Assembly: GCA_018819405.1 (NCBI GenBank)
Contig: JAHJQF010000001.1
Span: forward strand, 162,097 to 226,096
From: Patescibacteria group bacterium
Lineage (GTDB): Bacteria; Patescibacteriota; Patescibacteriia; UBA1558; GWA2-36-10
Length of the DNA: 64,000 nt
Reading direction: 5' to 3'
In this document: piece after piece, positions 1-64,000 of the stretch
Layout of the letters: the number at the start of each line of letters is the position of its first letter
How positions within the stretch are numbered: position 1 is the first letter of the stretch
Notes under the pieces: generated by a model
Databases searched by the model: none
What the model saw: the letters and a program-made list of their open reading frames with translations, nothing else
What the model was told of the DNA's origin: nothing
Made by a program: the position numbers and the translations under genes

Positions 1-145
1 CCGCCGGAGATCGGGGTGACTATTGCGAAGTAGCAAAGTAGTGGCAAACGAAATGCCAAAAGCCCGAGCCTTGAGAGCTCTAGTCCTTGTATACATTGCC
101 CGGACTTAGAGACGAAAGAGTCTTCTCCGGCGGCTCTTTCTTTTG
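1..145 (+). other. GC-rich structured element cut by the window edge. A long-range 10-bp pairing, 'ccgccggaga' at 1-10 with 'tctccggcgg' at 124-133, is followed by a T-rich tract.
   Basis: Seen in sequence. GC is well above the local background, the stem encloses nested hairpins such as 'tggcaaacgaaatgcca', and a T-rich tract follows. This may be the 3' part of an ncRNA or a large terminator. Confidence 0.25.
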
Positions 146-224
146 CCAATTTTGTTGTGCCTGAACATAGTAGGCGCTTACAAAATTTAGCACCCTGAGA
201 AGCTTTAGGCGTAGTGGATGATAT

Positions 225-977
225 TTATATAAAATCGCCTCGTAAAAATTTTTTGCGTTTACTCTCTTGCATTTTCTCTATGGCATAACGTAGCGTAGTG
301 CGTGGTAAATTTTTATAATTAACTTGCAAAAATTTTTCTACTCTGACGCTATCTTTTTTCCAGGACTCTCTGAGCATCCAGCCGACCGCCTTGTACATCA
401 AATCTTCTTTATCTTTCAAAAGTATTTTTGATAATCTAAAACAATCATCAAGTTTACCTTCTCTGATAAATATCCAGGTAGAAACTATAGACATCCGACG
501 CTGCCAAAGATTTTCACTTTTGGCGTATTTGTACAATATTTGTTTTGACTCTAAACCATCTAATATTGCCTGACCCAAAATATAGTGGACCGACAAATCA
601 ACTAAGTCCCAATTATTTACATAATGGCTATACTGAAGATAAAAATCTAAAATCTTTTTTTGACTTTTACTGTCTTTGAATCTCCTAGCTTGTTTGCTTT
701 TTTCAACCAAAATCAAAATAGCTACGAGTCTTATCTCGTGAATAGGAGATTTGATAAGCTTGGCAAGCTCTATAAAACTCAAATCCAAAAATTGCCTAGC
801 TACTAACCTAGTATTTGGTACTGTGATACCTATAAATTTATCACCCTCACCATATTGCCCTTGGCCGGTTTTAAAAAACCATTGATTGGTTTTTTGCCGT
901 TCAAGTGAAGAATATTTTTTTAGTTCTTTTATCAAATCATTGGCTCCTGCCCCCTTAGAAATTCTATTATTTTTCAT
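225..977 (-). CDS. DNA alkylation repair enzyme (AlkD-like HEAT-repeat DNA glycosylase family)
   Basis: A 250-aa ORF. The N-terminal 'QWFFKTGQGQYGEGDKFIGITVPNTRLVARQF' is typical of the DNA_alkylation repair (PF08713) family. Confidence 0.6.
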   Translation of the reverse strand: MKNNRISKGAGANDLIKELKKYSSLERQKTNQWFFKTGQGQYGEGDKFIGITVPNTRLVARQFLDLSFIELAKLIKSPIHEIRLVAILILVEKSKQARRFKDSKSQKKILDFYLQYSHYVNNWDLVDLSVHYILGQAILDGLESKQILYKYAKSENLWQRRMSIVSTWIFIREGKLDDCFRLSKILLKDKEDLMYKAVGWMLRESWKKDSVRVEKFLQVNYKNLPRTTLRYAIEKMQESKRKKFLRGDFI

Positions 978-1146
978 AACTATATTATTTATTTTGTCCC
1001 CAAAAAATTTTGTAAATTTCTAACGGGGTTTATAAATTATAATTTATATATAGCCTACTATAAAAATATATAACTTTGGTAAATAAAAAACAAGCTATAA
1101 TCCGGGCAACACACAAGTGGATTAGAGCTTGTTTTAAAAAGCAAAA

Positions 1147-1458
1147 TTATTTTTTTTCTTCGTTTTTTTGGCTAACAGCGGGAGTTGGTTTTGCTCCAGA
1201 CTTTTTGATCATCTTGGCAAATCTTACTTTTTTACGGTCAGCTGTGTTAGCTTTCAAGATGCCAGCTCTGACGGCCTTATCAACTGTTTTCTGCAGCTTG
1301 TGAGTAAGCTCACCAGCTTTTTTATCAATTTCACCGGCGGCAACTGCCTTTTGTCCGCTCTTGATAATTTCTTTGATACTTCTTTTAACCAAAGAATTAC
1401 GCTCAGTGCGCTTCTTGGTCTGTTTCAAGTGTTTTTCCTGTGCTTTACGATTTGGCAT
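1147..1458 (-). CDS. rpsT: 30S ribosomal protein S20
   Basis: A 103-aa, Lys/Arg-rich protein. The 'AQEKHLKQTKKRTERN...IDKKAGELTHKLQKTVDKAVRAGILKANTADRKK' layout matches S20. Confidence 0.85.
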   Translation of the reverse strand: MPNRKAQEKHLKQTKKRTERNSLVKRSIKEIIKSGQKAVAAGEIDKKAGELTHKLQKTVDKAVRAGILKANTADRKKVRFAKMIKKSGAKPTPAVSQKNEEKK

Positions 1459-1579
1459 AGCCCGTTAGAAATTAATTGTCTTTATTGTTGCCCCATCCGT
1501 AGAGAAATACTAGTATTTCTAAAGGGCATAAATATTTATCTTCTTAAGTTAAGACTTGTAAGATATTATCATAAAAATA

Positions 1580-2683
1580 CTAGTCCGTCAAGTCTAAGAA
1601 ATATCTATTTAAGCTGTCTATTACATACGGCGGTTCTATACGTTTTTTGGCTAATGTTGGCTTATCTATTTGGTCAAAAACAATAGCCTGGTCCACTGAA
1701 AAATCACCTATTTTATCTCTTCTGAGATCCGCTAAAAGAGCGCCTGTCTTCATAGCTTGGCCCAAATCATCAGCTAGACTACGGATATAAGTACCCACTG
1801 AGCAGCTTACTTCCAGCTTCAAATTTGGATATCTAAAACTTTTTATTTTCAAGTTATAAATTTCTATCTCCTTGGCGGGTCTAGCTACTTCCTTGCCTTG
1901 TCTAGCTAGCTTGTGTAATTTTTGTCCGCCTATTTTTTTGGCACTATAGATAGGGGCTAACTGAATTTGTCTGCCGACGAATTTTTGTAATACTTTTTCC
2001 AATTCATTTTGGGAAAAAGGTTTAGCTTTTTTATTTTGTGTTATTTTACCCTCCAAATCAAATGTATCTGATGTCTGACCAAATAAAATATCAGCTATAT
2101 ATATTTTTGGCCAAAAATGAAACCAATCAAGCAATCTAGTAGCAGAGCCAGTAGCTACTATCAAAAGACCAGAGGCAAGAGGATCAAGCGTGCCGGAAAA
2201 TCCAACTTTTTTTATATTTAAAATTTTTCTAAAAATAGTCACCACATTAAAAGAATTGACGCCTTTCTTTTTATCAACCAGATAAATACCAGTATTTCTA
2301 TCTTCCAAAACTGATCTTAATTTTGAACTTTTAAAAATCTCTGGGCTGACCAGGGGAATAATTTTTTTATTTTTAAAATCCGAAAAAATTTTATGGAGCA
2401 TCAACTGATCCTGACCAAAAACTAAAATATCCGGTTTTAAATCAGTTAAAATTTCTCCAGCGTTTTGCTTGTTTCTAAGATATACTTCAAGACCCAACTT
2501 TTGTAGTTGATTTTTTCGCAAACTTTCTTTGTTGTAGGGTAAATAATTTCTAAACTTGCCAATAGCTTGGTCTGATTCTAATACTACTGTCACCTGCCCT
2601 AATTTCCTAGCAGACCTGATGAGTTCCATATGCCCAGGATGTAATATATCAAATTTACCAAAAATTATAACACGCTTGGCCAT
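1580..2683 (-). CDS. truB: Fusion protein. The N-terminus is an FMN adenylyltransferase-like nucleotidyltransferase domain and the C-terminus is tRNA pseudouridine(55) synthase TruB.
   Basis: The N-terminal 'VIIFGKFDILHPGHMELI' matches the RibF N-domain (H/T)xGH motif. The C-terminus carries the TruB catalytic motif 'GTLDPLASGLLIV' and 'IYSAKKIGGQKLHKLARQG'. Confidence 0.8.
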   Translation of the reverse strand: MAKRVIIFGKFDILHPGHMELIRSARKLGQVTVVLESDQAIGKFRNYLPYNKESLRKNQLQKLGLEVYLRNKQNAGEILTDLKPDILVFGQDQLMLHKIFSDFKNKKIIPLVSPEIFKSSKLRSVLEDRNTGIYLVDKKKGVNSFNVVTIFRKILNIKKVGFSGTLDPLASGLLIVATGSATRLLDWFHFWPKIYIADILFGQTSDTFDLEGKITQNKKAKPFSQNELEKVLQKFVGRQIQLAPIYSAKKIGGQKLHKLARQGKEVARPAKEIEIYNLKIKSFRYPNLKLEVSCSVGTYIRSLADDLGQAMKTGALLADLRRDKIGDFSVDQAIVFDQIDKPTLAKKRIEPPYVIDSLNRYFLDLTD

Positions 2684-2688
2684 AGGTA

Positions 2689-5622
2689 TTATTCTTCCAG
2701 ATTAACTATTATACCAGGCGTGGTAATCAATCTGTCTGAAAGATCTTTGACCACCATAAACAATTTGTATATTCCTGGACCAAGATCTTTATCCCAAACA
2801 ACTGACAAATTATTTTGATAAGGATTTTCAATATAGGTAAACCAATGAGATTGATTTTCCGGATCAAGATAATAAAAATCTATTTTCTTTACTTGAGTTG
2901 GTTGATCAATATTTAATTCCAAAGTATAGGGAGCATTAGATAGTTTGAGATTAGCCCCATTAGCTGGTGAAATCCAAACTAAATTAAATTGTCTATCAGC
3001 GGCATCCAGATTGATGTCTATATTCATAGAAGTTTCTTTGAAATTATCCAGATCATCAAAAGCAATGGCTTTTAGAGCATGCTGTCCGTTGCTAACAAAA
3101 GGATTAACTTGATAATTAAGATTATATGGGGAATCATAAACTTTGCCGACTAGATTGTCATCCAAGAAAAATTCAACTCTGGAGATGCCACGAGGTGCAT
3201 CAGCATCTACCTGCATATTAAATACAGCCTCATTGATATTTTGATTTTGGCTTGGGCTAACCCAAGAAATTGACGGTCTAAGCTCTGGCCTATGAATATC
3301 ATCATATACTGTAGGGGCTCTTTCTGACTCAAAGCCCTGCTCTTCTGCCCAAGCCAGAATAGGACCCTCCCATAGATTGAACTGAGGCTCGTTGTTTGGA
3401 TCGTCAAGCGGGTCGCCCAAGGGATCATTTATATTTACATAATATAAAATACTATGAGTTTCTAAAAAATTCTTTTTTTCTCTGGTGGTATATGGCGTAT
3501 ATTCAGTGGCTAATTTACCACTCATGTTATCAATCTCTACTGGTTCTGCCCCAGACAGCTTACCGCAGACCATTGGTTTGGAGCAGCTATTAAGTTCTTG
3601 TTTTTTAAAATCTTTTACCTCCATACCAGCTGTGACTTCACGCATAAATTTGTTCCAAATTGGCGCAGCTACCACCGAACCGCTGGCTCCCTGTTTCATC
3701 TCAGTATTATTATTGTTGCCCACCCAAACACCCGTGGCAATCTGAGGAGTAAATCCAATAGTCCAAGCATCACGATAATCATTGGTAGTACCAGTCTTAG
3801 CGGCCACTGATCTATCAGGCAAAGTCAGATAATTACTCTCACCAAATACATAAGCTCTAGCAGCATTATCAGATAAAATATCATTGAGCATTCTGACATA
3901 TTCTTTATCAATCACCCTGCGTCCTTTTTCTTCTCCGTTTTCTTCTATAATCTTGCCCTTGGAATCTTTTATTTCCAAAACTGCTATGGTATTTTTATAA
4001 ACTCCTTCTCTGGCAAAAGTGGCATAACCATTGGTATGCTCCAGTAGTTTTACTTCAGCTCCTCCCAACACCAAAGATAAACCATAACGATCAGGATCGG
4101 TCAAAGTAGTATAGCCAAAATCAGCTGCTAAATCTGTTACATTTCTGACCCCGGCTAAATATAAAGCCTTTACTGCCGGGATATTAAGAGACCCCGCCAA
4201 GGCTTGTTTGATACTTACCGGGCCATGTTGTACCTGATCATAGTTACGCGGTTCATATTTGTCCCCTGAAGAGGCAAAATTGGTCAAAACATCATAAAGT
4301 ATAGTATCAGGCCTATACCCCTTTTCAAAAGCTTTTAGATAAACTAAAGGTTTGAGCGAACTACCAGGCTGTCTATCTGAAACGACCACATTTACCTGAC
4401 CATCTATCTCATCATCAAAATAGTTTTTGGAGCCTACCATAGCCAATATTTGAGCACTCTCTGTATCAAGAGAAACTAAGGCCGCATTGGAAGCATTATA
4501 ATTTTCGCTGTTTCTAGGAGCAATTTCATTTATAGCTGCCTCCGCTTTTTGTTGGGCTGACCAATCAAGTGAAGTCTTTATCTCCCAGCCGCTTTGTTGC
4601 ACCAAAGAGGCTCCATATTTTTGTTCCAAAAGTTCACGCACATACATCACAAAATGTGGTGCTTTTATTTGCTCAGCTCTTTTCTTAAATACTAATCCCT
4701 GGTTTTTGGCAGCCTCAGCCTCATCTTTTGTAATGTAACCCTGATCGACCATCAAATCCAAAATATATTGCTGACGACCAGTCAATAAATCACGATTATT
4801 TCCATAGGGTGAATAAAGAGTTGGCGCTTGTGGTAAAGCTGCTAGTATTGCCGCCTCAGCCAAAGTCAACTCTTGAACATGTTTATCAAAATAATATTGT
4901 GAAGCGGCTTCTACTCCATAAACTGCGCCGCCATAGGGTATTTCATTAAAATAAAATTCTAATATTTGGTCTTTGCTGAATTTTTGTTCAAGTCTATATG
5001 ACAAAATCCATTCTTTTATTTTTCTGGATATTTTTCTTTCGTCCGTTAGGATGGCATTTTTGACAAACTGTTGGGTGAGAGTAGATCCTCCCTGAGAACG
5101 TCTGCCTTGTAAGCGAGGGACAATTTGTCCTCGTATAATGCCCCAAACAGAAATACCTTGGTGGTCATAAAAATTTTTGTCCTCCATGGCAATGGTGGCA
5201 TTTTTGACATAGTCTGGAATCTCAGTAATAGATACCTGAGTTCTATTTTCAGCGCCATGTACTTCATAAAGTAAAACCTCGCCGGTCCTGTCATATATTT
5301 TAGTTGACAGTGCTACCGAACGATCAAGTAGCTTGCCCGGTTCTGGTAAATCTCGTGAGTACCAAGCCACCATTCCAATAAATACAATGCCTCCTAGGAA
5401 AATCAGACCCAGTATATGAGGCCAAAACCTCTTAAATAGCTTCCTAATCCAGCCTGAGCCATTAGATTTTTTAGGACCAGAACCCTTTTTATACAAAAAA
5501 CGCCCAGAAAAAACCTTTTTTTTGGCTTTTATACCATCAGTTATAGGCTTGTGAGCAAACTGAGGGATATTGTCACCAATCTTTTTTTTGGTGAAATTTG
5601 ACTGAAAATGTGGTATTGGCAT
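2689..5622 (-). CDS. Class A penicillin-binding protein (bifunctional transglycosylase/transpeptidase, PBP1A family) with a C-terminal extension of about 250 aa
   Basis: N-terminal TM helix. Transglycosylase motifs include 'QGGSTLTQQFVKN', and transpeptidase motifs are SxxK 'GSSLKP' and KTG 'KTGTTND'. The protein is 977 aa. Confidence 0.85.
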   Translation of the reverse strand: MPIPHFQSNFTKKKIGDNIPQFAHKPITDGIKAKKKVFSGRFLYKKGSGPKKSNGSGWIRKLFKRFWPHILGLIFLGGIVFIGMVAWYSRDLPEPGKLLDRSVALSTKIYDRTGEVLLYEVHGAENRTQVSITEIPDYVKNATIAMEDKNFYDHQGISVWGIIRGQIVPRLQGRRSQGGSTLTQQFVKNAILTDERKISRKIKEWILSYRLEQKFSKDQILEFYFNEIPYGGAVYGVEAASQYYFDKHVQELTLAEAAILAALPQAPTLYSPYGNNRDLLTGRQQYILDLMVDQGYITKDEAEAAKNQGLVFKKRAEQIKAPHFVMYVRELLEQKYGASLVQQSGWEIKTSLDWSAQQKAEAAINEIAPRNSENYNASNAALVSLDTESAQILAMVGSKNYFDDEIDGQVNVVVSDRQPGSSLKPLVYLKAFEKGYRPDTILYDVLTNFASSGDKYEPRNYDQVQHGPVSIKQALAGSLNIPAVKALYLAGVRNVTDLAADFGYTTLTDPDRYGLSLVLGGAEVKLLEHTNGYATFAREGVYKNTIAVLEIKDSKGKIIEENGEEKGRRVIDKEYVRMLNDILSDNAARAYVFGESNYLTLPDRSVAAKTGTTNDYRDAWTIGFTPQIATGVWVGNNNNTEMKQGASGSVVAAPIWNKFMREVTAGMEVKDFKKQELNSCSKPMVCGKLSGAEPVEIDNMSGKLATEYTPYTTREKKNFLETHSILYYVNINDPLGDPLDDPNNEPQFNLWEGPILAWAEEQGFESERAPTVYDDIHRPELRPSISWVSPSQNQNINEAVFNMQVDADAPRGISRVEFFLDDNLVGKVYDSPYNLNYQVNPFVSNGQHALKAIAFDDLDNFKETSMNIDINLDAADRQFNLVWISPANGANLKLSNAPYTLELNIDQPTQVKKIDFYYLDPENQSHWFTYIENPYQNNLSVVWDKDLGPGIYKLFMVVKDLSDRLITTPGIIVNLEE

Positions 5623-5952
5623 ATCCCGTTAGAAATTTAAATAATTTTTTAATCTATTTTTTATATATTTTTTACCCATTCCTGATTTTATAAATAACAC
5701 TTGACCAGAGCTATTCTTCTTTATTCTAGCATTAATATCATTACTAAGACCAGTATACCATTTTTTATCTACTAGACTAGACCATATATTGTTTGACTTT
5801 ATTTCTAACGGGACATAGTATTTCAATTATAGCAAAAATAAGCTATAATTTGAATACAAACCCCACACCTTTTTAGAGTTTAATACTCGTATAAAGTATA
5901 TAATAAATCAAAAAAGGTGCTGGGTGAAAGTATTAAAAATGAGAGTAAAAGT

Positions 5953-7149
5953 ATGTCTAAGATTAATACAGATACAGAAAAAATTCAAGAGCTATTGACC
6001 CGTGGGGTTGAGGAAGTGATTGATAAAAACAATTTAGAAAAAAAATTAAGGTCGGGCAAAATGCTCCGCGTTAAACTTGGTATTGATCCCACTAGCCCAA
6101 ATTTGCATCTTGGCCGCGCTATACCATTACTCAAACTAAGAGATTTCCAAGAACTGGGGCATAAAATAGTTTTTATTATTGGTGACTTCACTGGTGTCAT
6201 TGGTGATACCTCCGATAAAGAAAGCGAAAGACCAATGCTGGACGAAAAAACCATCCAGCAAAATATGAAAAATTATGTCAATCAAGTAAAAAAAATACTA
6301 GACATCAAAAAATGCGAAATCCGCTACAACAGCCAGTGGCTGAAAAAATTAAACTACCACAATATCGGTCAGCAAGCTGACATCTTTTCTCTCAATGAAT
6401 TCATCTCCCGAGAAAACATTGCCAAAAGATTAAAAGCCGGCAAACGCATTTCTTTGCGCGAACTTCTTTATCCTCTAATGCAGGGCTATGATTCGGTAGC
6501 TATTAAAGCTGATGTGGAAATAGGCGGCACTGACCAAAGATTCAATCTTTTGGCTGGTAGAGAATTGCAAAGACACTACCAACAAATTCCCCAAGATATC
6601 ATCACCAATCCCCTAATCGCTGGTTTGGACGGTCGCAAAATGAGCTCCAGCTGGGGCAATACCATAAACCTCTTGGACAATGCCAAAGATATGTACGGCA
6701 AAATCATGTCTTTGCGTGATGATTTAATTATTCAATATTTTACGCTATCCACTCGCCTGCCAATGGCTACTATTGATAAATACCAAAAAGAATTGACTGA
6801 GGGGAAAAATCCCCGCGACTATAAAATACAATTGGCCAAAGAAATTGTCGCCTTTTATCATTCCAGCTCAGAAGCGGAAAAAGCCAGTCAGGAATTTATT
6901 AAAATTTTTAGCAAAAAAGAAAAGCCAAGCGATATAGAAGAGTTTGCTATAAGCGCCAGCAAAATCAATCCGGCTGATTTGCTACTGCAAATGAAACTAA
7001 CCAATTCCAAAAGCGATGCCAGGCGCCTGATAGATGGTGGTGGCTTGAAACTAAATGACCAAAAAATAATTTCCTGGAAAAACGATATTACCATAAAATC
7101 CGGAGATATAATTCAGGCCGGCAAAAGGAAATTCGGAAAAGTAAAATAA
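5953..7149 (+). CDS. tyrS: Tyrosyl-tRNA synthetase. The ORF track begins at 5917, but the start is likely 5953.
   Basis: HIGH-like 'NLHLGR', KMSKS-like 'KMSSS', and a C-terminal S4 domain 'DARRLIDGGGLKLNDQKI'. Confidence 0.8.
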   Translation: MSKINTDTEKIQELLTRGVEEVIDKNNLEKKLRSGKMLRVKLGIDPTSPNLHLGRAIPLLKLRDFQELGHKIVFIIGDFTGVIGDTSDKESERPMLDEKTIQQNMKNYVNQVKKILDIKKCEIRYNSQWLKKLNYHNIGQQADIFSLNEFISRENIAKRLKAGKRISLRELLYPLMQGYDSVAIKADVEIGGTDQRFNLLAGRELQRHYQQIPQDIITNPLIAGLDGRKMSSSWGNTINLLDNAKDMYGKIMSLRDDLIIQYFTLSTRLPMATIDKYQKELTEGKNPRDYKIQLAKEIVAFYHSSSEAEKASQEFIKIFSKKEKPSDIEEFAISASKINPADLLLQMKLTNSKSDARRLIDGGGLKLNDQKIISWKNDITIKSGDIIQAGKRKFGKVK

Positions 7150-7176
7150 AAAAGTAATTTTAATATTAACTACATA

Positions 7177-7530
7177 TTGATGACACTATTTAAAAAAAGA
7201 GCCGCTTGGCGCATTGGGCCATTCTGGTTTTTTTGGATAAATATGGGATACCTTTTTGGAAAAATTGAAATTTTAGAAGATAAAATAAAAATTATCATTC
7301 CTTTTAAAACCTACGAAATTAAAAAACAAAATATACTGGCAATAGAGCAAGTAAAAAGTATCAAAGAAAAAGGATTGTATTATCGCCAATTTGGTTACCC
7401 TATGTTTAGAGTGCAACACAATGACCCGAGATACAAAAATATCAAATTTTTCTTTTCCCTCGGCGGTAAAAAAAATACTCAAAAATCACTACTAATGGCC
7501 TTAAAAAAAGCAAAAATAAAATATACATAA
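7177..7530 (+). CDS. hypothetical small protein (N-terminal hydrophobic segment)
   Basis: An ORF only, AT-rich like the host, with no recognisable motif. Confidence 0.3.
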   Translation: MMTLFKKRAAWRIGPFWFFWINMGYLFGKIEILEDKIKIIIPFKTYEIKKQNILAIEQVKSIKEKGLYYRQFGYPMFRVQHNDPRYKNIKFFFSLGGKKNTQKSLLMALKKAKIKYT

Positions 7531-7621
7531 AAATACAAAAAAAATGAAAAATGGGACAAGAAATAATACTCTTGCCCCACTTTGTTTTTTAGGGACCTCT
7601 TTCCCTTAAAAGGTTATACTA

Positions 7622-8563
7622 CTATTTCAAATCTTTTCTATAAAACTCAGCAGCGTCATCAGGATCTATTGGATTGATGATAAGTCCAGATCCAATCTCC
7701 ACTCCGGCCCAGACTGAACCGCGCGGTACTATTTTCATATAAAGATGTTGGTCATTGTCATTGATGACCTGATGAAAATAAAAATTATAAGGCAAATCAA
7801 GCTGACCAATTTTTATTAAAATATGTTTTAGGATTTTGGCAAATGAATTTCTCTCATCCTTTGTAAGCTCTGTGATATTGTCCCGATGAGCCAGAGGCAT
7901 AATCCAAACTTCATAATTGAACATGGAGGCATACGGGGTAAAGGCTACTACATTTTTATCTCTATAAATAAGCCGCGGCCCTTTTGATTCTTTATGTATT
8001 ACATCACAGTATACGCAGTGTCCGTGCTGAAGTTTATAAGCCTGCTGACGCTGACTTTTATCAAAAATATGTGGTGGTAAAAACTGAGTAGCAAATATCT
8101 GGCTATGAGAGTGCTGCAAACTAGCCCCAGCCACGCCACCATTATTTTTAAAAATCAAAATATATTCTATTTTTTTATCTTTGGAAATGGCTTTGGTCCT
8201 AGCCGCATAAGCTTCCAAAAGATCCGCTATCTGACTTACTGATAAATCCTCCAACTCTAGAGTATGATCAGATGTTTCTATCACTACTTCCTGATGACCG
8301 TAAGCTTTGGGGTTGTCTGTAGAGACTGCTGGATAAATATTTTTTATAATATTTATAGCCCAATCCTCTTTTCCGCCTTTGCGATATAAGCTCTTTACAT
8401 CCTTTAGATTTGACGGACAAAAAATACAACTTGCTTCCAATTTTTTCTTGTGTTCACCTGGACGGACAGTATCATGTGGTCTTTTACCACGCTTGGGAGC
8501 AATAATTACATACTTTTCTTGGATATAGTCTTTCCTTATTTCTGGTTTGGTCATTTTTGACAT
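7622..8563 (-). CDS. GalT-like hexose-1-phosphate nucleotidyltransferase (HIT superfamily; galactose-1-P uridylyltransferase or ADP-glucose phosphorylase type)
   Basis: Cys/His zinc motif 'CIFCP...HGHCVYCD' and active-site HxHxQ 'LQHSHSQIFA'. It is the last gene of the glycogen operon. Confidence 0.65.
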   Translation of the reverse strand: MSKMTKPEIRKDYIQEKYVIIAPKRGKRPHDTVRPGEHKKKLEASCIFCPSNLKDVKSLYRKGGKEDWAINIIKNIYPAVSTDNPKAYGHQEVVIETSDHTLELEDLSVSQIADLLEAYAARTKAISKDKKIEYILIFKNNGGVAGASLQHSHSQIFATQFLPPHIFDKSQRQQAYKLQHGHCVYCDVIHKESKGPRLIYRDKNVVAFTPYASMFNYEVWIMPLAHRDNITELTKDERNSFAKILKHILIKIGQLDLPYNFYFHQVINDNDQHLYMKIVPRGSVWAGVEIGSGLIINPIDPDDAAEFYRKDLK

Positions 8564-8587
8564 AATTATATTGAATTTATTGAAATA

Positions 8588-10051
8588 TTATTTTAACTTT
8601 TTATAAAGGCTTAGATATTTTTTGGCTGACATGTCCCAAGAAAAATCTTGTTTCATGCCATAAGTTATCATCTTTTTCATTTTAGCCTGATTCTGCCAAA
8701 TACGCAAAGAAATTTCTATAGCTTTGGCAGCTTCTGTTGGATTATATTTTTTAAAAACAATACCTGACTTATTATTTATCACAGTGTCTTTGAGACCGCC
8801 CGTAGCCCTGACAATAGGCACGGTACCATATCTCATAGCTATCATCTGCCCCAAACCGCAAGGCTCAAAACGAGACGGCATTAAGAAAAAATCTGAACCG
8901 GCATATATCTTTTGAGCCAAGGGGAGTGAAAAACTAATATTACTACTTACTTTTTCCGGATATTTTTTGGCCAGTTTTTTAAAAGCGTTTTCTATTTTGG
9001 GATGACCAGTGCCAAGCACTACTACTTGGAAGTCGTATTTTTTTAGATTTTTTTCCAAAGCTGGCACCAAAATATCAATGCCTTTTTGGCTAACCAAACG
9101 AGACACCAATCCCAAAACTGGTGTATCCTTAATTGGTAATTTTAGCTTCTTTTGCAAATCCTTTTTATTTATTTGCTTGGCTGAAACAAAATTTTGCAGA
9201 TTGTATTTCTTCTTCAAATTTTTGTCACGACTAGGATCAAACAATTTGGTATCAATCCCATTTAATATACCAAAAAGGTGTTTTTGACGCCGGCCGAGGT
9301 ATTCTTCAAGACCTTCACCATATTCTTTAGAAAGAATTTCTTTAGCATAGGTAGGACTGACAGTACTTATATAATCAGCCGATAAAATACCCACTTTCAT
9401 TGAGTCAATTTTTTGGCCATCTTTATCCAAATAATCCTCCATCAAAGCCGGAGTTAAGTGGGCATTTAAACCAGCGTAATCCAATATATCAAAACCGGTA
9501 ATACCCTGATGAGCTAGATTGTGAATAGTCAGGATACTTTTTATATTTTCAAAGTCTTTGTCACTCAAAGAATACTCATCTATAAAAGTCGGGGCCAAGG
9601 CCGTATGCCAATCATGAGCATGGATAATATCCGGTTTCCATTTCATGACTTTTATAGTTTCAATCACCGCCTTAGAAAAGAAAGCAAAGCGTTCTACGTC
9701 GCCCACTTTTTTCTTGGCACTTTGCTTGCTATCAATATAAACTTGTTTGGCATCAAAAATCCTATTTTTAATCAAATAAACAGGTACTTTGGAACCAGGT
9801 AAAAGACATTTATATAAATCGAACTTGTGCTCACGTTCGTTTATTTTGAGAGCAATATCCTTTTTATATAACTTAATATTATATTTTCTTTTATTTATCA
9901 AACCATAAAAAGGTAAAAATGTTTTTACATCCACTGAAAGCTTAACTAACGCCTGTGGCAATGAACCAACCACATCAGCCAATCCTCCTACTTTTACAAA
10001 TGGCGCCATTTCGGCGGCCATAAAAATAACTTGCATTTTATTTTTTGGCAT
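8588..10051 (-). CDS. glgA: Glycogen/starch synthase (GT5, GlgA)
   Basis: N-terminal 'MAPFVKVGGLADVVGSLPQAL' is the K-x-G-G-L signature; full GT-B length (487 aa). Confidence 0.85.
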   Translation of the reverse strand: MPKNKMQVIFMAAEMAPFVKVGGLADVVGSLPQALVKLSVDVKTFLPFYGLINKRKYNIKLYKKDIALKINEREHKFDLYKCLLPGSKVPVYLIKNRIFDAKQVYIDSKQSAKKKVGDVERFAFFSKAVIETIKVMKWKPDIIHAHDWHTALAPTFIDEYSLSDKDFENIKSILTIHNLAHQGITGFDILDYAGLNAHLTPALMEDYLDKDGQKIDSMKVGILSADYISTVSPTYAKEILSKEYGEGLEEYLGRRQKHLFGILNGIDTKLFDPSRDKNLKKKYNLQNFVSAKQINKKDLQKKLKLPIKDTPVLGLVSRLVSQKGIDILVPALEKNLKKYDFQVVVLGTGHPKIENAFKKLAKKYPEKVSSNISFSLPLAQKIYAGSDFFLMPSRFEPCGLGQMIAMRYGTVPIVRATGGLKDTVINNKSGIVFKKYNPTEAAKAIEISLRIWQNQAKMKKMITYGMKQDFSWDMSAKKYLSLYKKLK

Positions 10052-10053
10052 TT

Positions 10054-10632
10054 TTATTTTTCTTTTAAAAATTTTAGTATTTTCTCCGTCAATTTATCAT
10101 CAGGTAAGACTGAAGCATTTACAATCAGGTATTCCAATCGGCTTTTTTTGATTATTTCCATATAAGCCTGCTGTTGCCTAATATAATCTATTGGCTTTTG
10201 AGCAATTTTATTATAATGAGGATAAAGATTAAGTCTGTCGGTCAATCTCTTTTTTATCAAATCTTGATCTTCATCAAAAGTAACTAAAACAATCTTGGCC
10301 TTTATATTTTCTAATCTTTTTTCAATATCTGAAAAATCAAAATCCTGATTATTATATATTTTTTGATAGACCGCTTCTGTCAGATGGAATTTTTCTACCA
10401 TTACATTGGTATTATTTATTTCTTCCAAAAGCTCTAGGTACTTAAGTATAACACTTTTACCAAAACGGGTACCATACAATCCGACATCACAATTAAACCA
10501 ATGACAACCATCTAATATTTTACCGCCACTGTTATACTTTGGCTCCAAAAAATTGTAAACCCGGCTCATCAGATAGCTTTTGCCGGCCAATTCTGGTCCC
10601 TCAAATATTATATTATGTTTTGGTTTATCCAT
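10054..10632 (-). CDS. P-loop kinase of unknown substrate (deoxynucleoside/NMP kinase-like fold)
   Basis: Walker A 'FEGPELAGKSYL'. The 192-aa protein overlaps its neighbours by a few nt (translational coupling) inside the glycogen operon. Confidence 0.4.
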   Translation of the reverse strand: MDKPKHNIIFEGPELAGKSYLMSRVYNFLEPKYNSGGKILDGCHWFNCDVGLYGTRFGKSVILKYLELLEEINNTNVMVEKFHLTEAVYQKIYNNQDFDFSDIEKRLENIKAKIVLVTFDEDQDLIKKRLTDRLNLYPHYNKIAQKPIDYIRQQQAYMEIIKKSRLEYLIVNASVLPDDKLTEKILKFLKEK

Positions 10633-11707
10633 GGTGATACAAATTAATATTTCTATTGTTTTCTCTGGCCAGCTTCAAATGATTTATTGAATCCTCCAAC
10701 AAATCATCAATCGGATTTTCAATATCTTTCATATAAAAAAGAAATACCGCCGTACGAAGAGCCGTCCAACTCTGATATAGATTGATACGATTTATAAATT
10801 GTATATCAATCTGCTCAAAATCCTGCTCAAAATAACTTTCTACAAAATATTTTTTATATTCATTCATTTCCTTACGGGACAAAAAATTATGCCCCATAAA
10901 ATCCAGCTGCTGCAAAAAAGTACCCAAGTCCATCATTGGATCTCCCAAAGCAATATCAGTAAAATCTATCATCTCCAAATCCTTGGCCTCTAAACTCTTT
11001 ATCACTACATTTTCTGGGTGGTAATCTCCATAAATAATTGTCTTTTTTATGGTTTTATCATAGGCTTTTTTTGTTTTGGCCATATCCTTTACCAGCTTAT
11101 CAACCAGCTTGCCCTGACGCTTGTCAGTCAATAAAAAATCGCCCACAAAATGATTTGGTGATGGTACCATGTCATAAATATCAAAAATCGGCCATTTAAA
11201 ATTTGCCTTAAATTCTGTCTGGTGGAGTTTTTTAGCCCAACCAGCAATGAGTTTGAGCGAATGAGATAAATCAGCTTTAGGATTTTCAGTAAAAAAATAA
11301 AAAAAACTTCTACCTGGTGATGACTCATAAAAAAATGCTTTTTGTTCTGACAAGAAAAACAAAGGTTTAGTCACTCGAAATTGGCCTTTATCAAACCCAT
11401 GCTTGTACAAAGCCTTTGTTTTTTGGTAGGCTCCTTTTCTAGATCCGTCAGAATGCGCTGAGGCGAAAATATCTAAATTTTTCGTTTTGCCATGTTTATC
11501 CAAATATTTTATTTTGAACTCTACCACAAAAACTGCGCTAGTTACCCCCAGATGTCTTTTATAAGGATCTGAACTGATACTCAACATTGTTTTGAAATCA
11601 GGATAATATTTTGGTAAGTGCTGCCTAAATATTCCTTCGACAAAATCATGATCCACTAATCTGGCAATTTTTGCCTTGGATTTTTCTGATAATGCTCTTC
11701 TTTTCAT
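10625..11707 (-). CDS. APH/choline-kinase-like phosphotransferase (protein-kinase-like fold; candidate sugar kinase such as maltokinase)
   Basis: Brenner motif 'YGDYHPENVVI' and DFG-like 'IDFTDIALGDPMMDLG'. It sits between the GH57 gene and glgA. Confidence 0.55.
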   Translation of the reverse strand: MKRRALSEKSKAKIARLVDHDFVEGIFRQHLPKYYPDFKTMLSISSDPYKRHLGVTSAVFVVEFKIKYLDKHGKTKNLDIFASAHSDGSRKGAYQKTKALYKHGFDKGQFRVTKPLFFLSEQKAFFYESSPGRSFFYFFTENPKADLSHSLKLIAGWAKKLHQTEFKANFKWPIFDIYDMVPSPNHFVGDFLLTDKRQGKLVDKLVKDMAKTKKAYDKTIKKTIIYGDYHPENVVIKSLEAKDLEMIDFTDIALGDPMMDLGTFLQQLDFMGHNFLSRKEMNEYKKYFVESYFEQDFEQIDIQFINRINLYQSWTALRTAVFLFYMKDIENPIDDLLEDSINHLKLARENNRNINLYHHG

Positions 11708-11727
11708 ATCTTTACTACTCTAAAGTA

Positions 11728-12924
11728 TTATTTATGATACTTACGCCAGTGATCCAGCCAAGTATTCTTTTTTATATCAATATAAATTTTTTCTGCCCGT
11801 ATCTTTTCCTGATAACTAGCCTTAGATAGGGATCTGACAGCCTTAATAAGCTCCTCTGATCCATTGTCTATCATATCTGGGTTCCAGGTCAGTGGAGAAA
11901 AATCAGACGGTCTCTGAGCTGATGCCCACCAAAAAGTACAAGATGATTGTCCTCTGTCTAAATGTCTTCTGGCCCAATTCCAATTTTTGTCTTTTTTATA
12001 TTTATTTACCAGCTCAGTAGCCAAATCAACCAGACTCCACAATGACTTATGTATTTTATTTTTTGGACTATTCCACAAAGCATAAGGATTTTTCTTTTTC
12101 AACTCCTCCTCACTACTCTCCCAAGAGCCCGCTCTGAGCTCTATCCTTTTCTTTTCTTTTAATTTTTTTAAATACTGACCAACGGTTTCTACTCTCAAAT
12201 TTTTGTTGGCCATTATTTTTTCAATATGTCCCTGCCAATCCTGATGAAAGTGCCCATATATTTCTCCATCTGTACCCGTAATAATAGTGCCTTTTTCTAG
12301 ATTATTTAATTTATGAAAAATTATTTCAGCTGGGTAGCTTTTTGATATTTGCCTATCTCTAAAAACAACCTTTAAGCCTGTCTTATGATGTATATAAAGA
12401 AAATTATTATCTACTTTAGCTTTGTAGCAAATCGGATCCAAAATAATCCACTCAAATCCTTGTTTTTTTACTACTTTAGCCACCGTATCAGAGTAAGCCA
12501 TTTCTGGCATATAAAAACCTTTAATCTTTTTTTTATCAAAATACTGAGAAAGTATTTGTTTGTTCAGTTCAATCTGTCTTCTTATTTCTTTTTCTGACAA
12601 CATTGGCAAAAGAGCATGATATTTTGAACTACCAGTCAGCTCAATTTGATTATTTTTTACCAAAGCTTGCAGACGTTTTAAAATATCAGGATGGGCGTCT
12701 TCCAACTGCTCCACCAAATTACCAGAAATATTCAAACTAGCTTTGAATTTTGAATATTTTTCAAACAAAGAAAGCAAATACTCATAGCTTTCATTAGACA
12801 CTTGCTCTAAAATACCTTTATCTTGCCAGGGTGGTTGATAAATATGGAGAAAATTTACCCAATTTATTTTACCCGGCAACTTTTTATTATTAATTTTATT
12901 CATAAATCCACTTCCCAACACCAA
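11728..12924 (-). CDS. GH57-family alpha-glucan-active enzyme (small, 398 aa)
   Basis: Counterparts of GH57 conserved regions are present: 'FLHIYQPP' (region 1, HQP), 'NQIELTGSSKYHALLP' (region 2), 'GFYMPEMAY' (nucleophile Glu) and 'TGTDGEIYGHF' (acid/base Asp). Confidence 0.55.
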   Translation of the reverse strand: MVLGSGFMNKINNKKLPGKINWVNFLHIYQPPWQDKGILEQVSNESYEYLLSLFEKYSKFKASLNISGNLVEQLEDAHPDILKRLQALVKNNQIELTGSSKYHALLPMLSEKEIRRQIELNKQILSQYFDKKKIKGFYMPEMAYSDTVAKVVKKQGFEWIILDPICYKAKVDNNFLYIHHKTGLKVVFRDRQISKSYPAEIIFHKLNNLEKGTIITGTDGEIYGHFHQDWQGHIEKIMANKNLRVETVGQYLKKLKEKKRIELRAGSWESSEEELKKKNPYALWNSPKNKIHKSLWSLVDLATELVNKYKKDKNWNWARRHLDRGQSSCTFWWASAQRPSDFSPLTWNPDMIDNGSEELIKAVRSLSKASYQEKIRAEKIYIDIKKNTWLDHWRKYHK

Positions 12925-12937
12925 GAAGGCGTTGGAT

Positions 12938-14422
12938 TTATTTGATATTTTTTTTCTTAAATTTTATTGCTTCTTTGTACAAATCCTCATAACGTCTAGC
13001 CGGCAAGTCCCAAGAAAAAGATGGTTTCATACCACGACAGACCAAATCTCGCCAGACTTTTTTGTACTTGTATGTTTCAAGAGCTCTAGTGATTGCCACC
13101 AAAAACTCATTGGCATTATAATTTTTGAAAGTAAAACCATTGCCAGTATTTGTCTCTGGTTCAAAATTATCCACTGTATCACTCAAACCGCCCGTAGACC
13201 TGACAATCGGCACACAACCATAACGAAAGCTCTTCATCTGATTAATACCGCATGGCTCATGATGAGATGGCAAAAGAAGCATGTCTGCTCCAGCGTAAAC
13301 CTGTGTCTCGTATTTTTGATTCTTTTCATGAGAGGGAATTACAGCCAGCTTTTCCGGATATTTTTTGGCTACTTTTTTAAGCTCTTTGATAAAATCCTTA
13401 TCGCCACTACCAATTACCACTAGTTGCATATCAAAATGCATCAACTGAGGTATTATTTTTATCAATAAATCAAAACCTTTTTGAAAAGCTACGCGTGAAG
13501 TAGTACACAGTAAAGGGATCTCTTCATTAATTGGCAACTTAAAAAGCTTTTGGACAAATTTTTTATTTTCTTTCTTTCTTTTTATATTGCGATGATCATA
13601 ATTTTTAAAAATACTCTTGTCGTTTTTTGGATTGAATTCTTTATTATCAATGCCATTTACCACACCATATAGCTTGTGCTTTCGGTTGGTGAGAATCCTA
13701 TGCAAATCTTGGCCAAAATTTTTATTTAATATTTCTTCTGCATAAGTTTCTGAAACCGTATTGATGACATCGGCGCTTAATATACCTCTTTTGGCAAAAT
13801 TTATGTATTCAATATCAGGGTCATTAAACAAAGGCAAGGCTCCCTTGCCGTTATCTTTATGCTTTAGTGGTACTTCCCACCAATTCATACCAAGCTGAAA
13901 TACCAAATTATGAATAGTATAGACTGTAGCGGCATTGACCAAAGTCTGACTTTTTTTGAATCTAGTATTTTTTAAAAGTGGGATCAGTCCTGTCTGCCAA
14001 TCATGACAATGTATAATATCTGCTTTGAATTTTAAAAGAGAAATAAGCTTGAGGGCTGCAACTTGGAAAAGATAAAAACGAGTATTTTCATGATTGGATC
14101 CATAGACAGTGCTACGTCTGGAAAAATATTTGTCATTCCTGACAAAATAAACTTTCAAACCGGGCAAAAGCTCAGTACGATAATAGCTAACCTTTAGTTC
14201 ATTTTCTTTATCAATATAAAGATTGACATCATTATATATTTTTTCCAGTTTATACTTTTCTCTATCTATTATCTTTTTATAAAATGGGGTAATTATAATA
14301 ACATCATGACCCAAACGAAAAAGTGATTTGGGCAGTGACCTAGCAACATCGGCCAATCCACCTGTCTTGGAATATGGATCAACTTCTGAAGCAATTGATA
14401 CAATTTTTAAGCTTTTAGACAT
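12938..14422 (-). CDS. glgA: Glycogen synthase paralog (GT5, GlgA-like)
   Basis: 'IASEVDPYSKTGGLADVARSLPKSL' is a K-T-G-G-L signature; 494 aa. This is the second copy in the same operon. Confidence 0.8.
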   Translation of the reverse strand: MSKSLKIVSIASEVDPYSKTGGLADVARSLPKSLFRLGHDVIIITPFYKKIIDREKYKLEKIYNDVNLYIDKENELKVSYYRTELLPGLKVYFVRNDKYFSRRSTVYGSNHENTRFYLFQVAALKLISLLKFKADIIHCHDWQTGLIPLLKNTRFKKSQTLVNAATVYTIHNLVFQLGMNWWEVPLKHKDNGKGALPLFNDPDIEYINFAKRGILSADVINTVSETYAEEILNKNFGQDLHRILTNRKHKLYGVVNGIDNKEFNPKNDKSIFKNYDHRNIKRKKENKKFVQKLFKLPINEEIPLLCTTSRVAFQKGFDLLIKIIPQLMHFDMQLVVIGSGDKDFIKELKKVAKKYPEKLAVIPSHEKNQKYETQVYAGADMLLLPSHHEPCGINQMKSFRYGCVPIVRSTGGLSDTVDNFEPETNTGNGFTFKNYNANEFLVAITRALETYKYKKVWRDLVCRGMKPSFSWDLPARRYEDLYKEAIKFKKKNIK

Positions 14423-14916
14423 TAGGCTAATTTTTTATTAAAAAATGAAGCGCAGATAGCAATAGCCAAAGCATCGGCAGCATCATCGGAACGCGGTACT
14501 GCACTTAAGCTTAAAATAGTTTTGACCATCAACCCTACTTGCTGTTTGCTGGCACTGCCATTTGAGCAAACGGCTTGTTTTACCTGCAAAGGGGTAAACT
14601 CCAATATTTCTCTTTTATTTTGATAAATAGCCAACATCAATACTCCTCTGGCCTGGCCAACATCTAACGCTGTCTTGGCATTTTTGGCAAAATATAATTT
14701 TTCTACGGCTATTATATCCGGCTTATACTTTTTTATTAATTTTGAGACTTCTTTATAAATATCATCCAAGCGTTCAGGTAATTTTTTTCTTTTATCTGTC
14801 TGGATGCTACCCGTAGTCAAAAATTTTAGCTGATTGCCATTTTTTGAAATCACCCCAAATCCCGTATCAGCAATTCCTGGATCAAGCCCTAAAATAATTT
14901 TTTCAACCTGAGCCAT
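14422..14916 (-). CDS. ruvC: Holliday junction resolvase RuvC
   Basis: 'ILGLDPGIADTGFGVI' RuvC N-terminal catalytic motif; 164 aa. Confidence 0.85.
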   Translation of the reverse strand: MAQVEKIILGLDPGIADTGFGVISKNGNQLKFLTTGSIQTDKRKKLPERLDDIYKEVSKLIKKYKPDIIAVEKLYFAKNAKTALDVGQARGVLMLAIYQNKREILEFTPLQVKQAVCSNGSASKQQVGLMVKTILSLSAVPRSDDAADALAIAICASFFNKKLA

Positions 14917-15620
14917 TAGATACTTGCGTTAGTATAAATATTGTTTACATCATCATCATCGTCTAAATCATCAAATAACTTGATGAGTTTTTCATCGTCT
15001 TCTGGGTCTATTTTTTCTTTGGCTAGATATACCATGTCTGACGACTGTATTGTAAAAAAATTCGTCTGGAGTTTATTTTTGACATTTTCCAAATCATCAA
15101 TGGGACAAATAACCTTTACTTTATCCTCTACCACAATATCTTCTGCACCAGCTTCTATCACCTTGAGTTCTTCTTCCTCGCTCAACTTTTCTTTATCCAA
15201 AATTATTTCCCCTTTTATCTCAAACATCCATTGGACACTACCACTGCTACCCAAATTACCTCCGTGTTTGGATAAAATGTGCTTTATATTTGATACAGTC
15301 CTATTTTTATTGTCAGTTAATACTTCTATTATCAAGGCTACTCCTCCTGGTCCAAAACCTTCATACAACAAACTCTCAATCTGGGCACCCTCACCATCAC
15401 CGCTGCCTTTTTTGACCGCTCTTTCTATATTTTCTTTTGGCATAGAATAAGCCTTGGCCTTATCAATGGCCATCCTTAGCTTAAAATTGCTGTCTGGGTC
15501 AGCACCAGCTCTAGCCGCTACGCTAATATTTTTGGAAAGCTTAGTAAAAAGATTACTCCTTTTGGCATCCTTAGTCTCCTTAGCTCTCTTAGTTGTCGCC
15601 CACTTGCTGTGTCCACTCAT
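14916..15620 (-). CDS. yebC: YebC/PmpR family DNA-binding regulator
   Basis: 'MSGHSKWATTKRAKE' is the canonical YebC N-terminus. Confidence 0.85.
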   Translation of the reverse strand: MSGHSKWATTKRAKETKDAKRSNLFTKLSKNISVAARAGADPDSNFKLRMAIDKAKAYSMPKENIERAVKKGSGDGEGAQIESLLYEGFGPGGVALIIEVLTDNKNRTVSNIKHILSKHGGNLGSSGSVQWMFEIKGEIILDKEKLSEEEELKVIEAGAEDIVVEDKVKVICPIDDLENVKNKLQTNFFTIQSSDMVYLAKEKIDPEDDEKLIKLFDDLDDDDDVNNIYTNASI

Positions 15621-15840
15621 AAAAAATAAAAATTAGCCCTTTTTCTTGTATTATCTTACCAATTTTAAAGTAAAAAATCAATGGTAAATAACACAGACAA
15701 ATTAAGTCATTTTTTCCACTTGACGGAAAAGCAAATAAATAATAAGCTACTAATATCACCATTGATCAAGAATCCCCGCGTCCGTGCCTGGCGGGGATTT
15801 TTGTTTTACATAATTACTACTACCCGCGTCATTTTTTGAC

Positions 15841-15870
15841 GGAAAAAATGACGCGGGGTAAAATATAGCT
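15841..15870 (+). promoter_or_regulatory. Sigma70-like promoter TTGACG-N17-TAAAAT ending 6 nt before the ATG of the 15871 gene, giving a near-leaderless mRNA. It is embedded in a 35-nt palindrome at 15832-15866.
   Basis: 'cccgcgtcattttTTGACGgaaaaaatgacgcggggTAAAATatagctATG' has perfect 15-nt arms with the -35 in the centre. A paralogous element lies at 39964-40005. Confidence 0.45.
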
Positions 15871-17451
15871 ATGACTAAATTAATGAAAAAAATAACCGCT
15901 TGGAAAATTGATTATCTATTTCTATTTATCCTAATGTCTGTCTATTACTCCTGGATACAATGGAATAATTTTATAGGGGATCCAGACGGATTTTATCACG
16001 CCAAACTGGCCATTTGGTTAAGACAGGGTCATTTTATACAATCCTTGCCTTGGATGCAATTTTCCACACTACGTGATTCATTTACTGACCATCATCTACT
16101 CTATCATATATTACTGGCTCCATTTACTTATATACCCAACCCCCTGGTGGGTGTAAAAATCGCCACGGTTGTTTTTGCCGTTTTGATGGTCATGACTTTT
16201 TATTGGCTACTAAAAAGAATGAAAATTATCTGGCCAATAGCTTTTGCTTTGGCCTTTCTTACTTTAAATGGACTTAACTTTAGGATATCTTTGGTCAAAG
16301 CAAATAGTCTATCGCTGCTCATAATATGGCTTTTAATCTATGCCCTGTTCAACAAAAAAATATGGTTGAGTATGCTTTTGAGTTGGCTCTTTGTCTGGTT
16401 ATATGGTGGCTGGCCTTTGGCTATCTTGATATTAATTACTTATATAGTAAGTGAAAAAATATACACGCGCATTCATAGTAATAGAGTCAAAATATTTTGG
16501 GATAAAGCTATTCATTTTTTTGAAACAGACAGTAAGCACAAAACCCTAAAAATATCTACAGCTCTACTGACTGGATTAGCCTTGGGTGTAATCATTAATC
16601 CATATTGGCCACAGAACCTTTACTTCTATTATCAACAAGTCATCCAGATCGGATTGATAAATCAGGGACAAAATTTTGTCGTGGGCGGAGAGTGGTATGG
16701 TACCAGTATAATGAATATCATATCATCAGCTCCTCATGTTTTTGTCCTAGCCTGCCTATCTTTTCTGACCTTATTTTTTAATGTAAAGAAAGCCTCGCGA
16801 CTTAGTTGGTTTAGTTTTATATTAGTTTTTGGTTTTATGATACTAACTATAAAATCTAGGCGATATGTAGAATATTATATGCCCTTTGCTTTACTATTTA
16901 CCGCTAGCTCAATTACTGACTTAAAAGATTTTATAAAATTGGACAAAGTTATATCTATCTGGGAAAAACTTGGTCTTAACTTAAAAATATATTTATCAGT
17001 AGTTGCCATGGTCTTTTTTACTATGGTAATGCCCTCTATCTATGACCGTATTTTAAATGTAAAATTATCCGATAGCTGGACAATGGACAAATTTTTGCCT
17101 GCCACCAACTGGCTAGCTGAGAATACCCCACCTGATTCTATAGTTTTTCACAGTGATTGGGATGAATGGCCTGTTTTATTCTATCACAATGACCACAATT
17201 ATTATTTGATAGGCCTAGACCCAACTTTTATGGAAAATTATAATAGCCAGCTACACAAAACATACCGAGATATTACAAACGGTGAAACTAAATTTTCTGT
17301 GGCCAAACAAATAAAAAATTATTTTGGTGCTAATTATATTTTTGTAGATAAAAACGGCCATCAGGCCTTTATTGATAATCTTTCCCGAGATAAAGATGTA
17401 GAGCTTATGTTCAACGATAACGATAGTTCAATCTATAAAATAAATCTATAA
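15871..17451 (+). CDS. Polytopic membrane protein, putative GT-C-fold glycosyltransferase (PMT/ArnT-like)
   Basis: More than 10 predicted TM helices, and a first-loop acidic motif 'GDPDGFYHAK' reminiscent of the GT-C DxD/DE motif. Confidence 0.35.
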   Translation: MTKLMKKITAWKIDYLFLFILMSVYYSWIQWNNFIGDPDGFYHAKLAIWLRQGHFIQSLPWMQFSTLRDSFTDHHLLYHILLAPFTYIPNPLVGVKIATVVFAVLMVMTFYWLLKRMKIIWPIAFALAFLTLNGLNFRISLVKANSLSLLIIWLLIYALFNKKIWLSMLLSWLFVWLYGGWPLAILILITYIVSEKIYTRIHSNRVKIFWDKAIHFFETDSKHKTLKISTALLTGLALGVIINPYWPQNLYFYYQQVIQIGLINQGQNFVVGGEWYGTSIMNIISSAPHVFVLACLSFLTLFFNVKKASRLSWFSFILVFGFMILTIKSRRYVEYYMPFALLFTASSITDLKDFIKLDKVISIWEKLGLNLKIYLSVVAMVFFTMVMPSIYDRILNVKLSDSWTMDKFLPATNWLAENTPPDSIVFHSDWDEWPVLFYHNDHNYYLIGLDPTFMENYNSQLHKTYRDITNGETKFSVAKQIKNYFGANYIFVDKNGHQAFIDNLSRDKDVELMFNDNDSSIYKINL

Positions 17452-19320
17452 ATCTAGGTATATTATTTTACTAAGTGCTTCGGTCTTCATATCAAAGAAG
17501 GACGACCTCTTTTTGTCTAGAACACTTACACCGTCAAAAGCAAATATCTGAAAAGATTTTATACGATCTTCTAGATAATAAAAAAATATCATCTCTCTGT
17601 CCTGCCATTGACTGTCCGGAAATAATCCATAGTCAATAGGCAGGTCATAGCTATCATCGTCTGTATAAAAACGTATTATATAATATTGTTTATTTAGATT
17701 TGTTGGTTTAAAAGTTAAGGCTAATTTCTTTCCCTTATCCTGAATAAATTCTGATTTTTTAAAAACTAATTGTCCCTGTGTTTTTGAGCTCTTTTGGCCT
17801 GTCTGATACAGTATTTTATTTTCTAGCTGAGGATTAATATCCCGTTTTTGCCACAATAATATATTGGCTTTTACTTCCACTAAATTATAATTTTCTAGCT
17901 TCTTTCGAAAAGGCTCTGGCAAATTTATCTCTACCTTATCTTTGGCCAATAGCCACTTGGAATCTTGCAAAATATCTATAGATTCTCCATAGTCAAGTAT
18001 TATATAATCCACCAAGGGCCAGTCAAAGCTATTTATATAAAATTGACTACGGCCGATATAAGCGTAGCTAAATGGATAGACTACCTGTCTTTGGCTTAGT
18101 TGGGGTAAAAGATTTAAACTAGCAATCACACTACTATCACGACCAACAGTCTTTAACATATCATAACGTACATTATTGATATTTTTATCAAAATTTGCAG
18201 CTAGGACATCTTTGACGGGAGATAAAAATATGGAAAAATAGACTACGGCTACCAAAAACATACCTACAAAAATATCTTTATTTTTATAAATAAAATTGCT
18301 AGCCAAAAAAATTTTTTTTTCCAAAAGTAACCTGACTGAAAAAATAAAAGCAATAAAAATGGCCGGCAAAAAAACCAAAACATAGTGTAGAGAATAGACT
18401 ATAGAATTAAAGCCTTGGGCTGCTAATACAAATTGAATCAGAGGCACAAAAGCCAACCAAAAATATTTTGGTTTTAAAATTGGAATAAAAAATAAGGTTA
18501 TCAATAAAACGAAAATGCTTCCTATATTTTGTATAGTAAAAATATGAGCAAAAACTTCTAGCAGCCAGGTCCAGGGATTTTTCCAGGCTTCTATTATCCA
18601 ACTATAATAAACTACAAACTTATACCCTTGGCCATCGGCTATATGACCAATAGCCAACATTGCTAAAATAAAATATAAAATTGGTACAAAAAATGCAGCC
18701 ATTTTCCACTTGAGACTACGCTTATCTAAAATAGCCAAAGGCAAAAATCCCAAAAGCATCAAGGCAATATCTTCTCTTACTAATAAAGATAAAATCATAA
18801 ACAATATAAACAGCCCAAAAAATTTCTTATAATAAAAATAAAAAGCAAAAAATATAAAAAATATTGCCAAAGGCAACATATGAAATTCAAAAAGATTAGC
18901 ATTATGGACAAAAGGATTGATGAGCCAAAGCAAAGATATAAATAAAGCTAAATGTTTCTTTCCTATAGCCAATTCGGCAATCAAATAAATTGGCCAGGCG
19001 CAAAGGGCAAGAATAAAACTCTGAATGACCAGTAATATTTCCGGACCGGGGTGTATGGCATAAAAAGGAATTAAAAAAATAATAGCCAAAGCAAAATGAT
19101 CTGCCAAGTAATTGTTTAGATTGATAGTCAGATCAAACCAACGCCCCTGTAAGGTATTAAAAAATACTTGGTTAAAAATCGCCAAATCAAAAACATTATA
19201 AGCAAAATTATAATATTTTTTTAAACTCAAAAAAGAGAATAATAAAATATATAAAATAATAAAACCAGTCAAAAAAATAGCTGCTTTGCTATCAATATAT
19301 CTTTTTAAAACTTTATACAT
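17446..19320 (-). CDS. DUF2079-like integral membrane protein with a C-terminal soluble domain
   Basis: 'NVFDLAIFNQVFFN' is typical of DUF2079; there are many TM helices. Confidence 0.4.
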   Translation of the reverse strand: MYKVLKRYIDSKAAIFLTGFIILYILLFSFLSLKKYYNFAYNVFDLAIFNQVFFNTLQGRWFDLTINLNNYLADHFALAIIFLIPFYAIHPGPEILLVIQSFILALCAWPIYLIAELAIGKKHLALFISLLWLINPFVHNANLFEFHMLPLAIFFIFFAFYFYYKKFFGLFILFMILSLLVREDIALMLLGFLPLAILDKRSLKWKMAAFFVPILYFILAMLAIGHIADGQGYKFVVYYSWIIEAWKNPWTWLLEVFAHIFTIQNIGSIFVLLITLFFIPILKPKYFWLAFVPLIQFVLAAQGFNSIVYSLHYVLVFLPAIFIAFIFSVRLLLEKKIFLASNFIYKNKDIFVGMFLVAVVYFSIFLSPVKDVLAANFDKNINNVRYDMLKTVGRDSSVIASLNLLPQLSQRQVVYPFSYAYIGRSQFYINSFDWPLVDYIILDYGESIDILQDSKWLLAKDKVEINLPEPFRKKLENYNLVEVKANILLWQKRDINPQLENKILYQTGQKSSKTQGQLVFKKSEFIQDKGKKLALTFKPTNLNKQYYIIRFYTDDDSYDLPIDYGLFPDSQWQDREMIFFYYLEDRIKSFQIFAFDGVSVLDKKRSSFFDMKTEALSKIIYLDL

Positions 19321-19365
19321 AAATATATTATATCATAAATAATCACATTTTTATCTTTATTAAGA

Positions 19366-19394
19366 TTGACAAAATAGCTATATTATGATATAAA
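19366..19394 (+). promoter_or_regulatory. Promoter TTGACA-N17-TATAAA for the GC-rich lipoprotein cassette
   Basis: Seen in sequence: TTGACA at 19366-19371 and TATAAA at 19389-19394. Confidence 0.5.
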
Positions 19395-19459
19395 AATATG
19401 ATGGTCAACAATGCCCTTACTAGGGCTTTAACCTTTGTTCCCTTTCGAAAGGACAAGTC

Positions 19460-20230
19460 ATGAAAAAACTGCTGTTCTGCGCCATTTTGTTGGCGCTGGT
19501 GGCTGCCCTAGTCTCTGGCTGTACTACTCCCGGCAAAAAGTGGTACGGCTACGATCGCCAAAGCAAGGAATACATCCAGCTCGACAAGCAACCCTTTCAG
19601 CAGGCGGTTTACAACCTCTCCAGTTACACAATCTTCTTCACTCTGGAGGGCAAAGACGCCTGGTCTTGGACCGACCCCTACTACCAGATTGACCCTGGCT
19701 ACTCTGGATCTCTGGAAATACACCAGAGCTACACCAGCGACAAATTTCGCGCCTACTTCTGGTGCAAGGGTTGTCAGGATGTCCTGGGCACTACCGAAGA
19801 GATGATCGAGTTCGAGCTGCCCGGTCTGGCCACCATGCCGACCGATACACTGATTGTCACCGATGCCATGCTTATGGGCGATGCCCTCCAAGAGATGGCT
19901 GTCAAGAACATGACGGGTGTTGACTTGCACTACTACGACAATCGCGGCAACGACTTCGTGATAAAACATGGGCAAGCCTGGAGGCTACTGGTACTCTCCG
20001 GACCCTACAACTTCTGGGTTGAGCCTGTCATCAGACTCAAGTACGAAGCAGCCGCACCGGTAAAGCTGGGACAAGTAAGTTCCGACAAGCCGTTGATTAT
20101 TGACCGGCGACGCAATGCCTTGTGGACTGACCAGAACGGTCAACCCATTTATATCGGCGCCAAACGCATCATCGGTGCCGATGAAATTCCGCGCTTCTGG
20201 CGGGAAAGACGGCATTGGGCCGAGTACTAA
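19460..20230 (+). CDS. GC-rich (about 53% GC) lipoprotein of unknown function; compositionally foreign
   Basis: Signal peptide plus lipobox 'LVSGC'. Codon usage is biased to CTG/GGC/GCC, against roughly 32% GC in the flanks. The gene has its own promoter and terminator. Confidence 0.55.
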   Translation: MKKLLFCAILLALVAALVSGCTTPGKKWYGYDRQSKEYIQLDKQPFQQAVYNLSSYTIFFTLEGKDAWSWTDPYYQIDPGYSGSLEIHQSYTSDKFRAYFWCKGCQDVLGTTEEMIEFELPGLATMPTDTLIVTDAMLMGDALQEMAVKNMTGVDLHYYDNRGNDFVIKHGQAWRLLVLSGPYNFWVEPVIRLKYEAAAPVKLGQVSSDKPLIIDRRRNALWTDQNGQPIYIGAKRIIGADEIPRFWRERRHWAEY

Positions 20231-20233
20231 AAA

Positions 20234-20280
20234 CCCCCGCCTTGTTCTGCAACACAGAACAAGGCGGGGGAATTTTTTTA
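20234..20280. terminator. Bidirectional intrinsic terminator ('cccccgccttgttctg' / 'cagaacaaggcggggg' stem, T tracts on both sides)
   Basis: Perfect 16-bp stem, followed by 'aattttttta' on the plus strand and a T run on the minus strand. It lies between convergent genes. Confidence 0.7.
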
Positions 20281-20295
20281 TATAAATATTTTACA

Positions 20296-20691
20296 CTAAC
20301 CAGTAGCTTCACCACCACCGGTACCAGTACCAGCATTATCAGCTAGAGCTCTCAAAACAAAACTGGCAATTGCATAAGCCATGACAACTATTACTAGACC
20401 AATCACTGAGTTTTTTATAATGCTTTTAGCTTCATCAACTTGTTGGGAGTTTCCTTGGGAAGTCATCCACTTAAATCCTCCCCAAATAATCAAAACCGTA
20501 AAAAGCATGCCCAAAAGAGAAAGTAACGCGTTTATAATTCTGGCTATCATTTGTTGAGGGCTGACACCTTTTATAAGATTGCTGGCATTAGCCGCTTCTT
20601 CCAATCCGGTTTGAGCGGCATAATCAGAAGCTGATACTGCCAAAGGCAGTAATGCAACTAATAAGAAAATTGTATTTTTTATAGATTTCAT
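20296..20691 (-). CDS. TrbC/VirB2-like (T4SS-type) pilin paralog 1, with a Gly-rich C-terminal tail. An ATG start at 20691 is preferred over the track's TTG at 20697.
   Basis: Signal peptide and two TM helices flanking the conserved 'GGFKWMTSQGNSQQVDEAK' motif, plus an 'NAGTGTGGGEATG' tail. Confidence 0.5.
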   Translation of the reverse strand: MKSIKNTIFLLVALLPLAVSASDYAAQTGLEEAANASNLIKGVSPQQMIARIINALLSLLGMLFTVLIIWGGFKWMTSQGNSQQVDEAKSIIKNSVIGLVIVVMAYAIASFVLRALADNAGTGTGGGEATG

Positions 20692-20757
20692 ATGCAATAT
20701 AAGCTTTAGTAGGTCATCATGATAAATGACCCACTATAGTCTAGACTACATAGGTCG

Positions 20758-21108
20758 TTATATGGTCTCATTATAAAGTGACTGCAATACGAATCTAGAT
20801 ATCGCATAAGCGGTCAAAATTATAACCAAACCGACAATACCCGCACCGATAAGCTTTTTAGCTTCGTCAACTTTTTCAGTATTACCCTGAGAAGTCATCC
20901 ATTTGAATCCACCCAACAAAATAATCAAAGTAGCTAAAATGCCCAAAAAACCTAGCACAATATTTACTACTCCACCAATAGTATCTCTTAAGGGTTTTGA
21001 ACCCAAAGCAATATTGGTAGAGGTAAAATCATTAATACCCCATTGATCATCTGAAGCTGATGCCACTGCTGGGAAAAATGCTAGTAAAGAAATCAAGAAT
21101 TTTTTCAT
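20758..21108 (-). CDS. TrbC/VirB2-like pilin paralog 2
   Basis: Signal peptide, 'GGFKWMTSQGNTEKVDEAKK' and a second TM helix. Strong SD ('aaagggggtgaaaaaATG'). Confidence 0.5.
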   Translation of the reverse strand: MKKFLISLLAFFPAVASASDDQWGINDFTSTNIALGSKPLRDTIGGVVNIVLGFLGILATLIILLGGFKWMTSQGNTEKVDEAKKLIGAGIVGLVIILTAYAISRFVLQSLYNETI

Positions 21109-21192
21109 TTTTTCACCCCCTTTCTATTTTAGAAAAATATTACTTAAAGTATATACTAAAATAGCTTTTTTTTCAACGATTTGTCAATACTT

Positions 21193-21513
21193 TTAAGTAG
21201 TGCCCCGTAAAATGTCAAACACAAAGTTTATGACAATATAACTTAAAAATATTACTACCAAACCTAATATGGCCCAAACAATACTATCCTTGCCTTTTTT
21301 TACTCTCTCAGAGTTACCAGATGAAGTCATCCACAAAATGCCACCCCAGACTAGAAAAAATAAAGCCAAAGCACCCGATATACCAAGTAGGCCTCTGATC
21401 ATTTGTCCAGCTAATTCTGGAATACTGTCAGCACTTAATGGATTTGGTACTTCTACTGCTGCTTTAGCTGATAGTGGTAATAGTAACAACGAAAATAAAA
21501 CTATTTTTTTCAT
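21193..21513 (-). CDS. TrbC/VirB2-like pilin paralog 3
   Basis: Signal peptide and 'WGGILWMTSSGNSERVKKGKD'. Confidence 0.5.
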   Translation of the reverse strand: MKKIVLFSLLLLPLSAKAAVEVPNPLSADSIPELAGQMIRGLLGISGALALFFLVWGGILWMTSSGNSERVKKGKDSIVWAILGLVVIFLSYIVINFVFDILRGTT

Positions 21514-21554
21514 ATCTAATTTTTAATATTTGTTGAATATATAAAATACTAAGG

Positions 21555-22190
21555 TTAGTATATTTTAGAACCATCGGTAGCACAAACCTGTTCACCTGGA
21601 CAGCATGACGTACAACCAGAGACAGCATAAGCACCATTATAATCTTGCGGATTATAATTTTCTGGCAAACAAGCTGTTTTATAATTATTTTTTAGACCAG
21701 CATAAACACATTGTGATATACAAATTTCATTATAAACTACTAACTCTGCTTGCGAAAACGTCCCCGAGCACACCATTAAACTCCCTGGCTCTCCACATGG
21801 AGATCCAGGCCCCTTTCCTTGGCAAGAAATTGTAGTGATACGATATGGTTCTTTAACATTTAAAACCTGATTAACAAAAAAATCCAAAATTAGATAGCCG
21901 CCAAAAGCAACAATAATAGCAAAAATAGTGTTTGTCATTATATCTTTGCCTTTTTTTACTCTCTCAGCATTACCGGATGATATCAACCATTGAACACCTC
22001 CATAAACAAAATAGACCAAAGCTACCGCTCCCATAGCCCCCAACATCAACTTGATCAACAAAAGAAAACCTGTAGCAATATCTTCAAGGCCACAATTTCC
22101 ATATTCTATACATCCTAATCCATCCAAAAATCCCGCCCTGGCTATTAGAGGACTAGTTAAAAAAATTAAGCTAACAAAAAATTTTATCAT
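21555..22190 (-). CDS. TrbC/VirB2-like pilin paralog 4 with a Cys-rich C-terminal extension of about 110 aa
   Basis: 'YGGVQWLISSGNAERVKKGKD' core, followed by a domain with 14 Cys. Its start codon overlaps the upstream SBP stop (ATGA). Confidence 0.5.
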   Translation of the reverse strand: MIKFFVSLIFLTSPLIARAGFLDGLGCIEYGNCGLEDIATGFLLLIKLMLGAMGAVALVYFVYGGVQWLISSGNAERVKKGKDIMTNTIFAIIVAFGGYLILDFFVNQVLNVKEPYRITTISCQGKGPGSPCGEPGSLMVCSGTFSQAELVVYNEICISQCVYAGLKNNYKTACLPENYNPQDYNGAYAVSGCTSCCPGEQVCATDGSKIY

Positions 22191-23560
22191 TGCGGTTCTT
22201 TATATGTTTGATTTATCTGACCAACCAATAAACCTAGGCTTGCGTTTTTATCATCCAAAACATATTCTCCTGATAAAAGCTTGTCAATAAAATCTCCTAA
22301 GTATTGTTCAGCCAGATTAATATTGTAACCTCTATACCAAGTATCAGCAGTCAAAACCTGAGAAGCAAATATTGAAGTATCATAATTAGCAATCTGCTTG
22401 TCAATCAAAGAACGTAAAGCTGTTGGCTTTTTATTTTCAGTTAAATATTTTGATACCAAATCCTCTGAAGCTGTTGTCTGGACAAAATTCCAGGCTGCAT
22501 CCTGATTTTTTGATTTTTTGGCAACCACATTAACCCAAAAATTAGCATAATATTTGGTAATTTCTGCGCCTCTAGTTTGAGGAAAGTTTGTAATACCCCA
22601 ATCAAATTGAGTCTTTCTACGCCTTAATTCATCAGCATGATAACTATAGCCAAAAAAATAAGCTAGTTTGCCACCAGCAAACATCTCAAAGGCATTTTCC
22701 AAATCACTATTCCAGCTATAACTAGCTTTGCCCGGCTTGGCAAAATCTGTATAAAAAGCAAAGGCTTGAGCAAGTCTCTGTGCAGAGTCTTTATCGTCTA
22801 AAGGTGAAAAGGCCGTCTCTGATTTAGCGTTTACCCCATTTTGCATCATGATAGAAGAAAAAATATCAAAAAACCTAGGTATATTATCAGTACCACCAAG
22901 AGCAACTGCTGATTGAATTATTTGATTGCCCTCTGTTGCTTTAGTCAGCTTTGGAGTCTGATCCACTAAATCAAAAAAGTCAGTAATTGGTTCCGCTATA
23001 CCTGCTTTGGTAATCATGTCTAGATTATAAAAAGTAACTAGCGTATCTAATGAATACGGCAAACCATATATTTTTTCATCAACTATTATATTGTCATAAA
23101 CTGCTGGAACATACTTAATCTTTATATCTTGAGGAGACAAGCCGGCAAATTGTCGCATCACTATCACAGTTTCTGATTTTATAGAGCCCTGTATTTCATA
23201 TATTGGAATTTTGTGAGCTGAGGGCATAACTACTATCCTATGTTGATAAGCTTTTATCCAATTGGCTGGAATCGCAAAAATATCCGGTCCTCTGTCATCA
23301 GCCCAAGCTTCCAAAAGCTCGCGTTCGTATTCTTCATAACGAAAACGTCTATAATTTACTTTTACAGTCGGATGGGTTTTTTCATAATCTGCAATCAATG
23401 TTTTCAATTGAGCCTCTGTATCCCAAACACCCCAGTATTCCAAAGTAACCGGCTGGTAAAGCTCCTTATCTGATCGAAAAGGATTCCACTTGCAACCAAA
23501 GCCACTGTTTAAAACAAGGGTAAATAATAATAAAATTGTAAAAATTCTAAACCTTCTCAT
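22187..23560 (-). CDS. Extracellular solute-binding lipoprotein (SBP_bac_1 family, sugar-type), orphan with no permease or ATPase adjacent
   Basis: Lipobox 'NSGFGC'; 'GPDIFAIPANWIKAY' and 'YGLPYSLDTLVTFYNLDM' are typical of family-1 SBPs; 457 aa. Confidence 0.65.
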   Translation of the reverse strand: MRRFRIFTILLLFTLVLNSGFGCKWNPFRSDKELYQPVTLEYWGVWDTEAQLKTLIADYEKTHPTVKVNYRRFRYEEYERELLEAWADDRGPDIFAIPANWIKAYQHRIVVMPSAHKIPIYEIQGSIKSETVIVMRQFAGLSPQDIKIKYVPAVYDNIIVDEKIYGLPYSLDTLVTFYNLDMITKAGIAEPITDFFDLVDQTPKLTKATEGNQIIQSAVALGGTDNIPRFFDIFSSIMMQNGVNAKSETAFSPLDDKDSAQRLAQAFAFYTDFAKPGKASYSWNSDLENAFEMFAGGKLAYFFGYSYHADELRRRKTQFDWGITNFPQTRGAEITKYYANFWVNVVAKKSKNQDAAWNFVQTTASEDLVSKYLTENKKPTALRSLIDKQIANYDTSIFASQVLTADTWYRGYNINLAEQYLGDFIDKLLSGEYVLDDKNASLGLLVGQINQTYKEPQ

Positions 23561-24429
23561 TTTACTTTTTTAAAATAATCTTTCAAAAATTCTCTGAGCT
23601 CTTTTCTTTCCATGGCGTACTCCAGTGTGGCGCGCAATAAATTCAAAGGATCCCCAGTAGTCAGCCACTCTCCATCTTTTATTTCTTTGGCATAAAACTT
23701 TCCGCCGGATTTTATATAATTTCTGATAGCATCAACTATCCATAGTTCGTTGCCTTTTCCCAATCGTGTTTTTTGTAAAACATCGACTATGTCCTGATTC
23801 AAAATCATACGACCAAAATCAGCCAGATTAGAAGGAGCATCTTTGATAGATGGTTTTTCTATAATGTCATTTAGCTGCATTGTCTTTGTGTTTTTCAAAC
23901 TGACAATACCATATCTATCCACCTGATCACGCGGCACTTCTTGAACCCCAATCATCAAATGTCCGGTTTTGTTGTAATCATCTACCATTTGCTTGGCAAA
24001 AGGTATTTTTGATTTTACTAAATCATCACCCCAGACGTACATAAAAGGCTCATCATCAACCAAGCTAGCTGCCGAAAGAACTGGTGTGCCATTACCATAT
24101 GGCCCTTTTTGTCTTATATAAACAAAATTGGCCATTTCTGAGATTTTTTTAACTGCCGCTAGCTTATCTTTTTTTCCGGCTTTGGCCAGTTCATTTTCTA
24201 GAGCCCAAGAATGATCAAAATGATCCTCAAGAGGTTTTTTGTCCCACTTGGTCACAAGTATAATGTCCTCTATGCCAGCTGCCACCAATTCTTCAACTAC
24301 TAGCTGAATAACCGGCTTATCTACTATTGGCAACATTTCCTTGGGCATGGTTTTGGTAGCCGGCAAAAGCCTAGTACCTGATCCAGCTACAGCAACTACA
24401 GCTTTTCGGATTTTTTGATTTTTTTTCAT
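23557..24429 (-). CDS. galU: UTP--glucose-1-phosphate uridylyltransferase
   Basis: 'AVAGSGTRLLPATKTMPKEMLPIVDKPVIQ' is the GalU signature; 290 aa. Confidence 0.85.
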   Translation of the reverse strand: MKKNQKIRKAVVAVAGSGTRLLPATKTMPKEMLPIVDKPVIQLVVEELVAAGIEDIILVTKWDKKPLEDHFDHSWALENELAKAGKKDKLAAVKKISEMANFVYIRQKGPYGNGTPVLSAASLVDDEPFMYVWGDDLVKSKIPFAKQMVDDYNKTGHLMIGVQEVPRDQVDRYGIVSLKNTKTMQLNDIIEKPSIKDAPSNLADFGRMILNQDIVDVLQKTRLGKGNELWIVDAIRNYIKSGGKFYAKEIKDGEWLTTGDPLNLLRATLEYAMERKELREFLKDYFKKVK

Positions 24430-24551
24430 CCCGTTATTATTCTAAAATATTTACAACTATCTTATTTTTTTGTTCCCCGCAAAAAATCGTGAATTTCTGA
24501 CGGGATTAATGCTTTTATTATACTAAAATTTGACCTAAATGTAAATTGTTT

Positions 24552-25247
24552 TTACTTTAAAATAAGGCCTTTGTGTTCAGTAATATGAGCGGAAAAATCC
24601 ATAACTATCTTCAAAAATACCAAAATAATAACTGCTGACATACCAAAACCAAGCGCCGTGGCAAAAAATCCCCCAAAAATAATAGTCAAATGCATAGTTA
24701 CTATTCTTTTATATGGGGCAAACATCTGTTTATTTATGGTGGTCTTTAGATATTCTTGTTTTTTTATAAAATTATAAATATAAGATATGGCGTGACTCAA
24801 AAATAAAAAAGATAAAGATATAAATAGAGTTTTTAAATAAGAAAATACCGTGATAAAAGCCACGTCTGTATATGTCGTCTTTGGCAAATCGGGCTTGAAG
24901 AAAGTAACAATAAAAAATAAATGCCCAAACATAAACATAGAATAATGAATAATAAAAAAAACAATAAAAAATATCTTAGTCGGCTCAGATATTTTATCTG
25001 TTTTACTCTGCCTATTTTTCTTGGTCAAACCAATATCTTTTATATGTTGCATTTTCAAAACATTAAAAAATCCTACGACTGTACTTTCTAGCCAATACAA
25101 AATCAATATTGTGAAAATATCCCAACCAAAAAACAAAACTCCAAAAATAGGAATTAAGTTTACTAAAAACAGAGACAAAACTGTCGGATAAGCCAAATAA
25201 CTAAAATATTTTTTCAAATCCGCCATCTTTTTTATTTTTATAAACAA
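24552..25247 (-). CDS. hypothetical polytopic membrane protein
   Basis: An ORF with about 6 TM helices. It overlaps the upstream gene by roughly 45 nt, so the real start may be the internal Met. Confidence 0.3.
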   Translation of the reverse strand: MFIKIKKMADLKKYFSYLAYPTVLSLFLVNLIPIFGVLFFGWDIFTILILYWLESTVVGFFNVLKMQHIKDIGLTKKNRQSKTDKISEPTKIFFIVFFIIHYSMFMFGHLFFIVTFFKPDLPKTTYTDVAFITVFSYLKTLFISLSFLFLSHAISYIYNFIKKQEYLKTTINKQMFAPYKRIVTMHLTIIFGGFFATALGFGMSAVIILVFLKIVMDFSAHITEHKGLILK

Positions 25248-26502
25248 ATAAACTAAAAGCTAATAGTATAAAAAATAAGATGCTTAAATCATTTTTAAAA
25301 TAGGGTACATCTACCAAACCGTGTATGAACCAAGTAAGCCAGGCCAAGATTAGCGGCCAAGCAAAAATATTTTTATCAGCCAAAATCTTTTTTAAAATAT
25401 AATATATATAAGCCAACAATCCTAAAAATCCAAATAAACCAAGGAGGCCCATTTCTGTCCAAAAATTTAAAAATATATTATGAGGATAAAGATATATTTC
25501 TATCCAATCTATACGGTGATAATTATTCATAGCCACTTGATAGCCATTTAGACCACTACCTAAAACAAAATTATCTTTTAGCATAGCTAGAGTCTCTCGC
25601 CATTGCCAGCTCCTGATTTCCAATGAGCTAATGTCCAGTCCTTTACCTGGTGAAAAAAGTTGATAAAAACTATTTGGTAAAAATAATATAATTACTGATA
25701 GAGCTAGACAAGCTAGTAAGATACCCCATTTTCTTGTTTTTTTGGCTAATATAAGCCATATAAATATAGCTGCTAGCATAGCCAGCATTGCCCCCTCGCT
25801 GACCGCAAAATAAGATAAACTAACTCCCAAAATTCCCAACAATAAATAATGCCAATTGCGCCCCTTATTTTTTATCATTAGCCAGAGAGATAAGAAGAAT
25901 ATTGAGATAGGAGCGCTAATAAGTGCTAAGGCATTAGGATAAGAAAAAACGGCGGTCAGTCTTTTTGCGTGTGGGAAATTATATGCGGCAATATAGTTCC
26001 AGTCTGTAAAATTTTGATACATAGCCACTACAAACAACCAAGCCAATAGTAAGCCTAGCCCATTTATAATAATTTTTATATCTTCTTTATCCTTGACAGT
26101 ATAGATAAAAACCAAAAAAAACATAATTGGCTCCAAAAAATATGCCCGCCAGAGTCCAAGAGCACTATACGTAGGATTTACCAACCAAGCTAAGACGCTA
26201 GCTAAAATCCAAACAGATAAAAGTAGCCTAAGTTTATAAGGAACCTGATTTTCGGATTTCCTTTTTAAGAAAAAATTTATCTTTTTATATCTTTTCTCTT
26301 TTATCAACCAAATTATAAATAACAAAACAATCATTAATTCCAAAAAAGTAGTTGGCATTCCCAAAATATTGAAGCGCCACAAATAACTAGGTAAAAGAGT
26401 TATTATTGCTGCTATTGCCCAGATAGTTTTTTTATAAGCAGTGAAAATAAAAACCAAAAGCGAAGCAGTGAAAATAAAATTTAGTAGCAAATCAATGCTC
26501 AT
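25201..26502 (-). CDS. O-antigen ligase/polymerase-like (Wzy_C-type) membrane protein
   Basis: About 10-12 TM helices with a large periplasmic loop, in a polysaccharide locus next to wzx. Confidence 0.45.
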   Translation of the reverse strand: MSIDLLLNFIFTASLLVFIFTAYKKTIWAIAAIITLLPSYLWRFNILGMPTTFLELMIVLLFIIWLIKEKRYKKINFFLKRKSENQVPYKLRLLLSVWILASVLAWLVNPTYSALGLWRAYFLEPIMFFLVFIYTVKDKEDIKIIINGLGLLLAWLFVVAMYQNFTDWNYIAAYNFPHAKRLTAVFSYPNALALISAPISIFFLSLWLMIKNKGRNWHYLLLGILGVSLSYFAVSEGAMLAMLAAIFIWLILAKKTRKWGILLACLALSVIILFLPNSFYQLFSPGKGLDISSLEIRSWQWRETLAMLKDNFVLGSGLNGYQVAMNNYHRIDWIEIYLYPHNIFLNFWTEMGLLGLFGFLGLLAYIYYILKKILADKNIFAWPLILAWLTWFIHGLVDVPYFKNDLSILFFILLAFSLFVYKNKKDGGFEKIF

Positions 26503-27927
26503 TTATTTTTTATTAAATATTTCTTTAATAAGCGACTGATTGATTGCTTTAGTAAAAAATAAAACCAAGATATAAATTAAACCGGCAAGGATTGTCACTA
26601 GTATAATATTTTTATCCTCTAGCAAGCTAGCTACAAAAGAAGCAATGACTGCTGCTATGATACTTTTTATTAATACTTTGAAATTTAAATTAAGCGAAAC
26701 ATTCTTTTTTACTACCACAAAAGCAAAGACGACTATCAAAATCTCCACCAACAAAGTCATATACGCTGCTCCCCAATAAGAAAAACGGGGGATAAGGGTA
26801 AAATAACCCAAAATTCCTATGCCAGCTGTAATCAAAAAATATTTGACCATCTGCTTTTGCAAATTAAGAGCTACTACTAAATAAGTAAATAATGTTCCAA
26901 AAAATATAGCAGCTGTCGCTATTATCAAAATATTTAATATTGGCCCAGATTTGACAAATTCTTGCCCCGCCAACAGAGTCATCAATGGGCTGCTAATAAG
27001 CCAGGTGACAAAAATCATAGCCACACTAATAATACTAAAAAAATCAAAACTATGTTGTAGACTATTTTTTAATTTTTCTTTATTCTGAGTCACCCAAGCG
27101 GCTGTAAAAATGGGCAATATAAGACTCATAAACATATGGGGAAAAGTAGATAAAACTTCCAAAACTCTATAAGGCGCTCCATATATAGCTACATCTTCTG
27201 GGCTGTGATAAGCTGATAAAATTAAAGTATCAGCCTTGAAATAAACCAAATTCAATACCACTGTAATAGCTAGTGGCCAAGTACGATGAAATACCTGCTT
27301 CCAATATACAAAATCCCAAGCCAGTTGTAGACTCACATATTTTTTCAAAAATACCAAAAGTAAAATAAAAGCCGTGCCTTGTGTAATCACATTAAAAAAT
27401 AATATTTGATTGAGGTTGCCGGAAGTTTTAAAAAGATAAATCAAGGCTAAAGCGTATAGTGTTTTATTGACCAAATCTGTAATAGCTACTTTTGGCATAG
27501 CCAAATTTTTGGAAAAAACCGCGGTCAAAGTAGAAATTATACTTTGGAAAAAATAACAAAACATAAAAATAGTTACACCTATTTTTACTTCTTTAGTATA
27601 AGGGAAAAATTGAACAACCAAGGGTATCAAAATCAAAACCAGAACAGCCGAAACTATTCTGATAGTAAAAATATTATTTACAATTCTATTCTCATCTTTA
27701 CGTTCTTTGGCTGCCGAAATTTCCCTGAGCAAAGTAAGGTAGAGTCCCAGATCCACCAAAATCATAAACATCTGAACAAAAGCAAAAGCAGTGGTATAAT
27801 ATCCAAAACCAGCTTGACCCAATATCCTAGTGATAAGTGCCAAGGACAAAACACCTATAAAAATATTTAAAGCCCTGATAATAACCTGCCACAGGGTATT
27901 TTGAAAAATCTTATTAGCAATCGACAT
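26503..27927 (-). CDS. wzx: Polysaccharide/oligosaccharide flippase (Wzx/MOP superfamily)
   Basis: The N-terminus 'NTLWQVIIRALNIFIGVLSLALITRILGQAGFGYYTTAFAF' is typical of PF01943; about 12-14 TM helices. Confidence 0.6.
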   Translation of the reverse strand: MSIANKIFQNTLWQVIIRALNIFIGVLSLALITRILGQAGFGYYTTAFAFVQMFMILVDLGLYLTLLREISAAKERKDENRIVNNIFTIRIVSAVLVLILIPLVVQFFPYTKEVKIGVTIFMFCYFFQSIISTLTAVFSKNLAMPKVAITDLVNKTLYALALIYLFKTSGNLNQILFFNVITQGTAFILLLVFLKKYVSLQLAWDFVYWKQVFHRTWPLAITVVLNLVYFKADTLILSAYHSPEDVAIYGAPYRVLEVLSTFPHMFMSLILPIFTAAWVTQNKEKLKNSLQHSFDFFSIISVAMIFVTWLISSPLMTLLAGQEFVKSGPILNILIIATAAIFFGTLFTYLVVALNLQKQMVKYFLITAGIGILGYFTLIPRFSYWGAAYMTLLVEILIVVFAFVVVKKNVSLNLNFKVLIKSIIAAVIASFVASLLEDKNIILVTILAGLIYILVLFFTKAINQSLIKEIFNKK

Positions 27928-28063
27928 GCTCCGTTAGAAATATTAAATAATCTATTATATCCCCGATAGAACAGCTTGATTTCTAACGAGGCATATATCA
28001 AATTATACTAATAAAAAGAGCCCCTAGCAAGCTACGAGACTCTTTTGTATAAACAAATTATAA

Positions 28064-29071
28064 TTATTGTTCTGAGGAGCGGTATTCTTTCCAAACCTTA
28101 TCTTTTATCTCCTTTATAAGTTTTGGGTTTGCCCTCAAATACGATTTAGCATTTTCACGCCCTACGCCCAATTTTTCTTCTCCATATGTATAAGAATTGC
28201 CTGATTTTGAAATAATACCAAAAGCTAAGGCCGTATCCAAAACATCTCCAGCTACCGATATTCCTTCATTATACATAATATCAAAAACTGTACTCTTAAA
28301 TGGGGCCGCTACTTTATTTTTTACTACTTTGGCCTTGACTTGGTTACCAATTATCTTCTCACCCTGTTTTATTTGGGCACTGCGACGCACCTCAATCCTA
28401 AGAGATGAATAAAATTTTAGAGCATTACCGCCAGTAGTAGTTTCGGGATTGCCGAAAAATACACCAATCTTCATTCTTATTTGATTGATAAAAATGACAA
28501 TGGTTTTGCTCTTGTGCACAATACCAGCCAATTTTCTCAAAGCCTGGCTCATCAATCTGGCCTGCAGTCCCATATGACTATCACCCATTTCTCCCTCTAT
28601 TTCAGCTTTTGGGACTAAGGCAGCTACTGAGTCAATAACTATCACATCTATACCACCCGAGCGAACTAGTGTTTCTACAATTTCCAAAGCCTGTTCACCA
28701 GTGTCTGGCTGAGAAATGAGTAACTTATCAATATCAACGCCTATTTTTTTGGCATAATCAGGATCCAAAGCGTGCTCAGCATCAACAAAAGCCGCTACGC
28801 CTCCCAATCTTTGTACCTCAGCTACCACATGCTGAGCCAAAGTGGTTTTGCCTGATGCTTCAGGACCATAAATTTCAATAATCCTGCCGCGCGGCACTCC
28901 ACCAACTCCCAAAGCAATGTCCAAAGACAAACAGCCCGTGCTAACCGCCTCTACATTCATAGCTTTGGCCTCTCCTAAATTCATTATGGAGCCCTCACCA
29001 AAACGCGATCTTATTTGATCAATAGCGTTTTTAGTAGCTTGATCTAGGCCTTCTTTTTCTTTTTTAGCCAT
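28064..29071 (-). CDS. recA: Recombinase RecA
   Basis: Walker A 'GPEASGKTT', '[14 protein letters not shown]', and full-length conservation. Confidence 0.95.
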
Positions 29072-29141
29072 ATCACAATTCCTTTCTTAGTTTAGCAAAC
29101 TAGCCTGTTTTGCTTGCTTTTCTTACTTATTAATCTTTAAA

Positions 29142-29819
29142 CTAGTCTATAATATCCCTAAATATTATCAATTCTAAATTATTGATTTTACTATGTTTCT
29201 TTTTAGCATTTATTTGCAAATTATTCAAGCCGCTGACAAGATTTACTTCTTTGATAAAATTACCATCACTATCTAAAAGAACTGTTTCATTATTGATAGT
29301 TAGCTGAACTTCCGGCTTTGTCTGCCCCTTGATAAAGACGCTGCTTTCGCTGGTACGAAAATTGTTGTTTGGCTCGCTAATAATAACTTGCGGTGGTGAT
29401 ACAATATTATTTATCTCCCAAGCCAAATATCCCAAGAGAATTAATACCAAAAAACCAATAGATAAAATTTTCAAAAAATTTGGTTTCAAAATATTATAAT
29501 TGGGGATGCTTTTTGAGTCATTTGGTTTAGAAACTTTTATTAATTTATCTCTGACTGATTTCTCTATTTTATAATCTGCCAAAAGCTCGCTAATATCTAA
29601 AGACAAAAAATCGGCATAAAGTTTTAGCCATGCTTTGGCATAAATATCGCCCGGCAACTTTTGGTAATCTCCTTCTTCTAAAATCTCCAAATACTTTATC
29701 TGTATTTTAGTTGCCTGACTCATTTCCTCCAAAGAAACCTCTTGGCTGATTCTAGCTTGTTTTAATTTGTCAGACAAAGTCTGACCTCGGCTTATTTTCT
29801 TTTGTCTAAAGCTGGCCAT
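29142..29819 (-). CDS. RodZ-like cytoskeleton protein (XRE-type HTH, TM anchor and extracytoplasmic domain)
   Basis: HTH 'LSDKLKQARISQEVSLEEMSQATKIQIKYLEILEEGDY', followed by a single TM helix. Confidence 0.5.
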   Translation of the reverse strand: MASFRQKKISRGQTLSDKLKQARISQEVSLEEMSQATKIQIKYLEILEEGDYQKLPGDIYAKAWLKLYADFLSLDISELLADYKIEKSVRDKLIKVSKPNDSKSIPNYNILKPNFLKILSIGFLVLILLGYLAWEINNIVSPPQVIISEPNNNFRTSESSVFIKGQTKPEVQLTINNETVLLDSDGNFIKEVNLVSGLNNLQINAKKKHSKINNLELIIFRDIID

Positions 29820-29834
29820 ATAAATTTACAGGGT

Positions 29835-32063
29835 TTAATATCTGTCCCTTTCTTCATCTTCTTCCTCATCTGTCTCACCTTCAACCTCCTCATCAATATC
29901 TTCTTCATCAAGCGGTGATTCAAAATTCTCCTCCAGATCTTCTTGTGAGACCATAACCTCACGAGGCTTAGATCCTTCTGACGGCCCAACTACACCCATT
30001 TCTTCTAATATATCCAAGAGCCTAGCTGCTCTAGCATAGCCAATCCTTAATCTCCTCTGCAGCAAAGTAGCTGAAGCCTTGCCGGCTTTTATAACAACTT
30101 CTTTAGCCTCCAAAGATAAATCATCTTCATAGTCTCCGCCACCACCAAAACCAGCCACATGACCGCTTGGCTTTTCTGTCACATCATCATTATACTCTGG
30201 CTCAGCCTGATCTTTTAAGAAATCCACTACATCGTTTATTTCTTCATCGGATACATAGGCTCCCTGAATACGGCGAGGTTTGGAAAGCTCGGCTGTCATA
30301 AACAACATATCACCTTTGCCCAAAAGCTTTTCTGCTCCGGAAGTATCAATAATAGTACGGGAGTCCATGGCCGAGGCTACGGCAAAAGCAATACGGGAAG
30401 TAATATTGGCTTTGATAAGACCAGTAATAACATCTACTGACGGTCTTTGGGTGGCCAAAACCAGATGTATACCAACCGCCCTAGCCATCTGAGCCAAAGA
30501 AACAACGGCTGCTTCTATTTCTTTGGCTGCCAAAGACATCAGAGCCGCAAATTCATCAACAATCACCACTATATAAGGTAAACGATTAACAATAACGGCA
30601 CTATTATAACTATCAATGTTCCTTTTGCCGGCGGCTTGAAGTAATTTGTACCTTTCATGCATCTCCTTTACTACCCAACGGAGAGCATTGATAGCTTTAT
30701 CTGTTTCGTTGATAACTGGGGTCAGTAAATGTGGTATATTGTTGTATGATGAAAGTTCTACTCGTTTAGGATCAATTAAAATAAATTTTAATTCATCAGG
30801 AGAATTTTGATAGATCAAACTTAATATTATGTTATTAATACAAACTGACTTGCCACTACCAGTAGAGCCGGCTACCAAAAGATGGGGCATAGTAGCTAAG
30901 TTGGCCAAAATTGCACTACCAGCTACATCTTTACCCAAAGACAGCTGTAGACTGTTTTTTCTTTTTCTATAAGCGCTGCTTTCTAAAATTTCCCTGAGTT
31001 TAACTGTAGAGACAGTTTGATTTGGTACTTCTATACCCACCAAAGATTTGCCTGGAATAGGTGCTTCCATACGCAAAGGATGAGCCGCCAAAGACAAGGC
31101 CAAATCATTTTGCAAAGTAAGCATCTGAGAAAGCCTGACCCCTTCCGCCGGACGCAAAGTATATTGAGTGACTGTTGGTCCAACATTTACCTCTCCCATT
31201 GTCACGTCAATCCCAAAATTTTCCAAAGTCTTTTGAATCTTATTCATATTAGCGTTGATATCTCCGGAATCAGGCTTGGAATTTGATTTTGATAAAAGCT
31301 CAATTGGCACTACAATCTTGGGCCTAGCCTTTCTGACTTGAGGCTTTTCTTCCGTTTCTTCATCAACAAAATCTTCGGCCACCTCTTCTTTACTCTCTTC
31401 CATTTCTTCATCAGGAGAAAACTCTTCTTTGTTTTCTATCATGTCTTCATCAGGAGAAAACTCTTCTTTATCATCATTTTCTTCCTCTTCTTGCTCAGAC
31501 AAATCTGCCTCGGGCAAAAATTTTTCTTTTATTATACCCAAGACTTTACCCTTCTCAATCATATCCTTAAAAGAAGTGTTGAAAGCCAAAAATATTCCAA
31601 TAAATAAAAGTGCAAAAAGTATTACCATTGAACCCCAAAAACCTAAAAAGCTTTGAAGTGTCTGCCCTATAAAAAATCCCAAGGCCCCGCCGCCTTTACC
31701 AGCAGAAATTATTTCTTTTAGGCTAAATTCTGAAACAAAAAAATGAAATAAGCCGGAAAAAGCCAGCATCATCAAAACTAACCCAATATATCCCGATATT
31801 TTAATAGCATAACGACCACTTCTAACCAACAAATAGCCCAACCAGAGTAAAATCAAAATAAATATCCAATCAGCCCAACCAAAAGCATAAGATAGGCCAA
31901 AATTTAGATAGCGGCCAAAAGCGCCAGCTAAATCAAAAATTGATAAAATACTTAAAAAGGCTACTGTAAAAATAAGTATTGTAAAAATAGCCCCTTTAGT
32001 TTCTGGGTTTATACTAAAACCCTCTTCTTCATTTTGATAGACTCGTCTTTTTCTTCTAGCCAT
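29835..32063 (-). CDS. ftsK: DNA translocase FtsK/SpoIIIE
   Basis: N-terminal TM helices, an acidic linker, the motor 'LLVAGSTGSGKSV', and a C-terminal gamma winged-helix domain. Confidence 0.9.
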   Translation of the reverse strand: MARRKRRVYQNEEEGFSINPETKGAIFTILIFTVAFLSILSIFDLAGAFGRYLNFGLSYAFGWADWIFILILLWLGYLLVRSGRYAIKISGYIGLVLMMLAFSGLFHFFVSEFSLKEIISAGKGGGALGFFIGQTLQSFLGFWGSMVILFALLFIGIFLAFNTSFKDMIEKGKVLGIIKEKFLPEADLSEQEEEENDDKEEFSPDEDMIENKEEFSPDEEMEESKEEVAEDFVDEETEEKPQVRKARPKIVVPIELLSKSNSKPDSGDINANMNKIQKTLENFGIDVTMGEVNVGPTVTQYTLRPAEGVRLSQMLTLQNDLALSLAAHPLRMEAPIPGKSLVGIEVPNQTVSTVKLREILESSAYRKRKNSLQLSLGKDVAGSAILANLATMPHLLVAGSTGSGKSVCINNIILSLIYQNSPDELKFILIDPKRVELSSYNNIPHLLTPVINETDKAINALRWVVKEMHERYKLLQAAGKRNIDSYNSAVIVNRLPYIVVIVDEFAALMSLAAKEIEAAVVSLAQMARAVGIHLVLATQRPSVDVITGLIKANITSRIAFAVASAMDSRTIIDTSGAEKLLGKGDMLFMTAELSKPRRIQGAYVSDEEINDVVDFLKDQAEPEYNDDVTEKPSGHVAGFGGGGDYEDDLSLEAKEVVIKAGKASATLLQRRLRIGYARAARLLDILEEMGVVGPSEGSKPREVMVSQEDLEENFESPLDEEDIDEEVEGETDEEEDEERDRY

Positions 32064-32140
32064 TTTTGGTGAAAATTATCAGTTTATAATACCTATATTT
32101 TACCATATATAAGAATAAAATAAAATCCCCCCAACAAATC

Positions 32141-32168
32141 AAAAACCCCCAAAAATAGGGGGCTTTTG
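32141..32168 (-). terminator. Intrinsic terminator downstream of rpoC ('ccccc aaaaata ggggg' hairpin flanked by A/T runs)
   Basis: Seen in sequence: a 5-bp G/C stem at 32146-32150 / 32158-32162, with a T run on the minus strand. Confidence 0.5.
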
Positions 32169-32186
32169 CGAAAAAATATTCTTTTA

Positions 32187-35100
32187 TTATTTTATAAAAC
32201 CCGTGCCCGCTGGAATCTTGCGACCAATAATTACATTCTCCTTTAGACCCTTTAGATGATCTACTTTACCGGAAATTGCCGCATCAATGAGCACCCTAGC
32301 TGTTTCTTGGAAAGACGCTGCTGATAAGAATGAGTCTGAGGTAAGAGCGGCTTTGGTAATGCCCAAAAGTAGAGTGTCTCCAGTTGCTTTCTTACCCTTA
32401 GAATTAATATTGGCCTCTTGGAATTGAGTATAGGTTATCACCTCACCTGGCAATAGTTCAGTATCTCCCACATCTTTGACCAAGATTCTAGAAAACATCT
32501 GTCTGACAATAAGCTCAACGTGTTTATCATTTAGATTCTGGCCTTGTGAAGAATAAATATGTTTGATCTCACTAATAATATATTTTTGAACACTGAGCAT
32601 ATCTTTGAGATCATAGAGCTCTTGCAAGTCAATGCTTCCTTCGGTAATCTGCTGACCTTCTTCTACTAGATCCTTATTTTTAATCCAGAGATTATATCCA
32701 GCCGGTATTATGACTTCCTGCATACTTCCTTCTTTACTAATGACCTTAAGGGTTTTGTCTTTAATCTTTATAACACCATCTAGCTTAGTCCTGACTTTGT
32801 CTTTATTATCAAGCATGATGACCTGATCAACTTCTACTTCTTGACCATCTTTTACTTTAAGATCGGTATTATCTTTAATTTCATATTCTTCTACTCTGAT
32901 TTCCTGTGGTTTGATTTTGATGATTCTCTGATCTTTGGAAATAAGTTTTTGATCATCCTCAATATATACTACACCTGAAAGTGGCGCCAAGATAGCTGAT
33001 TTTTTAGGCGGCCTAGCTTCAAATAACTCCTCTACACGAGGCAAACCTTGAGTAATATCTCCTTCGGCTACACCGCCAGTATGAAAAGTTCTCATAGTAA
33101 GCTGTGTGCCGGGTTCACCAATACTTTGAGCAGCCACAATACCAACAGCTGTTCCTTGTTTGACTAACTCATTATAACCCAAATCAAAACCATAACATTT
33201 TTTACAAGCTCCGCGGATAGATTTACAAGTCAATATTGATCTTATTTTTATCTGATCGGGATTGGCTTTGGCTACTAATTCGGAAGCCTCTTTATCCACC
33301 AAAGTGCCTTTTTTGACAACTACTTTACCTTTAGCGTCTTTGATATCTTCTATTAGAACTCTACCTGTAGCTCTTTCGGCCAAGGTCTCGTTTATAGCAT
33401 CACTTTCTTCTTTAGTAATCACCAAACCCTCTTTGTCTTTACAATCATCTTCCAAAATTACCATATCCTGAGAAACGTCCACCAAACGCCTAGTCAAATA
33501 TCCGGCATTAGCCGTACGAAGAGCAGTATCTGATAGACCTTTTCTAGTACCATGAGTAGAGATAAAGTATTCCAGCACATCCAGACCCTCTTGAAAGTTG
33601 GCCTTGATAGGCAATTCGATAATATCACCAGCTGGATTAATCACCAAGCCTTTGATGCCCATGATCTGAATCATTTGTGACAAAGATCCTCTAGCGCCTG
33701 ACTCAATAATAGACGCTACGGAATTTTTTGGATCCAAAACTTCTTGAACCCTATCATAAATACGATTTTTTATTTCATTCCAAACTTCAATGACCTTGAT
33801 ATATCTTTCATTATTAGTCAAAAGTCCTTGATTATATTGTTCCTTAATTTCTTCTACTCTTCTTTCTCCTTCTTCAATCAATTCTTTTTTGATTTTTAAT
33901 TTTGGAATATCATCCATCCCCCAAGAAAGACCGGAAGCAGTAATATTTTTAAAGGCTACTTCTTTGATATCATCAAGTAGCTTGACTGTCTGGTCGTGGG
34001 GCAAAGTACGAAAAGCATCGGCTACAATATTTTTCATTCCTTTTTTATCGAGTGTCTTGTTCACATAACCCATCTTATCCGGCAGTATTCTATTAAATAT
34101 AATCCTACCAACCGATGTTTCCAAAATCTGATTCTTTTCTTTGGCAATTCTAACTTTGATAACATCCTGAAGACCAATCACTCCCAAGGCAAAAGCTTTT
34201 TCTGCCTCATCTTCATCACCAAAAGCCTTGGTCAATTTTGACTCTGGATGAATATAAGTCAAATAATAACATCCCCAAACAATATCCTGACTTGGCACAG
34301 TTACTGGATCACCGGTAGCCGGCTTCAGTAGGTTGTTTGATGATAGCATAATAGTACTAGCTTCTTCTTTGGCTTCTTCAGTCAAAGGAACATGAACAGC
34401 CATTTGATCTCCATCAAAGTCAGCATTAAAAGCCGTACAAACTAAAGGATGAAGCTGGATAGCTTTACCTTCTATAAGAGTCGGCTGGAAAGCCTGAATA
34501 CCCAAACGATGAAGGGTTGGAGCACGATTCAATAATACATGAGCATCTTTGATAATATCTTCCAGAATTGCCCATACCTCCTGGTGCCCAGCCTCAATAT
34601 AACGATTGGCACTACGGACATTATGAACCAATTCTTGTTTTATAAGTTGAGAAATTACAAATGGTCTAAAAAGTTCCAAGGCCATAGTCTTTGGCAAACC
34701 ACACTGATAAAGTTTTAAATGCGGACCAATGACAATAACACTACGTCCAGAATAATCAACACGTTTACCAAGCAAATTTTGTCTAAAACGTCCTTGCTTA
34801 CCTTTTAGCATGTCCGCAATACTCTTGAGAGTTCTCTTTTGACCAGTAGAAGCAGTAACTGTCTTACCATGACGGGCATTATTATCAATCAAAGCATCCA
34901 CTGCCTCCTGAAGCATTCTTTTTTCATTTCTTTGAATTACTTCTGGAGCATTGAGCTCTTTGAGTCTTTTTAGACGATTATTTCTATTGATGACACGACG
35001 ATACAAGTCATTCAAATCAGATGAAGCAAAACGCCCACCATCAAGCTGAACCATTGGTCTCAAATCTGGAGGAATGACTGGAATAGTGGTCATAATCATC

Positions 35101-36065
35101 CACTCGGGTCTAATTTTATTTATAATCAAGTTCTTGACCAGTCGTGACCTTCTAATAAGTTTTTTTCTCTTAGACGCTATGGAGTCTTCTATTTCTTTTT
35201 CCAAAGAATTATAGAGTTCTTTTAGATCAATCCTCTTGAGTAATTCCCTGACAGCCTCAGCCCCAATACTGGCCTCAAACACATGACCATAACGCAAGGC
35301 TAACTCCTGATATTTAGTCTCAGAAATTATTTGCAATTCTCTTAACTCACGCAATTCCTTTAGAGCCACATCAGCGGCTTCTTCCAAGGTTTTAATTTTA
35401 TCAATCTTAGCAACATTTAAATTCATCAAATCCTGCTCAATCTGTTTTTCTACTTTATCTTTTGGCTGGCCATCAGCGATGAGTTTGGTTTTACGATTAT
35501 TGGCTTCCTGAGTTCTTTGATTAAATTCATTATCAATCTGCTTGCGCTTGTTTTTTAATTCACCCTTTATCTGTTCTATGGTTTCTTTACGAGCAACATC
35601 ATCAACATTGGTAATAATAAAACTAGCAAAATAAATAACTTTTTCTAGAGACTGAATACTCAAATCCAAAACCAAACCGATCTTGGATGGAATACCACGT
35701 AAAAACCAAATATGAGATACAGGAGCGGCCAAATCAATGTGTCCCATTCTTTCACGACGAACAATAGCACGAGTCACTTCTACACCACACTTATCACAAA
35801 CAATTCCTTTGTAACGAATTCTTTTATATTTACCACAATAACACTCCCAGTCTTTGGTTGGTCCAAAAATCTTTTCACAAAACAAACCGTCTTTTTCTGG
35901 TTTTTGCGTTCGGTAGTTTATAGTTTCTGGTTTCAAAACCTCACCGTGTGACCAGTTGTGTATGTCTTCAGGAGAAGCCAATCTTAGTTTGATAGCATCA
36001 AATTCTAAGACGGTATTTTTTTCCTGTGACATAAAGGTAGTTTTTGTTGATGATGGAGTAGGCAT
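32187..36065 (-). CDS. rpoC: DNA-directed RNA polymerase beta' subunit
   Basis: Full conservation, including the 'NADFDGDQM' catalytic loop and the zinc-binding N-terminus; 1292 aa. Confidence 0.97.
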
Positions 36066-36091
36066 ATTTTTAAATTTATAATTTACAAAAA

Positions 36092-39000
36092 TTATTTTTC
36101 TGACTCAGACGCTACTTCTTCTGACAAACTCAAGTCAGCTACAACAGGAGCTTCTTCTTTGAGTATTTCTTGAGTTTCCCGGTCAACGTCTTCAATCTTG
36201 GCCTCTCTTTCTCCGACGAGCTCTACTTCCAATCCAAGGCCTTTTAGCTCTCGAACCAAAACATTGAATGATTCAGGTATATTTAAACGCTTGATAGGTT
36301 CACCTTTGATGATTGACTCATAAGCCTTGGATCTACCTGGCACATCATCAGATTTGATAGTTATCATTTCCTGCAAAGTGCTGGCAGCACCATAAGCTTC
36401 TAAAGCCCAGACTTCCATCTCACCAAAACGCTGACCACCAAACTGAGCCTTACCACCCAACGGTTGTTGAGTAACAAGAGAGTATGGTCCGATAGACCTC
36501 TGATGAATTTTGTCTTCTACCAAATGATTTAGTTTCAACATATAAGCCACGCCAACAGTTGTCTTGTTGTCAAATGGCTGACCAGTGCGGCCATCATATA
36601 ATTGCAATTTACCATCTTCCGGCCAACCAGCTTTGGCTAGCTCCCCTCTGATGATTTCTTCGGACACTCCGTTTAGAGCCGGACTAGCCACTTTATAGCC
36701 AGCGGTTCTAGCCGCCAAACCTAAATGAGTTTCTAGTAGCTGCCCCAGGTTCATACGAGAAATAACACCCAGCGGATTCAAAATAATATCAACTGGTGTA
36801 CCATCAGCCAAAAATGGCATATCTTCTATTGGTACTACACGGGATATTACACCTTTATTTCCATGTCGGCCGGCCATCTTGTCACCGACTTGCACTCTTC
36901 TGAGTTGAGCAATAGTAATCTGAATAGTCTTGATTACTCCGGCCGGTAGTTTATCACCCTTATCACGAGAAAATACCTTAACTCCGATTACCTTACCTCG
37001 TTCTCCATGCTTCAAATAAAGAGATGTGTCTCTGACGTCTTTGGCTTTTTCACCAAAGATAGCTCGCAAAAGTTTTTCTTCAGCTGACAATTCGGTTTCA
37101 CCTTTAGGAGTAATTTTACCTACCAGAATATCTCCCGATGAGACATTGGCCCCAATTCTGACTACTCCTTCACGATCAAGGTCTTTTAATTTTTCTTCGC
37201 TGACATTTGGAATATCACGAGTGACCACTTCTGGACCAAGCTTGGTATCACGGATATCAATAGAGTAATCCTCAATACTAATAGAAGTATAATTATCATT
37301 TTTTACAACTCTTTCTGATATCAAAATAGCATCCTCATAATTTCCTCCATCCCAAGTCATATAAGCAACCAACATGTTTTGGCCTAGAGCCAACTCTCCT
37401 TGATCAGTAGCTGCTCCATCAGCAATTACCTCACCCTTTTTGACTTTTTGTCCTTTATCAACTATCGGGTGCTGATTCATACTAGTAGAAGTATTGGAAC
37501 GAGAAAATTTATTTAAGTTATAAATTATTGTTTCTCCTTTTTTATTGCTTACTTCAATACGGCGACTATCAACATAAGTAACCTCACCGTCATCTTTGAC
37601 TACAATCACCTGTCCAGAATCCATAGCTGCCTTAGCCTCAACACCAGTACCAACTACAGGAGCTTGCGGACGAATAACCGAAACTGCCTGACGTTGCATG
37701 TTTGTGCCCATAAGCGCTCTGACCGCATCGTCATGTTCCAAAAATGGAATTAAAGATGTAGCAATGGAAATAATTTGATTTGGAGCAACATCCAACAAAT
37801 CAATTCTTTCTACTTTATCATAAGTAGGATTTCCCTTAACTCTAATTTCAGAATAATCATTTATAAAATAACCTTTTTCATCAATCGGTGTAGTGGCCGC
37901 GGCGGTGTTATATCTTTCCTCTTCAAAAGCATCAAAATAAACTATTTCATTGGTCACCAATGGTTTGATGGGGACTATTTCAATTTCTGTATGCTTGGCC
38001 AATTCTTTAGCTACGCTAGCGGTGATAGTTTGTCCAGCGCCAACAATTGTTTTTTTGCCATCTGGGGTTTTGATGTCTTCTCTGGCTATTTTATCAGTGG
38101 TTACCTTTGGATCATTATCTATATCATGAAGTACTCGCCTAAAAGGAGTTTCAATAAAACCAAAATCATTTACTTTGGCGTAAGATGCCAAATGCCCGAC
38201 TAGTCCGATATTTGGACCTTCGGGAGTGGCAATCGGACAAATACGACCATAGTGAGTACGATGTACATCACGGACTTCAAAGCCCGCTCTTTCACGAGAT
38301 AGACCACCTGGTCCCATAGCTGACAAACGACGTTTGTGCTCTAGCTCAGCCAAAGGATTTACCTGGTCCATGAATTGAGAAAGTTGTGAGCTCATAAAAA
38401 ATTCTTTGATCACACCAATCACTGGACGGGCATTGATAAGCTGATTTGGAGTAATACTTGTCATGTCCAAAGTGCTCATCCTGTCTTTGACAATGCGCTC
38501 CATACGAGCCAAGCCAATCCTAAACCTGTTTTGGACAAGTTCTCCGATAGCTCTGACCCGCCTGTTGCCCAAGTGATCAATGTCATCAGCATCTTCTTGG
38601 CTAAGATTTAATTTGATAATTTCTTTGACCACCAAAATCAAATCTTCTTTTCGTAAGACTCTGGTATTTTTATTATTTGGAATGTCTAGTGCAAATCTAG
38701 AATTGATTTTGTATCTACCAACCCGACCAAAATCATAACGATCAAAATCAAAAAACATAGAATGAATAAGAGATCTGGCATTTTCAGTAGTAGCCAAATC
38801 GCCCGGCCTAATACGACGATAAATTTCTTTTAAGCCCTCGGCTTCGTTTGTAGAAATATCTTTGTTGATTGTAGCCTTGATAAATTTTACCTCTGGGTGA
38901 GTGTCAACATCTTTAAATAAATCTGTTATTTCTTCATCGGTAAAATACCCAAAGGCGCGCAAGAGTGCGGTGATAGGTACTTTTCTTTTTCTATCTATCT

Positions 39001-39535
39001 TTACGTAAATGACATTGTTGACATCAGTCTCAATTTCCAACCAAGCACCACGATTTGGTATAAGCTTGGCTCCATAGTATTTGCGACCACGCATGACCGA
39101 AGATGTAAAAAACACACCAGCACTTCTGATAAGCTGAGAAACAACTACACGTTCTACACCATTGATAATAAAAGTACCGCGATCAGTCATCAATGGAAAA
39201 TCTCCCAAATATATTTCTTGTTCTTTGACTTCGCTGGTTCTTTTGTTGACCAGCCTTATGTTGACTCGCAGTGGAGCCTCAAAAGTAATATTTTTATCTT
39301 TGGCTTTGACTTCGTCAAATTTTGGCTCGTCCAAATAGTAGTCTTGAAAATAAAGCTCAAGATCACGACCAATAAAATCTTTGATTGGAGAGATTTCCTC
39401 AAAAAGTTCTTTTAGTCCTTCTCTAAAAAACCAGTCATAGGACTTTTTCTGAACCTCAATAAGGTCCGTCAAAGGAATGGCTTCACGCAGATCAGTAAAA
39501 TACTTGCGCGAAGTAGAAGTTTTTACTTGGGGCAT
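36092..39535 (-). CDS. rpoB: DNA-directed RNA polymerase beta subunit
   Basis: Full conservation ('[18 protein letters not shown]' and others); 1147 aa. Confidence 0.97.
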
Positions 39536-40010
39536 AAAGATAGTGCTAACTAGATTGTTTAATTAGCCTTATAGTATAAGGGCTTTATATTATAGAAAGT
39601 TTGCAGTCACAAAAAAGAACTCACCCGATTTTGGGTCAGTTATTTACATTAATTTTCATTTAAAATAGGCTTGGGGCCAAAAATTGCATAGCCCAATGGT
39701 ATCAAATTTGACACCTATTGTCAAGGTCTTGTCCTCATCACTCAGAAACAACAGGCTATTTTTAAGTTTTTTTATCTAATATTAGATAAAAAGTTGCTAT
39801 ATATAAAAGAAAAAATTTGTCAAATTTTATATGTTTTACCAATAAATAAAGGCTATATATACACATATATAGTCATTTACCTACACTTTATCCACACCGT
39901 ACAACCTCGCTACGCTCGGTCTACGGTGCAAGCGTCTTTATTTTTGACTGATTTTAGATAAATCCCGCACCATTTTTGAGTATTAAAAAATGGTGCGGGG
40001 TAAAAAAATA

Positions 40011-40048
40011 GGACGGGGGTCACACGATGCACGTGTGACTTCCCGTCC
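40011..40048 (-). terminator. Intrinsic terminator of the GC-rich pilin gene (hairpin 'ggacggg...cccgtcc' with inner 'gtcacacg/cgtgtgac', followed by a T7 tract on the minus strand)
   Basis: Seen in sequence. It is preceded by a second perfect 11-bp hairpin at 40052-40077 that overlaps the stop codon. Confidence 0.6.
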
Positions 40049-40070
40049 TTTCTCCTAGTACCTGCTGGTA

Positions 40071-40493
40071 CTAGGAGCCACTGGTGAGCTCGACAATCTG
40101 CTGACTGTCAGCTCCGTAGCCGGTGATGACATATCCGATGTTGATGTTCCCTTGCTTGATGGGCTGGTAAAAGACCTGACCCGGACCGGGAACCTCGTCG
40201 GTCATGATCGCGTCACGCGGCTCGGTCACTTGGTTAGTGAAGGCGTTTTCCAGCAGTTGCTCAGCGGGCAGCAAATACAGGAAATAGACCACCTTCTCGG
40301 GGTAGCGACCGTCGTTTCTGACGACGTAGTCCTCGACGGCCAGCTGCACGGTGTGGCAGACGCCCTTGGTCTTGGCCTCCATGGCCCGGTTCTGCATGCT
40401 GATGAAGTTGGGGATGGCGATGGCCGCCAGGAGACCGAGGATGACCACAACGATCATCAGCTCGATGAGAGTAAAGCCCTTGCGATTGAACAT
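40071..40493 (-). CDS. Type IV pilin / pseudopilin (prepilin-peptidase-processed), GC-rich and compositionally foreign
   Basis: 'MFNRKG|FTLIELMIVVVILGLLAAIAIPNF' is a class III signal with Glu+5. GC is about 58%. It has an AGGAGG SD, and its promoter TTGACA-N17-TAAGAT is at 40601-40630. Confidence 0.75.
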   Translation of the reverse strand: MFNRKGFTLIELMIVVVILGLLAAIAIPNFISMQNRAMEAKTKGVCHTVQLAVEDYVVRNDGRYPEKVVYFLYLLPAEQLLENAFTNQVTEPRDAIMTDEVPGPGQVFYQPIKQGNINIGYVITGYGADSQQIVELTSGS

Positions 40494-40600
40494 TAGACAT
40501 TCCTCCTAGAAAGGGTGAAACTGCCAAGAACAACGAAACAATCTATTTTTAGCCAATTTCGGCATTGTATATAGAACAAACGCTAAAAGCGAATCATATC

Positions 40601-40630
40601 ATCTTATCACAAAATAAGTCTTTTGTCAAG
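40601..40630 (-). promoter_or_regulatory. Pilin promoter (minus strand) with its -35 inside an imperfect palindrome 'ataagtcttTTGTCaagacttat' at 40614-40636
   Basis: On the minus strand the sequence reads TTGACA-aaagacttattttgtga-TAAGAT. The 9-bp palindrome arms suggest an operator. Confidence 0.45.
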
Positions 40631-40662
40631 ACTTATTTACACAAAACTAGCTCTTTTATTAG

Positions 40663-41949
40663 TTATTTCAACAATTCTTTAAAAACTCGTCTATCATCCC
40701 AAGGAATTTTTTGACCATTTGCCACACATATAAATTGTTCTGAACCTTTACCAGTAATAAGTATTAGGTCGTTAACTTGAGCCAATTCTATTGATTTTTG
40801 AATAGCCTCACGTCTATCTTCTACTTTAAACAAATCTTTATCCAGTGTTTTGCCAACCTCAATAGCTCCACGGGCAACATTGTTTATAATTTCTATTGGA
40901 TCATCATCATATGGGTCTTCGTTTGTTACAATTACTATATCAGCGTTCTCTCCCGCCATTTTACCAAGTACTGGTTGACGAGCTTTATCTCTTCCTCCAC
41001 CGCATGATCCCAAGATATGAATCAATCTATTTTTTTTTATTTTTTTCAAAGTCTGATAAAGTTGGCCTAAACCCTCTGGCTCAGGAGCATAATCAACTAA
41101 TACTTTAAAATCCTGTCCCTCATCAATCCATTCCTGACGACCTGGTACATTTTTTAATTTTGTTTGTACTAAATTTTTGAGATCAAAACCTAACTCTGCT
41201 ATTGCTACCATAGCTGACAAAACATTATAAACATTAAATTTAGCAATAAATTTTGTATCTATCCTATTACCATGCACAGAAAATGACACTCCGTTTTCCA
41301 AATCAATATCCTGTGCCTGATAATCAGATTGTTTATCAATAGAGTAAGTGACAAATTTATCAACTTTTATTTTTTTGAGCCTCTCTGTTTCCATATCATC
41401 ATTATTGGACACAACTATTTTGATTATTTTCTCACCATCTATTATTTTTATCTTGCTAGTTGATAGGTGTTTAAAAAGTTTTTCTTTATACATTCGATAA
41501 TTTTCAAAACTACCATGAGCCTCGATATGCTCGGGTGTCAGATTGGTAAAAATAACTGTATCATAATTTATCCCCGCATGACGAAATTGTTCTACACCTT
41601 GAGACGATGTTTCAATCACCGCATATTTACAACCAGCTTTGACCATATCAGATAAAAGTCTTTGTGTTTGCATGCGCCCAAGCATTGTCATTTTTTTGTC
41701 ATTGAGCCATTCTTTTTTAGCGACTTTAAAATTAGCAGTTGAAGCCAAACCAACTTTTTGATTTTGGGACTGCAAAAACTGAGCTACAAAATTAACAGTC
41801 GCTGTCTTACCATTGGTGCCGGTCACGCCTATCACAATCAATTTGTCACTAGGGTTTCCAAAAACAAAAGCCGCCAACTTGGCCAAAGTGTGATGATAAG
41901 CCAAGATGATTTTTTTGCCCAATATTTTTTTTATTAACTTTTTAAGCAT
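40663..41949 (-). CDS. Mur ligase family protein (MurE-like, lacking the N-terminal domain)
   Basis: 'VIGVTGTNGKTAT' P-loop and the C-terminal Mur ligase domain; 428 aa. Confidence 0.55.
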   Translation of the reverse strand: MLKKLIKKILGKKIILAYHHTLAKLAAFVFGNPSDKLIVIGVTGTNGKTATVNFVAQFLQSQNQKVGLASTANFKVAKKEWLNDKKMTMLGRMQTQRLLSDMVKAGCKYAVIETSSQGVEQFRHAGINYDTVIFTNLTPEHIEAHGSFENYRMYKEKLFKHLSTSKIKIIDGEKIIKIVVSNNDDMETERLKKIKVDKFVTYSIDKQSDYQAQDIDLENGVSFSVHGNRIDTKFIAKFNVYNVLSAMVAIAELGFDLKNLVQTKLKNVPGRQEWIDEGQDFKVLVDYAPEPEGLGQLYQTLKKIKKNRLIHILGSCGGGRDKARQPVLGKMAGENADIVIVTNEDPYDDDPIEIINNVARGAIEVGKTLDKDLFKVEDRREAIQKSIELAQVNDLILITGKGSEQFICVANGQKIPWDDRRVFKELLK

Positions 41950-41962
41950 CCTAATATGGTTG

Positions 41963-42679
41963 CTAATTATTATTTAAATAATCTTCTACTCTCTGGACAT
42001 CTTCCGGCTTGCCAAAATCAAGCCAGACACCTTTGAGGTCAATTACTTTTACCTTGCCCTGTTTGGCTAAAAGATTTATGACATCTGTCAGCTCATATTC
42101 ACCGCGAGGAGAAATATCTATCTTATCTAAATAATCAAAAACTTCTGGAGTAAATTTGTATAATCCAGTATTAATCAAATTACCAACTGGCTGAGCAGGT
42201 TTTTCTACTATTTGTTTCAAAAAACTATTTTTATCCACTGCTAGCACACCATAATTTTCTGGGTGCTGGTGGGCTAAGCCAGCTATATAATTGTAATCAT
42301 CATCAATATTTAATCTTTTCAAATCTTCAACCGAATATAGATTATCTCCGTAGACTGCCAAAAAACTTTGACCTTTCAAAATATCTTTGACACACTCCAG
42401 AGGACAAGCTGTGCCATACTTCTCTTCACCGAGTATTTCAAATTGATTAACTAGCTGGATTTTAAATTCTGGATATTTGGTCAAAAATTCTTCCATAAAT
42501 TCTTTTTTGTAACCAACGACCATTATAATTTCTTCAAAACCAGCGGCTTTTAGATTTGATAAAAGATAATAAAGAAAGGGACGACCATTAGCCTCTATGA
42601 GATGTTTTGGTTTGTCTTTGGACAACTCTAGCATCCTAGTACCGCGTCCAGCAGCTGAAATAAGTACTTTTCTAATCAT
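41963..42679 (-). CDS. Sugar-phosphate nucleotidyltransferase (NTP_transferase family)
   Basis: 'VLISAAGRGTRMLELSKDKPKHL' is the G-x-G-T-R-x motif; 238 aa. Confidence 0.65.
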   Translation of the reverse strand: MIRKVLISAAGRGTRMLELSKDKPKHLIEANGRPFLYYLLSNLKAAGFEEIIMVVGYKKEFMEEFLTKYPEFKIQLVNQFEILGEEKYGTACPLECVKDILKGQSFLAVYGDNLYSVEDLKRLNIDDDYNYIAGLAHQHPENYGVLAVDKNSFLKQIVEKPAQPVGNLINTGLYKFTPEVFDYLDKIDISPRGEYELTDVINLLAKQGKVKVIDLKGVWLDFGKPEDVQRVEDYLNNN

Positions 42680-42700
42680 ATTTCAATAAATTTAATATAA

Positions 42701-43705
42701 CTATTTTCTTAAAATAATTTTGGCAAGTTTATATATGCTATACCAGCTATTGTTATAAATCAAGTTGTAGGCCCCTGGTGAATATACCACCTGACCGCCA
42801 AAACCTTTTTTAAAACGACTAATACCAACCCATTTTGGTTTGGATCCGTCTTCTGGGGCAATACCCCAAAAATCATAAATCTCCGCGCCCAGAGTTTTGG
42901 CTTTTTTTATACTCTCCCACTGCAAAAGATGTGGTGCCATATAATTTCTGAATTCATAATCTGAAGCACCATGCAAATAGGTCATAGCTTGACCAAAATA
43001 AATCAAAATATTGGCCGCTACCGGCTGACCGTTTACTGTGGCTATAGCTAGATGAGCAACTTTATGATCAAGTAAGGTTTTAAAAAGTAAACGATAATAA
43101 TCATCGTCATGAATTTTTATTTCTTTTCTATCGGCTGTTTTTCTATTCAACGCCAAAAAAATTTCTATATCTTTTTCGTCTTGAGAAAAAAATACTGACA
43201 CTCCTTTTTTCTTGGCCAAAGCAATATTGTATCTGGTCTTAGTGTGCATATTGGCTAGTAATTTTTTTTCTTCATCTTTGATATCAAGAATCCAAGTATC
43301 ACGCGGTTGGACATCTGGACACTTTTGTAGTTCTGGCAAAATCAAATTACTATTTTCTGGTTCTAACTTAAAAAATATTTCTTCCTTTTTTTTGGTTTCA
43401 ATAGTAATCTCTCGTGCTTGTGACAAAATAAATCTTAAAACATCCTTTCTTTTTTCTTCGCTTATACCCTGACTAATGACCGGTCCCTTGGGACTATAAA
43501 GATAAGTCCTGTCAAAAGGTAATTTGTTTTCATACAAAAGACAAAGACCTATTAATTTATCCTCTTCTAAGACCGCTGCTTGCCAATATCTTTTGCCCTG
43601 TCTAGATAAAAAATTTCTCCAAACACTAGACTGTAAAAAATTACCAGAGACAAATCTGGTAGTTAAAAAATCATCATAATTTTCTTTATTACAAACTAAC
43701 TTCAT
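42701..43705 (-). CDS. FemAB-family peptidoglycan interpeptide-bridge aminoacyltransferase
   Basis: PF02388-like, with C-terminal 'YDFWGIAPEDGSKPKWVGISRFKKGFGG'. Confidence 0.6.
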   Translation of the reverse strand: MKLVCNKENYDDFLTTRFVSGNFLQSSVWRNFLSRQGKRYWQAAVLEEDKLIGLCLLYENKLPFDRTYLYSPKGPVISQGISEEKRKDVLRFILSQAREITIETKKKEEIFFKLEPENSNLILPELQKCPDVQPRDTWILDIKDEEKKLLANMHTKTRYNIALAKKKGVSVFFSQDEKDIEIFLALNRKTADRKEIKIHDDDYYRLLFKTLLDHKVAHLAIATVNGQPVAANILIYFGQAMTYLHGASDYEFRNYMAPHLLQWESIKKAKTLGAEIYDFWGIAPEDGSKPKWVGISRFKKGFGGQVVYSPGAYNLIYNNSWYSIYKLAKIILRK

Positions 43706-44268
43706 TTGTTTATATATTTAAGAGCTTCTTTGATACGCGTGGCCAGATCATCACTCTTGGGCAAAGTCTTTAATACTTCTTGAGCCTCACTTTGTTTGTA
43801 GCCCAGTGACATCAAAGCTTCGGCTACTTGCTTGTCGCTATCACTGGTCATAGATGGTTGGCTCAAGTCCACAATAAATTTTTCTTTGAGGTCTACCACT
43901 AGTCTCTCAGCAGTCTTCTTACCAATACCAGACACTTTTTGTAGCATAGTAGAATCTCCACTAGTAATAGCCCGCTTGAGATCATCAAGTGAGGCTAGAG
44001 CCAAGACATTTAAAGCACTCTTTGGTCCGACGCCTGACACAGAAATAAGTTTTTTGAAAAAATCCAACTCCTCTAAACTGGAAAAACCATAAAGATCAAA
44101 AGCATCCTCTTTGATATAAGAATGAATAAAAAAATCCACCTCATCCTGCTCACGGCATTTTTCTAGAGTTTTGGTTGGCAAAAAAACATCATAACCTATC
44201 CCACCAACCAAAACAATGGCGGATCTAGTAGCTTTTTTGATTATCTTACCTTTTAAATAGGCTATCAT
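43702..44268 (-). CDS. ruvA: Holliday junction branch-migration protein RuvA
   Basis: 'MIAYLKGKI...IVLVGGIGYDVFLP' and a helix-hairpin-helix middle domain. Confidence 0.85.
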   Translation of the reverse strand: MIAYLKGKIIKKATRSAIVLVGGIGYDVFLPTKTLEKCREQDEVDFFIHSYIKEDAFDLYGFSSLEELDFFKKLISVSGVGPKSALNVLALASLDDLKRAITSGDSTMLQKVSGIGKKTAERLVVDLKEKFIVDLSQPSMTSDSDKQVAEALMSLGYKQSEAQEVLKTLPKSDDLATRIKEALKYINK

Positions 44269-44405
44269 AATAATCTTATTCTACCAGACTTAGCCCTCTT
44301 TTTCAATTGACAAAAAATATCTTATATATTAAATTATTTTTGCAACTTGCTTTACTACTATACTTCTGCCCAGTGAGTCTGTACCCTCACAGAAAGGAAG
44401 GATCC

Positions 44406-45185
44406 ATGATCCACTATGAACTACGCAACCCTCTACTTGGTCGCTGGTTTGTAACCACTCTTATCCTCGCCCTAGTCACCACCCTCATCCCAACACTGCA
44501 TTTCCAACCAACAAGTAGCTATTCGCTGATTCTGCCCCAGATAACCCCCGACTGGCTCATCTGGCCACTCAATCTGGCGCTCTTTGTCGCCACGCTGGTC
44601 TGGCTGATCACCAACCGCTTCAGCGTCTGGATTGCCGGCGCCTACAACCACTGGCTCTACCATCTGCTCTGGCTGGCTATGGCCAAGGTTGTTTGGCTGC
44701 TCTTTGGCCCGGTGCTGTCGCTTAATACCCTGATGATCACTAGTTTTGTGGTCGTATTCACTCTCATCACCTACCTAGCTATCAGGAAAATCGGCCAAGA
44801 CATCTACTGGCACTTGCCAACTGTCTTTGTCGTCTACCTGATGGCTCTGCGCCTGATGCATGATGTCAGTCTACTTGGCTGGGGCAAGCCGCTCACTCTG
44901 CTAAGCAAGCAGACCATCCTGCTTTGGACTTGCTTGAAGGTAGTCAGCCTCCCCATCCTCGGTCTCCTGGCCTTGGTCTACATTGCCAGCGGCCTTTACT
45001 TGTTCGGGCAAAAAATCAAAAACAGCTGGGACAACAATCTGGATGAAAGCGAGGAAATAATCGGCCTTTTCATGTTGCTGATTGGCATCATGATTTTCCT
45101 AATCATCTTTGAACTCCCTTACCAAATCAAAGAACACCTCATCAAGCCTACTTGGCATTGGCTCTTTCCCGACTACTCCTACTAG
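44406..45185 (+). CDS. GC-rich (about 52% GC) polytopic membrane protein, unknown function; compositionally foreign. The start is reassigned to 44406; the track ORF at 44307 begins inside the promoter.
   Basis: SD 'aaaggaagg' 6 nt before ATG 44406. Six to eight TM helices. The promoter TTGACA is at 44307-44312, and the terminator at 45198-45245. Confidence 0.5.
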   Translation: MIHYELRNPLLGRWFVTTLILALVTTLIPTLHFQPTSSYSLILPQITPDWLIWPLNLALFVATLVWLITNRFSVWIAGAYNHWLYHLLWLAMAKVVWLLFGPVLSLNTLMITSFVVVFTLITYLAIRKIGQDIYWHLPTVFVVYLMALRLMHDVSLLGWGKPLTLLSKQTILLWTCLKVVSLPILGLLALVYIASGLYLFGQKIKNSWDNNLDESEEIIGLFMLLIGIMIFLIIFELPYQIKEHLIKPTWHWLFPDYSY

Positions 45186-45197
45186 GAGACTGGTCTG

Positions 45198-45245
45198 CCC
45201 CCGCCCGATTCTGTAAAACAGAATCGGGCGGGGGAATTTTTTATT
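45198..45245 (+). terminator. Intrinsic terminator 'cccccgcccgattctg-taaaa-cagaatcgggcggggg aatttttt', a near-duplicate of the terminator at 20234-20280
   Basis: Perfect 16-bp stem plus T tract. The stem ends and the 'gggggaatttttt' tail are identical to the 20234 terminator. Confidence 0.7.
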
Positions 45246-45476
45246 TTAAAAATCAAAATTTGCCTAAACCAAAAAACGCCCCATCGCGCAAGGGAGTTTT
45301 TCGGCTGTCCTATGTGACAGATACCTAGCAAAGACCCTCTCGACTAGGGCATCTGAAGGTATTGATATTATAGCAAATTTAAAAAAGCTTGAAAAGACCC
45401 CTGTGAATAAAATAGCTATTTATCCGCAAAAAATGGCTAAAACTAGAAAAATTTTAAAAGTTTTATATATACTCAA

Positions 45477-45505
45477 TTGACAGCCGAAAAAGAATAATAT
45501 AAAAT
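45477..45505 (+). promoter_or_regulatory. Promoter TTGACA-N17-TAAAAT driving the GC-rich ncRNA candidate
   Basis: TTGACA at 45477-45482 and TAAAAT at 45500-45505. The predicted TSS of about 45512 coincides with the start of the GC-rich block. Confidence 0.5.
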
Positions 45506-45511
45506 CTTTGT

Positions 45512-45805
45512 GGGGCTGCGTGGCAAACGCCACACGCTACGCGATCAGCATCCATGCTGGGCAAGTCGGTTTAGGTGCACCATCAACGCGTCCTAAGAGT
45601 GCTTCTTCCAGCTGATAATGGAAGCCGTTGATAACCGACACTGCGTAGCGCAGCCCCACCAACTCGGGCAAAAGGCAAGGGAGATAAACCTCCTAACGTT
45701 TCAAACCGCGTCAGCGGTGGGAGGCGACCTCGCCAATTTGCCCGCGGAGGGGAGAGTGTGCCGGACACTAATAGTCCGACAAACCTCCCCTCCCTCTTTT
45801 TTTAT
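45512..45805 (+). ncRNA. Candidate structured ncRNA of about 295 nt (about 58% GC) bounded by a promoter and an intrinsic terminator; class unknown
   Basis: Nested long-range helices (512-518/651-657, 535-542/643-650, 563-569/632-638, 580-586/625-631) and a terminal 'ggaggggag...ctcccctcc'+T7 terminator at 45748-45805. There is no plausible ORF; the track ORFs on both strands look spurious. Confidence 0.4.
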
Positions 45806-45860
45806 AAAAATTTTAAACCATTTACCATAATGATGCAGGGTTATTTTTTTTATTTAATAC

Positions 45861-45901
45861 AAAAAAGCCCCCTTGTCTGGTTATGAACCAGACAAGGGGG
45901 C
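45861..45901 (-). terminator. Intrinsic terminator of the small GC-rich membrane-protein gene ('gcccccttgtctggtt / aaccagacaagggggc' with an A/T tract)
   Basis: Seen in sequence: a 16-bp stem and a T run on the minus strand. Confidence 0.6.
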
Positions 45902-45925
45902 GCGAAGTTCTCAAGCCGAAATCGG

Positions 45926-46204
45926 CTACTCGTCAAAGGTCTCTTCGGATTCGTAATTCCGCGCCTGCAGACTACGAACCCTTTTGTAGATAGCCCGACC
46001 GGGCCAGCTCAGTAGACTCACCAACCCAAGACCAATGGGTATGAGCAGGATGTAGGTGACGTAGAAAAACGCCACAACATAAGCAGCCCACTGAGCAGCT
46101 GCCTGAAAACTCGGCAAAAGACCGAGCCCCCACAGACCTACACAGGCCAACAGACAGACACCGTAAAAAAGCACCAAACTAACGACAAAGAGCACAAAGC
46201 GCAT
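45926..46204 (-). CDS. GC-rich small membrane protein with 3 TM helices (92 aa). The ATG at 46204 is preferred over the track's GTG at 46210.
   Basis: AGGAGG SD 9 nt upstream of ATG 46204. The promoter TTGACA-N17-TATCTT (minus) is at 46254-46282. The gene is hydrophobic and about 60% GC. Confidence 0.45.
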   Translation of the reverse strand: MRFVLFVVSLVLFYGVCLLACVGLWGLGLLPSFQAAAQWAAYVVAFFYVTYILLIPIGLGLVSLLSWPGRAIYKRVRSLQARNYESEETFDE

Positions 46205-46285
46205 TACCACCTACCTCCTAAAAAGAGTGAATTGTTCGTACGTTTAACGCTGTAAGATAACATTATTAAAATATTTTGTCAATTC

Positions 46286-46314
46286 AAAAAACCCCGCTTC
46301 GGCGGGGCTTTTAT
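46286..46314. terminator. Bidirectional terminator 'ccccgc-ttcg-gcgggg' (UUCG tetraloop) flanked by A and T runs
   Basis: Seen in sequence, downstream of the minus-strand gene 46318-46686. Confidence 0.55.
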
Positions 46315-46317
46315 CTT

Positions 46318-46686
46318 TTATAAATAACTAAAGTCTTTTCTTCTATCAATCAACTCATAAGCCTTCTTCATTTCTTCGGGTGTGTTTATATAAATAATTT
46401 TGTATTTTCCAGAGGTGGTATTTTTTTCATGATCATGGAAAATTTCCAAAATATGTATCAATCCCCAATACAACCATTTACCGTTTATATTCTGCACTAA
46501 AAAATTTCTAACAGGGGGTCTATGATATATTCTAATATCCTCTTTATCTTTAAAATCAAATATTTTTCCTTCAAAATCCTCGGCCTTGATCTTATTTTTC
46601 AGGTGTTCTTGATAATTCAGTTCCTTTGGAAAACCCTGTTCTGAAGTTATTTGTAAGGTATCATTTATTTTTATAAAACCACCCAT
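46318..46686 (-). CDS. hypothetical protein (122 aa, AT-rich, native)
   Basis: An ORF with no assignable motif. It lies between dnaN and the GC-rich island. Confidence 0.4.
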   Translation of the reverse strand: MGGFIKINDTLQITSEQGFPKELNYQEHLKNKIKAEDFEGKIFDFKDKEDIRIYHRPPVRNFLVQNINGKWLYWGLIHILEIFHDHEKNTTSGKYKIIYINTPEEMKKAYELIDRRKDFSYL

Positions 46687-46690
46687 AAAT

Positions 46691-47791
46691 TTATTGCCTA
46701 ATAGGCATTACCAAATAAATATATTTGTCATTACCAACTGGCTGAAGTAGCCCTGGTGATGAATTATTGTTTATCTTCATATTTACTTCACTGGTACCCA
46801 GCTGATTAAGGCCATCTAGTAAATAGCGGTAGTTAAAGACAATATCATTTTCTTCTCCTTTTATTTCTGCTGAGACATTGGCAATTGAAGTACCAGTATT
46901 TGATGAAGCAGTAGCGATAATTATTTTTTGAGACTTGGCATCAAAACTAAGTCTTATATCATTAATACCTTGTTTGCAAAACAGAGCCACTGATTTTATA
47001 GCTGGGACAAGCTTACTAATATTGCACTTGGCTTCAGTTTTGAATTCAGCTGGAATAATTTGACTATAATCTGGGTATTTACCATCTATTACACGCGATA
47101 TGAGCTCTACTCCATCAAGCTCAAACATTATCTGATTTTCATTAAAAAATATTTTGAGTTTTTTGTCCTGCTGGTCATTTAGAATCCTAGCTAATTCTTG
47201 TAAAGTTTTGAGAGGAATTATTAGGTTTTTGTTTTCCCCGTTTTCTACTGGGATTTTCTTTTCAGCCAAACGGTAGCTATCAGTAGCTGCTAGAGTAAGT
47301 TCATTTTTTTGAAAGTTGAAGTTTACAGCATTTATTTCAATCCTTGAGACATCTAGTGACGCGGCTAGTAGCACTTGAGAAAGACTTTTTTTCAAGTCAG
47401 CGATTGAGATTTCTACCATGTTATGTTTTTCTATTTCTGGTATCAGAGGAAAGTCTTCAGCAAGCATGCCTTTGATAGAGGTTTCTTGGTTGGCACTTTT
47501 TATTTCTAGGTTATCTCCGTCCAAGTTGATTTCAATATTTTCTCTGGGAAGAAAAGAAACAAAGTTGTGAATCAATTTAGCATCTACTGTAAACTCGCCT
47601 GACTTTTCTATTTTTCCTCTAATTGATGCTTTGATACCAATTTCCAAATCAGTAGTGATCAAAGTGAGATCGTTTTTTTCTGCTTTCAATAATACATTAT
47701 TCAAAATTGGCAAGTTGGAACTTTTGTTGGCAATGTTTGATACCAAAGATAATCCTTTATTCAAATTTTCCTGAGTGCAAACAATTTTCAT
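46691..47791 (-). CDS. dnaN: DNA polymerase III beta sliding clamp
   Basis: Three-domain clamp of 366 aa, immediately downstream of dnaA. Confidence 0.93.
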   Translation of the reverse strand: MKIVCTQENLNKGLSLVSNIANKSSNLPILNNVLLKAEKNDLTLITTDLEIGIKASIRGKIEKSGEFTVDAKLIHNFVSFLPRENIEINLDGDNLEIKSANQETSIKGMLAEDFPLIPEIEKHNMVEISIADLKKSLSQVLLAASLDVSRIEINAVNFNFQKNELTLAATDSYRLAEKKIPVENGENKNLIIPLKTLQELARILNDQQDKKLKIFFNENQIMFELDGVELISRVIDGKYPDYSQIIPAEFKTEAKCNISKLVPAIKSVALFCKQGINDIRLSFDAKSQKIIIATASSNTGTSIANVSAEIKGEENDIVFNYRYLLDGLNQLGTSEVNMKINNNSSPGLLQPVGNDKYIYLVMPIRQ

Positions 47792-48088
47792 ATTATTATT
47801 GTTTAATTATTTATATATAAAATTTAGTAGTAGTTATAGGCACGGTGGATATGTTTATAAGTGGAGAAAAATTTTGGTAAAGCCTAGGAAAATTTGTTTT
47901 TATTTTGGATTTTAGCTGGTGGACAATCAGTTCACAAAAATGTTGATAAGAGGTTTTTTTGTGAATAAGTTTTGAGACTTTATTTTGATCGGTGGATAAG
48001 CTGGTGTTTATACACAGTTAGTTATAAAACTTTACACAAGGTTATAAAAAACTTATAAACAATTTATTCACGCAATTTTTGTGAATCT
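47792..48088. promoter_or_regulatory. oriC-type region: a cluster of DnaA-box-like 9-mers between dnaA and dnaN, plus an A/T-rich unwinding tract
   Basis: 'ggtggataa' at 47991-47999, 'tgtgaataa' at 47961-47969, 'tgttgataa' at 47941-47949, 'ggtggacaa' at 47918-47926, 'ttattcacg' at 48065-48073 and 'tgtgaatct' at 48081-48089. Two perfect tandem 'tgtggataa' boxes lie upstream of dnaA at 49573-49591. Confidence 0.6.
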
Positions 48089-49471
48089 TTAATTGCGTTC
48101 ATAGATTTTTGTCTTTAAAACTAAGATGTCATTTTTAATTCTATCATCAGATTCAATTAAGGTGGTTACTTTGACACAGGCGTGCATGGCAGTGGTGTGA
48201 TCTCGTCCGCCTATTTCTTGCCCGATGTTTGGGTAAGAGGCTTTAAGCTCTTCTCTCATCAAAAACATAGCAATTTGTCGGGGCACTACCAATTCTTTTT
48301 TGCGGCTGGCGCCCAAGAGATTTTCCATGCTAATGTCGTAAAATTCTGAAATGACTGTCAAAAGTCTTTTGGGGGTCAGTCCCGCCTTTCTAGGATTGGC
48401 AGCAATACCTCCCAAAATGGATTTTACGCTCTCTAAACTAGGAGTGGTGTTGTTGAGTTGATGAAAAGCAATAATTCTATTTAGAGCGCCTTCTAACTCG
48501 CGGATATTTTCTTGAATAGTTTCAGCAATATATTGAACTATCTTTGGGTCAAGATTATATTTTTTTTCTTGGGCCTTAATTTCTAAAATAGCCACTCTAG
48601 TTTCTAGATCAGGAGAAGAAATATCGGCAATCATCCCCCACTCAAAACGGGAAATCAACCTGTTCTCTACTTCTTGGATAGCTTTTGGTGGTCTATCAGA
48701 AGATATAACTATTTGTTTATTGTTTTGGTGAAGGGCATTGAAAGTATGGAAAAATTCCTCTTGAGTTTGTTCTTTTCCGGCTATAAACTGGATATCATCA
48801 ATCAAAAGCACGTCAATATTTCTATACATTTGCTTAAATTTGTCAGTTTGTCCCGATTTTATAGCAAAAATAAAGTCATTGGTAAATTTTTCGCTATTAA
48901 TATAAAGGACCCTTTTACTAGGATCTTTGGCTAATATATAATTACCAACAGCTTGGACTAGGTGAGTTTTTCCCAAACCTACACCACCATATATAAATAA
49001 AGGATTGTAGATTTCACCAGGTTTTTGAGCAGCCGCATGAGCAGCCGCTTGGGCCAACTCATTGCCTGGTCCAACAACAAAGGTTTCAAACTTATAGTGA
49101 GGATTTAGGCCAAATTTACTGACACTTTGGCCATTAGAAGGATTGCTGGAGTTATGCACATAGGAGGTTTTTTCTTTATTAATATTTTCAACATTTTCGC
49201 TAATGTCAGCCATCTTTTCCTTTGTTATGACCCTGTAGATAACCTGTAGATTATTTTTTGATAACACATTTTCCAGAGCTGATATAATTTTGTCGTGGTA
49301 CTTCTTTTCCAACCATACTTTGGTAAAGGCATTGGGCACTCCAACCACCACTTGGTCTGATTCAACACTGGCAATAAAGGTATTTTTAAACCAAGTAGTA
49401 AAGTTTGCTTTACTGATTAAAAGTTCTAATTCACCCAGGGTATTTTCCCAGATTTTATCGTAATTTTCCAT
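48089..49471 (-). CDS. dnaA: Chromosomal replication initiator DnaA
   Basis: AAA+ 'GGVGLGKTHL' and the C-terminal DnaA-box-binding domain; 460 aa. Confidence 0.95.
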   Translation of the reverse strand: MENYDKIWENTLGELELLISKANFTTWFKNTFIASVESDQVVVGVPNAFTKVWLEKKYHDKIISALENVLSKNNLQVIYRVITKEKMADISENVENINKEKTSYVHNSSNPSNGQSVSKFGLNPHYKFETFVVGPGNELAQAAAHAAAQKPGEIYNPLFIYGGVGLGKTHLVQAVGNYILAKDPSKRVLYINSEKFTNDFIFAIKSGQTDKFKQMYRNIDVLLIDDIQFIAGKEQTQEEFFHTFNALHQNNKQIVISSDRPPKAIQEVENRLISRFEWGMIADISSPDLETRVAILEIKAQEKKYNLDPKIVQYIAETIQENIRELEGALNRIIAFHQLNNTTPSLESVKSILGGIAANPRKAGLTPKRLLTVISEFYDISMENLLGASRKKELVVPRQIAMFLMREELKASYPNIGQEIGGRDHTTAMHACVKVTTLIESDDRIKNDILVLKTKIYERN

Positions 49472-49572
49472 ATTTTTAGCTTTGTTTTAGCCCGAAAACT
49501 TAGTCTATATTACTATAGCACAAATAAAACTTTACCAAAATACAGACTTTAGTTGAAAAAATGTGAACAGCT

Positions 49573-49591
49573 TGTGGATAATTGTGGATAA
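49573..49591. promoter_or_regulatory. Two perfect tandem DnaA boxes ('tgtggataa' twice, TTATCCACA on the complement) upstream of dnaA
   Basis: Seen in sequence, in a 10-bp register. This is the dnaA autoregulation/oriC flank. Confidence 0.65.
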
Positions 49592-49679
49592 CTTTCAAGA
49601 CTCTGTTAGTCTTGATAAATAGGGTGGAATATGTTATTGTTCAGACGTTATAATTATTAAAGATAGCTAGGTATTTTAT

Positions 49680-49817
49680 ATGACCAAAAGAACCTATCAG
49701 CCAAAAACCAGAAAAAGAGCCAAGACTCATGGTTTTCGTGCCCGCATGTCTAGCAAAAGCGGTCGCCAAGTATTGTCTAGCCGCAGAAAAAAAGGCAGAA
49801 AAAGCCTGGCTGTTTAA
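49680..49817 (+). CDS. rpmH: 50S ribosomal protein L34 (not in the ORF track because it is under 60 aa)
   Basis: Translates to '[45 protein letters not shown]', the canonical L34. It lies just upstream of rnpA. Confidence 0.88.
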
Positions 49818-49841
49818 TTTACCTAATATTAGGCAAAAACT

Positions 49842-50222
49842 ATGTTGCCTAAAATTTTTAGACTTCATCAAGATAAGGAAATAAAAGACTTGGTTAAGAA
49901 TGGCCAAAGCTTTTTTTTGCCGCAACTAGTGATTAAGTATAAAAAAAATCAAGAGGGGCCTAGTCGTTTTGCTTTTGTGGTTTCTACTAAGGTTGATAAG
50001 CGGGCAGTAATCAGAAATAGATTGCAAAGACAAATGCGTGAAATTGTCCGGATAGCGCTACCAAAGCTTAAGACAGGGTATGTTGTGCTAATAATAGCCA
50101 AAAAATCTGCCTTGGAGTTGGATTTTAGCACTTTGGGTCGGCAACTAGACTTTGCTTTTAAAAAAATAAGCCTTTATAATCAAGGTCAAAATGATAAAAA
50201 AACTAGTTTTAAAACTAATTAG
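49842..50222 (+). CDS. rnpA: Ribonuclease P protein component
   Basis: 'FAFVVSTKVDKRAVIRNRLQRQMRE' is the RnpA RNR motif region. Confidence 0.85.
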   Translation: MLPKIFRLHQDKEIKDLVKNGQSFFLPQLVIKYKKNQEGPSRFAFVVSTKVDKRAVIRNRLQRQMREIVRIALPKLKTGYVVLIIAKKSALELDFSTLGRQLDFAFKKISLYNQGQNDKKTSFKTN

Positions 50223-50427
50223 GCTTTATCAAAAGACTTTATCTCCGGACACGGGCTGGTTTAAGGTGTTTTATCCTCATGGTTATTGCCGATTTTACCC
50301 GCATTGTAGCGAATATGGCTATCAGGCTATAGATAAATATGGACTTTTAAAAGGTGGATCAAAAGCTGTTTGGCGGGTTATAAGATGCAATCCCTTATCA
50401 AGCGGTGGCCATGATCCAGTAAAATAA
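50191..50427 (+). CDS. yidD: Membrane protein insertion efficiency factor YidD
   Basis: 'LIRLYQKTLSP...CRFYPHCSEYGYQAI...YGLLKGG' is the YidD signature. Confidence 0.8.
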   Translation: MIKKLVLKLIRLYQKTLSPDTGWFKVFYPHGYCRFYPHCSEYGYQAIDKYGLLKGGSKAVWRVIRCNPLSSGGHDPVK

Positions 50428-50441
50428 TTAAAATAACTTTC

Positions 50442-51185
50442 ATGTGGATTTTTAACAAATTTTTCTACGAACCAATTTTCAATCTTTTGGTTTATATATA
50501 CAATAGTATTCCTGGCCATGATTTGGGTCTGGCAATTATTATTTTGACTTTGATCATCAGACTGCTTCTTTATATCCCTTCCAAAAAATCTATCAAAGCT
50601 CAAAAAGAATTGGCCACCTTACAACCGGAGATAGAAGAGCTCAAAGAAAAATATAAAGCGGACAAAGAAAAGATGGGTCCGGAGCTGATGGCACTTTACA
50701 AAAAAAGAGGAGTCAATCCCCTTTCGTCTTGTCTGCCAATGGTCATTCAGTTGCCATTTCTTTTTGCCATCTATAGAGTTTTCTTCAATGGCCTGACTGA
50801 TGAGCACGCCACAGATGTCTTGTATTCTTTTGTTACTAACCCCGGTGTACTCAATCCTTTAGCTTTTGGATTTTTTAATCTAGCAGAAAAAAGTATTTTG
50901 CTGGCAGTGTTGGCTGGTTTGGCTCAGTTTTGGCAATCTAAAATGATGATGGCCAAAAAAAGACCAGGCAGCAGCTCGGTCATGGCTGGTATGAGCGGAC
51001 AGATGTTGTATATATTTCCTGTGATTACAATTTTTATTGGTTCTAGTTTTCCAGCTGGTTTGACATTTTATTGGTTACTGACAACTATATTTTCTATTGT
51101 TCAACAATACATTGTTTTGGGCACTCGTAAAGCTAAAACTAGTGATGAAAAAACAGTCGAAAATACTAGTGAAAAAAAAGAATAA
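50442..51185 (+). CDS. yidC: Membrane protein insertase YidC (short Oxa1-type)
   Basis: A 247-aa protein with a conserved 'PLSSCLPMVIQLPFLFAIYRVF' TM core, in rnpA-yidD-yidC synteny. Confidence 0.8.
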   Translation: MWIFNKFFYEPIFNLLVYIYNSIPGHDLGLAIIILTLIIRLLLYIPSKKSIKAQKELATLQPEIEELKEKYKADKEKMGPELMALYKKRGVNPLSSCLPMVIQLPFLFAIYRVFFNGLTDEHATDVLYSFVTNPGVLNPLAFGFFNLAEKSILLAVLAGLAQFWQSKMMMAKKRPGSSSVMAGMSGQMLYIFPVITIFIGSSFPAGLTFYWLLTTIFSIVQQYIVLGTRKAKTSDEKTVENTSEKKE

Positions 51186-51263
51186 AATATTTGTTCAATA
51201 TTTTATAAATATATAAAAAACCCTTTATTTAAAGGGTTTTTTCTTATAGTAATATGATAGTTT

Positions 51264-52007
51264 TTAGGCAAAGGTTCGGTCGCTACCGACTATGATTTTT
51301 AATTTTTCCGGGATTACTTTTATCTCAGCTGGAGTTTTCATAATCACCTGATCATCAGTTACAATAGCAACTTGGTCTTCGGCTAGAGAGCCGATTTTTA
51401 TTTTGGTAAATTGTAGCACTGTCTCCTCTATTTTCTTTTTACCAAACACTCCAGAGCGTATGGGAGTAATCACTGCTTCTAGTATTCCATCAATCGGAGA
51501 AGAATAAGAATTTTTTTCATCGGAAAAATTGTATAAAGTTATTTTGCTTTTTTCAGTGACGGGAGAGACTTTATAGTCATTGTACTCTATTGTGACATCA
51601 CCGCTTTCAATTTGAGCAGTATTTACAAAATAATAATTATTTATTTTTCCTAGGTCTATTTTTTTTATAATGCGTGAAGCCAAAACGTCACAAGCCAAGA
51701 TTTTGGGAGGTATACCCAGCGTCTTGGCAATAGGGTTGTCGTTATCAATTGGTATCAGTCCGAGTGTAACATCCAAATCAGCCACCACATTGATGACCTT
51801 GGCAAAAGTTTGAGCGTTTCCAATCGCTACGACAGTTTGTACTCCCTCTTTGACACCATCAGTAATCATCTCTTTCATATTTTTGAGAACTGACAACCTA
51901 GCAATCTTTCCTTTGATGCCTAGGTCAGTCAATCTCTTTTCAATTTTTACCAAAAGGTCGCTATATTTTTTGTCGCTCAGAAAGGAGTCATAAATATAAA
52001 GATACAT
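51264..52007 (-). CDS. DAGK_cat-family lipid-kinase-like protein with a degenerate glycine-rich motif
   Basis: 'LGLIPIDNDNPIAKTLGIP' resembles the DAGK 'GxxPxGTGNDxAR' motif. 'VVAIGNAQT' replaces the GGDGT motif; 247 aa. Confidence 0.45.
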   Translation of the reverse strand: MYLYIYDSFLSDKKYSDLLVKIEKRLTDLGIKGKIARLSVLKNMKEMITDGVKEGVQTVVAIGNAQTFAKVINVVADLDVTLGLIPIDNDNPIAKTLGIPPKILACDVLASRIIKKIDLGKINNYYFVNTAQIESGDVTIEYNDYKVSPVTEKSKITLYNFSDEKNSYSSPIDGILEAVITPIRSGVFGKKKIEETVLQFTKIKIGSLAEDQVAIVTDDQVIMKTPAEIKVIPEKLKIIVGSDRTFA

Positions 52008-52029
52008 AAAGCTTGGCTCCTAGAAATTT

Positions 52030-52455
52030 TTATTTCTCGTTTTCTTCTTTTCTAATTGGCTCGGCCTTTTTATTTTCTTTGGGCTCTTCAGTGGAAATAT
52101 TGCCAATTGGCATATCCAGAGTGCCTTTGAGTAGTGCGCCACTTTCAATGGAAATAATTTGAGCCTTGATGTCGCCCAAAATCATGGCCGTACCGGTTAT
52201 TTCCAGCTTTCCTTTAACATTAATATTTCCTCTAACCTTACCGGAAATAAAGGCATTGTTGGCCTTGATATTGGCATCAACTACAGCATTTTGGCCTATT
52301 TTTAGGTTATTTTTGGTTTGTAAGTTACCTACCAAAATACCTTCTATGACCAAATCCCCTTCGCCTTTAAAATCTCCCTCTACTTTGACTGAAGGGCCAA
52401 TAATGGTTTCAATACTCTTTGAGTTTGGGGCAACTGATTGATTTTTAGAAAACAT
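52030..52455 (-). CDS. Bactofilin (polymer-forming cytoskeletal protein)
   Basis: Beta-helical repeats 'VKVEGDFKGEGDLVIEGILVGNL...VVDANIKANNAFISGKVRGNINVKGKLEI' are typical of the DUF583/bactofilin family. Confidence 0.75.
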   Translation of the reverse strand: MFSKNQSVAPNSKSIETIIGPSVKVEGDFKGEGDLVIEGILVGNLQTKNNLKIGQNAVVDANIKANNAFISGKVRGNINVKGKLEITGTAMILGDIKAQIISIESGALLKGTLDMPIGNISTEEPKENKKAEPIRKEENEK

Positions 52456-52619
52456 AGATTTTATATTATAATTAAATTTTAGGTAGTTTCTGTCCCTTAA
52501 TAGTAGCCAATTCGAGCATTAATGTAAAGAGATAAAACCCCTGATCAAAGCCTTAGTATAGACATTTTATACCTTATATATTAGAATAACTACGTTTTTA
52601 AAAATATACTAGTTAAAAT

Positions 52620-53189
52620 ATGGGCTTAATAAAGGATGCTAGAAATTATGCTATTGAACAAATAAATCAATATGGTAGCCCAGCTATTGAGCTTTTTGAA
52701 ATATCAGAGAAAAAAGCTCTAGAGTTAGCCAAAAAATTAAATCTTGAGATAGAGACTGTTTTAGTCGGTATAGCTCTTATGGACATAAGGCTCGGACAAG
52801 CCTTGTCAGAAGGAAGGATCAGCGAGCACGTTGCTATGAGTGTTGAGGCTAGCCGAGATTTTTTGGCTAATTATAATATTGATGAGAAAAAGAAAGAAAA
52901 TATTATAAATTGTGTGGCTGCTCACCATAAAGACGTAGAATTCACTTGTCCGGAGGCTGAGCTCTGTGCTAATGCTGATAGTTATCGTTTTTTGACGCCA
53001 AGAGGCATATTTATATATTTTCATTTATTAGTCAGTGAAAGACAAGTTAGTTTTTTAGAAACACTGGCCGCTGTCGAGGCTAAAATGGATGAAAAATATA
53101 ATATTTTGTCTTTAGAAATTTGTAAGAATGAGCTTGAAGAAAATTATAAAATGTTTAAAAAAATCTTTGCTCAAGTCAGAGAAAAGTAA
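52620..53189 (+). CDS. HD-domain phosphohydrolase-like protein
   Basis: 'VAAHHKD' and a downstream 'ANADSYRF' (HD...D pattern); 189 aa. Confidence 0.4.
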   Translation: MGLIKDARNYAIEQINQYGSPAIELFEISEKKALELAKKLNLEIETVLVGIALMDIRLGQALSEGRISEHVAMSVEASRDFLANYNIDEKKKENIINCVAAHHKDVEFTCPEAELCANADSYRFLTPRGIFIYFHLLVSERQVSFLETLAAVEAKMDEKYNILSLEICKNELEENYKMFKKIFAQVREK

Positions 53190-53274
53190 AGGATAAAAAT
53201 CGTATCACGACACATTTTATAAACTAAAATTAGACAAAAAGAAAAGAATAAGTAAAAAATAAGATTTTTATTTA

Positions 53275-53349
53275 GACCCCATAGTTTAATGGATAAAACA
53301 AGAACCTCCTAAGTTCTAGATCCAGGTTCGATTCCTGGTGGGGTCACCA
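53275..53349 (+). tRNA. tRNA-Arg (anticodon CCU) with an encoded CCA
   Basis: Folded by hand: acceptor 'gacccca'/'tggggtc', D-arm 'gttt-aatggata-aaac', anticodon arm 'agaac-cuCCUaa-gttct', T-arm 'ccagg-ttcgatt-cctgg', discriminator A and CCA; 75 nt. Confidence 0.85.
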
Positions 53350-53481
53350 GATAGTCAAGGCTTTAATTATTAGAAAAGATCTGCTATTATATAAATATGA
53401 AAAACTTGGACGAGCCCAGTCCTAATAAAATATCTAAAACAAGCTAATTTTTAAAAGCCTTTTTTGGGCTATTTTTAATAT

Positions 53482-54444
53482 ATGACATTTTTTGTACTAT
53501 TAATCTTACTTATCTTATCTTCATGGTTTTCTGGTATGGAGATTGCTTTATTTTCTTTGTCTTCATCAAAGGTAAAAGAGTTGGTAATGGCGAAAAAACC
53601 AAATGCGAATTTATTGCAGAAATTATTGGAAAATAAAAATAGGTTGTTAGTAGTAGTTTTATTGGGTAATAATTTGGTAAATATTGGTGCGGCTTCTTTA
53701 GCTACTGTGGCAGCTGTTAAAGTTTTTGGTGATTTGGGGGTTGGTCTGGCAACTGGAGCTATGACAGTCCTTATTCTCGTTTTTGGAGAAATGTATCCCA
53801 AGGCTTATTTTCAAATTCACGCTACGCGAGTAGCCTTGTTTTTTGCGCCGGCCATATATACTCTGCAAATTATTTTGTATCCAATAGTGCTAATTTTAGA
53901 GAAAATGTTGCATTTTTTGACCAGAGGCAGGGGCAAAAAAATAGTTTCAGAAGGGGAGTTTAGGGCTTTTAGTCGTTTAGCAGTAGAACAAGGGGCACTT
54001 GATTTTGCTGAGCACGAGATGATTATGAATATTTTGGAGTTCAATGATATAAGTGCCAAAGAAATAATGACACCACGATATCGCATGGCTGTTTTAAATG
54101 ATGATGCCGATGTTGATCAGGTAGCTTATTTTGTGGCCCAAGATGGACACAGCAGATATCCGGTTTATCATAATCAAAAGGATAATATTATTGGCTATGT
54201 GCACGTCAAAGAAATAATGAGAGTTTTAAATAGTGAGAAACGCGAAGAAACCTTGGAAAAATTTGTAAAACCAGTTATAAAAGTAAAAGAAAAGACCAAA
54301 ATTAACATTATTTTTAATAAAATGAGACGCCGTAAAAGCCACATGGCCTTAGTTTTAAGAGGGGATGATTTGATTGGTTTGATTACTATGGAGGATATTT
54401 TGGAGCACATTGTGGGAGACATCTTTGATGAGGACGATGATTAG
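53482..54444 (+). CDS. CNNM/CorC/HlyC-family transporter-associated protein (DUF21 TM domain plus tandem CBS domains)
   Basis: N-terminal four-TM DUF21 and C-terminal CBS pair 'ITMEDILEHIVGDIFDEDDD'; 320 aa. Confidence 0.75.
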   Translation: MTFFVLLILLILSSWFSGMEIALFSLSSSKVKELVMAKKPNANLLQKLLENKNRLLVVVLLGNNLVNIGAASLATVAAVKVFGDLGVGLATGAMTVLILVFGEMYPKAYFQIHATRVALFFAPAIYTLQIILYPIVLILEKMLHFLTRGRGKKIVSEGEFRAFSRLAVEQGALDFAEHEMIMNILEFNDISAKEIMTPRYRMAVLNDDADVDQVAYFVAQDGHSRYPVYHNQKDNIIGYVHVKEIMRVLNSEKREETLEKFVKPVIKVKEKTKINIIFNKMRRRKSHMALVLRGDDLIGLITMEDILEHIVGDIFDEDDD

Positions 54445-54576
54445 AAATAGCCGTTTCCAAGAGAAATAAAGTTAATACACAAATATTAGCCAAATTAAAT
54501 AGGCCGCTACGGAGCTATTTGGCCTCTCAGACAATAAACAAACACTTGTGAGCTACACTGGGGCGTAGCTATTTTC

Positions 54577-54605
54577 TTGACAATCCTCATAAAAAGATAT
54601 ATAAG
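54577..54605 (+). promoter_or_regulatory. Promoter TTGACA-N17-TATAAG. It is the first copy of a 25-nt direct repeat 'ctggggc.(3-4 nt).ttattttcttgaca', at 54558-54582 (phased from the TTGACA position).
   Basis: TTGACA at 54577-54582 and TATAAG at 54600-54605. The repeat copy at 55077-55100 carries the promoter of the CsoR-like gene. Confidence 0.45.
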
Positions 54606-54611
54606 AAAAGG

Positions 54612-54895
54612 ATTCTTTGAAATATCTTGGCCAATATGGCCCTAGCGTCTAGTTTGGATAAAAAGGATATCTGATTTGGCTGCTGTGGCTATAAAAGTCA
54701 AAGCCGTGAAAGCTAAAGCGTAATTTGACCTTATAGTCAGAATTTAGTTCTTTATGGTAATTTTTGAGTGAGAGAGCTAGGGTAAGGGGTTCGCGCCCAG
54801 CATCCTTTACGGAGGGTGTCCGAGGACATACTCGGAGGAACTTCTTCCCTGCTGGCCCCACTGACTTCGGTTGGTGGGGCTATTTTATTTGACCC
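54612..54895 (+). ncRNA. Candidate promoter-to-terminator transcript of about 285 nt with a GC-rich structured 3' half; class unknown
   Basis: No credible ORF. The 3' half carries a three-way junction (stem 54797-54802/54850-54855 enclosing hairpins 54819-54836 and 54837-54848). It ends at terminator 'gcccca-ctgacttcggttgg-tggggc' (54855-54880) followed by 'tattttattt'. Confidence 0.3.
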
Positions 54896-55169
54896 CATAA
54901 TCGACAGACCTCAATATCAAGTATTGGGTGAGGATAGTTTAGTTTTGAAGGGATAGTATCATATCAGGGCTGAAATAGAACAGTGGTCTGTCGCTACGGG
55001 GCGGGACGTGGTGTTTAGTTAACCTTAGACAATAAATAAGCTCCAGTGTTTGCCTGCCCGCCATAGCCGGCACGGCAGGCGGGGAACTGGGGCAGACTTA
55101 TTTTCTTGACACATTTTGGACAATATGATAGTATACCCCCATAGGGTATATAAGTATTTAGCTAAATCA

Positions 55170-55430
55170 ATGAAAAAAGCTTGTTGTCCAGAAAAAATAA
55201 TTTCTCAACTTCATAGGATTGAAGGCCAGATTCGGTCGGTAGAAAAAATGTACAATGAAAAACGTGATATTGAAGAAATCATTCGAGTAGTAAAAGCAGC
55301 TAGGGCGTCTATGGATTCTCTAAGTAAGCTTTTGGTGGACGATAAAGTCAGTGGATGTTATGATGGTAAAAAGGTGATTGATAAAAAACAATTGTCCAAA
55401 TTAATTAATATCTTATTTGATTTAAAATAA
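55170..55430 (+). CDS. CsoR/RcnR/FrmR-family metal- or stress-sensing transcriptional repressor. An internal start at 55170 is preferred over the track's 55116.
   Basis: 'KACCPEKIISQLHRIEGQIRSVEKM' and a downstream 'SGCYDG', giving the Cys/His/Cys pattern of the DUF156 family. It lies upstream of trxA-trxB. The promoter is TTGACA at 55095-55100. Confidence 0.65.
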   Translation: MKKACCPEKIISQLHRIEGQIRSVEKMYNEKRDIEEIIRVVKAARASMDSLSKLLVDDKVSGCYDGKKVIDKKQLSKLINILFDLK

Positions 55431-55464
55431 TAATTTAATTGTAAAATAATTAATAATAAAAAAT

Positions 55465-55788
55465 ATGCCATTAGAACTTACAGATCAGACTTTTGAAAAA
55501 GAAGTCAAATCATTTTCAGGTGTAGTCTTAGTAGATTTTTGGGCGCCTTGGTGCGGACCATGCAAAATGCAGGGACCGATTATAGAAGAGGTAGCCAATG
55601 AGCTAAAAGATAAAGAAGGTGTAAAAGTAGCCAAATTAGATGTTGATCAAAATAGTGCTACTGCTCAGGCTTTTAGCGTGATGAGTATCCCGACTTTAAA
55701 AATTTTTAAAAACGGTGAAGTAGTAGAAAATATGGTTGGTCTTCAAAGCAAAGAAGTCCTTCTAGATCTTATAAAAAAACATTCATAA
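55465..55788 (+). CDS. trxA: Thioredoxin
   Basis: 'FWAPWCGPCKM' active site; 107 aa. Confidence 0.9.
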   Translation: MPLELTDQTFEKEVKSFSGVVLVDFWAPWCGPCKMQGPIIEEVANELKDKEGVKVAKLDVDQNSATAQAFSVMSIPTLKIFKNGEVVENMVGLQSKEVLLDLIKKHS

Positions 55789-55794
55789 ATAATT

Positions 55795-56748
55795 ATGGCA
55801 GAACAAAATTATGATGTAATAATTGTCGGGGCTGGCCCAGCAGGACTGACAGCGGCAATTTATACTTCTCGTCGTGCTCTCAAGACCCTAGTCATTTCCA
55901 AAGATGTTGGCGGTCAGCTTGCTTTGACTGATGATGTAGAAAACTATCCTGGTTTTAATACAATTGGCGGTTTGGAATTGTCACAAAAATTTCAAGAGCA
56001 GGCGGCTAAGACCGGTGTAGAATTTTTGTTTGAAGGAGCAGAAAAAATAACCAAAGACGGCAATAATTTTTTGCTGGAAACTAGCACTGGTAAAAAGCTT
56101 GGCGCTAGAACAATTATTTTATGTTTTGGTCTTACACCGCGTACATTGGATGTGCCGGGTGAAAAAGAATTGACCGGCCGAGGTGTCAGCTACTGCGCTA
56201 CTTGTGACGGGCCATTGTATAGAGGCAAAAATGTAGTGGTAGTAGGTGGGGGTAATTCAGCTCTTGATGCTGCGGAGTATTCTTCCAAGCTAGCCAAAAA
56301 GGTGTATATGTTGGTTCGCAAAGATGCTTTTCGCGGTGAGCAGGTTTTGATTGACCACGTCAACAATGCCGAAAATGTAGAAATTATTTTCAATGCCGCG
56401 GCCAAAGAAGTCAAAGGCACAGACAGGGTGGAGAAGTTGGTTTATGAGACCGCAGATGGTCAGCAAAAAGAAATAGAGGTAGAAGGTATTTTTGTAGAGA
56501 TTGGTCATGTGGCCAAGACGGGTTGGTTGGACAATCTTGGTTTGGACATGACAAACAGAAAAGAAATTATTATTAGCCGTGACAATGAGACTAATATTAA
56601 AGGTATTTTTGCGGCTGGTGATATTACTGATATTACTTATAAACAAGCGGTGATTTCAGCCGGGGAAGGATCCAAAGCAGCCTTGCAAGCTTACAAATAT
56701 TTGCAGGGTGATAAGCCGATAGTCCCTGACTGGACACCAAAGAAATAG
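55795..56748 (+). CDS. trxB: Thioredoxin-disulfide reductase
   Basis: FAD motif 'VIIVGAGPAG', redox-active 'CATCDG' and NADPH motif 'VVVVGGGNSA'. Confidence 0.9.
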   Translation: MAEQNYDVIIVGAGPAGLTAAIYTSRRALKTLVISKDVGGQLALTDDVENYPGFNTIGGLELSQKFQEQAAKTGVEFLFEGAEKITKDGNNFLLETSTGKKLGARTIILCFGLTPRTLDVPGEKELTGRGVSYCATCDGPLYRGKNVVVVGGGNSALDAAEYSSKLAKKVYMLVRKDAFRGEQVLIDHVNNAENVEIIFNAAAKEVKGTDRVEKLVYETADGQQKEIEVEGIFVEIGHVAKTGWLDNLGLDMTNRKEIIISRDNETNIKGIFAAGDITDITYKQAVISAGEGSKAALQAYKYLQGDKPIVPDWTPKK

Positions 56749-56879
56749 CCAAGTCATCCTGAATTCCTGCCCGACATGCCTGATGGCAGTGTGGTGGCAG
56801 GTGGGCACTTCAGGATTTAGTCGATTATTTTAATCATTAAGTAGATCCCGGATCAAGTCCGGGATGACAATGTATAGTT

Positions 56880-58109
56880 ATGAATGCTTATGATAATGCA
56901 ATGAGGCAACTGGAAAAAGCCTCAAAGCTTATGAACCTCGACAAAGACGTGTTGTCGAGATTGTCTTCTCCAGAAAGGGTAGTAATGGCTTCTTTACCTG
57001 TCAAAATGGATGACGGAAGTCTTAGAATTTTTCAGGCCTATAGAGTACAGTACAATTCTGCTCGCGGACCATACAAAGGAGGAATTCGCTTTCATCCCCA
57101 AGTTGATTTGGACGAAGTAAAAGCATTGGCTTTTTGGATGACTATTAAGACTTCGGTAGTTGGCATCCCTATGGGCGGTGGCAAAGGGGGAGTGATAGTA
57201 GATCCAAAATCTTTGTCAGTTTCAGAAATTGAAAGATTATCTCGGGCTTGGATTAGAGCCTTTCGCTCAGTGATTGGGCCAGAAAAAGATGTGCCTGCTC
57301 CAGATGTTTATACCACTCCACAAATTATGGCTTGGATGGCTGATGAATTTTCTCAATTGGAAGGCAAGGCCAGTCTAGGCGTAGTAACTGGCAAGCCTCT
57401 AGAATATGGCGGCTCAAAAGGACGCGGTACTTCTACGGCTATGGGTGGATTCTATGTCCTGACGGAAGCAATAAAAGAACTTGGCTTGGAAGCAAAAAAA
57501 ACTAAAGTAGCTATCCAGGGTTTTGGTAATGCCGGAGCAACTATGGCTCATCTTTTGCATGAGGCAGGATATAAGGTAGTAGCTTTGGCTGATTCCAAGT
57601 CCATTGTCTACAATGACAAAGGCATTGATATTGATGAAGCTGAAAATTATAAAAAAGACAAAGGTTCTTTGGCTGGATTAGCTGGTACCAAAGATATAAA
57701 TATCAAAGAATTCTTTGCACTGGATGTTGATGTGATAGTGCCAGCTGCACTTGAAAACCAAATCAGCAAAGATAATGCCAACGACATCAAAGCCAAGATT
57801 GTGTTGGAATTGGCTAATGGTCCGACTACTCCTGAAGCTGATGAAATAATGTTTGAAAAAGGTATTATGTTGATTCCAGATGTACTAGCTAATGCTGGTG
57901 GGGTGACAGTATCTTATTTTGAATGGTTACAAAATATTTCTAACAACTACTGGAGCGAAGAAGAAGTAGATAGTGAACTCAAAGAAAGGATGATTCCGTC
58001 TTTTCAGACAATACTAGAGATGTCCAAAGAATATAAAACTGATTTAAGGACAGCCGCTTTTATTTCGGCTCTTCGTCGCATAGAAGCAGCTAGTAAAGTA
58101 AGAAATTAA
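56880..58109 (+). CDS. gdhA: Glutamate dehydrogenase (Glu/Leu/Phe/Val dehydrogenase family)
   Basis: 'PMGGGKGGVIVDPK' catalytic lysine motif and NAD(P) Rossmann 'GFGNAGA'; 409 aa. Confidence 0.88.
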   Translation: MNAYDNAMRQLEKASKLMNLDKDVLSRLSSPERVVMASLPVKMDDGSLRIFQAYRVQYNSARGPYKGGIRFHPQVDLDEVKALAFWMTIKTSVVGIPMGGGKGGVIVDPKSLSVSEIERLSRAWIRAFRSVIGPEKDVPAPDVYTTPQIMAWMADEFSQLEGKASLGVVTGKPLEYGGSKGRGTSTAMGGFYVLTEAIKELGLEAKKTKVAIQGFGNAGATMAHLLHEAGYKVVALADSKSIVYNDKGIDIDEAENYKKDKGSLAGLAGTKDINIKEFFALDVDVIVPAALENQISKDNANDIKAKIVLELANGPTTPEADEIMFEKGIMLIPDVLANAGGVTVSYFEWLQNISNNYWSEEEVDSELKERMIPSFQTILEMSKEYKTDLRTAAFISALRRIEAASKVRN

Positions 58110-58130
58110 ATTTTTATATAAAAAGAAGAA

Positions 58131-58163
58131 GCACCCCAAGACATGGCAAGGGGTGCTTTTTTG
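58131..58163. terminator. Bidirectional intrinsic terminator 'gcacccc-(12 nt)-ggggtgc' + T6
   Basis: Seen in sequence, between gdh (+) and the GC-rich Cys-rich gene (-). Confidence 0.6.
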
Positions 58164-58184
58164 TTGCGGCGCTTGTGGTGGCGC

Positions 58185-58457
58185 CTAGTTGTTGTCCGGT
58201 TCGGGCTCGGGATCCTGGCGGGGGCGGGGATCACGGGGATCCTGCTGCGGTGGGGCAGCCTCATAGAGAGGCTCTTTCTTCGACTGGAAACATCCGCAAC
58301 TTTCGTTGCAACTTTCCTTGCCACACTGGCACCTGCTCATGGGGAGCCTCCTCGGGATTGGGTGATGAAGTCCATTAGATCCCATGATTGGAATGCCGGC
58401 GAGATCATCTCTGCCTTCGGTTTCGTACCAATCGCCGGTTCCAAAACAACCGCCCAT
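58185..58457 (-). CDS. GC-rich (about 63% GC) small Cys-rich, Pro/acidic-tailed protein (90 aa), unknown function; compositionally foreign
   Basis: AGGAGG SD 6 nt before the ATG, and a perfect TTGACA-N17-TATAAT promoter on the minus strand (58499-58527). 'CQCGKESCNESCGC' is a putative metal-binding cluster, and the tail is '...DPRDPRPRQDPEPEPDNN'. The overlapping plus-strand ORF 58143-58472 is judged spurious. Confidence 0.4.
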   Translation of the reverse strand: MGGCFGTGDWYETEGRDDLAGIPIMGSNGLHHPIPRRLPMSRCQCGKESCNESCGCFQSKKEPLYEAAPPQQDPRDPRPRQDPEPEPDNN

Positions 58458-58498
58458 AGGGCACCTCCTTAAAGATAATAGTGGTAGTCAGTTATAAG

Positions 58499-58527
58499 AT
58501 TATAACCAGCCTTATATTTTTTGTCAA
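58499..58527 (-). promoter_or_regulatory. Consensus sigma70 promoter TTGACA-N17-TATAAT (minus strand) for the Cys-rich gene
   Basis: Seen in sequence: 'ttgacaaaaaatataaggctggtTATAAT'. Confidence 0.55.
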
Positions 58528-58566
58528 AAGTAAAACACCGAGCTTCCGTGGAGAGGTTCGGTGTTT

Positions 58567-59190
58567 TTATGATGGTAGGTCTTGCCGACAAGTGACAGCA
58601 AATGGATTGCTGGTCAGCACCTTATCTAGATCAAAACCTTGCAATAAGTGGAATCCGTTTTCACTGGTCTCCGGCAGATCGTCTAGACAGTGAAATATAA
58701 GGTAGCTTTTGAGGCAGACAACTTTGGGACAGTTGGCAAAGGCTTGGCCAAGGTCAAATTCGTAGAGAAAGTCTAGCTCGCTTGGGGGTTGGTATATTTC
58801 TAGCAAATAATCTCTGGCCATTATTTGAGCAGTCATTTCCGATTTTGTTTCGGGATCACTTATGGACTCTACAAACATTTCCAATACCTCATCCATACTG
58901 GGTTCTATAGCAATGAGGTCGTCTAGACCGTTTAGATTACGGTCATAAGTGTCTTCCGGAAAAATCGGTAGACCGCATTCTTCCAGGTCAAACCAGTCTG
59001 GCGGGCAGCTAGTATCTTGGGTAGTTTTTTCTTCATCAGAAAAAACAAGTGTTTCCTCCTGGTCTAGTTCTCTGAGGTGATCGTAACCGTCAGTCAGGGG
59101 CAAGATTATAAGGTAATTTTTGTCCAGTTGAGCCATCATTCCCTCCTTGGTGTCAATGTTCGCGACTTCCATCTTAATTATACCCAGCAT
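58567..59190 (-). CDS. hypothetical highly acidic protein (207 aa, intermediate GC of about 43%)
   Basis: An ORF rich in Asp/Glu with no known motif. The start is ambiguous (59190, or an internal Met at 59139/59136 next to a 'ggaggg' SD). Confidence 0.35.
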   Translation of the reverse strand: MLGIIKMEVANIDTKEGMMAQLDKNYLIILPLTDGYDHLRELDQEETLVFSDEEKTTQDTSCPPDWFDLEECGLPIFPEDTYDRNLNGLDDLIAIEPSMDEVLEMFVESISDPETKSEMTAQIMARDYLLEIYQPPSELDFLYEFDLGQAFANCPKVVCLKSYLIFHCLDDLPETSENGFHLLQGFDLDKVLTSNPFAVTCRQDLPS

Positions 59191-59224
59191 TTCTTTTTTC
59201 TGTCAAAAATTATATAATTTTATT

Positions 59225-59836
59225 ATGTCAAAATATATCATCGGAATAGACGAGGCTGGTCGCGGGCCACTGGCTGGACCAATAGTAGCGGCTGGTATAA
59301 TCTTTCGTGGCTCAAAAAGGGAAAAGCAAATTTTGGATTTAGTAGATGATAGTAAAAAACTTAGCCTCAAGAGGCGAGAGGATTTATTTTTACCAATTAT
59401 CAAAAATTTTATTTGGTCAGTCAGGATGTATGATAATAATTTTATAGATAAATATGGCATTCAAAGAGCCAATATACTTTTATTTCACGATATTGTAGAA
59501 GATTTAGGAAAATATTTTGGTAAAACAAATGATGTGGTGGCTGATTATGTGGGGGGAGGGGAAACAGTTTTGAAAAATATAAATTTTTTTAAGTCTGGTG
59601 AAAGTCAATTCAAAGAAATTGCTGCTGCTTCGATATTGGCTAAGGTATATCGTGATAGATTGATGATGGATATAGATAAAAATTATCCGCATTATGAATT
59701 TGGGCTGCACAAAGGCTATGGTACTCGAAGACATTTTGAAGCAATCTCTAGACATGGCTTGTCACCAATTCATAGAAAAAGCTTTCTAAAAAATTCAGCC
59801 CTTGCGTATTTTGATACTACAAGGGCTAAGATTTAG
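59225..59836 (+). CDS. rnhB: Ribonuclease HII. The start is reassigned to 59225; the track ORF begins at 59147.
   Basis: 'MSKYIIGIDEAGRGPLAGPIVAAG' is the canonical RNase HII N-terminus with the DEDD catalytic residues. Confidence 0.85.
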   Translation: MSKYIIGIDEAGRGPLAGPIVAAGIIFRGSKREKQILDLVDDSKKLSLKRREDLFLPIIKNFIWSVRMYDNNFIDKYGIQRANILLFHDIVEDLGKYFGKTNDVVADYVGGGETVLKNINFFKSGESQFKEIAAASILAKVYRDRLMMDIDKNYPHYEFGLHKGYGTRRHFEAISRHGLSPIHRKSFLKNSALAYFDTTRAKI

Positions 59837-60177
59837 TTGGAGCCTGCTCCGTTGAGAGAGCGAGGTTCTACTACGCGACCTTCTTTGATTGCTCGGATGA
59901 TACCTTGGATCATACCGTCGGAAATACCTCGATCAATATAGACTACAGTGGCTTGAGCTTGGTGTCCCCAAGCCAAGCCGGCTTCAATACCAAGTCTTCT
60001 TTGTTCGGGTACAGTATCGTCTAAGATGCCTTCTTGGGTATAGAGTAGGTGCGAGGCATAAGGAGCTTCACCGCGTTTGAGACAATCAAGGACACAAGCT
60101 CTAGCGTAGCGAATGTTGGCTTGTACTTCCTCGGGAGTGCCGGCAAAGGGGCTTTCTATTATTACTAGACGGTGCAT
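59833..60177 (-). CDS. GC-rich (about 52% GC) hypothetical protein, possibly a DUF4406-like fold (nucleoside 2-deoxyribosyltransferase-like, common in phages)
   Basis: 'LVIIESPFAG...EAPYASH...YIDRGISDGMIQGIIRAIKEG' loosely matches the DUF4406 pattern. AGGAG SD. The gene is convergent with rnhB and overlaps it by 4 nt. Confidence 0.35.
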   Translation of the reverse strand: MHRLVIIESPFAGTPEEVQANIRYARACVLDCLKRGEAPYASHLLYTQEGILDDTVPEQRRLGIEAGLAWGHQAQATVVYIDRGISDGMIQGIIRAIKEGRVVEPRSLNGAGSN

Positions 60178-60262
60178 GTTTTTCTCCTGTCTGAAAGTTT
60201 GTTGTACGAAGTGGGCAGGACACTAATATTTATTAACATAGAAAAAATATTTGAGCAAGTTC

Positions 60263-60368
60263 TTGACAGACAAAATAAATTTGTTGTAAGATAGAAGAAC
60301 AAATAAAGCCGTCTATTTTTTGAGAGACGGCTATACATACAAAAGCCCCCACATTGTGGGGGCTTTTG
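60263..60368 (+). promoter_or_regulatory. Compact promoter-hairpin-terminator unit: TTGACA-N18-TAAGAT (60263-60292), a roughly 70-nt transcript with hairpin 'gccgtct-attttttgag-agacggc' (60308-60331), and intrinsic terminator 'gccccca-cattg-tgggggc' + T4 (60345-60368)
   Basis: Seen in sequence. It contains no ORF and lies between the DUF4406-like gene and ssb. It is a candidate sRNA or an insulating terminator. Confidence 0.35.
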
Positions 60369-60490
60369 CGAAGAAAAGCGATTTTGAGAGCTAACTAGGT
60401 TAGTCTCAACAGAATCATACGACAAATTGAGAGATTTGTCAATATTTATTAGTAATTCCACAATATGTGGATAGGAAAGGAAAAGTGATT

Positions 60491-60898
60491 ATGGACTTAA
60501 ACAAAGTAAGTCTAATCGGCAATTTAGTAGCCGATCCAGAGGCCAGGACATTGCCCTCCGGGCAAAATCTAGCAGTATTTAAGATTGCGACCAATTATGT
60601 TTGGCGTGATCAGCAAAGCAAAGAAAAAAAGACCAGGGCTGATTTTCACCGGGCTGTGGCTTGGGGGCACTTGGCAGATATTATCAATACCTACCTAAAA
60701 AAAGGCTCCAAGGTTTTTTTGGAAGGGCGTTTGCAAAATCGTTCTTGGGAAGATAAAAATAAAAACAAAAGATATACCACAGAGATTGTGGCTAGTGATT
60801 TGATAATGCTAGGTGGCAGCAACAAAAAAACTGTTACTGGTGACGAAACAGCTAGAGAGGATGTTGATGTACAGACTATAGAGCTAGACGATAATTAA
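60491..60898 (+). CDS. ssb: Single-stranded DNA-binding protein. The start is reassigned to 60491; the track ORF begins at 60467.
   Basis: OB-fold 'VSLIGNLVADPEARTLPSGQNLAVFKIATN...FHRAVAWGHLAD' and an acidic C-terminus. SD 'aggaaagga'. Confidence 0.85.
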   Translation: MDLNKVSLIGNLVADPEARTLPSGQNLAVFKIATNYVWRDQQSKEKKTRADFHRAVAWGHLADIINTYLKKGSKVFLEGRLQNRSWEDKNKNKRYTTEIVASDLIMLGGSNKKTVTGDETAREDVDVQTIELDDN

Positions 60899-61142
60899 TT
60901 GTCTTTTCAAGGTCTGAAGTTTGCCTGTATCTTCAGGCCTTCAATAAGACAATTAGAAGAAAGCGATTTTTCTGTCTCAGGGAGCATCTTTTTGGTGGGA
61001 GAGCTAAATTGTCCTAGGTTAGTTTTTTGTGTTCGTGCAAAAAGCTAACCACGATGTTCATTGACAAAACCAAAGGAGGAAAACAGCACTAGTCCATTCT
61101 AGTTTTTGGTCACCGGTTCCCACAAAACAAAAGGAGAGGGTC

Positions 61143-61826
61143 ATGAAAGGTAAAGTGTGTTGGCTCAGCTTGTTGATTATGGCCATGGTCACTTTTTGGC
61201 TTATTGGCTGTGATCGCGAGGAAGCGGGAGTGGTGTCTCCCGTTGAGGTGGAGCAAGTCGTTGCCAGCCCAAGTGAGCAGGCGGAGAAAGCTTATCCACC
61301 CTATTCATTCTCGCTCAGGGTTCCGTTTCTCACGCAGGTTCCGCCTGGAGATTGGCTCAACACCAAAAACTGTGGGCAGACTTGTGCTGTCATGTTGGGT
61401 GGCTATTTTAATAATAGCCCAGTCAACTCAAGTCAAATTACAGCTCAGAATGTCTGGTTGGCAAACTATACTGGCAATTCTTGCTATAATCGGGCCAATG
61501 GTTGCGATACCTCAATTTATCGATTGAAAACGCTACTGGAACAGAAACATAAATTGCGCACTTCATATCCCGCTTGCAGTACGCTAGAGCAACTGATCAA
61601 TATAGTTGCTAGCGGTAAACCTTGTGTAGTCGGGGTGATGATCAAGAGCGGCAACTTGGTTTCAAGCGGTGGGTATCCTCATTGGGCCATTGTAGTTGGC
61701 TGGAATGGCAACGTGATCATCAATGATCCGGGCTCTTCCCGTGGCAATCATCGCAGCTATTCCATAGCCGCTTTTGATGCCTCTTGGGCAACTCAAGGCA
61801 GAACATATTTTTCTGTCTCGCGTTAG
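61143..61826 (+). CDS. GC-rich (about 50% GC) lipoprotein with a C39-like (papain-fold) peptidase domain; compositionally foreign
   Basis: Signal peptide plus lipobox 'LIGC'. Candidate catalytic Cys 'TKNCGQTCAVML' and His 'YPHWAIVVGWNGNVIINDPG' (Peptidase_C39_2 / YvpB-like layout). SD 'aaaaggagagggtc'. Confidence 0.5.
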   Translation: MKGKVCWLSLLIMAMVTFWLIGCDREEAGVVSPVEVEQVVASPSEQAEKAYPPYSFSLRVPFLTQVPPGDWLNTKNCGQTCAVMLGGYFNNSPVNSSQITAQNVWLANYTGNSCYNRANGCDTSIYRLKTLLEQKHKLRTSYPACSTLEQLINIVASGKPCVVGVMIKSGNLVSSGGYPHWAIVVGWNGNVIINDPGSSRGNHRSYSIAAFDASWATQGRTYFSVSR

Positions 61827-61832
61827 CCTAGT

Positions 61833-61870
61833 GGGGCGAGTCAAATTTTTAACTCGCCCCCCATATCTTT
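61833..61870 (+). terminator. Hairpin 'ggggcgagt-(10 nt)-actcgcccc' downstream of the C39-like gene
   Basis: A 9-bp G/C stem with a weak T tract after it. Confidence 0.4.
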
Positions 61871-61906
61871 ATTATGATATAATTATTTATAGTTTAAATA
61901 TATTTT

Positions 61907-62404
61907 ATGAGTAGAAAAAAAGCACTAAAAATTTTAATAATTTTTTTGATAATAATTATTTTAGTTATTATTTATTTTTTGTTAGTCAAGAAAAAGAAAA
62001 ACAATACAATAGAGATGGTAGAAAATTTTACTTTGTATCAAGAAATAATTGATCCAAATGAAAAATCATTTGACAAATCTTGTCCCAATGAAGAATTTAA
62101 TAAATTTCTTTTACTGACGGAGCAGGGTAGTATAAAGAGTTTGAAGTTGCCGGGCGGACTACTGACAATAATAACACCAAATTATTATAATTGGAGTAAC
62201 AAAAAATTTTTGAGTTTTAATACTATTGAGCCAGAGGCATTTTGTAATGCTGGCGGGACTTATCCACTTCACGCTTATAAAGATAAGCTATTGTGGAAGC
62301 AAGGTTGTAGCACTGGCGCGATGCCCGAGCCAGACGCCCCAAATTATCAGGAGTTTATGAAGTGTATAGAAACAGAAGAAACAATTATAAATTTTTTTAA
62401 ATAG
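61907..62404 (+). CDS. hypothetical membrane-anchored extracytoplasmic protein (165 aa, 4 Cys)
   Basis: N-terminal TM anchor 'ILIIFLIIIILVIIYFLLV'. AT-rich and native. Confidence 0.35.
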   Translation: MSRKKALKILIIFLIIIILVIIYFLLVKKKKNNTIEMVENFTLYQEIIDPNEKSFDKSCPNEEFNKFLLLTEQGSIKSLKLPGGLLTIITPNYYNWSNKKFLSFNTIEPEAFCNAGGTYPLHAYKDKLLWKQGCSTGAMPEPDAPNYQEFMKCIETEETIINFFK

Positions 62405-62492
62405 AAATAGCATAGTGAAGAAAATAGAGAAATTCTTAATAATATGTTAGTGACTTTAAAATTTGTGTAATAATTATAATTAAAAACTAAAT

Positions 62493-64000
62493 ATGCAAAG
62501 AAAAGTGATTTTCCCGTTTATCGGGGCCGTCCTTTGGACGATTCTAATTTGTTTTTTCACGCTGACTTTAAAAGTTGAAGCCAGTGAAAGCGATTTGCTA
62601 TTTTCAGAGATAATGTATGACGCCTCTGGTGCTGATAGTGGTCATGAGTGGATTGAAATTTTTAATTCTGGACAGGAAGATGTGGTAGCTAGCAGTACCT
62701 GGAGATTTTTTGATGGGGCTAATCATAATATTAATCTATATCAAGGCACCACTACTATTGCTTCTCAAGAATATTTTGTTTTGGCCGACAACGCTGAGAA
62801 TTTTTTAGTTGATTATCCAGATTTTAATGGTACTGTTTTTGATACAGTGATGAGTTTGCCAAATAGTAGTTCTACTATTGGGCTGAGTTTTGACAATGGT
62901 CAGTCGTATTTAATAGAAAGTTTTTATGATGCTAGTTGGGGAGGGGGCGATGGCTTTTCTCTGGAGAAAATTTTAGAGACATGGCAACAATCCTGTTTGT
63001 TAGGAGGTAGTCCTGGTGTTGCCAACCAAGAATGTGAAACAGATGAGCCTAGTCAGGATAGTGAACCAGAAATAAATTATTGGTCGCAGATTGTAATTTC
63101 AGAATTTTTACCTAATCCAGAAGGTAGCGACGACAATGAATGGATTGAATTGTATAATCTAGGCCCAGAAATAATTGACCTATCTGGCTTTGTACTAGGC
63201 GATGATTCTAGCCGGCGCTTTACATTAGATCAAGACGCGGGTATTGATTTAGGGCTGTTACCAAATAGCTATTTAGTGGTTTATAAAAATATAAGTGGCA
63301 TATCTTTGAATAATTCTGGTACAGACTCGGTCAGGCTATATACGCCAGAAGAAATACTACAAGAAAGAGTAGAGTATAATGGTCCGGCTTTGGAAAATAG
63401 AAGCTATGCCAGAAGTGATAGTGGTTTTGTCTGGACCAAAAATCCTACTCCTGGCCAAGCCAATCAAATAGTAGAAAATCAGGCTCCAATTGCCCAGATT
63501 TTGGCAGAAGGAACTTTTAATATTAGCCAAAAGATTAGTTTTTCGGGGGAAAACTCTAGTGACCCAGAAGGGGAAGATTTGGACTATTTCTGGGATTTTG
63601 GGGATGGTCAGACCAGCTCCAAGGCCAGCTTGACTCACAAATTTGAACAAGCTGGACATTATACAATAGTATTGACCGTAACTGATCCTGAGGGACTTGG
63701 TGATAGGGCAGAATTTGTCATAGATATTTATCCTATAAATGAGACAAGTCAGGATATTACGGAAGTAGAGAAGGTACAAAGTGAAGAAAAAATTTTTGAA
63801 ACAAATTTGGTTGAGGATGATTTGATAATTTCAGAAATAATGCCCAATCCCAAAGGCAGTGATGATAATGAATGGATTGAGCTGTACAATGCTACGGATA
63901 ATGATATAAATTTGTTTGACTGGAGCATAGACGATGCAGAGGGAGGGTCCAAGCCATATCAATTTGCTACCACAACCATAAAGGCTAATAGCTTTTTAAT
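62493..64000 (+). CDS. Secreted surface protein with repeated lamin-tail domains (LTD) and a PKD domain. It is partial and runs off the window end.
   Basis: Translated by hand with no stop to the window end. Signal peptide. Three LTD cores ('SEIMYDASGADSGHEWIEIFNSG', 'ISEFLPNPEGSDDNEWIELYNLG', 'ISEIMPNPKGSDDNEWIELYNAT') and a PKD core 'DYFWDFGDGQTS...GHYTIVLTVTDPEG'. The minus-strand track ORFs 63357-63952 are spurious. Confidence 0.7.
   Translation, partial: MQRKVIFPFIGAVLWTILICFFTLTLKVEASESDLLFSEIMYDASGADSGHEWIEIFNSGQEDVVASSTWRFFDGANHNINLYQGTTTIASQEYFVLADNAENFLVDYPDFNGTVFDTVMSLPNSSSTIGLSFDNGQSYLIESFYDASWGGGDGFSLEKILETWQQSCLLGGSPGVANQECETDEPSQDSEPEINYWSQIVISEFLPNPEGSDDNEWIELYNLGPEIIDLSGFVLGDDSSRRFTLDQDAGIDLGLLPNSYLVVYKNISGISLNNSGTDSVRLYTPEEILQERVEYNGPALENRSYARSDSGFVWTKNPTPGQANQIVENQAPIAQILAEGTFNISQKISFSGENSSDPEGEDLDYFWDFGDGQTSSKASLTHKFEQAGHYTIVLTVTDPEGLGDRAEFVIDIYPINETSQDITEVEKVQSEEKIFETNLVEDDLIISEIMPNPKGSDDNEWIELYNATDNDINLFDWSIDDAEGGSKPYQFATTTIKANSFL

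Follow-up and report, generated by a model that had tools for sequence, protein, structure and literature searches.

The recurrent motif CCCGTTAGAAAT is very probably the 13-bp terminal inverted repeat (TIR) of a non-autonomous, MITE-like family of mobile elements whose accumulation at start codons would have come about through selection. The copies in the window (the 64,000-nucleotide stretch of patescibacterial DNA analysed here) are insertions, four of them clean and flanked by a 4-bp duplication that contains a start codon. The family is present in many copies in many phyla, and its members are found on start codons, in the reading frame within genes or in intergenic DNA.

Five elements in the window

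With up to one mismatch allowed, CCCGTTAGAAAT matched the window 10 times against 0.24 matches expected, and none of 100 shuffles reached 10. The seven copies described in the initial annotation lie at the coordinates given there. The spacings of its three convergent pairs (42, 164 and 37 bp) are also correct, as are the gaps of 2–3 nt between one arm of each pair and the minus-strand start codon of rpsT (ATG complement at 1456–1458), PBP1A (5620–5622) and a Wzx-like flippase (27925–27927); Pfam confirmed the gene identities (rpsT, class A PBP and wzx). Beyond this list we found two further arm pairs, 951/1016 and 24430/24493. The copies at 1016 and 1461 had been read as inverted repeats flanking rpsT, but the real partner of 1016–1027 is the overlooked arm at 951–962 (CCCCTTAGAAAT), 53 bp away. 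The fifth pair, made up of a degenerate arm at 24430–24441 (CCCGTTATTATT) and an arm at 24493–24504 (CCCGTCAGAAAT), lies immediately next to the start ATG of a gene for an NTP-transferase.

The five elements (P0–P4, all on the minus strand) are about 60–190 bp long, contain no long ORF and are bounded by the 13-bp TIR YCCCGTTAGAAAT ... ATTTCTAACGGGR. P0 (950–1028 with the 13th TIR base included at both ends; arms 951–962 and 1016–1027) precedes and is fused to a DNA-alkylation-repair gene (225–977). The call of this gene starts at an ATG inside the element (975–977, minus strand) and crosses its arm, which is read in frame (..RISKG..), so that the earlier statement that all copies are intergenic holds only loosely. 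Since BLASTP homology to the protein of a relative begins at residue 12 of the product, residues 1–11 (MKNNRISKGAG) derive from P0. No target site duplication (TSD) was recognisable at the P0 site.

P1 (1460–1526) fronts rpsT (1147–1458) and has arms at 1461–1472 and 1515–1526 with one mismatch; the 18-nt palindrome reported at 1503–1520 is present, and through it the 5' arm pairs with an internal copy. The gene-side copy of its TSD (TATG, 1456–1459, minus strand) holds the rpsT start codon, and the other copy lies at 1527–1530. P2 (5624–5813, 190 bp) fronts PBP1A (2689–5622) and has perfect arms (5625–5636 and 5801–5812) and T..A as the 13th base pair. Its gene-side TSD copy (TATG, 5620–5623, minus strand) holds the PBP1A start codon, while the second copy (5814–5817) provides an orphan ATG, after which the sequence reads TCC CGT TAG. 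P3 (27929–27991; arms 27930–27941 and 27979–27990) fronts the Wzx-like flippase gene (26503–27927), with TSD copies at 27925–27928 (CATG) and 27992–27995 (TATG) and an orphan ATG followed by CCT CGT TAG. P4 (24429–24505) fronts the NTP-transferase gene (23557–24429); its 3' arm (24430–24441) is the degenerate one, its 5' arm lies at 24493–24504, and its terminal A doubles as the first base of the NTP-transferase start codon. Its TSD is TGAA (24425–24428), of which the upstream copy TTAA (24506–24509) is a decayed form. P4 and P0 belong to one subfamily. A solo degenerate arm (CCTGTTAGAAAT, 46504–46515, minus strand) inside a hypothetical ORF (46318–46686) could be either the remnant of an element or a coincidental match, and the source genome yielded no further copies in the 7.3 kb (L001) and 5.5 kb (L137) fetched beyond the window.

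Empty sites in related genomes

The element is missing at the orthologous sites of all five window copies in three to four syntenic relatives (64–82% protein identity), and at four of the five sites the comparison reveals clean insertion junctions and a duplicated 4-bp target (TATG or TGAA) that takes in the start codon. The P0 site reads TATAAT-N6-ATG in relative L002, without the element. The empty P1 site in L002 is 'atatttATGccaaatcg', against 'atattTATG[CCCTTTAG..CTAACGGG]cTATGccaaatcg' when filled. The P2 site is empty in L002, L004 and L006 ('gctataattgaaatacTATGccaatac' in L002, against the filled '..gaaatacTATG t[CCCG..CGGG]a TATGccaatac'), and both the P3 site ('ttagTATAATttgatatATGtcagtagcc' in L128) and the P4 site ('tagTATAATaaagtcATGaaaaaa' in L128) are empty in L128 and L129. 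In three relatives (L002+L128, L004+L129 and L006), the syntenic DNA compared, some 110 kb, contained no copy at up to one mismatch, as opposed to five in the window genome. A metagenome scan for a within-species empty site, using the PBP1A promoter joined to the old ATG, gave no matches.

Conservation in related genomes, proposed in the initial annotation as a check, is contradicted by the absence of the element at orthologous sites. Of its three suggestions, that of a miniature palindromic repeat family is the right one.

The family in other genomes

Species-representative genomes were scanned for the arm-pair pattern with a gap of 30–60 nt. Among the matches listed, the pattern was present at at least 120 loci in about 107 assemblies, against a rough estimate of about 17 expected by chance in the whole collection. 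By record title, the hosts of the matches listed were 62 Patescibacteria, 36 Planctomycetota and 22 others, and several genomes had two or three of these matches. The 121 elements among the matches listed measure 55–84 bp between the 12-nt arm ends, a range set partly by the scan gap. The 4 bp outside the 13th base were identical in 67 of 120 listed matches and agreed at three of four positions in 24, whereas shifted controls gave at most three perfect matches; the 13th position itself was complementary in 107 of the 120. The duplicated tetramer varied (TGAA, TATG, TTGA, TTTA and others), and its register relative to the ATG shifted by 3 nt.

Mobility of this kind would call for a putative transposase that acts in trans and cuts loosely TNNA-like sites with a stagger of 4 bp. 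Ends beginning with CC together with a 4-bp duplication would presumably fit the IS1380 or IS701 families. Neither the window ORFs checked nor about 1 Mb of fetched loci contained an autonomous partner or a transposase gene bounded by such ends; in all fetched loci, no real arm pair lay 260–4000 bp apart, and none more than 300 bp apart enclosed an ORF. The near-perfect conservation of the 13-bp ends across phyla is unusual among insertion-sequence ends and counts against the MITE-family explanation.

Start codons and reading frames

Among the matches listed, 47 of the 121 elements (range 45–47) have an ATG or GTG at offset 0 that opens an ORF of at least 60 codons, while 30 copies lie inside ORFs and 39 elsewhere. 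The reported adjacency to start codons is accordingly real and highly non-random. A simple dispersed repeat had been expected to lie at random relative to genes, but this one is dispersed and yet non-randomly placed. At these junctions the terminal purine of the element and the duplicated TG rebuild an ATG or GTG. An in-frame upstream ATG accompanied only 1 of 28 ATG junctions but 16 of 19 GTG junctions (Fisher p=1e-8; among the matches listed). The genes behind the start-junction copies are functionally unrelated housekeeping genes.

The elements also seem well suited to being read through. Of the 121, 71 have a length that is a multiple of 3 (p=1e-8), with 57, 60, 63 and 66 bp as the dominant lengths among the matches listed, and the arms are without stop codon in two of the three frames. 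Among the same matches, 22 elements are open in frame within long ORFs, as PVRN..ISNG or PLEI..FLTG, and the ORFs carrying in-frame copies include homologues of GatB, GlyRS, RfbB, Mur-ligase, HypE and ComM. Alignment of GatB and GlyRS to solved structures showed clean insertions of about 22 residues.

These properties bear on the idea of an RNA-level intervening sequence, in which the stem and the flanking direct repeats would let the element be excised from the transcript or skipped by the ribosome, its content being kept out of the protein. The stem does juxtapose the two 4-nt repeats, and the orphan AUG with its early stop in P2 and P3 recalls the take-off and landing arrangement of phage T4 gene 60. 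Splicing or bypass would, however, lift the constraints on length and stop codons, yet both are observed as strongly 3-periodic lengths and as ORF-internal copies open in frame, and the GTG-junction copies keep an in-frame upstream ATG. We therefore find this idea highly improbable.

How the start-codon copies accumulated can be explained in two ways. In gene-dense genomes, purifying selection would retain only those insertions that leave the gene expressible, and we infer that the pile-up at start codons results from this filtering. Alternatively, the same mobile family might integrate in a targeted manner, in one orientation, at leaderless starts, with a transposition machinery that recognises where transcription or translation begins, thereby delivering a portable leader or N-terminal module. 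Several observations point in this direction: the sharp peak of 45–47 elements at offset 0 among the matches listed; a TATAAT-like hexamer that precedes the old ATG by 5–9 nt in 18 of 45 cases, compared with 60 of the 595 starts used as controls (p=7e-7); an internal CGGGR box that, in the start-junction copies among the matches listed, is sense in 24 and antisense in none; enrichment of internal ATGs in the ISNG frame (46 against 32.2±5.3); and SD-like tetramers inside the elements, 16 sense against 5 antisense. Moreover, NTP-transferase starts were hit independently in two lineages, and the same, orthologous start codon in two Saccharibacteria species bears an 81-bp element that is 100% identical between them although the flanks are only about 80% identical, for which simple neutral persistence is an insufficient explanation. 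Targeting is nevertheless rather unlikely in our judgement: at least eight insertions lie at ATGA stop/start overlaps, which are operon-internal starts and not transcription starts, the ORF-internal and other copies noted above are numerous, and neither the duplicated tetramer nor its register to the ATG is constant. By rough estimate, a TNNA preference combined with purifying selection could give a similar ratio of start to ORF copies.

The fixed 24:0 orientation at start junctions is not predicted by random insertion of a symmetric-ended element without added selection. Tentatively, we also entertain the possibility of a specialised 'gene-start transposon', which would integrate preferentially and in one orientation at first codons, often leaderless ones whose AUG is also the point where transcription begins, would have translation-proof ends and subfamilies with their own AUG and a short N-terminal M-x(3-8)-ISNG module, and would have spread through compact genomes and across phyla.

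Transcription and RNA folding

Promoter scans located a host -10 box (TATAAT, 1036–1041, minus strand) just outside the 5' arm of P0 and equivalent minus-strand boxes at 5826–5831 (P2, with TG), 24517–24522 (P4) and 28002–28007 (P3). These boxes are conserved in the empty sites of the relatives, where they lie 6–9 nt upstream of the ATG, which suggests a leaderless-type arrangement at the original P0, PBP1A, NTP-transferase and wzx sites; the rpsT site (P1) has no TATAAT box of this kind. Since the host promoters lie outside the element, both arms are expected in the mRNA, where they are predicted to pair just upstream of the AUG. For P0, P2 and P3, the fold of minimum energy is predicted to be the long-range arm stem, and the predicted accessibility of arm and start codon is low (about 0.19 unpaired), so that folding agrees with the earlier proposal that pairing buries the region just upstream of the AUG.

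Burial of these nucleotides and transcription of both arms from upstream promoters would also be expected of a host-evolved, shared cis-regulatory RNA. In that case, a hairpin in the 5' UTR would keep ribosomes from loading on the genes of a regulon (rpsT, PBP1A, wzx and others) until a common factor or signal opened it. That the motif arose in this way is very unlikely and already largely refuted: the orthologous sites are empty in relatives at 64–82% protein identity, target duplications flank the elements, mismatches between the window arms show no compensation (U.C in P1, G.G in P0 and C.A in P3), copies are found within coding regions and before unrelated genes, and no Rfam family matched at the elements. 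The candidate class of structured cis-regulatory RNAs was rejected on the same points of orthologous conservation, compensatory changes and Rfam match. For these reasons, the shared translational control element and the binding site for an RNA-binding protein or transcription factor put forward in the initial annotation are unsupported as the source of the motif.

The inverted repeats lie beside promoters of envelope genes (PBP1A, wzx and NTP-transferase), as they might if they were paired operators for a DNA-binding regulator or bounded an invertible, phase-variable promoter at cell-surface genes. We consider this barely credible, as the host -35/-10 elements lie outside and not between the repeats, the neighbourhood checked contains no recombinase or regulator gene, and the same element occurs in frame in GatB and GlyRS and before rpsT, dnaA, aaRS and other genes, besides having TSDs and empty sites. 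Spacers of 37–53 bp are, in addition, very short for site-specific inversion.

If the elements are mobile insertions filtered by selection, the host promoters would now transcribe through them and give a leader whose ends can form a 12–13-bp stem beside the rebuilt AUG. In P1, P2 and P3, our best guess is that translation begins at the orphan AUG kept near the 5' end of the leader; translation of the resulting mini-ORF (3 codons in P2 and P3, 15 codons in P1) would melt the stem and permit initiation at the rebuilt AUG. In P0, the AUG within the element would be used and the arm translated as part of a new N-terminus. The low predicted accessibility of arm and start codon weighs against this explanation. 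Read-through of uORFs to the arm TAA or the junction was seen in 15 of 33 cases against about 7.5 expected from shuffles, which is suggestive only.

Other roles for parts of the element were considered and not upheld. That the internal CGGGR box acts as an anti-sequestor and keeps the AUG open is not supported (equilibrium unpaired probability 0.189 native and 0.185 inverted, p=0.13). The arm, at 0–3 nt from the AUG, is too close for a Shine-Dalgarno role, and taken as a -10/-35 element at the leaderless position it is a poor match to TATAAT; both readings were dropped given the empty sites. As an ECF-sigma promoter (CGTT) it has no GAAC-type -35 upstream. Counts of -10-like hexamers (28 sense and 31 antisense) showed no strand bias and lent no support to an internal promoter, although this test is a weak one.

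Comparison with known elements

The family is kin to MITEs as a kind, and no description of it was found in the searchable literature: searches with the arm sequence returned only unrelated primers and similar matches, and topical searches found no such element described. It shares with generic prokaryotic MITEs (MITEAba12, RUP and Nezha) a small size, TIRs, a TSD of fixed length, dispersed multiple copies with presence or absence between relatives, and no transposase gene. Those MITEs are, however, usually lineage-specific and have a recognisable parent IS, whereas here the ends are near-invariant across phyla, no parent was found in the loci searched, and the ends look shaped for coding, with two open frames and a start-completing terminal purine. 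A review of MITEs nowhere mentions start codons.

Rickettsia palindromic elements (RPEs) are short palindromic mobile repeats that lie in frame in functional genes and are translated as extra segments (Ogata et al. 2000, via PMC10969869 and PMC3733652), and the present family is likewise inserted in frame in functional genes. RPEs, however, are about 100–150 bp long and essentially confined to Rickettsia, whereas the elements here measure 55–84 bp in the scan and 63–190 bp in the window, end in a defined TIR of 13 bp, create a TSD of 4 bp and range over Patescibacteria, Planctomycetota and further phyla. Among the matches listed, about 40% of the copies are placed right on a start codon, which they rebuild. 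The family is set apart from RPEs by its hosts and, against what PMC10969869 reports of RPEs, by size and end structure.

The Correia/NEMIS elements of Neisseria are MITEs with inverted-repeat ends that lie just upstream of genes and are co-transcribed with them (PMC10969869). Inverted-repeat ends and a position before genes are common to both families, but Correia elements show no sequence resemblance to CCCGTTAGAAAT. They have TIRs of about 26 bp and a TA duplication, are restricted to their genus, and exert their effects through promoters of their own, IHF sites and cleavage by RNase III. To our knowledge, they have no known cognate transposase and have not been described as rebuilding start codons or being read in frame.

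REP/REPIN sequences, which RAYT transposases mobilise, are 20–40-bp palindromes with a GTAG or CGTC tag and no target duplication (PMC3733652). They were rejected as a match, the elements here having no such tag at their ends, a 4-bp TSD and no RAYT-like gene among the ORFs checked. Integron attC sites have the core order RYYYAAC ... GTTRRRY, gene cassettes and an adjacent integrase; here the order is the reverse (GTTAGAA ... TTCTAAC), with neither cassette arrays nor an integrase nearby. An analogy in principle, without homology, is offered by the introner-like elements of eukaryotic algae and fungi, transposons with TIRs and TSDs that recreate splice sites and are then spliced out. In both cases the ends and the target duplication recreate a signal that neutralises the insertion and makes life inside genes possible, but here a start codon is rebuilt or a frame kept open, and the element is apparently translated.

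Significance

Patescibacteria have genomes of roughly 1 Mb with almost no spare DNA and little room for mobile elements. Rebuilding a start codon or keeping a frame open would be one way for a transposon to persist in such a compact genome. The consequences for the host would be new 5' leaders, new N-termini, ATG starts turned into GTG, and insertions of about 20 residues in essential enzymes (GatB and GlyRS), and gene callers are liable to misplace start sites at the elements. If insertion truly targets gene starts, the family would match, among bacteria, elements that target start sites, such as Ty3, and might be put to use as a tool. It may also serve as a marker for horizontal exchange among very distant phyla. 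Copies were present in seven stretches of viral contigs, about five of them genuine, which are too few to name phages as the vector.

Paired copies of the motif in the window

A search of the window with the 12-mer CCCGTTAGAAAT and its complement gave ten matches with at most one mismatch, against 0.24 expected. The seven copies listed in the initial annotation were all present where it had placed them, and its arm spacings (42, 164 and 37 bp), its 2–3 nt gaps to minus-strand start codons and, as judged by Pfam, its downstream genes (ribosomal protein S20, a class A PBP and a Wzx-type flippase) were correct. It had also described the copies at 1016 and 1461 as inverted repeats flanking rpsT, but the partner of 1016–1027 is located at 951–962, and the two therefore form no pair around this gene. 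A fifth pair, which had been missed, consists of a degenerate arm at 24430–24441 and an arm at 24493–24504, and directly adjoins an NTP-transferase gene at its ATG. Each pair delimits an element facing a minus-strand gene: P0 (950–1028), P1 (1460–1526, rpsT), P2 (5624–5813, PBP1A), P3 (27929–27991, wzx) and P4 (24429–24505, NTP-transferase). A solo arm-like sequence, CCTGTTAGAAAT, at 46504–46515 on the minus strand within a hypothetical ORF (46318–46686), has a weak partner about 10 nt off; it could be the remnant of a small copy or have arisen by chance.

The window elements are insertions at start codons

The window was compared with syntenic loci from relatives, namely L002/L128 (82% PBP and 78% Wzx identity) and L004/L129 and L006 (~70% PBP identity). 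Gene order is kept in these loci, and the element is absent from every orthologous site. For rpsT (P1) the empty site in the relative, atatttATGccaaatcg, is filled in the window as atattTATG[CCCTTTAGAAAT..ATTTCTAACGGG]cTATGccaaatcg; for PBP1A (P2), gctataattgaaatacTATGccaatac is filled as ..gaaatacTATG-t[CCCGTTAGAAAT..164 nt..ATTTCTAACGGG]a-TATGccaatac; for wzx (P3), ttagTATAATttgatatATGtcag as ..ttgataTATGc[CTCG..CGGA]gCATGtcg; and for the NTP-transferase (P4), tagTATAATaaagtcATGaaaaaa as ..aaaagcATTAAt[CCCG..CGGG]ATGaaaaaa. The empty and filled states at these four sites therefore identify P1–P4 as clean insertions with a 4-bp target-site duplication (TSD), TATG or TGAA, which includes the start codon. 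The upstream TSD copy of P4 is now TTAA, a decayed form of TGAA. For P0 a duplication was no longer recognisable in the comparison with the relative. The P0 gene is called from an ATG within the element, and in BLASTP its product shows homology to the relative's protein only from residue 12 onward, so residues 1–11 (MKNNRISKGAG) are encoded by P0 and its arm. No copy at one mismatch or less occurred in ~110 kb of syntenic sequence from the relatives.

Distribution and anatomy of the family

Scanning one genome per species (GTDB representatives) with the pattern CGTTAGAAAT-N30-60-ATTTCTAACG gave at least 120 loci in ~107 assemblies, against a rough estimate of ~17 by chance in the whole collection. 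By record title, the matches listed comprise 62 from Patescibacteria (many classes), 36 from Planctomycetota and 22 others (Omnitrophota, Elusimicrobia, WOR-3, KSB1, Stahlbacteria, proteobacterial labels and unlabelled records). The composition of the flanks and of the inner sequence follows the host, being AT-rich in Patescibacteria and GC-rich in Planctomycetota, so the family is not one contaminant. Viral contigs in IMG/VR gave seven stretches, about five of them genuine. One fetched locus (L113, ~4700–4960) carries nested or adjacent copies with the variant arms CCCGTTAGAGAC, CCCGTTAGAAGT and CCCGTTAGAGGT; the family thus extends beyond the scanned pattern, with CCCGTTAGA as its conserved core.

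The anatomy was determined on the 121 elements among the matches listed, of which 120 were used for the end and TSD counts. The repeat is 13 bp long, the base beyond the 12-mer being C..G in 71 of the 120 and T..A in 36. The adjoining 4 bp on both sides were identical in 67/120 and agreed at three of four positions in 24/120, and no more than three perfect matches were obtained when the windows were moved by 1–3 nt. The duplicated tetramers are mostly TNNA (TGAA/TTCA 30, TTTA/TAAA 11, TTGA/TCAA 7). The length is divisible by three in 71/121 (p=1e-8), and elements of the short class measure 57, 60, 63 or 66 bp, with few between. The arms account for the frame behaviour of the elements: the 5' arm is open as CCC GTT AGA AAT and C CCG TTA GAA AT, with TAG in the third frame only, and the 3' arm as ATT TCT AAC GGG and A TTT CTA ACG GG, with TAA in the third frame only. 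Because the ends are inverted repeats, two frames are open on both strands. Many copies also contain an internal CGGGR box, which repeats part of the 3' end and is able to form a local pairing with the 5' arm.

In one subfamily a small hairpin lies inside the element beside the 3' arm (L069, L077, L093, L097 and L114) or the 5' arm (L049 and L104). Its stem is compensatory between copies (GGAAATGC/GCATTTCC, GAAAGTC/GACTTTC, GGAAATC/GATTTCC and GAAAATGC/GCATTTTC), which hints that an internal structure has been conserved or that the element has another binding site.

Position relative to genes

Among the matches listed, 47 of the 121 elements have an ATG (28) or GTG (19) directly after the 3' arm that opens an ORF of at least 60 codons, and the histogram of offsets has one sharp peak, at 0. 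The start codon at this junction is chimeric, its first base being the terminal purine of the element and its TG coming from the duplicated TGAA, and the upstream flank is mostly still ATGAAY, the old start. No common function links the genes downstream of these copies (pyruvate kinase, FtsW, DNA ligase, LeuRS, SMC, MurJ, CorA, DnaA and others). The remaining elements lie within ORFs (30), give a stop codon to an incoming ORF through the arm TAG (5) or are found elsewhere (39). Inside ORFs the element reads as PVRN..ISNG or PLEI..FLTG, and its host genes include GatB, GlyRS, RfbB, Mur ligase, HypE and ComM. Alignment to solved structures showed a clean insertion of ~22 residues in GatB, where query residues 370 and 393 are placed on one and the same residue, 367, of 3h0l_B, and likewise in GlyRS relative to 8u2q_A.

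Signatures of selection are seen at gene starts. The two kinds of start junction differ in what precedes them: among the matches listed, 27 of the 28 ATG junctions are without an in-frame upstream ATG, whereas 16 of the 19 GTG junctions have one (Fisher p=1e-8). Ten of the latter ATGs are inside the element (M-x3-8-ISNG-V..), five are the old ATG read through and one is farther upstream. There is a modest enrichment of internal ATGs that are open in the ISNG frame (46 versus 32.2±5.3 in shuffles, no shuffle giving 46); the same comparison showed no enrichment in the FLTG frame.

In a longer member (L060, ~1263–1400), MITKISKRG is encoded by an internal ATG together with the 3' arm, which has gained 1 nt, and FTLIELLVV follows; this arm appears to have been turned into part of a prepilin-type leader peptide. 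The start codons of NTP-transferases (UDP-glucose pyrophosphorylase-like) were hit by unrelated subfamilies in two different Patescibacteria lineages, in L008 (1309–1383) and in the window (24429–24505), and closer relatives of the window genome are without the element there; gene starts of this one kind thus seem to have been entered independently.

Transcription and translation through the elements

Promoter scans revealed promoter-like sites with a perfect TATAAT 8–12 nt outside the 5' arm of P0, P2, P3 and P4, and these are the same boxes that stand 6–9 nt before the ATG in the empty sites of the relatives. Transcription should therefore start around the old ATG and traverse the whole element, and both arms would lie in the transcribed leader. 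The strand asymmetry of the element, a weak test, gave no support for an internal promoter. In the predicted minimum-energy folds the long-range stem forms in P0 (z=-3.3), P2 (z=-2.8) and P3 (z=-2.1), whereas a local 5' hairpin is preferred in P1 and P4. Across the 47 start-junction elements among the matches listed, arm and start codon are predicted to be only ~19% unpaired. The idea that a stem buries the start region, raised in the initial annotation, holds as a structural point in predicted folds, but as a by-product of transposon ends.

The orphan AUG, the upstream duplicate of the start codon, opens mini-ORFs of three codons in P2 (AUG UCC CGU UAG) and P3 (AUG CCU CGU UAG) and of 15 codons in P1. 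A ribosome starting there, at or near the transcript 5' end, would pull the stem apart, which could make the rebuilt AUG accessible. In the wider set of listed matches, uORFs reaching the arm TAA (4 nt before the junction), overlapping the junction or fusing in frame were found in 15/33 cases against ~7.5 expected, a suggestive excess.

Several genes of the relatives have (TAG)TATAAT 6–9 nt before the ATG and no Shine-Dalgarno (SD) sequence (empty sites in L002, L128 and L129), with window counterparts of the box at 5826–5831, 24517–24522 and 28002–28007. As read from the DNA, the arrangement is of the leaderless type, and it is conserved between species. An SD is also lacking from many further window genes.

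Selection or targeting

By a rough estimate, a TNNA preference combined with purifying selection in gene-dense genomes could account for how the copies are divided among start junctions, in-frame positions and intergenic DNA. Targeted insertion at start codons seems to us the less likely reading but a live one, and several observations point to a site preference or a function. The orientation of start-junction copies is fixed, with the CGGGR box on the gene strand in 24 and on the opposite strand in none; SD-like tetramers numbered 16 sense versus 5 antisense. A TATAAT-like hexamer occurs 5–9 nt before the old ATG in 18/45 cases, compared with 60/595 for the remaining ORF starts of these loci (p=7e-7), and leaderless-type genes are therefore over-represented among the hosts. 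Furthermore, two Saccharibacteria species representatives (L069 3931–4011 and L097 3492–3572) have at one shared start codon an 81-bp element that is 100% identical between them, amid flanks that are only 79–81% identical over 400 bp on either side. On the other hand, at least eight insertions fall on ATGA stop/start overlaps, where transcription does not begin.

Comparison with known systems

Structurally the element is a MITE in every respect but one, a known parent insertion sequence, which would be bounded by YCCCGTTAGAAAT. Neither the window ORFs checked nor the DNA between any distant arm pair contained a transposase or recombinase gene, and Rfam gave no family match at the elements, at gathering thresholds or at E<=1. 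A REP/RAYT repeat was ruled out by the lack of a GTAG or CGTC tag and the presence of a TSD, an attC site by the reversed core order, and an inverton by promoters lying outside the repeats.

The element shares apparent translation inside genes with Rickettsia palindromic elements, and placement at gene fronts and predicted co-transcription with Correia elements (PMC10969869, PMC3733652). It differs from both in its cross-phylum spread with near-invariant ends, the openness of these ends in two frames, the terminal purine that rebuilds a start codon, and the ~40% of copies, among the matches listed, that sit exactly on start codons. The searchable literature yielded no description of the arm sequence or the start-codon phenomenon, and the family is of clear interest for work on mobile DNA and on Patescibacteria genomes.

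Other features of the window

The window has a GC content of ~36%. It contains dnaN (46691–47791, minus strand) and rnpA (49842–50222, plus strand), and between them a 460-aa ORF (48089–49471, minus strand) that may be dnaA. The GC skew changes sign at ~48–50 kb, where gene orientation diverges, and 46691–50222 is probably the replication origin region. The TruB pseudouridine synthase (1580–2683) has an N-terminal cytidylyltransferase-like domain (Pfam CTP_transf_like, residues 7–95), a fusion that is kept in the relatives. Finally, a 21-nt inverted repeat (5860–5925, 81% complementary, 24 nt apart) lies just upstream of the GTG at which tyrosyl-tRNA synthetase is called to start, and overlaps it. 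This repeat is unrelated to the element and could form a leader structure.

Follow-up and report, generated by a model that had tools for sequence, protein, structure and literature searches.

We analyzed a 64-kb window (the whole stretch of DNA examined) out of the 1.04-Mb genome of a member of the Patescibacteria (CPR). Eight minus-strand genes run from position 15620 down to 7622, in the order yebC, ruvC, glgA2, GH57, APH-fold kinase, P-loop kinase, glgA1, and GalT-like (Table 1). Neighboring genes overlap or lie no more than 24 nt apart, the intergenic gaps in operon order being −1, −1, 13, 20, −8, 2, and 24 nt: yebC overlaps ruvC by 1 nt, ruvC shares the last nucleotide of its stop codon with the start of glgA2, and the P-loop gene overlaps the APH-like gene by 8 nt. 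An initial annotation of this DNA had called the same eight minus-strand open reading frames, and its gene order and compactness are borne out. The public gene call for the GalT-like protein starts three codons later (310 aa).

The intergenic region 5′ of yebC, the sole gap of the block longer than 24 nt, is a probable, although putative, promoter region; the gene beyond it (15871–17451) is transcribed divergently. At the opposite end, a hairpin 39 nt past the GalT-like stop codon is predicted to act as a strong terminator of the intrinsic type. The galU gene initially placed at 23557 is GalU-like by its best-matching model, at a score below the cut-off of that model (Table 1), and overlaps a downstream SBP_bac_1 gene (22187–23560).

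Table 1. Features of the operon and of the associated GalU-like gene, in window coordinates
Feature	Position	Strand	Evidence and remarks
GalU-like UTP-glucose-1-phosphate uridylyltransferase	23557..24429	−	TIGR01099 best match, 283 bits, below 327-bit cut-off; outside operon
Intergenic region 5′ of yebC	15621..15870	−	Candidate promoter region; sole block gap >24 nt
yebC (YebC/PmpR-family regulator)	14916..15620	−	NF001030, 292 bits, above cut-off; first in co-directional block
ruvC (Holliday-junction endonuclease)	14422..14916	−	NF000711, 204 bits
glgA2 (GT5 glycogen/starch synthase paralogue, 494 aa)	12938..14422	−	TIGR02095, 489 bits vs cut-off 328
Short GH57 enzyme	11728..12924	−	PF03065, 4e-31; 398 aa from TTG start
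APH/eukaryotic-like-kinase-fold kinase, 360 aa	10625..11707	−	PF01636, 3.6e-10, 40 bits vs 23.2-bit cut-off
P-loop phosphotransferase (predicted), 192 aa	10054..10632	−	Walker A GPELAGKS; no Pfam match
glgA1 (GT5 glycogen/starch synthase, 487 aa)	8588..10051	−	TIGR02095, 532 bits vs cut-off 328
GalT-like HIT-superfamily nucleotidyltransferase	7622..8563	−	PF01087 and PF02744, both above cut-off
Terminator-like hairpin (intrinsic)	7548..7583	−	15-bp stem, 5 G-C pairs, then T-run; closes operon

Enzymes of the glucan module

All six proteins from GlgA2 to the GalT-like enzyme retain intact catalytic motifs. The two synthases share 38% identity and have the hallmarks of GT5 GlgA enzymes, namely, TIGR02095 scores above the cut-off together with the motifs KxGGL, RxxxQKG, EPCG, and TGGLxDT (KVGGL, RLVSQKG, PSRFEPCGL, and TGGLKDT in GlgA1; KTGGL, RVAFQKG, EPCG, and TGGLSDT in GlgA2). 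GlgA1 is the nearer copy to Escherichia coli GlgA (35% identity, compared with 30% for GlgA2). The operon resembles E. coli glgBXCAP in having GlgA-type synthases with every hallmark motif and in being a compact unit devoted to alpha-glucan. It differs in carrying two GlgA paralogues and in the absence nearby of GlgC, GH13 GlgB, GlgX, and GlgP; a short GH57 enzyme, two kinases, and a HIT-family enzyme occupy the operon instead.

By tblastn with E. coli proteins as queries, we found no homologues of GlgB, GlgX, or GlgP in the window or across 89 CPR loci, and no glgC in the window or the loci, E. coli GlgC matching only weakly a generic 238-aa nucleotidyltransferase. These searches uphold the initial observation that the window has no glgC, glgB, or glgP. 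In Pfam or NCBIfam scans covering most other window open reading frames of at least 110 aa, no other glycogen-related genes came to light, and neither the scans nor the GlgB and GlgX queries detected GH13 enzymes (GlgE-type) or TreS in the window. The classical glgBXCAP system, recognized by GlgC, GH13 GlgB, GlgX, and GT35 GlgP together with GlgA, is therefore not what the window or the 89 CPR loci encode, and the GH13_3 GlgE and TreS that would mark a GlgE pathway are missing from the window. Since the window covers 64 kb of the genome, the rest of the genome may contain glgC, glgB, glgP, pgm, glk, and tmk.

The GH57 protein, whose orthologues are ∼385 aa long, is predicted to be catalytically competent. 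Its E141 and D219, invariant in 21 orthologues, align with the catalytic-region motifs TERVW and DDGEKFG of the Thermococcus litoralis 4-alpha-glucanotransferase 1K1W (8e-20); GH57 branching enzymes rank second (3N8T, 1e-16). The nucleophile Glu and acid/base Asp that define the family are thus present in alignments to both structures. On the question raised in the initial annotation, branching enzyme or glucanotransferase, the best match is to the transferase, and the curated three-domain branching class (∼520–560 aa) is rejected, the 398-aa protein scoring 53.5 bits with NF041133 (cut-off 1000) and 32.6 with NF041566 (cut-off 920). The catalytic (beta/alpha)7 domain and both catalytic residues are common to the operon enzyme, 1K1W, and the branching enzymes (3N8T, 5WU7, and 1UFA). 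Missing from the operon enzyme are the beta-sandwich domain found at the C terminus of the transferase and the insertions and C-terminal regions found in the branching enzymes.

The kinase encoded next to it has the features of the APH fold: an ATP-binding Lys (K50), a catalytic loop of the HGDxHxxN type (YGDYHPEN, with D228, H230, and N233), and a metal-binding Asp (D248, in IDFTD), all invariant among 31 homologues. The fold is backed by an AlphaFold2 model (pLDDT 93) whose top Foldseek matches are APH(2'')-IVa and PsiK. Among enzymes with this fold are several anomeric sugar kinases (Mak, NahK, AmgK, and MtnK), and the initial annotation had likened this protein to the maltokinase Mak/Pep2. 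That analogy finds no support: No maltokinase appeared among PDB matches up to E = 1 with either the single sequence or a 31-sequence profile, and the 50 best fold matches of the model include none; the best matches are APH(2'') enzymes and PsiK. The locus is like the GlgE pathway (TreS-Mak/Pep2, GlgE, and GlgB, in actinobacteria, pseudomonads, and some Chlamydiae) in placing an APH-fold kinase amid alpha-glucan genes, but the window is without GlgE, TreS, and GH13 and its kinase bears no specific resemblance to maltokinase.

The P-loop protein is, judging from its predicted structure, a member of a small, isolated family akin to thymidylate and deoxynucleoside kinases: Only 34 representatives were found at E ≤ 1e-10 among 1.84 billion proteins. 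The AlphaFold2 model (pLDDT 94) has its best fold matches in Bacillus subtilis YorR and then in thymidylate kinases, and so by fold resembles kinases of nucleotides or nucleosides, not of sugars. Invariant residues comprise the Walker A motif (GxELxGKS), DGCHW-N-D, the EK of EKFH, and the lid residues R129, D132, and R133; the window sequence reads DGCHWFNCD, with F46 and C48 conserved to at least 90%. With the thymidylate and deoxynucleoside kinase superfamily (closest structure, SPbeta YorR, 3KB2/2AXP) the protein shares the P-loop fold (TM-score 0.67–0.74), Walker A, an arginine lid, and an EKF motif at the position of DRF or DRY. It departs from thymidylate kinases in this EKF and in replacing the dTMP-binding REPGGT segment with the family-specific DGCHWFNCD. 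Assignment as a thymidylate kinase was rejected, since there is no Pfam match, to PF02223 included, and TIGR00041 gives 18.8 bits where 83 are required; E. coli Tmk can be aligned only over the Walker A stretch. We found no precedent in the literature for such a kinase in glycogen operons, in agreement with the initial annotation.

The GalT-like protein has the HIT-superfamily features of a sugar-nucleotide enzyme of this type, with two HIT-like half-domains, a CxxC zinc site (CIFC), and a nucleotidyl-histidine motif HxHxQ (HSHSQ). It passes the TIGR00209 galT model narrowly (105.2 bits, cut-off 102.1) and has 1203 homologues, with identities of 67%–90% in the best 120 of the 1203. The best solved relative, over the full length (1.2e-44), is Arabidopsis At5g18200 (1Z84/2H39), which we take to be an ADP-glucose phosphorylase and which shares the CxxC and HSHSQ motifs. 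The CPR gene differs in being operon-linked to glycogen synthase; we know of no such report for the plant enzyme. The protein is probably an NDP-glucose phosphorylase, a putative assignment from sequence similarity that makes the sugar-nucleotide role initially suggested for it plausible. The equilibrium of ADP-glucose phosphorylase favors phosphorolysis, so the HIT enzyme may drain the donor pool rather than supply it.

Conservation across CPR genomes

By scanning species-representative genomes with the P-loop protein, we obtained 80 loci, 39 of them with at least 5 kb on either side of the P-loop gene. A glucan gene lies within 6 kb of the P-loop gene in 38 of these 39 well-flanked loci (GlgA in 37, GH57 in 33, and the APH-like kinase in 30); the GalT-like gene is near it in 18. 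In 51 out of 52 species loci the APH-like gene comes immediately after GH57, with a median gap of 22 nt. Other direct adjacencies among the 80 loci are GlgA2 to GH57 (49), P-loop to GlgA1 (34), and GlgA1 to GalT-like (21), together with YebC to RuvC (43) and RuvC to GlgA2 (45). The operon order is kept at 49%–56% APH identity, in Nomurabacteria and Parcubacteria, and, with added genes, at 29%–36%. The order of the six-gene module from glgA2 to the GalT-like gene is thus conserved across dozens of CPR species, and this recurrence confirms that the arrangement is beyond chance.

In many relatives the gene set also includes a PHP phosphatase and a GDE_C/GH100-like hydrolase; in some, the cluster contains GT4 or pyruvyl transferase, ATP-grasp, or aldo-keto reductase genes. 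The P-loop gene travels with glgA1 and, in relatives, also with the hydrolase and the phosphatase. In three loci (L008, L009, and L033) it adjoins a GDE_C-like gene away from yebC-ruvC, with GlgA nearby. In another (L091) the GalT-like gene follows a lone GlgA, and in L094 the APH-like, GlgA1, and GalT-like genes occur together without a P-loop gene.

The initial annotation had held that its reading would fall if the kinases profiled to unrelated functions and did not accompany glgA and GH57 in relatives; both kinases do accompany these genes. We firmly hold both to be dedicated parts of the glucan module, the P-loop gene staying by glgA even in rearranged variants, which indicates that the kinases are integral rather than passengers. 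That they are passengers, performing unrelated tasks (nucleotide salvage, small-molecule or protein phosphorylation) in an ancestral gene order kept by small CPR genomes, we regard as very unlikely. The passenger reading draws on the nucleotide-kinase fold of the P-loop protein, on the restriction of all loci to one superphylum, Patescibacteria/CPR, and on yebC-ruvC, which are clearly unrelated to glucan and yet equally conserved upstream; part of the conservation, above all that of this pair, could be inherited synteny. It is opposed by the genes flanking the module, which vary from locus to locus; by the relocated P-loop gene, which remains next to glgA or a GDE_C-like gene; by the APH-like contexts examined, all of which adjoin GH57 or glgA, even at 27%–35% identity; and by the small size of the P-loop family and its confinement to genomes carrying the module.

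Proposed role of the module and its alternatives

We propose that the operon serves a Patescibacteria-specific synthesis and turnover of alpha-glucan (glycogen-like), a reading to which, with the mechanism that follows, we give a probability of roughly 0.55. The two GT5 synthases would lengthen alpha-1,4 chains using NDP-glucose. With no glgC nearby, the donor would be UDP-glucose, for which the GalU-like protein is a candidate source on sequence grounds, and/or ADP-glucose. In Pseudomonas aeruginosa, where glgC is absent and GalU present, UDP-glucose was inferred by the authors as the substrate for GlgA glucan (PMC8084333). The HIT enzyme would set the donor pool (NDP-glucose + Pi ↔ glucose-1-phosphate + NDP), and the short GH57 enzyme, as a retaining transglycosylase, could transfer, branch, or trim chains. 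The APH-fold kinase would most likely phosphorylate a small sugar handled or released by GH57, which we guess to be glucose, maltose, or a malto-oligosaccharide, and so return it to the phosphorylated pool. For the P-loop enzyme, a further guess is a released sugar or sugar phosphate, or a nucleotide for making the donor.

The additional genes in relatives bear on the product. The GT4 transferases, pyruvyl transferase, ATP-grasp enzyme, and aldo-keto reductase suggest that it is not always plain glycogen, and the initially proposed phosphorylated or primed non-canonical glucan may be made, given these GT4, pyruvyl transferase, and aldo-keto reductase genes and the PHP phosphatase. One could go further and suppose that one or both kinases phosphorylate the polymer itself, opening it for degradation or marking it, and that in relatives PHP dephosphorylates it. 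In many lineages the PHP gene separates the APH-like gene from the P-loop gene (APH to PHP in 24 cases, PHP to P-loop in 28), and a dual-specificity phosphatase gene lies ∼1.6 kb downstream of the cluster in locus L005. The polymer could moreover be poorly soluble, since there is no GH13 branching enzyme nearby and GH57 is not demonstrably one. The grouping of kinase, phosphatase, glucan synthases, and hydrolases in relatives recalls the phosphorylation of plant starch and animal glycogen (glucan water dikinase with SEX4/LSF2; laforin), but the enzyme folds are wholly unlike and polymer phosphorylation is hypothetical in CPR. The glucan kinases known to us are dikinases of a different fold. 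Polymer phosphorylation appears unlikely also because the window operon has no phosphatase, PHP is nearest to nucleotide 3′-phosphatases and RNase AM rather than to known glucan phosphatases, and PHP adjoins the P-loop gene without the APH-like gene in L034 and L056.

The nucleotide-phosphatase kinship of PHP fits a glgC-independent route to the sugar nucleotide, in which the APH-like protein would phosphorylate glucose or maltose at the anomeric position to give the 1-phosphate, the P-loop protein would be a nucleoside-monophosphate kinase yielding NDP, and the HIT enzyme would run in reverse (NDP + glucose-1-phosphate → NDP-glucose + Pi), with GlgA pulling the reaction forward. The lack of glgC in the window and loci, the anomeric sugar kinases among APH-fold enzymes, the At5g18200-like HIT enzyme with its HSHSQ motif, the tight linkage of its gene to GlgA in three different arrangements, and the thymidylate/deoxynucleoside kinase fold of the P-loop protein, with its lid arginines and P-loop carboxylate, all point this way. 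We nevertheless find the route doubtful: The GalT-like gene is near the P-loop gene in fewer than half of the well-flanked loci, GlgA itself releases NDP so that an NMP kinase is not obviously needed, the equilibrium disfavors synthesis, and the window encodes a GalU-like enzyme that is available for the purpose. A GlgE-like pathway centered on GH57, in which the APH-like kinase makes maltose-1-phosphate and GH57, not a GH13 GlgE, extends the glucan with it, would account for the near-invariant GH57–APH adjacency; it is compatible with a retaining GH57 with both catalytic residues intact, and the maltokinase resemblance raised initially had pointed to it. It is highly improbable given the absence of maltokinase from the profile matches up to E = 1 and the 50 best fold matches and of TreS and GH13 from the window, and two conventional GT5 synthases already cover elongation.

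Returning to the reading we prefer, glycogen-like synthesis and turnover by a lineage-specific gene set, we found no paper in the literature describing a two-GlgA/GH57/two-kinase cluster. Since the set recurs in dozens of related species, these CPR bacteria probably make or recycle their sugar store by a route unlike textbook glycogen metabolism.

Gene content of the operon and its surroundings

All eight minus-strand genes of the initial annotation were reproduced exactly by our list of open reading frames (ORFs). Pfam and NCBIfam models identify YebC, RuvC, and two GT5 glycogen/starch synthases, GlgA2 scoring 489 bits and GlgA1 532 bits with TIGR02095 (cut-off, 328). Further matches are to a GH57 enzyme (PF03065, 4e-31) and to an APH-family kinase (PF01636, 3.6e-10), and the GalT-like HIT protein contains the two half-domains of GalT. 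The P-loop protein has a Walker A motif and no Pfam match, its match to dTMP kinase reaching only 1e-3. All six proteins of the glucan module (glgA2 to the GalT-like gene) are small and look soluble. Since successive genes overlap or are at most 24 nt apart (gaps of -1, -1, 13, 20, -8, 2, and 24 nt), a hairpin with a 15-bp stem and a T-run lies 39 nt past the last stop codon, and a longer gap occurs only ahead of yebC, the block looks like a single transcription unit. The 1-nt overlap joining ruvC to glgA2 amounts to translational coupling, and in 45 species loci GlgA2 is the next gene after RuvC; ruvA is ~28 kb from ruvC, with no ruvB seen beside either.

Positions of features in the window and in related loci
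Sequence	Positions	Feature
Window	1580-2683	TruB pseudouridine synthase
Window	7622-8563	GalT-like HIT protein
Window	8588-10051	glgA1
Window	10054-10632	P-loop kinase, 192 aa
Window	10625-11707	APH-like kinase
Window	11728-12924	GH57 enzyme
Window	12938-14422	glgA2
Window	15871-19320	526-aa ORF and DUF2079 membrane protein
Window	21555-24429	GalU-like, SBP_bac_1, and T4SS-pilin-like genes, minus strand
Window	23557-24429	GalU-like gene
Window	43702-44268	ruvA
Window	44307-45185	Island ORF, 292 aa
Window	44400-46200	GC-rich island
Window	45926-46210	Island ORF, 94 aa
Window	46691-47791	dnaN
Window	48089-49471	dnaA
L001	811-5925	526-aa ORF/DUF2079-like pair
L003	74-3554	526-aa ORF/DUF2079-like pair
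L005	11065-12960	Variable slot
L005	16916-17368	Dual-specificity-phosphatase-family gene, 150 aa
L006	11040-12924	Variable slot
L025	2-1763	GalU-SBP pair
L092	2270-7994	Variable slot
L093	2674-4378	Variable slot

The claim that glgC, glgB, and glgP are missing from the window was borne out: tblastn with E. coli queries finds no GlgB, GlgX, or GlgP homologue there, E. coli GlgC gives just a weak match, to a generic 238-aa nucleotidyltransferase, and family scans, which covered most other window ORFs of at least 110 aa, turn up nothing glycogen-related. PHP phosphatase and GDE_C-like homologues, extra genes in the clusters of many relatives, were also looked for in the window, and none was found. 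The gene previously called galU is GalU-like by its best match (TIGR01099, 283 bits, under the cut-off of 327). It overlaps a gene for a 457-aa SBP_bac_1 solute-binding protein, with no adjoining permease in the window, and a T4SS-pilin-like gene follows. One related locus (L025) also has a GalU-SBP pair upstream of its cluster, and five further species loci have SBP homologues downstream of glgA1, at a distance of ~5-6 kb.

The turn in GC skew, which changes sign near 47-49 kb, coincides with dnaA and dnaN and places the window at or next to the replication origin; the glucan operon is ~35 kb from the origin, on the leading strand. The island between ruvA and dnaN has 45%-55% GC, compared with roughly 35% for the genome. 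Both of its ORFs encode hydrophobic proteins (the longer starts with TTG and has no Pfam match), the ~0.7 kb between them contains no ORF of at least 100 aa, and Rfam gives nothing above threshold in the island, which is perhaps inserted foreign DNA or an unrecognized structured RNA. Elsewhere in the window, TruB is a 367-aa fusion with an N-terminal cytidylyltransferase-like domain (residues 7-95), which the 261-aa TruB of related locus L003 lacks. The 526-aa ORF, divergent from yebC and matching no family, adjoins a gene for a DUF2079 membrane protein, and two related genomes carry a similar pair upstream of yebC.

Predicted activities of the module proteins

Both synthases keep the motifs KxGGL, RxxxQKG, EPCG, and TGGLxDT. 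GlgA1 is consistently nearer to E. coli GlgA than is GlgA2 (35% and 30% identity for the window copies), and the fixed positions of the two types in the cluster across species indicate an old duplication. In a profile of 21 GH57 orthologues, E141 and D219 are invariant and align with catalytic-region motifs of the T. litoralis 4-alpha-glucanotransferase (1K1W, 8e-20); we take these motifs to hold the catalytic nucleophile and acid/base of GH57, and the protein is a predicted active GH57 enzyme. The profile also aligns with GH57 branching enzymes (3N8T, 1e-16), being slightly nearer to the 4-alpha-glucanotransferase. At 385-398 aa the protein has too short an architecture for a branching enzyme, and branching-enzyme models score far under their cut-offs; by score and length it falls outside that group, although it may still have branching activity. 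The alignment of the GalT-like protein with 1Z84/2H39 spans its full length (1.2e-44), with CxxC and HSHSQ in common. This entry is Arabidopsis At5g18200, reportedly characterized as an ADP-glucose phosphorylase by McCoy and colleagues in 2006. The GalT-like family is very strongly conserved, with 67%-90% identity across the top 120 of 1203 homologues.

In the P-loop family, GxELxGKS, DGCHW-N-D, the EK of EKFH, and lid residues R129, D132, and R133 are invariant; the window has DGCHWFNCD, in which F46 and C48 are at least 90% conserved. The structural model (pLDDT 94) is nearest in fold to B. subtilis prophage YorR, then to thymidylate kinases, and in profile alignment EKF falls on DRF of YorR and the KKRLxDR lid on KKRLRVR. 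We reject an ordinary thymidylate kinase at the family level, given the lack of a Pfam match, a TIGR00041 score far under cut-off, and an alignment with E. coli Tmk at the Walker A segment alone. An exhaustive search of 1.84 billion clustered-protein representatives yields 34 family members at E <= 1e-10, beyond which there is a steep fall in score and the matches become generic proteins resembling thymidylate and deoxynucleoside kinases. The single long protein in a fusion search with the P-loop profile (P0240, 1185 aa, TPR and CHAT) matches in its first 81 residues only; it looks like a chimeric gene call and was set aside.

The APH-like kinase has the invariant Lys, a catalytic loop YGDYHPEN, and a metal site IDFTD. 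Its model (pLDDT 93) matches the folds of APH(2''), PsiK, choline/ethanolamine kinases, and peptide kinases, with TM-scores of 0.5-0.6. The suggested resemblance to maltokinase (Mak/Pep2) did not hold up: there is no maltokinase among the top 50 fold matches (Foldseek against the PDB), and neither the single sequence nor a 31-sequence profile reaches one among PDB sequences. Together with the absence of a GH13 enzyme from the window, this led us to reject a maltokinase/GlgE reading.

Conservation of the cluster in Patescibacteria

The same gene order surrounds APH-like homologues of 49%-56% identity in Nomurabacteria and Parcubacteria genomes, and at 29%-36% identity the core is kept, with a PHP phosphatase, GT4 transferase, or pyruvyl transferase gene inserted between the APH-like gene and glgA1. 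Scanning species-representative genomes with the P-loop alignment gave 80 loci, in which we then located the proteins of the window and the additional genes. Where a locus has a phylum-level label, it is Patescibacteria in every case. Many cluster contigs (L016, L022, L025-L027, L037, L044, and others) carry Gammaproteobacteria ("uncultured Gammaproteobacteria") or Lysobacteraceae labels, which from gene content are probably default or mis-binned taxonomy.

The generalized order is YebC, RuvC, GlgA2, GH57, APH, (PHP), P-loop, (GDE_C/GH100-like), GlgA1, (GalT-like), with parentheses marking genes not present in all loci; the commonest single architecture, in 10 species, is exactly that of the window. 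Of the 80 loci, 39 extend at least 5 kb to each side, and in 38 of those a glucan gene is found no more than 6 kb from the P-loop gene. By gene, the tally is GlgA in 37, GH57 in 33, APH in 30, GalT-like in 18, PHP in 15, and GDE_C-like in 11. The APH-like gene directly follows GH57 in 51 of 52 occurrences (median gap, 22 nt). Rearranged loci retain parts of this arrangement: in three (L008, L009, L033) the P-loop gene adjoins a GDE_C-like gene with GlgA nearby, in a different setting without yebC-ruvC; in L091 the GalT-like gene follows a lone GlgA; L094 has APH, GlgA1, and GalT-like genes and no P-loop gene; and in L092 and L093 the cluster middle is swapped for a second APH-like gene, GT4 transferases, and ATP-grasp, or for an aldo-keto reductase and PHP. 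Links kept after rearrangement are the pattern expected of functional coupling rather than of inherited synteny alone. The kinases are conserved with glgA and GH57 in related genomes, contrary to the refuting outcome (no such conservation) named in the initial annotation; the two kinases are embedded in this lineage-specific module as firmly as the synthases, and their association with glucan genes is robust.

The stretch from the APH-like gene to glgA1 or the GalT-like gene forms a variable slot (Table; also many of L010-L089) with lineage-dependent contents: PHP, GDE_C/GH100-like, GT4s, polysaccharide pyruvyl transferase, ATP-grasp, a second APH-like kinase, or aldo-keto reductase. The PHP protein is nearest to the 3',5'-nucleoside bisphosphate phosphatase/RNase AM group (2YB1, 4e-22; NF041577, 140 bits, under cut-off), and the GDE_C-like protein matches GH100 invertases in its C-terminal third and, weakly, glucosylglycerate hydrolase. 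Two APH-like proteins (P0018, P0040) are named "3',5'-nucleoside bisphosphate phosphatase" by one source, the family of the PHP gene that adjoins the APH-like gene in other lineages; the name may have been carried over in annotation or may come from an APH-PHP fusion somewhere. The dual-specificity-phosphatase-family gene ~1.6 kb downstream of the L005 cluster, whose product belongs to a fold class that includes laforin and SEX4, both glucan phosphatases, is possibly a coincidence.

A possible alpha-glucan pathway

We infer that the operon makes and recycles alpha-1,4-glucan. Many bacterial APH-fold enzymes phosphorylate sugar hydroxyls; because of this precedent and the near-obligate adjacency, the probable acceptor of the APH-like kinase would be a small sugar handled by GH57, which itself would transfer or trim chains lengthened by the two synthases. 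The P-loop enzyme would serve the GlgA1 side, its modeled fold suggesting a nucleotide or phosphate acceptor and its adjacency to the GDE_C-like hydrolase suggesting a released sugar. NDP-glucose would come from the GalU-like enzyme and/or via the HIT enzyme; a precedent is P. aeruginosa, which lacks glgC and has GalU and for which use of UDP-glucose was inferred by the authors (PMC8084333).

Several less probable explanations of the kinases compete with this one. That they are passenger genes is the reading against which their retention through rearrangement argues. A GlgE analogue built on GH57 would give the APH-like kinase a role beside its nearly constant neighbor; the searches that failed to reach a maltokinase speak against it. 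The other two, a pyrophosphorylase-free NDP-glucose route and phosphorylation of the glucan polymer, recur as versions of a joint proposal to which we give a probability of about 0.3: an undescribed CPR alpha-glucan pathway in which both new kinase families are catalytic steps. In one version, NDP-glucose would arise from the combined action of an anomeric sugar kinase, a source of NDP, and a HIT-type phosphorylase working in reverse, a scheme consistent with the lack of glgC in the window and the alignment to 1Z84 and competing with the GalU-like gene as a source. In the other, the polymer or a primed oligosaccharide would be reversibly phosphorylated. In both, the short GH57 would stand in for the GH13 enzymes of branching and processing. 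The variants with GT4s, pyruvyl transferase, ATP-grasp, or aldo-keto reductase raise the possibility of a decorated or primed product in some lineages.

GlgA alone is common to the glgBXCAP system and this locus, and the locus proteins fall outside the GlgE pathway, maltokinase, and thymidylate kinase; at the family level they belong with GT5, GH57, APH-fold kinases, and GalT-like HIT enzymes. A full-text literature search found no description of the cluster, and the CPR studies found mention glycogen synthase or GH57 in gene inventories only, GH57 as a generic amylase.

A large part of bacterial diversity belongs to the Patescibacteria, and since they have tiny genomes and are mostly uncultured and host-dependent, carbon storage and recovery matter for their lifestyle. 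The operon is among the few multi-gene metabolic modules conserved over many of their lineages, and it lacks most textbook glycogen genes yet carries two kinase families, one of them without a Pfam model. Its chemistry would amount either to new sugar or nucleotide kinase activities with a new route feeding glycogen synthase, or to bacterial glucan phosphorylation.

Follow-up and report, generated by a model that had tools for sequence, protein, structure and literature searches.

The window analysed here, a stretch of 64,000 nucleotides, comes from a Komeilibacteria-like Parcubacterium (CPR) and includes oriC. The core genes of this host are AT-rich and lack a Shine-Dalgarno (SD) motif, and about 20% of them look leaderless. 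Dispersed among them are at least nine GC-rich units, eight with a protein gene (C1 to C8) and one with a structured RNA of about 290 nt:

C1 unit, 19366..20280, plus strand: promoter TTGACA-17-TATAAA (19366-19394), leader of about 60 nt, SD AGGA, terminator at 20234-20280; CDS 19460-20230, a 256-aa lipoprotein (lipobox VSGC).
C2 unit, 39958..40660, minus strand: TTGACA at 40629-40624, 17-nt spacer, TAAGAT at 40606-40601, leader of about 100 nt, SD AGGAGG, two hairpin terminators read from the sequence (40010-40049 and 39960-40000); CDS 40071-40493, a 140-aa type IV pilin-like protein (PF07963 N_methyl, E=1.4e-9; TIGR02532).
C3 unit, 44307..45245, plus strand: promoter TTGACA-17-TAAATT, leader of about 60 nt with SD, terminator at 45198-45234 (17-bp stem) followed by a T-tract; CDS 44406-45185, a 259-aa polytopic membrane protein.
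Non-coding unit, 45477..45810, plus strand: promoter TTGACA-17-TAAAAT, structured RNA of about 290 nt and 58% GC, hairpin and T-tract terminator.
C4 unit, 45867..46282, minus strand: promoter TTGACA-17-TATCTT (46282-46254), SD AGGAGG, terminator at 45901-45867 (16-bp stem); CDS 45926-46204, a 92-aa protein with about three TM segments.
C5 unit, 58125..58529, minus strand: perfect promoter TTGACA-17-TATAAT (58527-58499), SD AGGAGG, bidirectional terminator at about 58130-58165; CDS 58185-58457, a Cys-rich acidic peptide of 90 aa; a second SD and ATG lie at 58340.
C6 unit, 58530..59206, minus strand: promoter TTGACA-18-TATAAT (59206-59177), SD AGGAGG, bidirectional terminator at about 58533-58566; CDS 58567-59139, a 190-aa acidic protein (pI 4.1) without signal peptide.
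C7 unit, 59776..60240, minus strand: weak promoter, SD AGGAG, no terminator, stop overlapping the rnhB stop; CDS 59833-60177, a 114-aa DUF7768 protein (PF24963, E=2.5e-28; phrog_24212, E=8e-39).
C8 unit, 61061..61862, plus strand: TTGACA at 61061 without a good -10, SD AGGAG, hairpin at 61832-61860; CDS 61143-61826, a 227-aa lipoprotein (lipobox LIGC) with a Peptidase_C39_2 domain (PF13529, E=6.4e-7, 30.5 bits for a cut-off of 24).

These are self-contained, mostly monocistronic transcription units placed near oriC in intergenic slots between conserved core genes. The typical order is a sigma70-type promoter, a leader of 30-100 nt, a strong SD and one small ORF or structured RNA; a long G/C hairpin terminator closes most units. 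A preliminary description of this DNA had listed six segments, all of which stand out in composition; two units were not on its list, C6 (58567-59139, minus strand) and the one for a non-coding RNA (45477-45810). The architecture is not uniform as it claimed: in C8, TTGACA has no acceptable -10, and C7 has only a weak promoter and lacks a terminator. A promoter scan found the perfect TTGACA-17-TATAAT that it had reported, at 58527-58499 on the minus strand, as well as a second perfect promoter with an 18-nt spacer at 59206-59177. The SD, said to be strong on the cassettes and mostly missing on native genes, was indeed present in 8/8 cassette ORFs versus 6/49 native genes (Fisher p = 2e-6). TTGACA-type promoters are also found on native genes, for instance upstream of rpoB and ssb, and G/C hairpin terminators too, for instance after rpoC. 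The features that set the cassettes apart are just three: SD, leader and composition.

The terminators at 20234 and 45198 had been presented as near-identical and as implying a common origin. They are alike (79% identity over 56 nt, CCCCGCC...GGCGGGG common to both, 0 chance matches expected), but the argument for common origin is weak: because the C1 terminator of the sister species has another stem base (CCCTGCTTCG...) and a native terminator, that of rpoC at 32140, shares 81% identity with one located at 60340, this likeness looks like convergence on a house style.

Most units encode fast-evolving envelope or secreted proteins, although not all as initially proposed, since C5, C6 and C7 have neither signal peptide nor TM segment. 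C7 is nucleoside 2-deoxyribosyltransferase-like according to its PHROG annotation and, judging from 17 viral homologues in IMG/VR (52-67% identity, the two closest on 66% GC contigs), clearly belongs to a phage-borne family. The non-coding unit (45477..45810) contains no credible ORF; its RNA has an MFE of -139.3 kcal/mol (z = -7.4 versus dinucleotide shuffles) and matched no Rfam family, and no homologue was found in the fetched loci or in phage records.

The compositional contrast was confirmed by computing GC and GC3 per gene, with smaller figures than first given: the cassette segments have overall 44-52% GC (not 50-65%) and the remaining window 35.7% (not 30-33%). Native genes have a GC3 of 0.306 +/- 0.035 (n=48) and cassette ORFs 0.39-0.81 (C1 0.68, C2 0.81, C3 0.69, C4 0.58, C5 0.60, C6 0.43, C7 0.39, C8 0.49), that is 2.4 to 14.2 standard units (z) above the native distribution; C7 is barely outlying and owes its GC to codon positions 1 and 2. 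The announced enrichment in CTG, GGC and GCC is better described as an approximately two-fold increase of nearly all C-ending codons, without rise of GGG, ACG and GCG; the shift is mainly from T-ending to C-ending codons and about twice as large for NNY as for NNR. The amino-acid composition is GC-shifted as well, with 3.7% Lys in cassette proteins versus 9.2% in native ones. The rise is bounded by the transcript: promoters of cassettes have 13-27% GC and leaders 37-55%, for 28% in native intergenic DNA, and the spacers within the 44.3-46.3 kb cluster and the adjoining accessory gene p122 (46318-46686) are AT-rich.

Comparison with related genomes showed that for seven of the nine units the corresponding syntenic slot of another species holds a member of the same family, often with similarly raised GC; in other relatives, the slot is vacant or occupied by a very divergent allele. 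The C1 slot of L002 holds the orthologue P0002 (71% identical, GC3 0.69, dS 1.52, dN 0.18), L156 a C6 orthologue (67% identical, dS 1.46, dN 0.22, GC3 0.38 versus 0.43) and L162 a C7 orthologue (75% identical, dS 2.15, GC3 0.40), C7 being absent from L156, L158 and L159; another relative has a 206-aa gene in the C6 position. The slot of C2, from murX to the rpoB leader, is empty in L006-L010 and contains in L005 a divergent GC-rich pilin-like gene (31% identical over 110 aa, GC3 0.62). In L007, L008 and L011, the slot next to ruvA that C3 occupies here contains family members with 27-28% amino-acid identity and a GC3 of 0.51-0.55 versus backgrounds of 0.23-0.35. The entire C5 unit is missing in the closest relative, L156, with AAAAG/AAAAG flanking the break points, and the gdh-rnhB slot of L158 carries a related unit for a 60-aa peptide (MACQFCGKNSCNEGC..., GC3 0.61). 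The ssb-LTD slot of C8 is empty in L156, L158 and L162; in L159 it is occupied by a C39_2 gene 28% identical to C8, with native GC3 (0.25) and a dN of 0.94, which retains SD and hairpin. No family member of C4 was found in other genomes.

The synonymous divergence of C1, C6 and C7 (dS 1.52, 1.46 and 2.15) is like that of the flanking core genes (1.5-2.4): these units have diverged in step with their flanks, and their dN/dS of about 0.10-0.15 indicates purifying selection. When 5.8 billion protein clusters were searched by word index, C1 turned up only in the host genome and in that of one relative; profile searching of 1.84 billion (1.84e9) cluster representatives added just nine distant relatives, so that the family counts 10 representatives, all lipoproteins of about 240 aa except one 150-aa fragment. 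For C3, the word-index search of 5.8e9 proteins matched only the host genome. IMG/VR gave no match for C1, C2, C3, C6 and C8, nor did INPHARED for C1, C6 and C8, the three searched there. With family members in the same slots of related species, often GC-raised, these comparisons show the units to be long-standing accessory genes of the clade, its own flexible pool of old, clade-specific and patchily lost units, rather than recent imports, contamination or engineering. The dispersed, mostly surface-related set initially described, as opposed to a single island, is supported, and related genomes either have or lack a unit in its entirety, with precise boundaries.

An artefact (a chimeric assembly, DNA from a contaminant or a synthetic construct), also considered in the preliminary description, would draw on nothing but the conspicuous composition and a promoter, SD and terminator of textbook form. 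Such an origin is excluded, given that an independent assembly (Logan, SRR6514730) agrees at 100% identity over 20,771 bp (20.8 kb) spanning C1, that same-slot family members occur in at least 6 other environmental genomes from different studies, and that the units are under purifying selection.

A serious rival, which we judge rather unlikely, is horizontal import: the units or their present alleles would come from phages or other bacteria that are richer in GC and use the SD, ameliorate slowly, and the slots would be refilled now and then by divergent foreign alleles. The atypical GC, SD and amino-acid composition, the precise boundaries, the viral relatives of C7 and the very divergent alleles of unlike GC3 in one slot (0.49 versus 0.25 for C8, 0.81 versus 0.62 for C2) speak for it, and the GC3 of C6 and its orthologue fits partial amelioration. 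Against it, and against a recent uptake from high-GC taxa, stand the co-divergence of C1, C6 and C7 with their flanks, the confinement of C1 and C3 homologues to a tiny clade-level set, the missing viral matches for C1, C2, C3, C6 and C8 and the host-like AT-rich promoters. Moreover, GC3 does not follow apparent age, four-fold boxes show none of the NNG enrichment of typical high-GC genomes, and GC-richer relatives do not use the SD, which is found in just 8-17% of their genes.

The composition persists, which speaks for its maintenance and, for C1, against import. C1 and its orthologue have, in the two species, a GC3 of 0.68 and 0.69 and a four-fold-site GC (GC4) of 0.69 and 0.675. A neutral substitution model with rates estimated from native four-fold sites (2016 of them) sets a ceiling of 0.53-0.58 for C1, even with a 100% GC ancestor; the observed GC4 (n = 80 sites) gives a binomial p of 0.03-0.05 versus 0.58 and of 0.002-0.004 versus 0.52. 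Neutral decay is rejected for C1, only moderately so against the most extreme ancestor. C3-family genes in four species lie 0.2-0.38 above background GC3, and the four-fold sites of C1, its orthologue, C3 and L010_13111 have nearly equal compositions (A.09-.13, C.46-.47, G.20-.22, T.19-.24), which, in unrelated units, points to a common stationary state. In the window and its relatives taken together (20 loci), an SD precedes 51% of the ORFs with high GC3 versus 9% of other ORFs (p = 4e-11). Cassette mRNAs are more stably folded than their own synonymous-codon permutations, with a mean z of -2.57 versus -0.90 for native genes (Mann-Whitney p = 0.0096), values that local compositional heterogeneity may inflate.

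We therefore favour, with confidence somewhat short of even, a reading in which GC-richness would be a maintained trait of a leadered, SD-dependent expression class and not the remnant of an unameliorated recent import. Selection at the RNA level, on stability and/or translation of leadered, SD-initiated mRNAs, would keep the cassettes GC-rich. The hairpins insulate each unit, whose loss or replacement can thus occur without polar effects. Several observations fit this maintenance poorly: a GC3 of 0.7-0.8 held by selection in a 0.3 genome is unusual, units differ widely (0.39-0.81), amino acids are shifted as foreign proteins would show, C7 is of a phage-borne family, and the C8 relative in L159, with SD but fully native GC3, makes GC-richness optional for the class.

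Two other forces could raise GC. If the units were the top-expressed genes of the cell and C-ending codons translationally optimal, consensus promoters, strong SDs and the T-to-C bias of NNY codons would follow; this codon adaptation is improbable, as ribosomal protein S20 reaches a GC3 of just 0.38 and rpoB, rpoC, recA and thioredoxin 0.24-0.33, conserved residues of C1 show no surplus of GC-ending codons (0.67 versus 0.64 at changed amino-acid sites, p = 0.6), and the leaders and the non-coding RNA are GC-rich as well. GC-biased gene conversion at recombination hot spots is more doubtful still. It agrees with the similar GC3 at variable and conserved residues and with the nature of the slots, hot spots where units are gained or lost and alleles diverge, but the rise ends at the promoter, is seen neither in the spacers nor in two AT-rich accessory genes of the same hot spots, p122 and 61907-62404, and an increase of +0.4 to +0.5 in GC3 far exceeds every effect of this process known to us in bacteria.

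The units recall several known systems. Integron gene cassettes are also small, mostly single-ORF and mobile-looking, in many cases code for small proteins of unknown function that are secreted or sit in the membrane, and each ends in a hairpin-forming repeat. The present units have their own promoters, are dispersed in both orientations instead of arrayed and have no integrase nearby, and their perfect G/C stems followed by T-tracts are intrinsic terminators, not attC sites. The "atypical" class of GeneMarkS-2 and its mixed RBS/leaderless genomes likewise involve two gene classes differing in composition and initiation signal (PMC6028130); the class described here differs in being defined by synteny-conserved slots and in persisting across species. 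Phage morons are independently transcribed insertions between conserved genes of phages (PMC3594210). Like our units, they consist of a single gene with its own promoter and terminator and a GC unlike its neighbours, are present or absent at the same position among related genomes and often encode membrane or surface proteins; the family of C7 adds a further likeness. The units differ in being chromosomal, between core genes such as dnaN/ruvA, murX/rpoB and gdh/rnhB/ssb, outside any prophage and without flanking phage genes, and several are old and vertically inherited, with a composition that persists and no mark of recent transfer. Flexible genomic islets or replacement islands, such as the O-antigen/rfb clusters, encode surface structures with long-lived atypical GC. 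They share with our units the fixed slots between core genes, the highly divergent alleles or alternative contents, the surface products and the non-ameliorating composition. Unlike these multi-gene clusters, the units are single-gene (0.4-0.9 kb) and linked to SD versus SD-less initiation, and their contrast, GC-rich against an AT-rich genome, is opposite to the classic one.

The GC contrast that had drawn attention to this DNA is real, but it is smaller than the preliminary description stated: the six segments named there have GC contents of 51.3, 48.8, 46.9, 51.9, 44.4 and 47.6%, against 36.8% for the whole window and 35.7% once they are removed. All six segments hold up, and two further units had been overlooked, C6 and a non-coding RNA. 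We thus consider eight GC-rich single-gene protein units, or cassettes (C1 to C8), and one RNA unit, the remaining genes of the window being referred to as native.

GC-rich units of the window (GC3, GC at third codon positions)
C1: 19460-20230, + strand, protein gene, GC3 0.68
C2: 40071-40493, - strand, protein gene, GC3 0.81
C3: 44406-45185, + strand, protein gene, GC3 0.69
RNA unit: 45477-45810, + strand, GC-rich structured RNA of about 290 nt with consensus promoter and terminator, -139 kcal/mol, z = -7.4
C4: 45926-46204, - strand, protein gene, GC3 0.58
C5: 58185-58457, - strand, protein gene, GC3 0.60
C6: 58567-59139, - strand, protein gene, GC3 0.43
C7: 59833-60177, - strand, protein gene, GC3 0.39
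C8: 61143-61826, + strand, protein gene, GC3 0.49

At synonymous sites the contrast between cassettes and native genes is much sharper than in the GC of the segments: native GC3 is 0.306 +/- 0.035 (48 genes), from which the cassettes depart by z = 2.4 to 14.2. The bias is chiefly a shift from T-ending to C-ending codons, the share of TAC rising from 15% in native genes to 64% in cassettes, that of AAC from 19 to 60%, ATC from 14 to 55%, GCC from 27 to 49% and CCC from 12 to 44%, with no rise of GGG, ACG or GCG. The GC-rich composition begins at the transcription start, with 13-27% GC in the cassette promoters, 37-55% in the leaders and 28% in native intergenic DNA. GC-biased gene conversion as the source of this richness is very improbable, and its regional form was rejected because spacers and neighbouring accessory genes are AT-rich.

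A scan with DnaN returned 54 loci, the nearest of which (79-82% DnaN identity) belong to Candidatus Komeilibacteria and related Parcubacteria genomes; a metagenome scan using RNase HII yielded no contigs other than distant or short ones, and in the NCBI annotation C1 is KKH39_00865 ('Patescibacteria group bacterium'), its contig measuring 1,035,872 bp. Since dnaA and dnaN (46691-49471, minus strand) and the minimum of the cumulative GC skew (about 46.8-47.2 kb) all lie inside the window, the latter spans oriC; seven of the nine units fall within about 12 kb of the origin region. The suspicion of a chimeric assembly did not survive: the Logan assembly of SRR6514730 is 100% identical to the window over 20,771 bp, including C1 and both its junctions, and independent environmental genomes hold related units in the same places. 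An assembly artefact is thus excluded, with a negligible residual probability. No integrase, transposase, phage structural gene or recombinase domain appeared in the Pfam results for the window genes and the syntenic loci, and the sole tRNA (Arg-CCT, 53275-53349) adjoins none of the nine units.

The uniform promoter and terminator architecture initially ascribed to the cassettes was found in seven of the nine units, in which a single gene is enclosed by its own promoter and terminator; the promoter of C7 is weak and its terminator missing, and C8 has a TTGACA without a usable -10. The top sigma70-type matches within 44-64 kb are the promoters of C6, C5, the RNA unit, C3 and C4, while those of C1 and C2 read TTGACA-17-TATAAA and TTGACA-17-TAAGAT. 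Comparable promoters and G/C hairpin terminators are found at native genes as well (upstream of rpoB and ssb, after rpoC), so that these elements belong to the general style of the genome and do not mark cassettes. The same applies to the near-identical terminators from which a common origin had been deduced. The hairpins at 20234 and 45198 do share CCCCGCC...TTCTG...CAGAA...GGCGGGG, but the C1 terminator of the sister species has another stem base, with compensatory changes, and a native pair, the terminator after rpoC and the one at 60340, is equally alike (81%). We read the similarity as convergence or house style, and not as proof of a common origin.

The feature separating the two classes is translation initiation. 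A Shine-Dalgarno sequence (SD: AGGAGG, AGGAG or AGGA) lies 6-10 nt 5' of the start in all eight cassette ORFs, with duplex energies of -8 to -14.7 kcal/mol, and none was found in 43 of 49 native genes (8/8 versus 6/49, Fisher p = 2e-6), which confirms the earlier observation of strong SDs mostly lacking in native genes. Over 20 loci (the window and its relatives), an SD precedes the first ATG in 51% of GC3-high ORFs against 9% of the others (p = 4e-11). A -10 box stands 5-10 nt before the ATG in about 20% of native genes versus 6% of random positions, suggesting that leaderless or SD-independent initiation may be widespread in the lineage. Judged from these signals, the units use a leader and an SD for their expression, unlike the SD-less core of the genome.

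A small RNA gene of about 95 nt (45262-45395, - strand), with promoter TTTTCA-17-TATAAT at 45395-45367 and a terminator with the conserved loop UUGCGCGAU, is conserved 3' of dnaN across 15 related genomes. Rfam returned only the tRNA-Arg (whole window at gathering score; 45150-45950 at E<=5), leaving the 290-nt and 95-nt RNAs unmatched, and for the former no homologue was found in the fetched loci or phage records. Upstream of ssb, a promoter (TTGACA-18-TAAGAT) followed by two hairpins (60263-60412) is conserved in the related loci L158 and L162, with at least promoter and start kept in L156, and may constitute a leader or small RNA. A minus-strand promoter, TTGACA-17-TATGAT (60442-60414), points into this region. 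Part of the element (GAAGAAAGCGATTTT...CTAGGTTAGT) is duplicated just 3' of ssb (60955-61035), and this in no other genome. When the units were searched for a common recombination-site motif, the sole result was a local duplication flanking ssb. At 54576-54890 (+), a promoter-like site (TTGACA...ATAAGA) and a terminator with a 13-bp stem (54853-54882) enclose about 300 nt at 47% GC that contain no credible ORF. The same CNNM-csoR slot is taken in relatives by a family of 139-159-aa proteins with GC3 0.07-0.26 above background (L156 4653-5072, L158 6245-6724, L159 1439-1873, L162 1451-1918), absent from the window.

The units occupy conserved slots, that is, intergenic gaps between core genes: their flanks are dnaN, ruvA, murX, rpoB, gdh, rnhB, ssb, the gene of a DUF2079 protein and T4SS-pilin genes. 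The order dnaA-dnaN-(gap)-ruvA-femAB-ntp-murX-(gap)-rpoB is conserved, a few loci being without ntp, and the two gaps vary in length across loci, dnaN-ruvA between 4 bp and 6.7 kb and murX-rpoB between about 0.4 and 4.5 kb. Family members were found in the same slot of other species for seven of the nine units.

Occupants of the same slots in syntenic loci (L numbers) of related environmental genomes
C1 slot: L002, orthologue 71% identical
C2 slot: L005, divergent pilin-like gene, 31% identical over 110 aa, GC3 0.62; L006-L010, empty
C3 slot: L007, L008 and L011, members 27-28% identical
C5 slot: L158, 60-aa peptide sharing the motif CxxCGKxSCNExC, GC3 0.61
C6 slot: L156, orthologue 67% identical; a 206-aa gene at the same place in another relative
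C7 slot: L162, orthologue 75% identical
C8 slot: L159, Peptidase_C39_2 gene 28% identical

Compared with L156, the closest relative, the window has extra DNA at 58125-58525 (C5), 59776-60240 (C7) and 60957-62568 (C8 and an AT-rich gene). For C5 the extra DNA reaches from a point just beyond the -35 hexamer as far as the terminator, with AAAAG at both ends; these 5 bp are the only flanking direct repeat at any unit. Reading these three differences as insertions had to be revised: as farther relatives hold C5-, C7- and C8-type units, a loss in L156 is no less likely than a gain in the window. The slot pattern is that of long-established units which were lost here and there and which in some slots diverged extremely or had their allele replaced. 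Together, these data show insulated single-gene units that sit in conserved slots, belong to the clade's own flexible gene pool and are in several cases old. Flexible genes here are not uniformly GC-rich. Two AT-rich accessory genes (GC3 0.28-0.29) lie in the same variable slots: p122 (46318-46686, -), whose only homologue is in L031 at another position, and a 165-aa gene (61907-62404, +) missing from L156 and L159. A metabolic gene provides a further whole-gene presence/absence difference: the malic-enzyme gene between trxB and gdh in L156 (6901-8037) is missing from the window (56748-56880).

The age of the units can be set against their composition. Synonymous divergence (dS) from the L002/L156 genome is 1.52 for C1 and 1.46 for C6, against 1.5-2.4 for ten native genes, and 2.15 between C7 and its L162 orthologue; for all three, dS equals that of the flanking genes. 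With dN/dS of about 0.12-0.15 and flank-like dS, C1 and C6 are real genes under purifying selection which co-diverged with their flanks. C1 nevertheless has a GC3 of 0.68 here and 0.69 in the other species, where the native backgrounds are 0.31 and 0.29, respectively. As neutral expectation we used a reversible substitution matrix fitted to 2016 native four-fold sites and run for one lineage's worth of change, which brings four-fold GC to 0.53-0.58 from a 100% GC ancestor and to 0.52 from a 90% GC ancestor. The observed C1 values are 0.69 and 0.675 (80 sites; binomial p 0.03-0.05 against the extreme and 0.002-0.004 against the realistic ancestor), and that of C3 (0.69, n = 127) exceeds all neutral predictions (0.37-0.56) for relatives sharing its family. 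Four-fold composition is nearly equal in C1, its orthologue, C3 and an unrelated unit of L010 (C.46-.47, G.20-.22, T.19-.24, A.09-.13), which suggests one stationary state common to all of them and not decay caught at different stages. The rule is not universal: the C8 relative in L159 has a native GC3 of 0.25, and C6 and C7 are only mildly raised.

The main rival to maintenance of this state is an origin by import: the units would come from donors that are richer in GC and use SDs, would ameliorate slowly and would now and then have an allele replaced. This reading accounts for the amino-acid shift, for C7 and for the GC3 contrast between C8 and L159, and it fits poorly with what C1 and C3 show, with the restriction to the clade and with the AT-richness of the promoters; on the whole we consider it unlikely. 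GC-richer Parcubacteria are an improbable source of the SD signal, since in the fetched loci they carry it in 8-17% of cases, as rarely as AT-rich ones. Among 5.8 billion protein clusters, a word-index search located C1 in this genome and a single relative and nowhere else, and C3 in this genome alone; profile searching of 1.84 billion representatives yielded just nine additional, distant C1 relatives, all lipoproteins of about 240 aa except one 150-aa fragment. IMG/VR scans, which detect close relatives only, gave none for C1, C2, C3, C6 and C8, and tblastn/blastn searches of INPHARED phages with C1, C6, C8 and the RNA unit gave no match. C7 is the exception, with 17 viral homologues whose contigs have 30-66% GC.

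Selection at the RNA level is suggested by folding. When synonymous codons are permuted with protein and codon usage kept, cassette coding sequences fold more stably than their permutations (mean z = -2.57; z <= -2.1 in six of eight), and more so than 16 native genes of similar size (mean z -0.90; Mann-Whitney p = 0.0096). Codon adaptation to high expression is a less probable cause than import: ribosomal protein S20 has a GC3 of only 0.38, which argues against ordinary codon adaptation, and an Akashi-type test for translational-accuracy selection on C1 was negative (GC3 0.64 at changed versus 0.67 at conserved residues). We infer that GC-richness is maintained, most likely by RNA-level selection on the stability and/or initiation of leadered, structured mRNAs, although we hold this only tentatively, at somewhat less than an even chance.

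Most units encode fast-evolving envelope proteins. C2 carries type IV pilin N-terminal motifs (PF07963, 37.6 bits, cut-off 21.2; TIGR02532, 36.2 bits, cut-off 16.3), with a prepilin motif KG|FTLIE of type G|F-x-x-x-E and a hydrophobic segment at residues 4-34, as in type IV pilins and pseudopilins; the full-length pilin equivalogs all scored below cut-off, and no exact C2 protein is on record. A lipobox (signal peptide ending in [LVI][ASTVI][GAS]C) follows the N-terminal hydrophobic segment of C1 (...LVSG|C) and C8 (...WLIG|C), marking both as lipoproteins, and that of C1 is kept in its L002 orthologue (P0002) and in most of its distant relatives. The AlphaFold2 model of C1, from a 2-sequence alignment, was unusable (pLDDT 32). 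C8 also matches Peptidase_C39_2 (PF13529, 30.5 bits versus cut-off 24), with a candidate catalytic Cys within NCGQTC. C5 has two in-frame starts, each with SD and ATG (58457 and 58340), and its L158 relative matches only the shorter, Cys-rich C-terminal product, in which CxxCGKxSCNExC precedes an acidic proline-rich tail. PADLOC and NCBIfam gave nothing on the cassette proteins beyond the C2 motifs, and PHROGs matched only C7 and the C2 N-terminal motif.

It is possible, though on balance doubtful, that Komeilibacteria, and perhaps other Parcubacteria, use two expression dialects in one small genome. One would be the AT-rich, SD-less and partly leaderless core; the other would consist of insulated single-gene units whose GC-rich, highly structured, SD-led mRNAs with C-ending codons would have been kept so by selection while more than 1.5 synonymous substitutions per site accumulated. 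If so, compositional heterogeneity would be functional and no fossil of horizontal transfer, serving as a high-output channel of stable mRNAs for surface proteins that evolve fast, and for one structured RNA or more. Atypical GC is routinely taken as recent transfer; in the present case it characterizes long-standing occupants of conserved slots, and that of C1 has outlived synonymous saturation. The clade is thus a natural test case for GC held by RNA selection versus mutation or transfer history, and gene callers or transfer detectors with a single ribosome-binding-site or composition model will mislabel such genomes. The units (pilin, lipoproteins, small membrane proteins, Cys-rich peptide, C39-like peptidase) are the likeliest mediators of cell-surface interactions in this uncultured, episymbiont-type lineage.

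Among known systems, a recent horizontal-transfer island would share the atypical composition, but no mobility genes, adjacent tRNA or flanking repeats beyond the AAAAG at C5 were found; nor is recent arrival supported, as dS of C1, C6 and C7 equals that of their flanks and seven of nine have same-slot relatives. Integron cassettes are promoterless ORFs with an attC site (an imperfect palindrome with R''/L''/L'/R' boxes and extrahelical bases) in an array beside intI, whereas on inspection the units have perfect 13-17-bp G/C stems followed by T-tracts and own promoters, and are dispersed on both strands; own promoters, terminator-type hairpins and the lack of array and integrase rule them out. 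Mutagenesis of the diversity-generating retroelement (DGR) type was dropped, as there was no template/variable repeat pair and no reverse transcriptase among the genes checked. Anatomically closest are phage morons (PMC3594210), which likewise bring a promoter and terminator of their own, deviate in GC and occur in some relatives but not in others. They sit between conserved phage or prophage genes, whereas the units sit between bacterial core genes and, being outside any phage genome, lack the context that defines a moron. In behaviour the units resemble the flexible genomic islets and replacement islands known for surface structures, from which they are set apart by having one gene each, by their GC-richness within an AT-rich host and by their link to a distinct mode of initiation.
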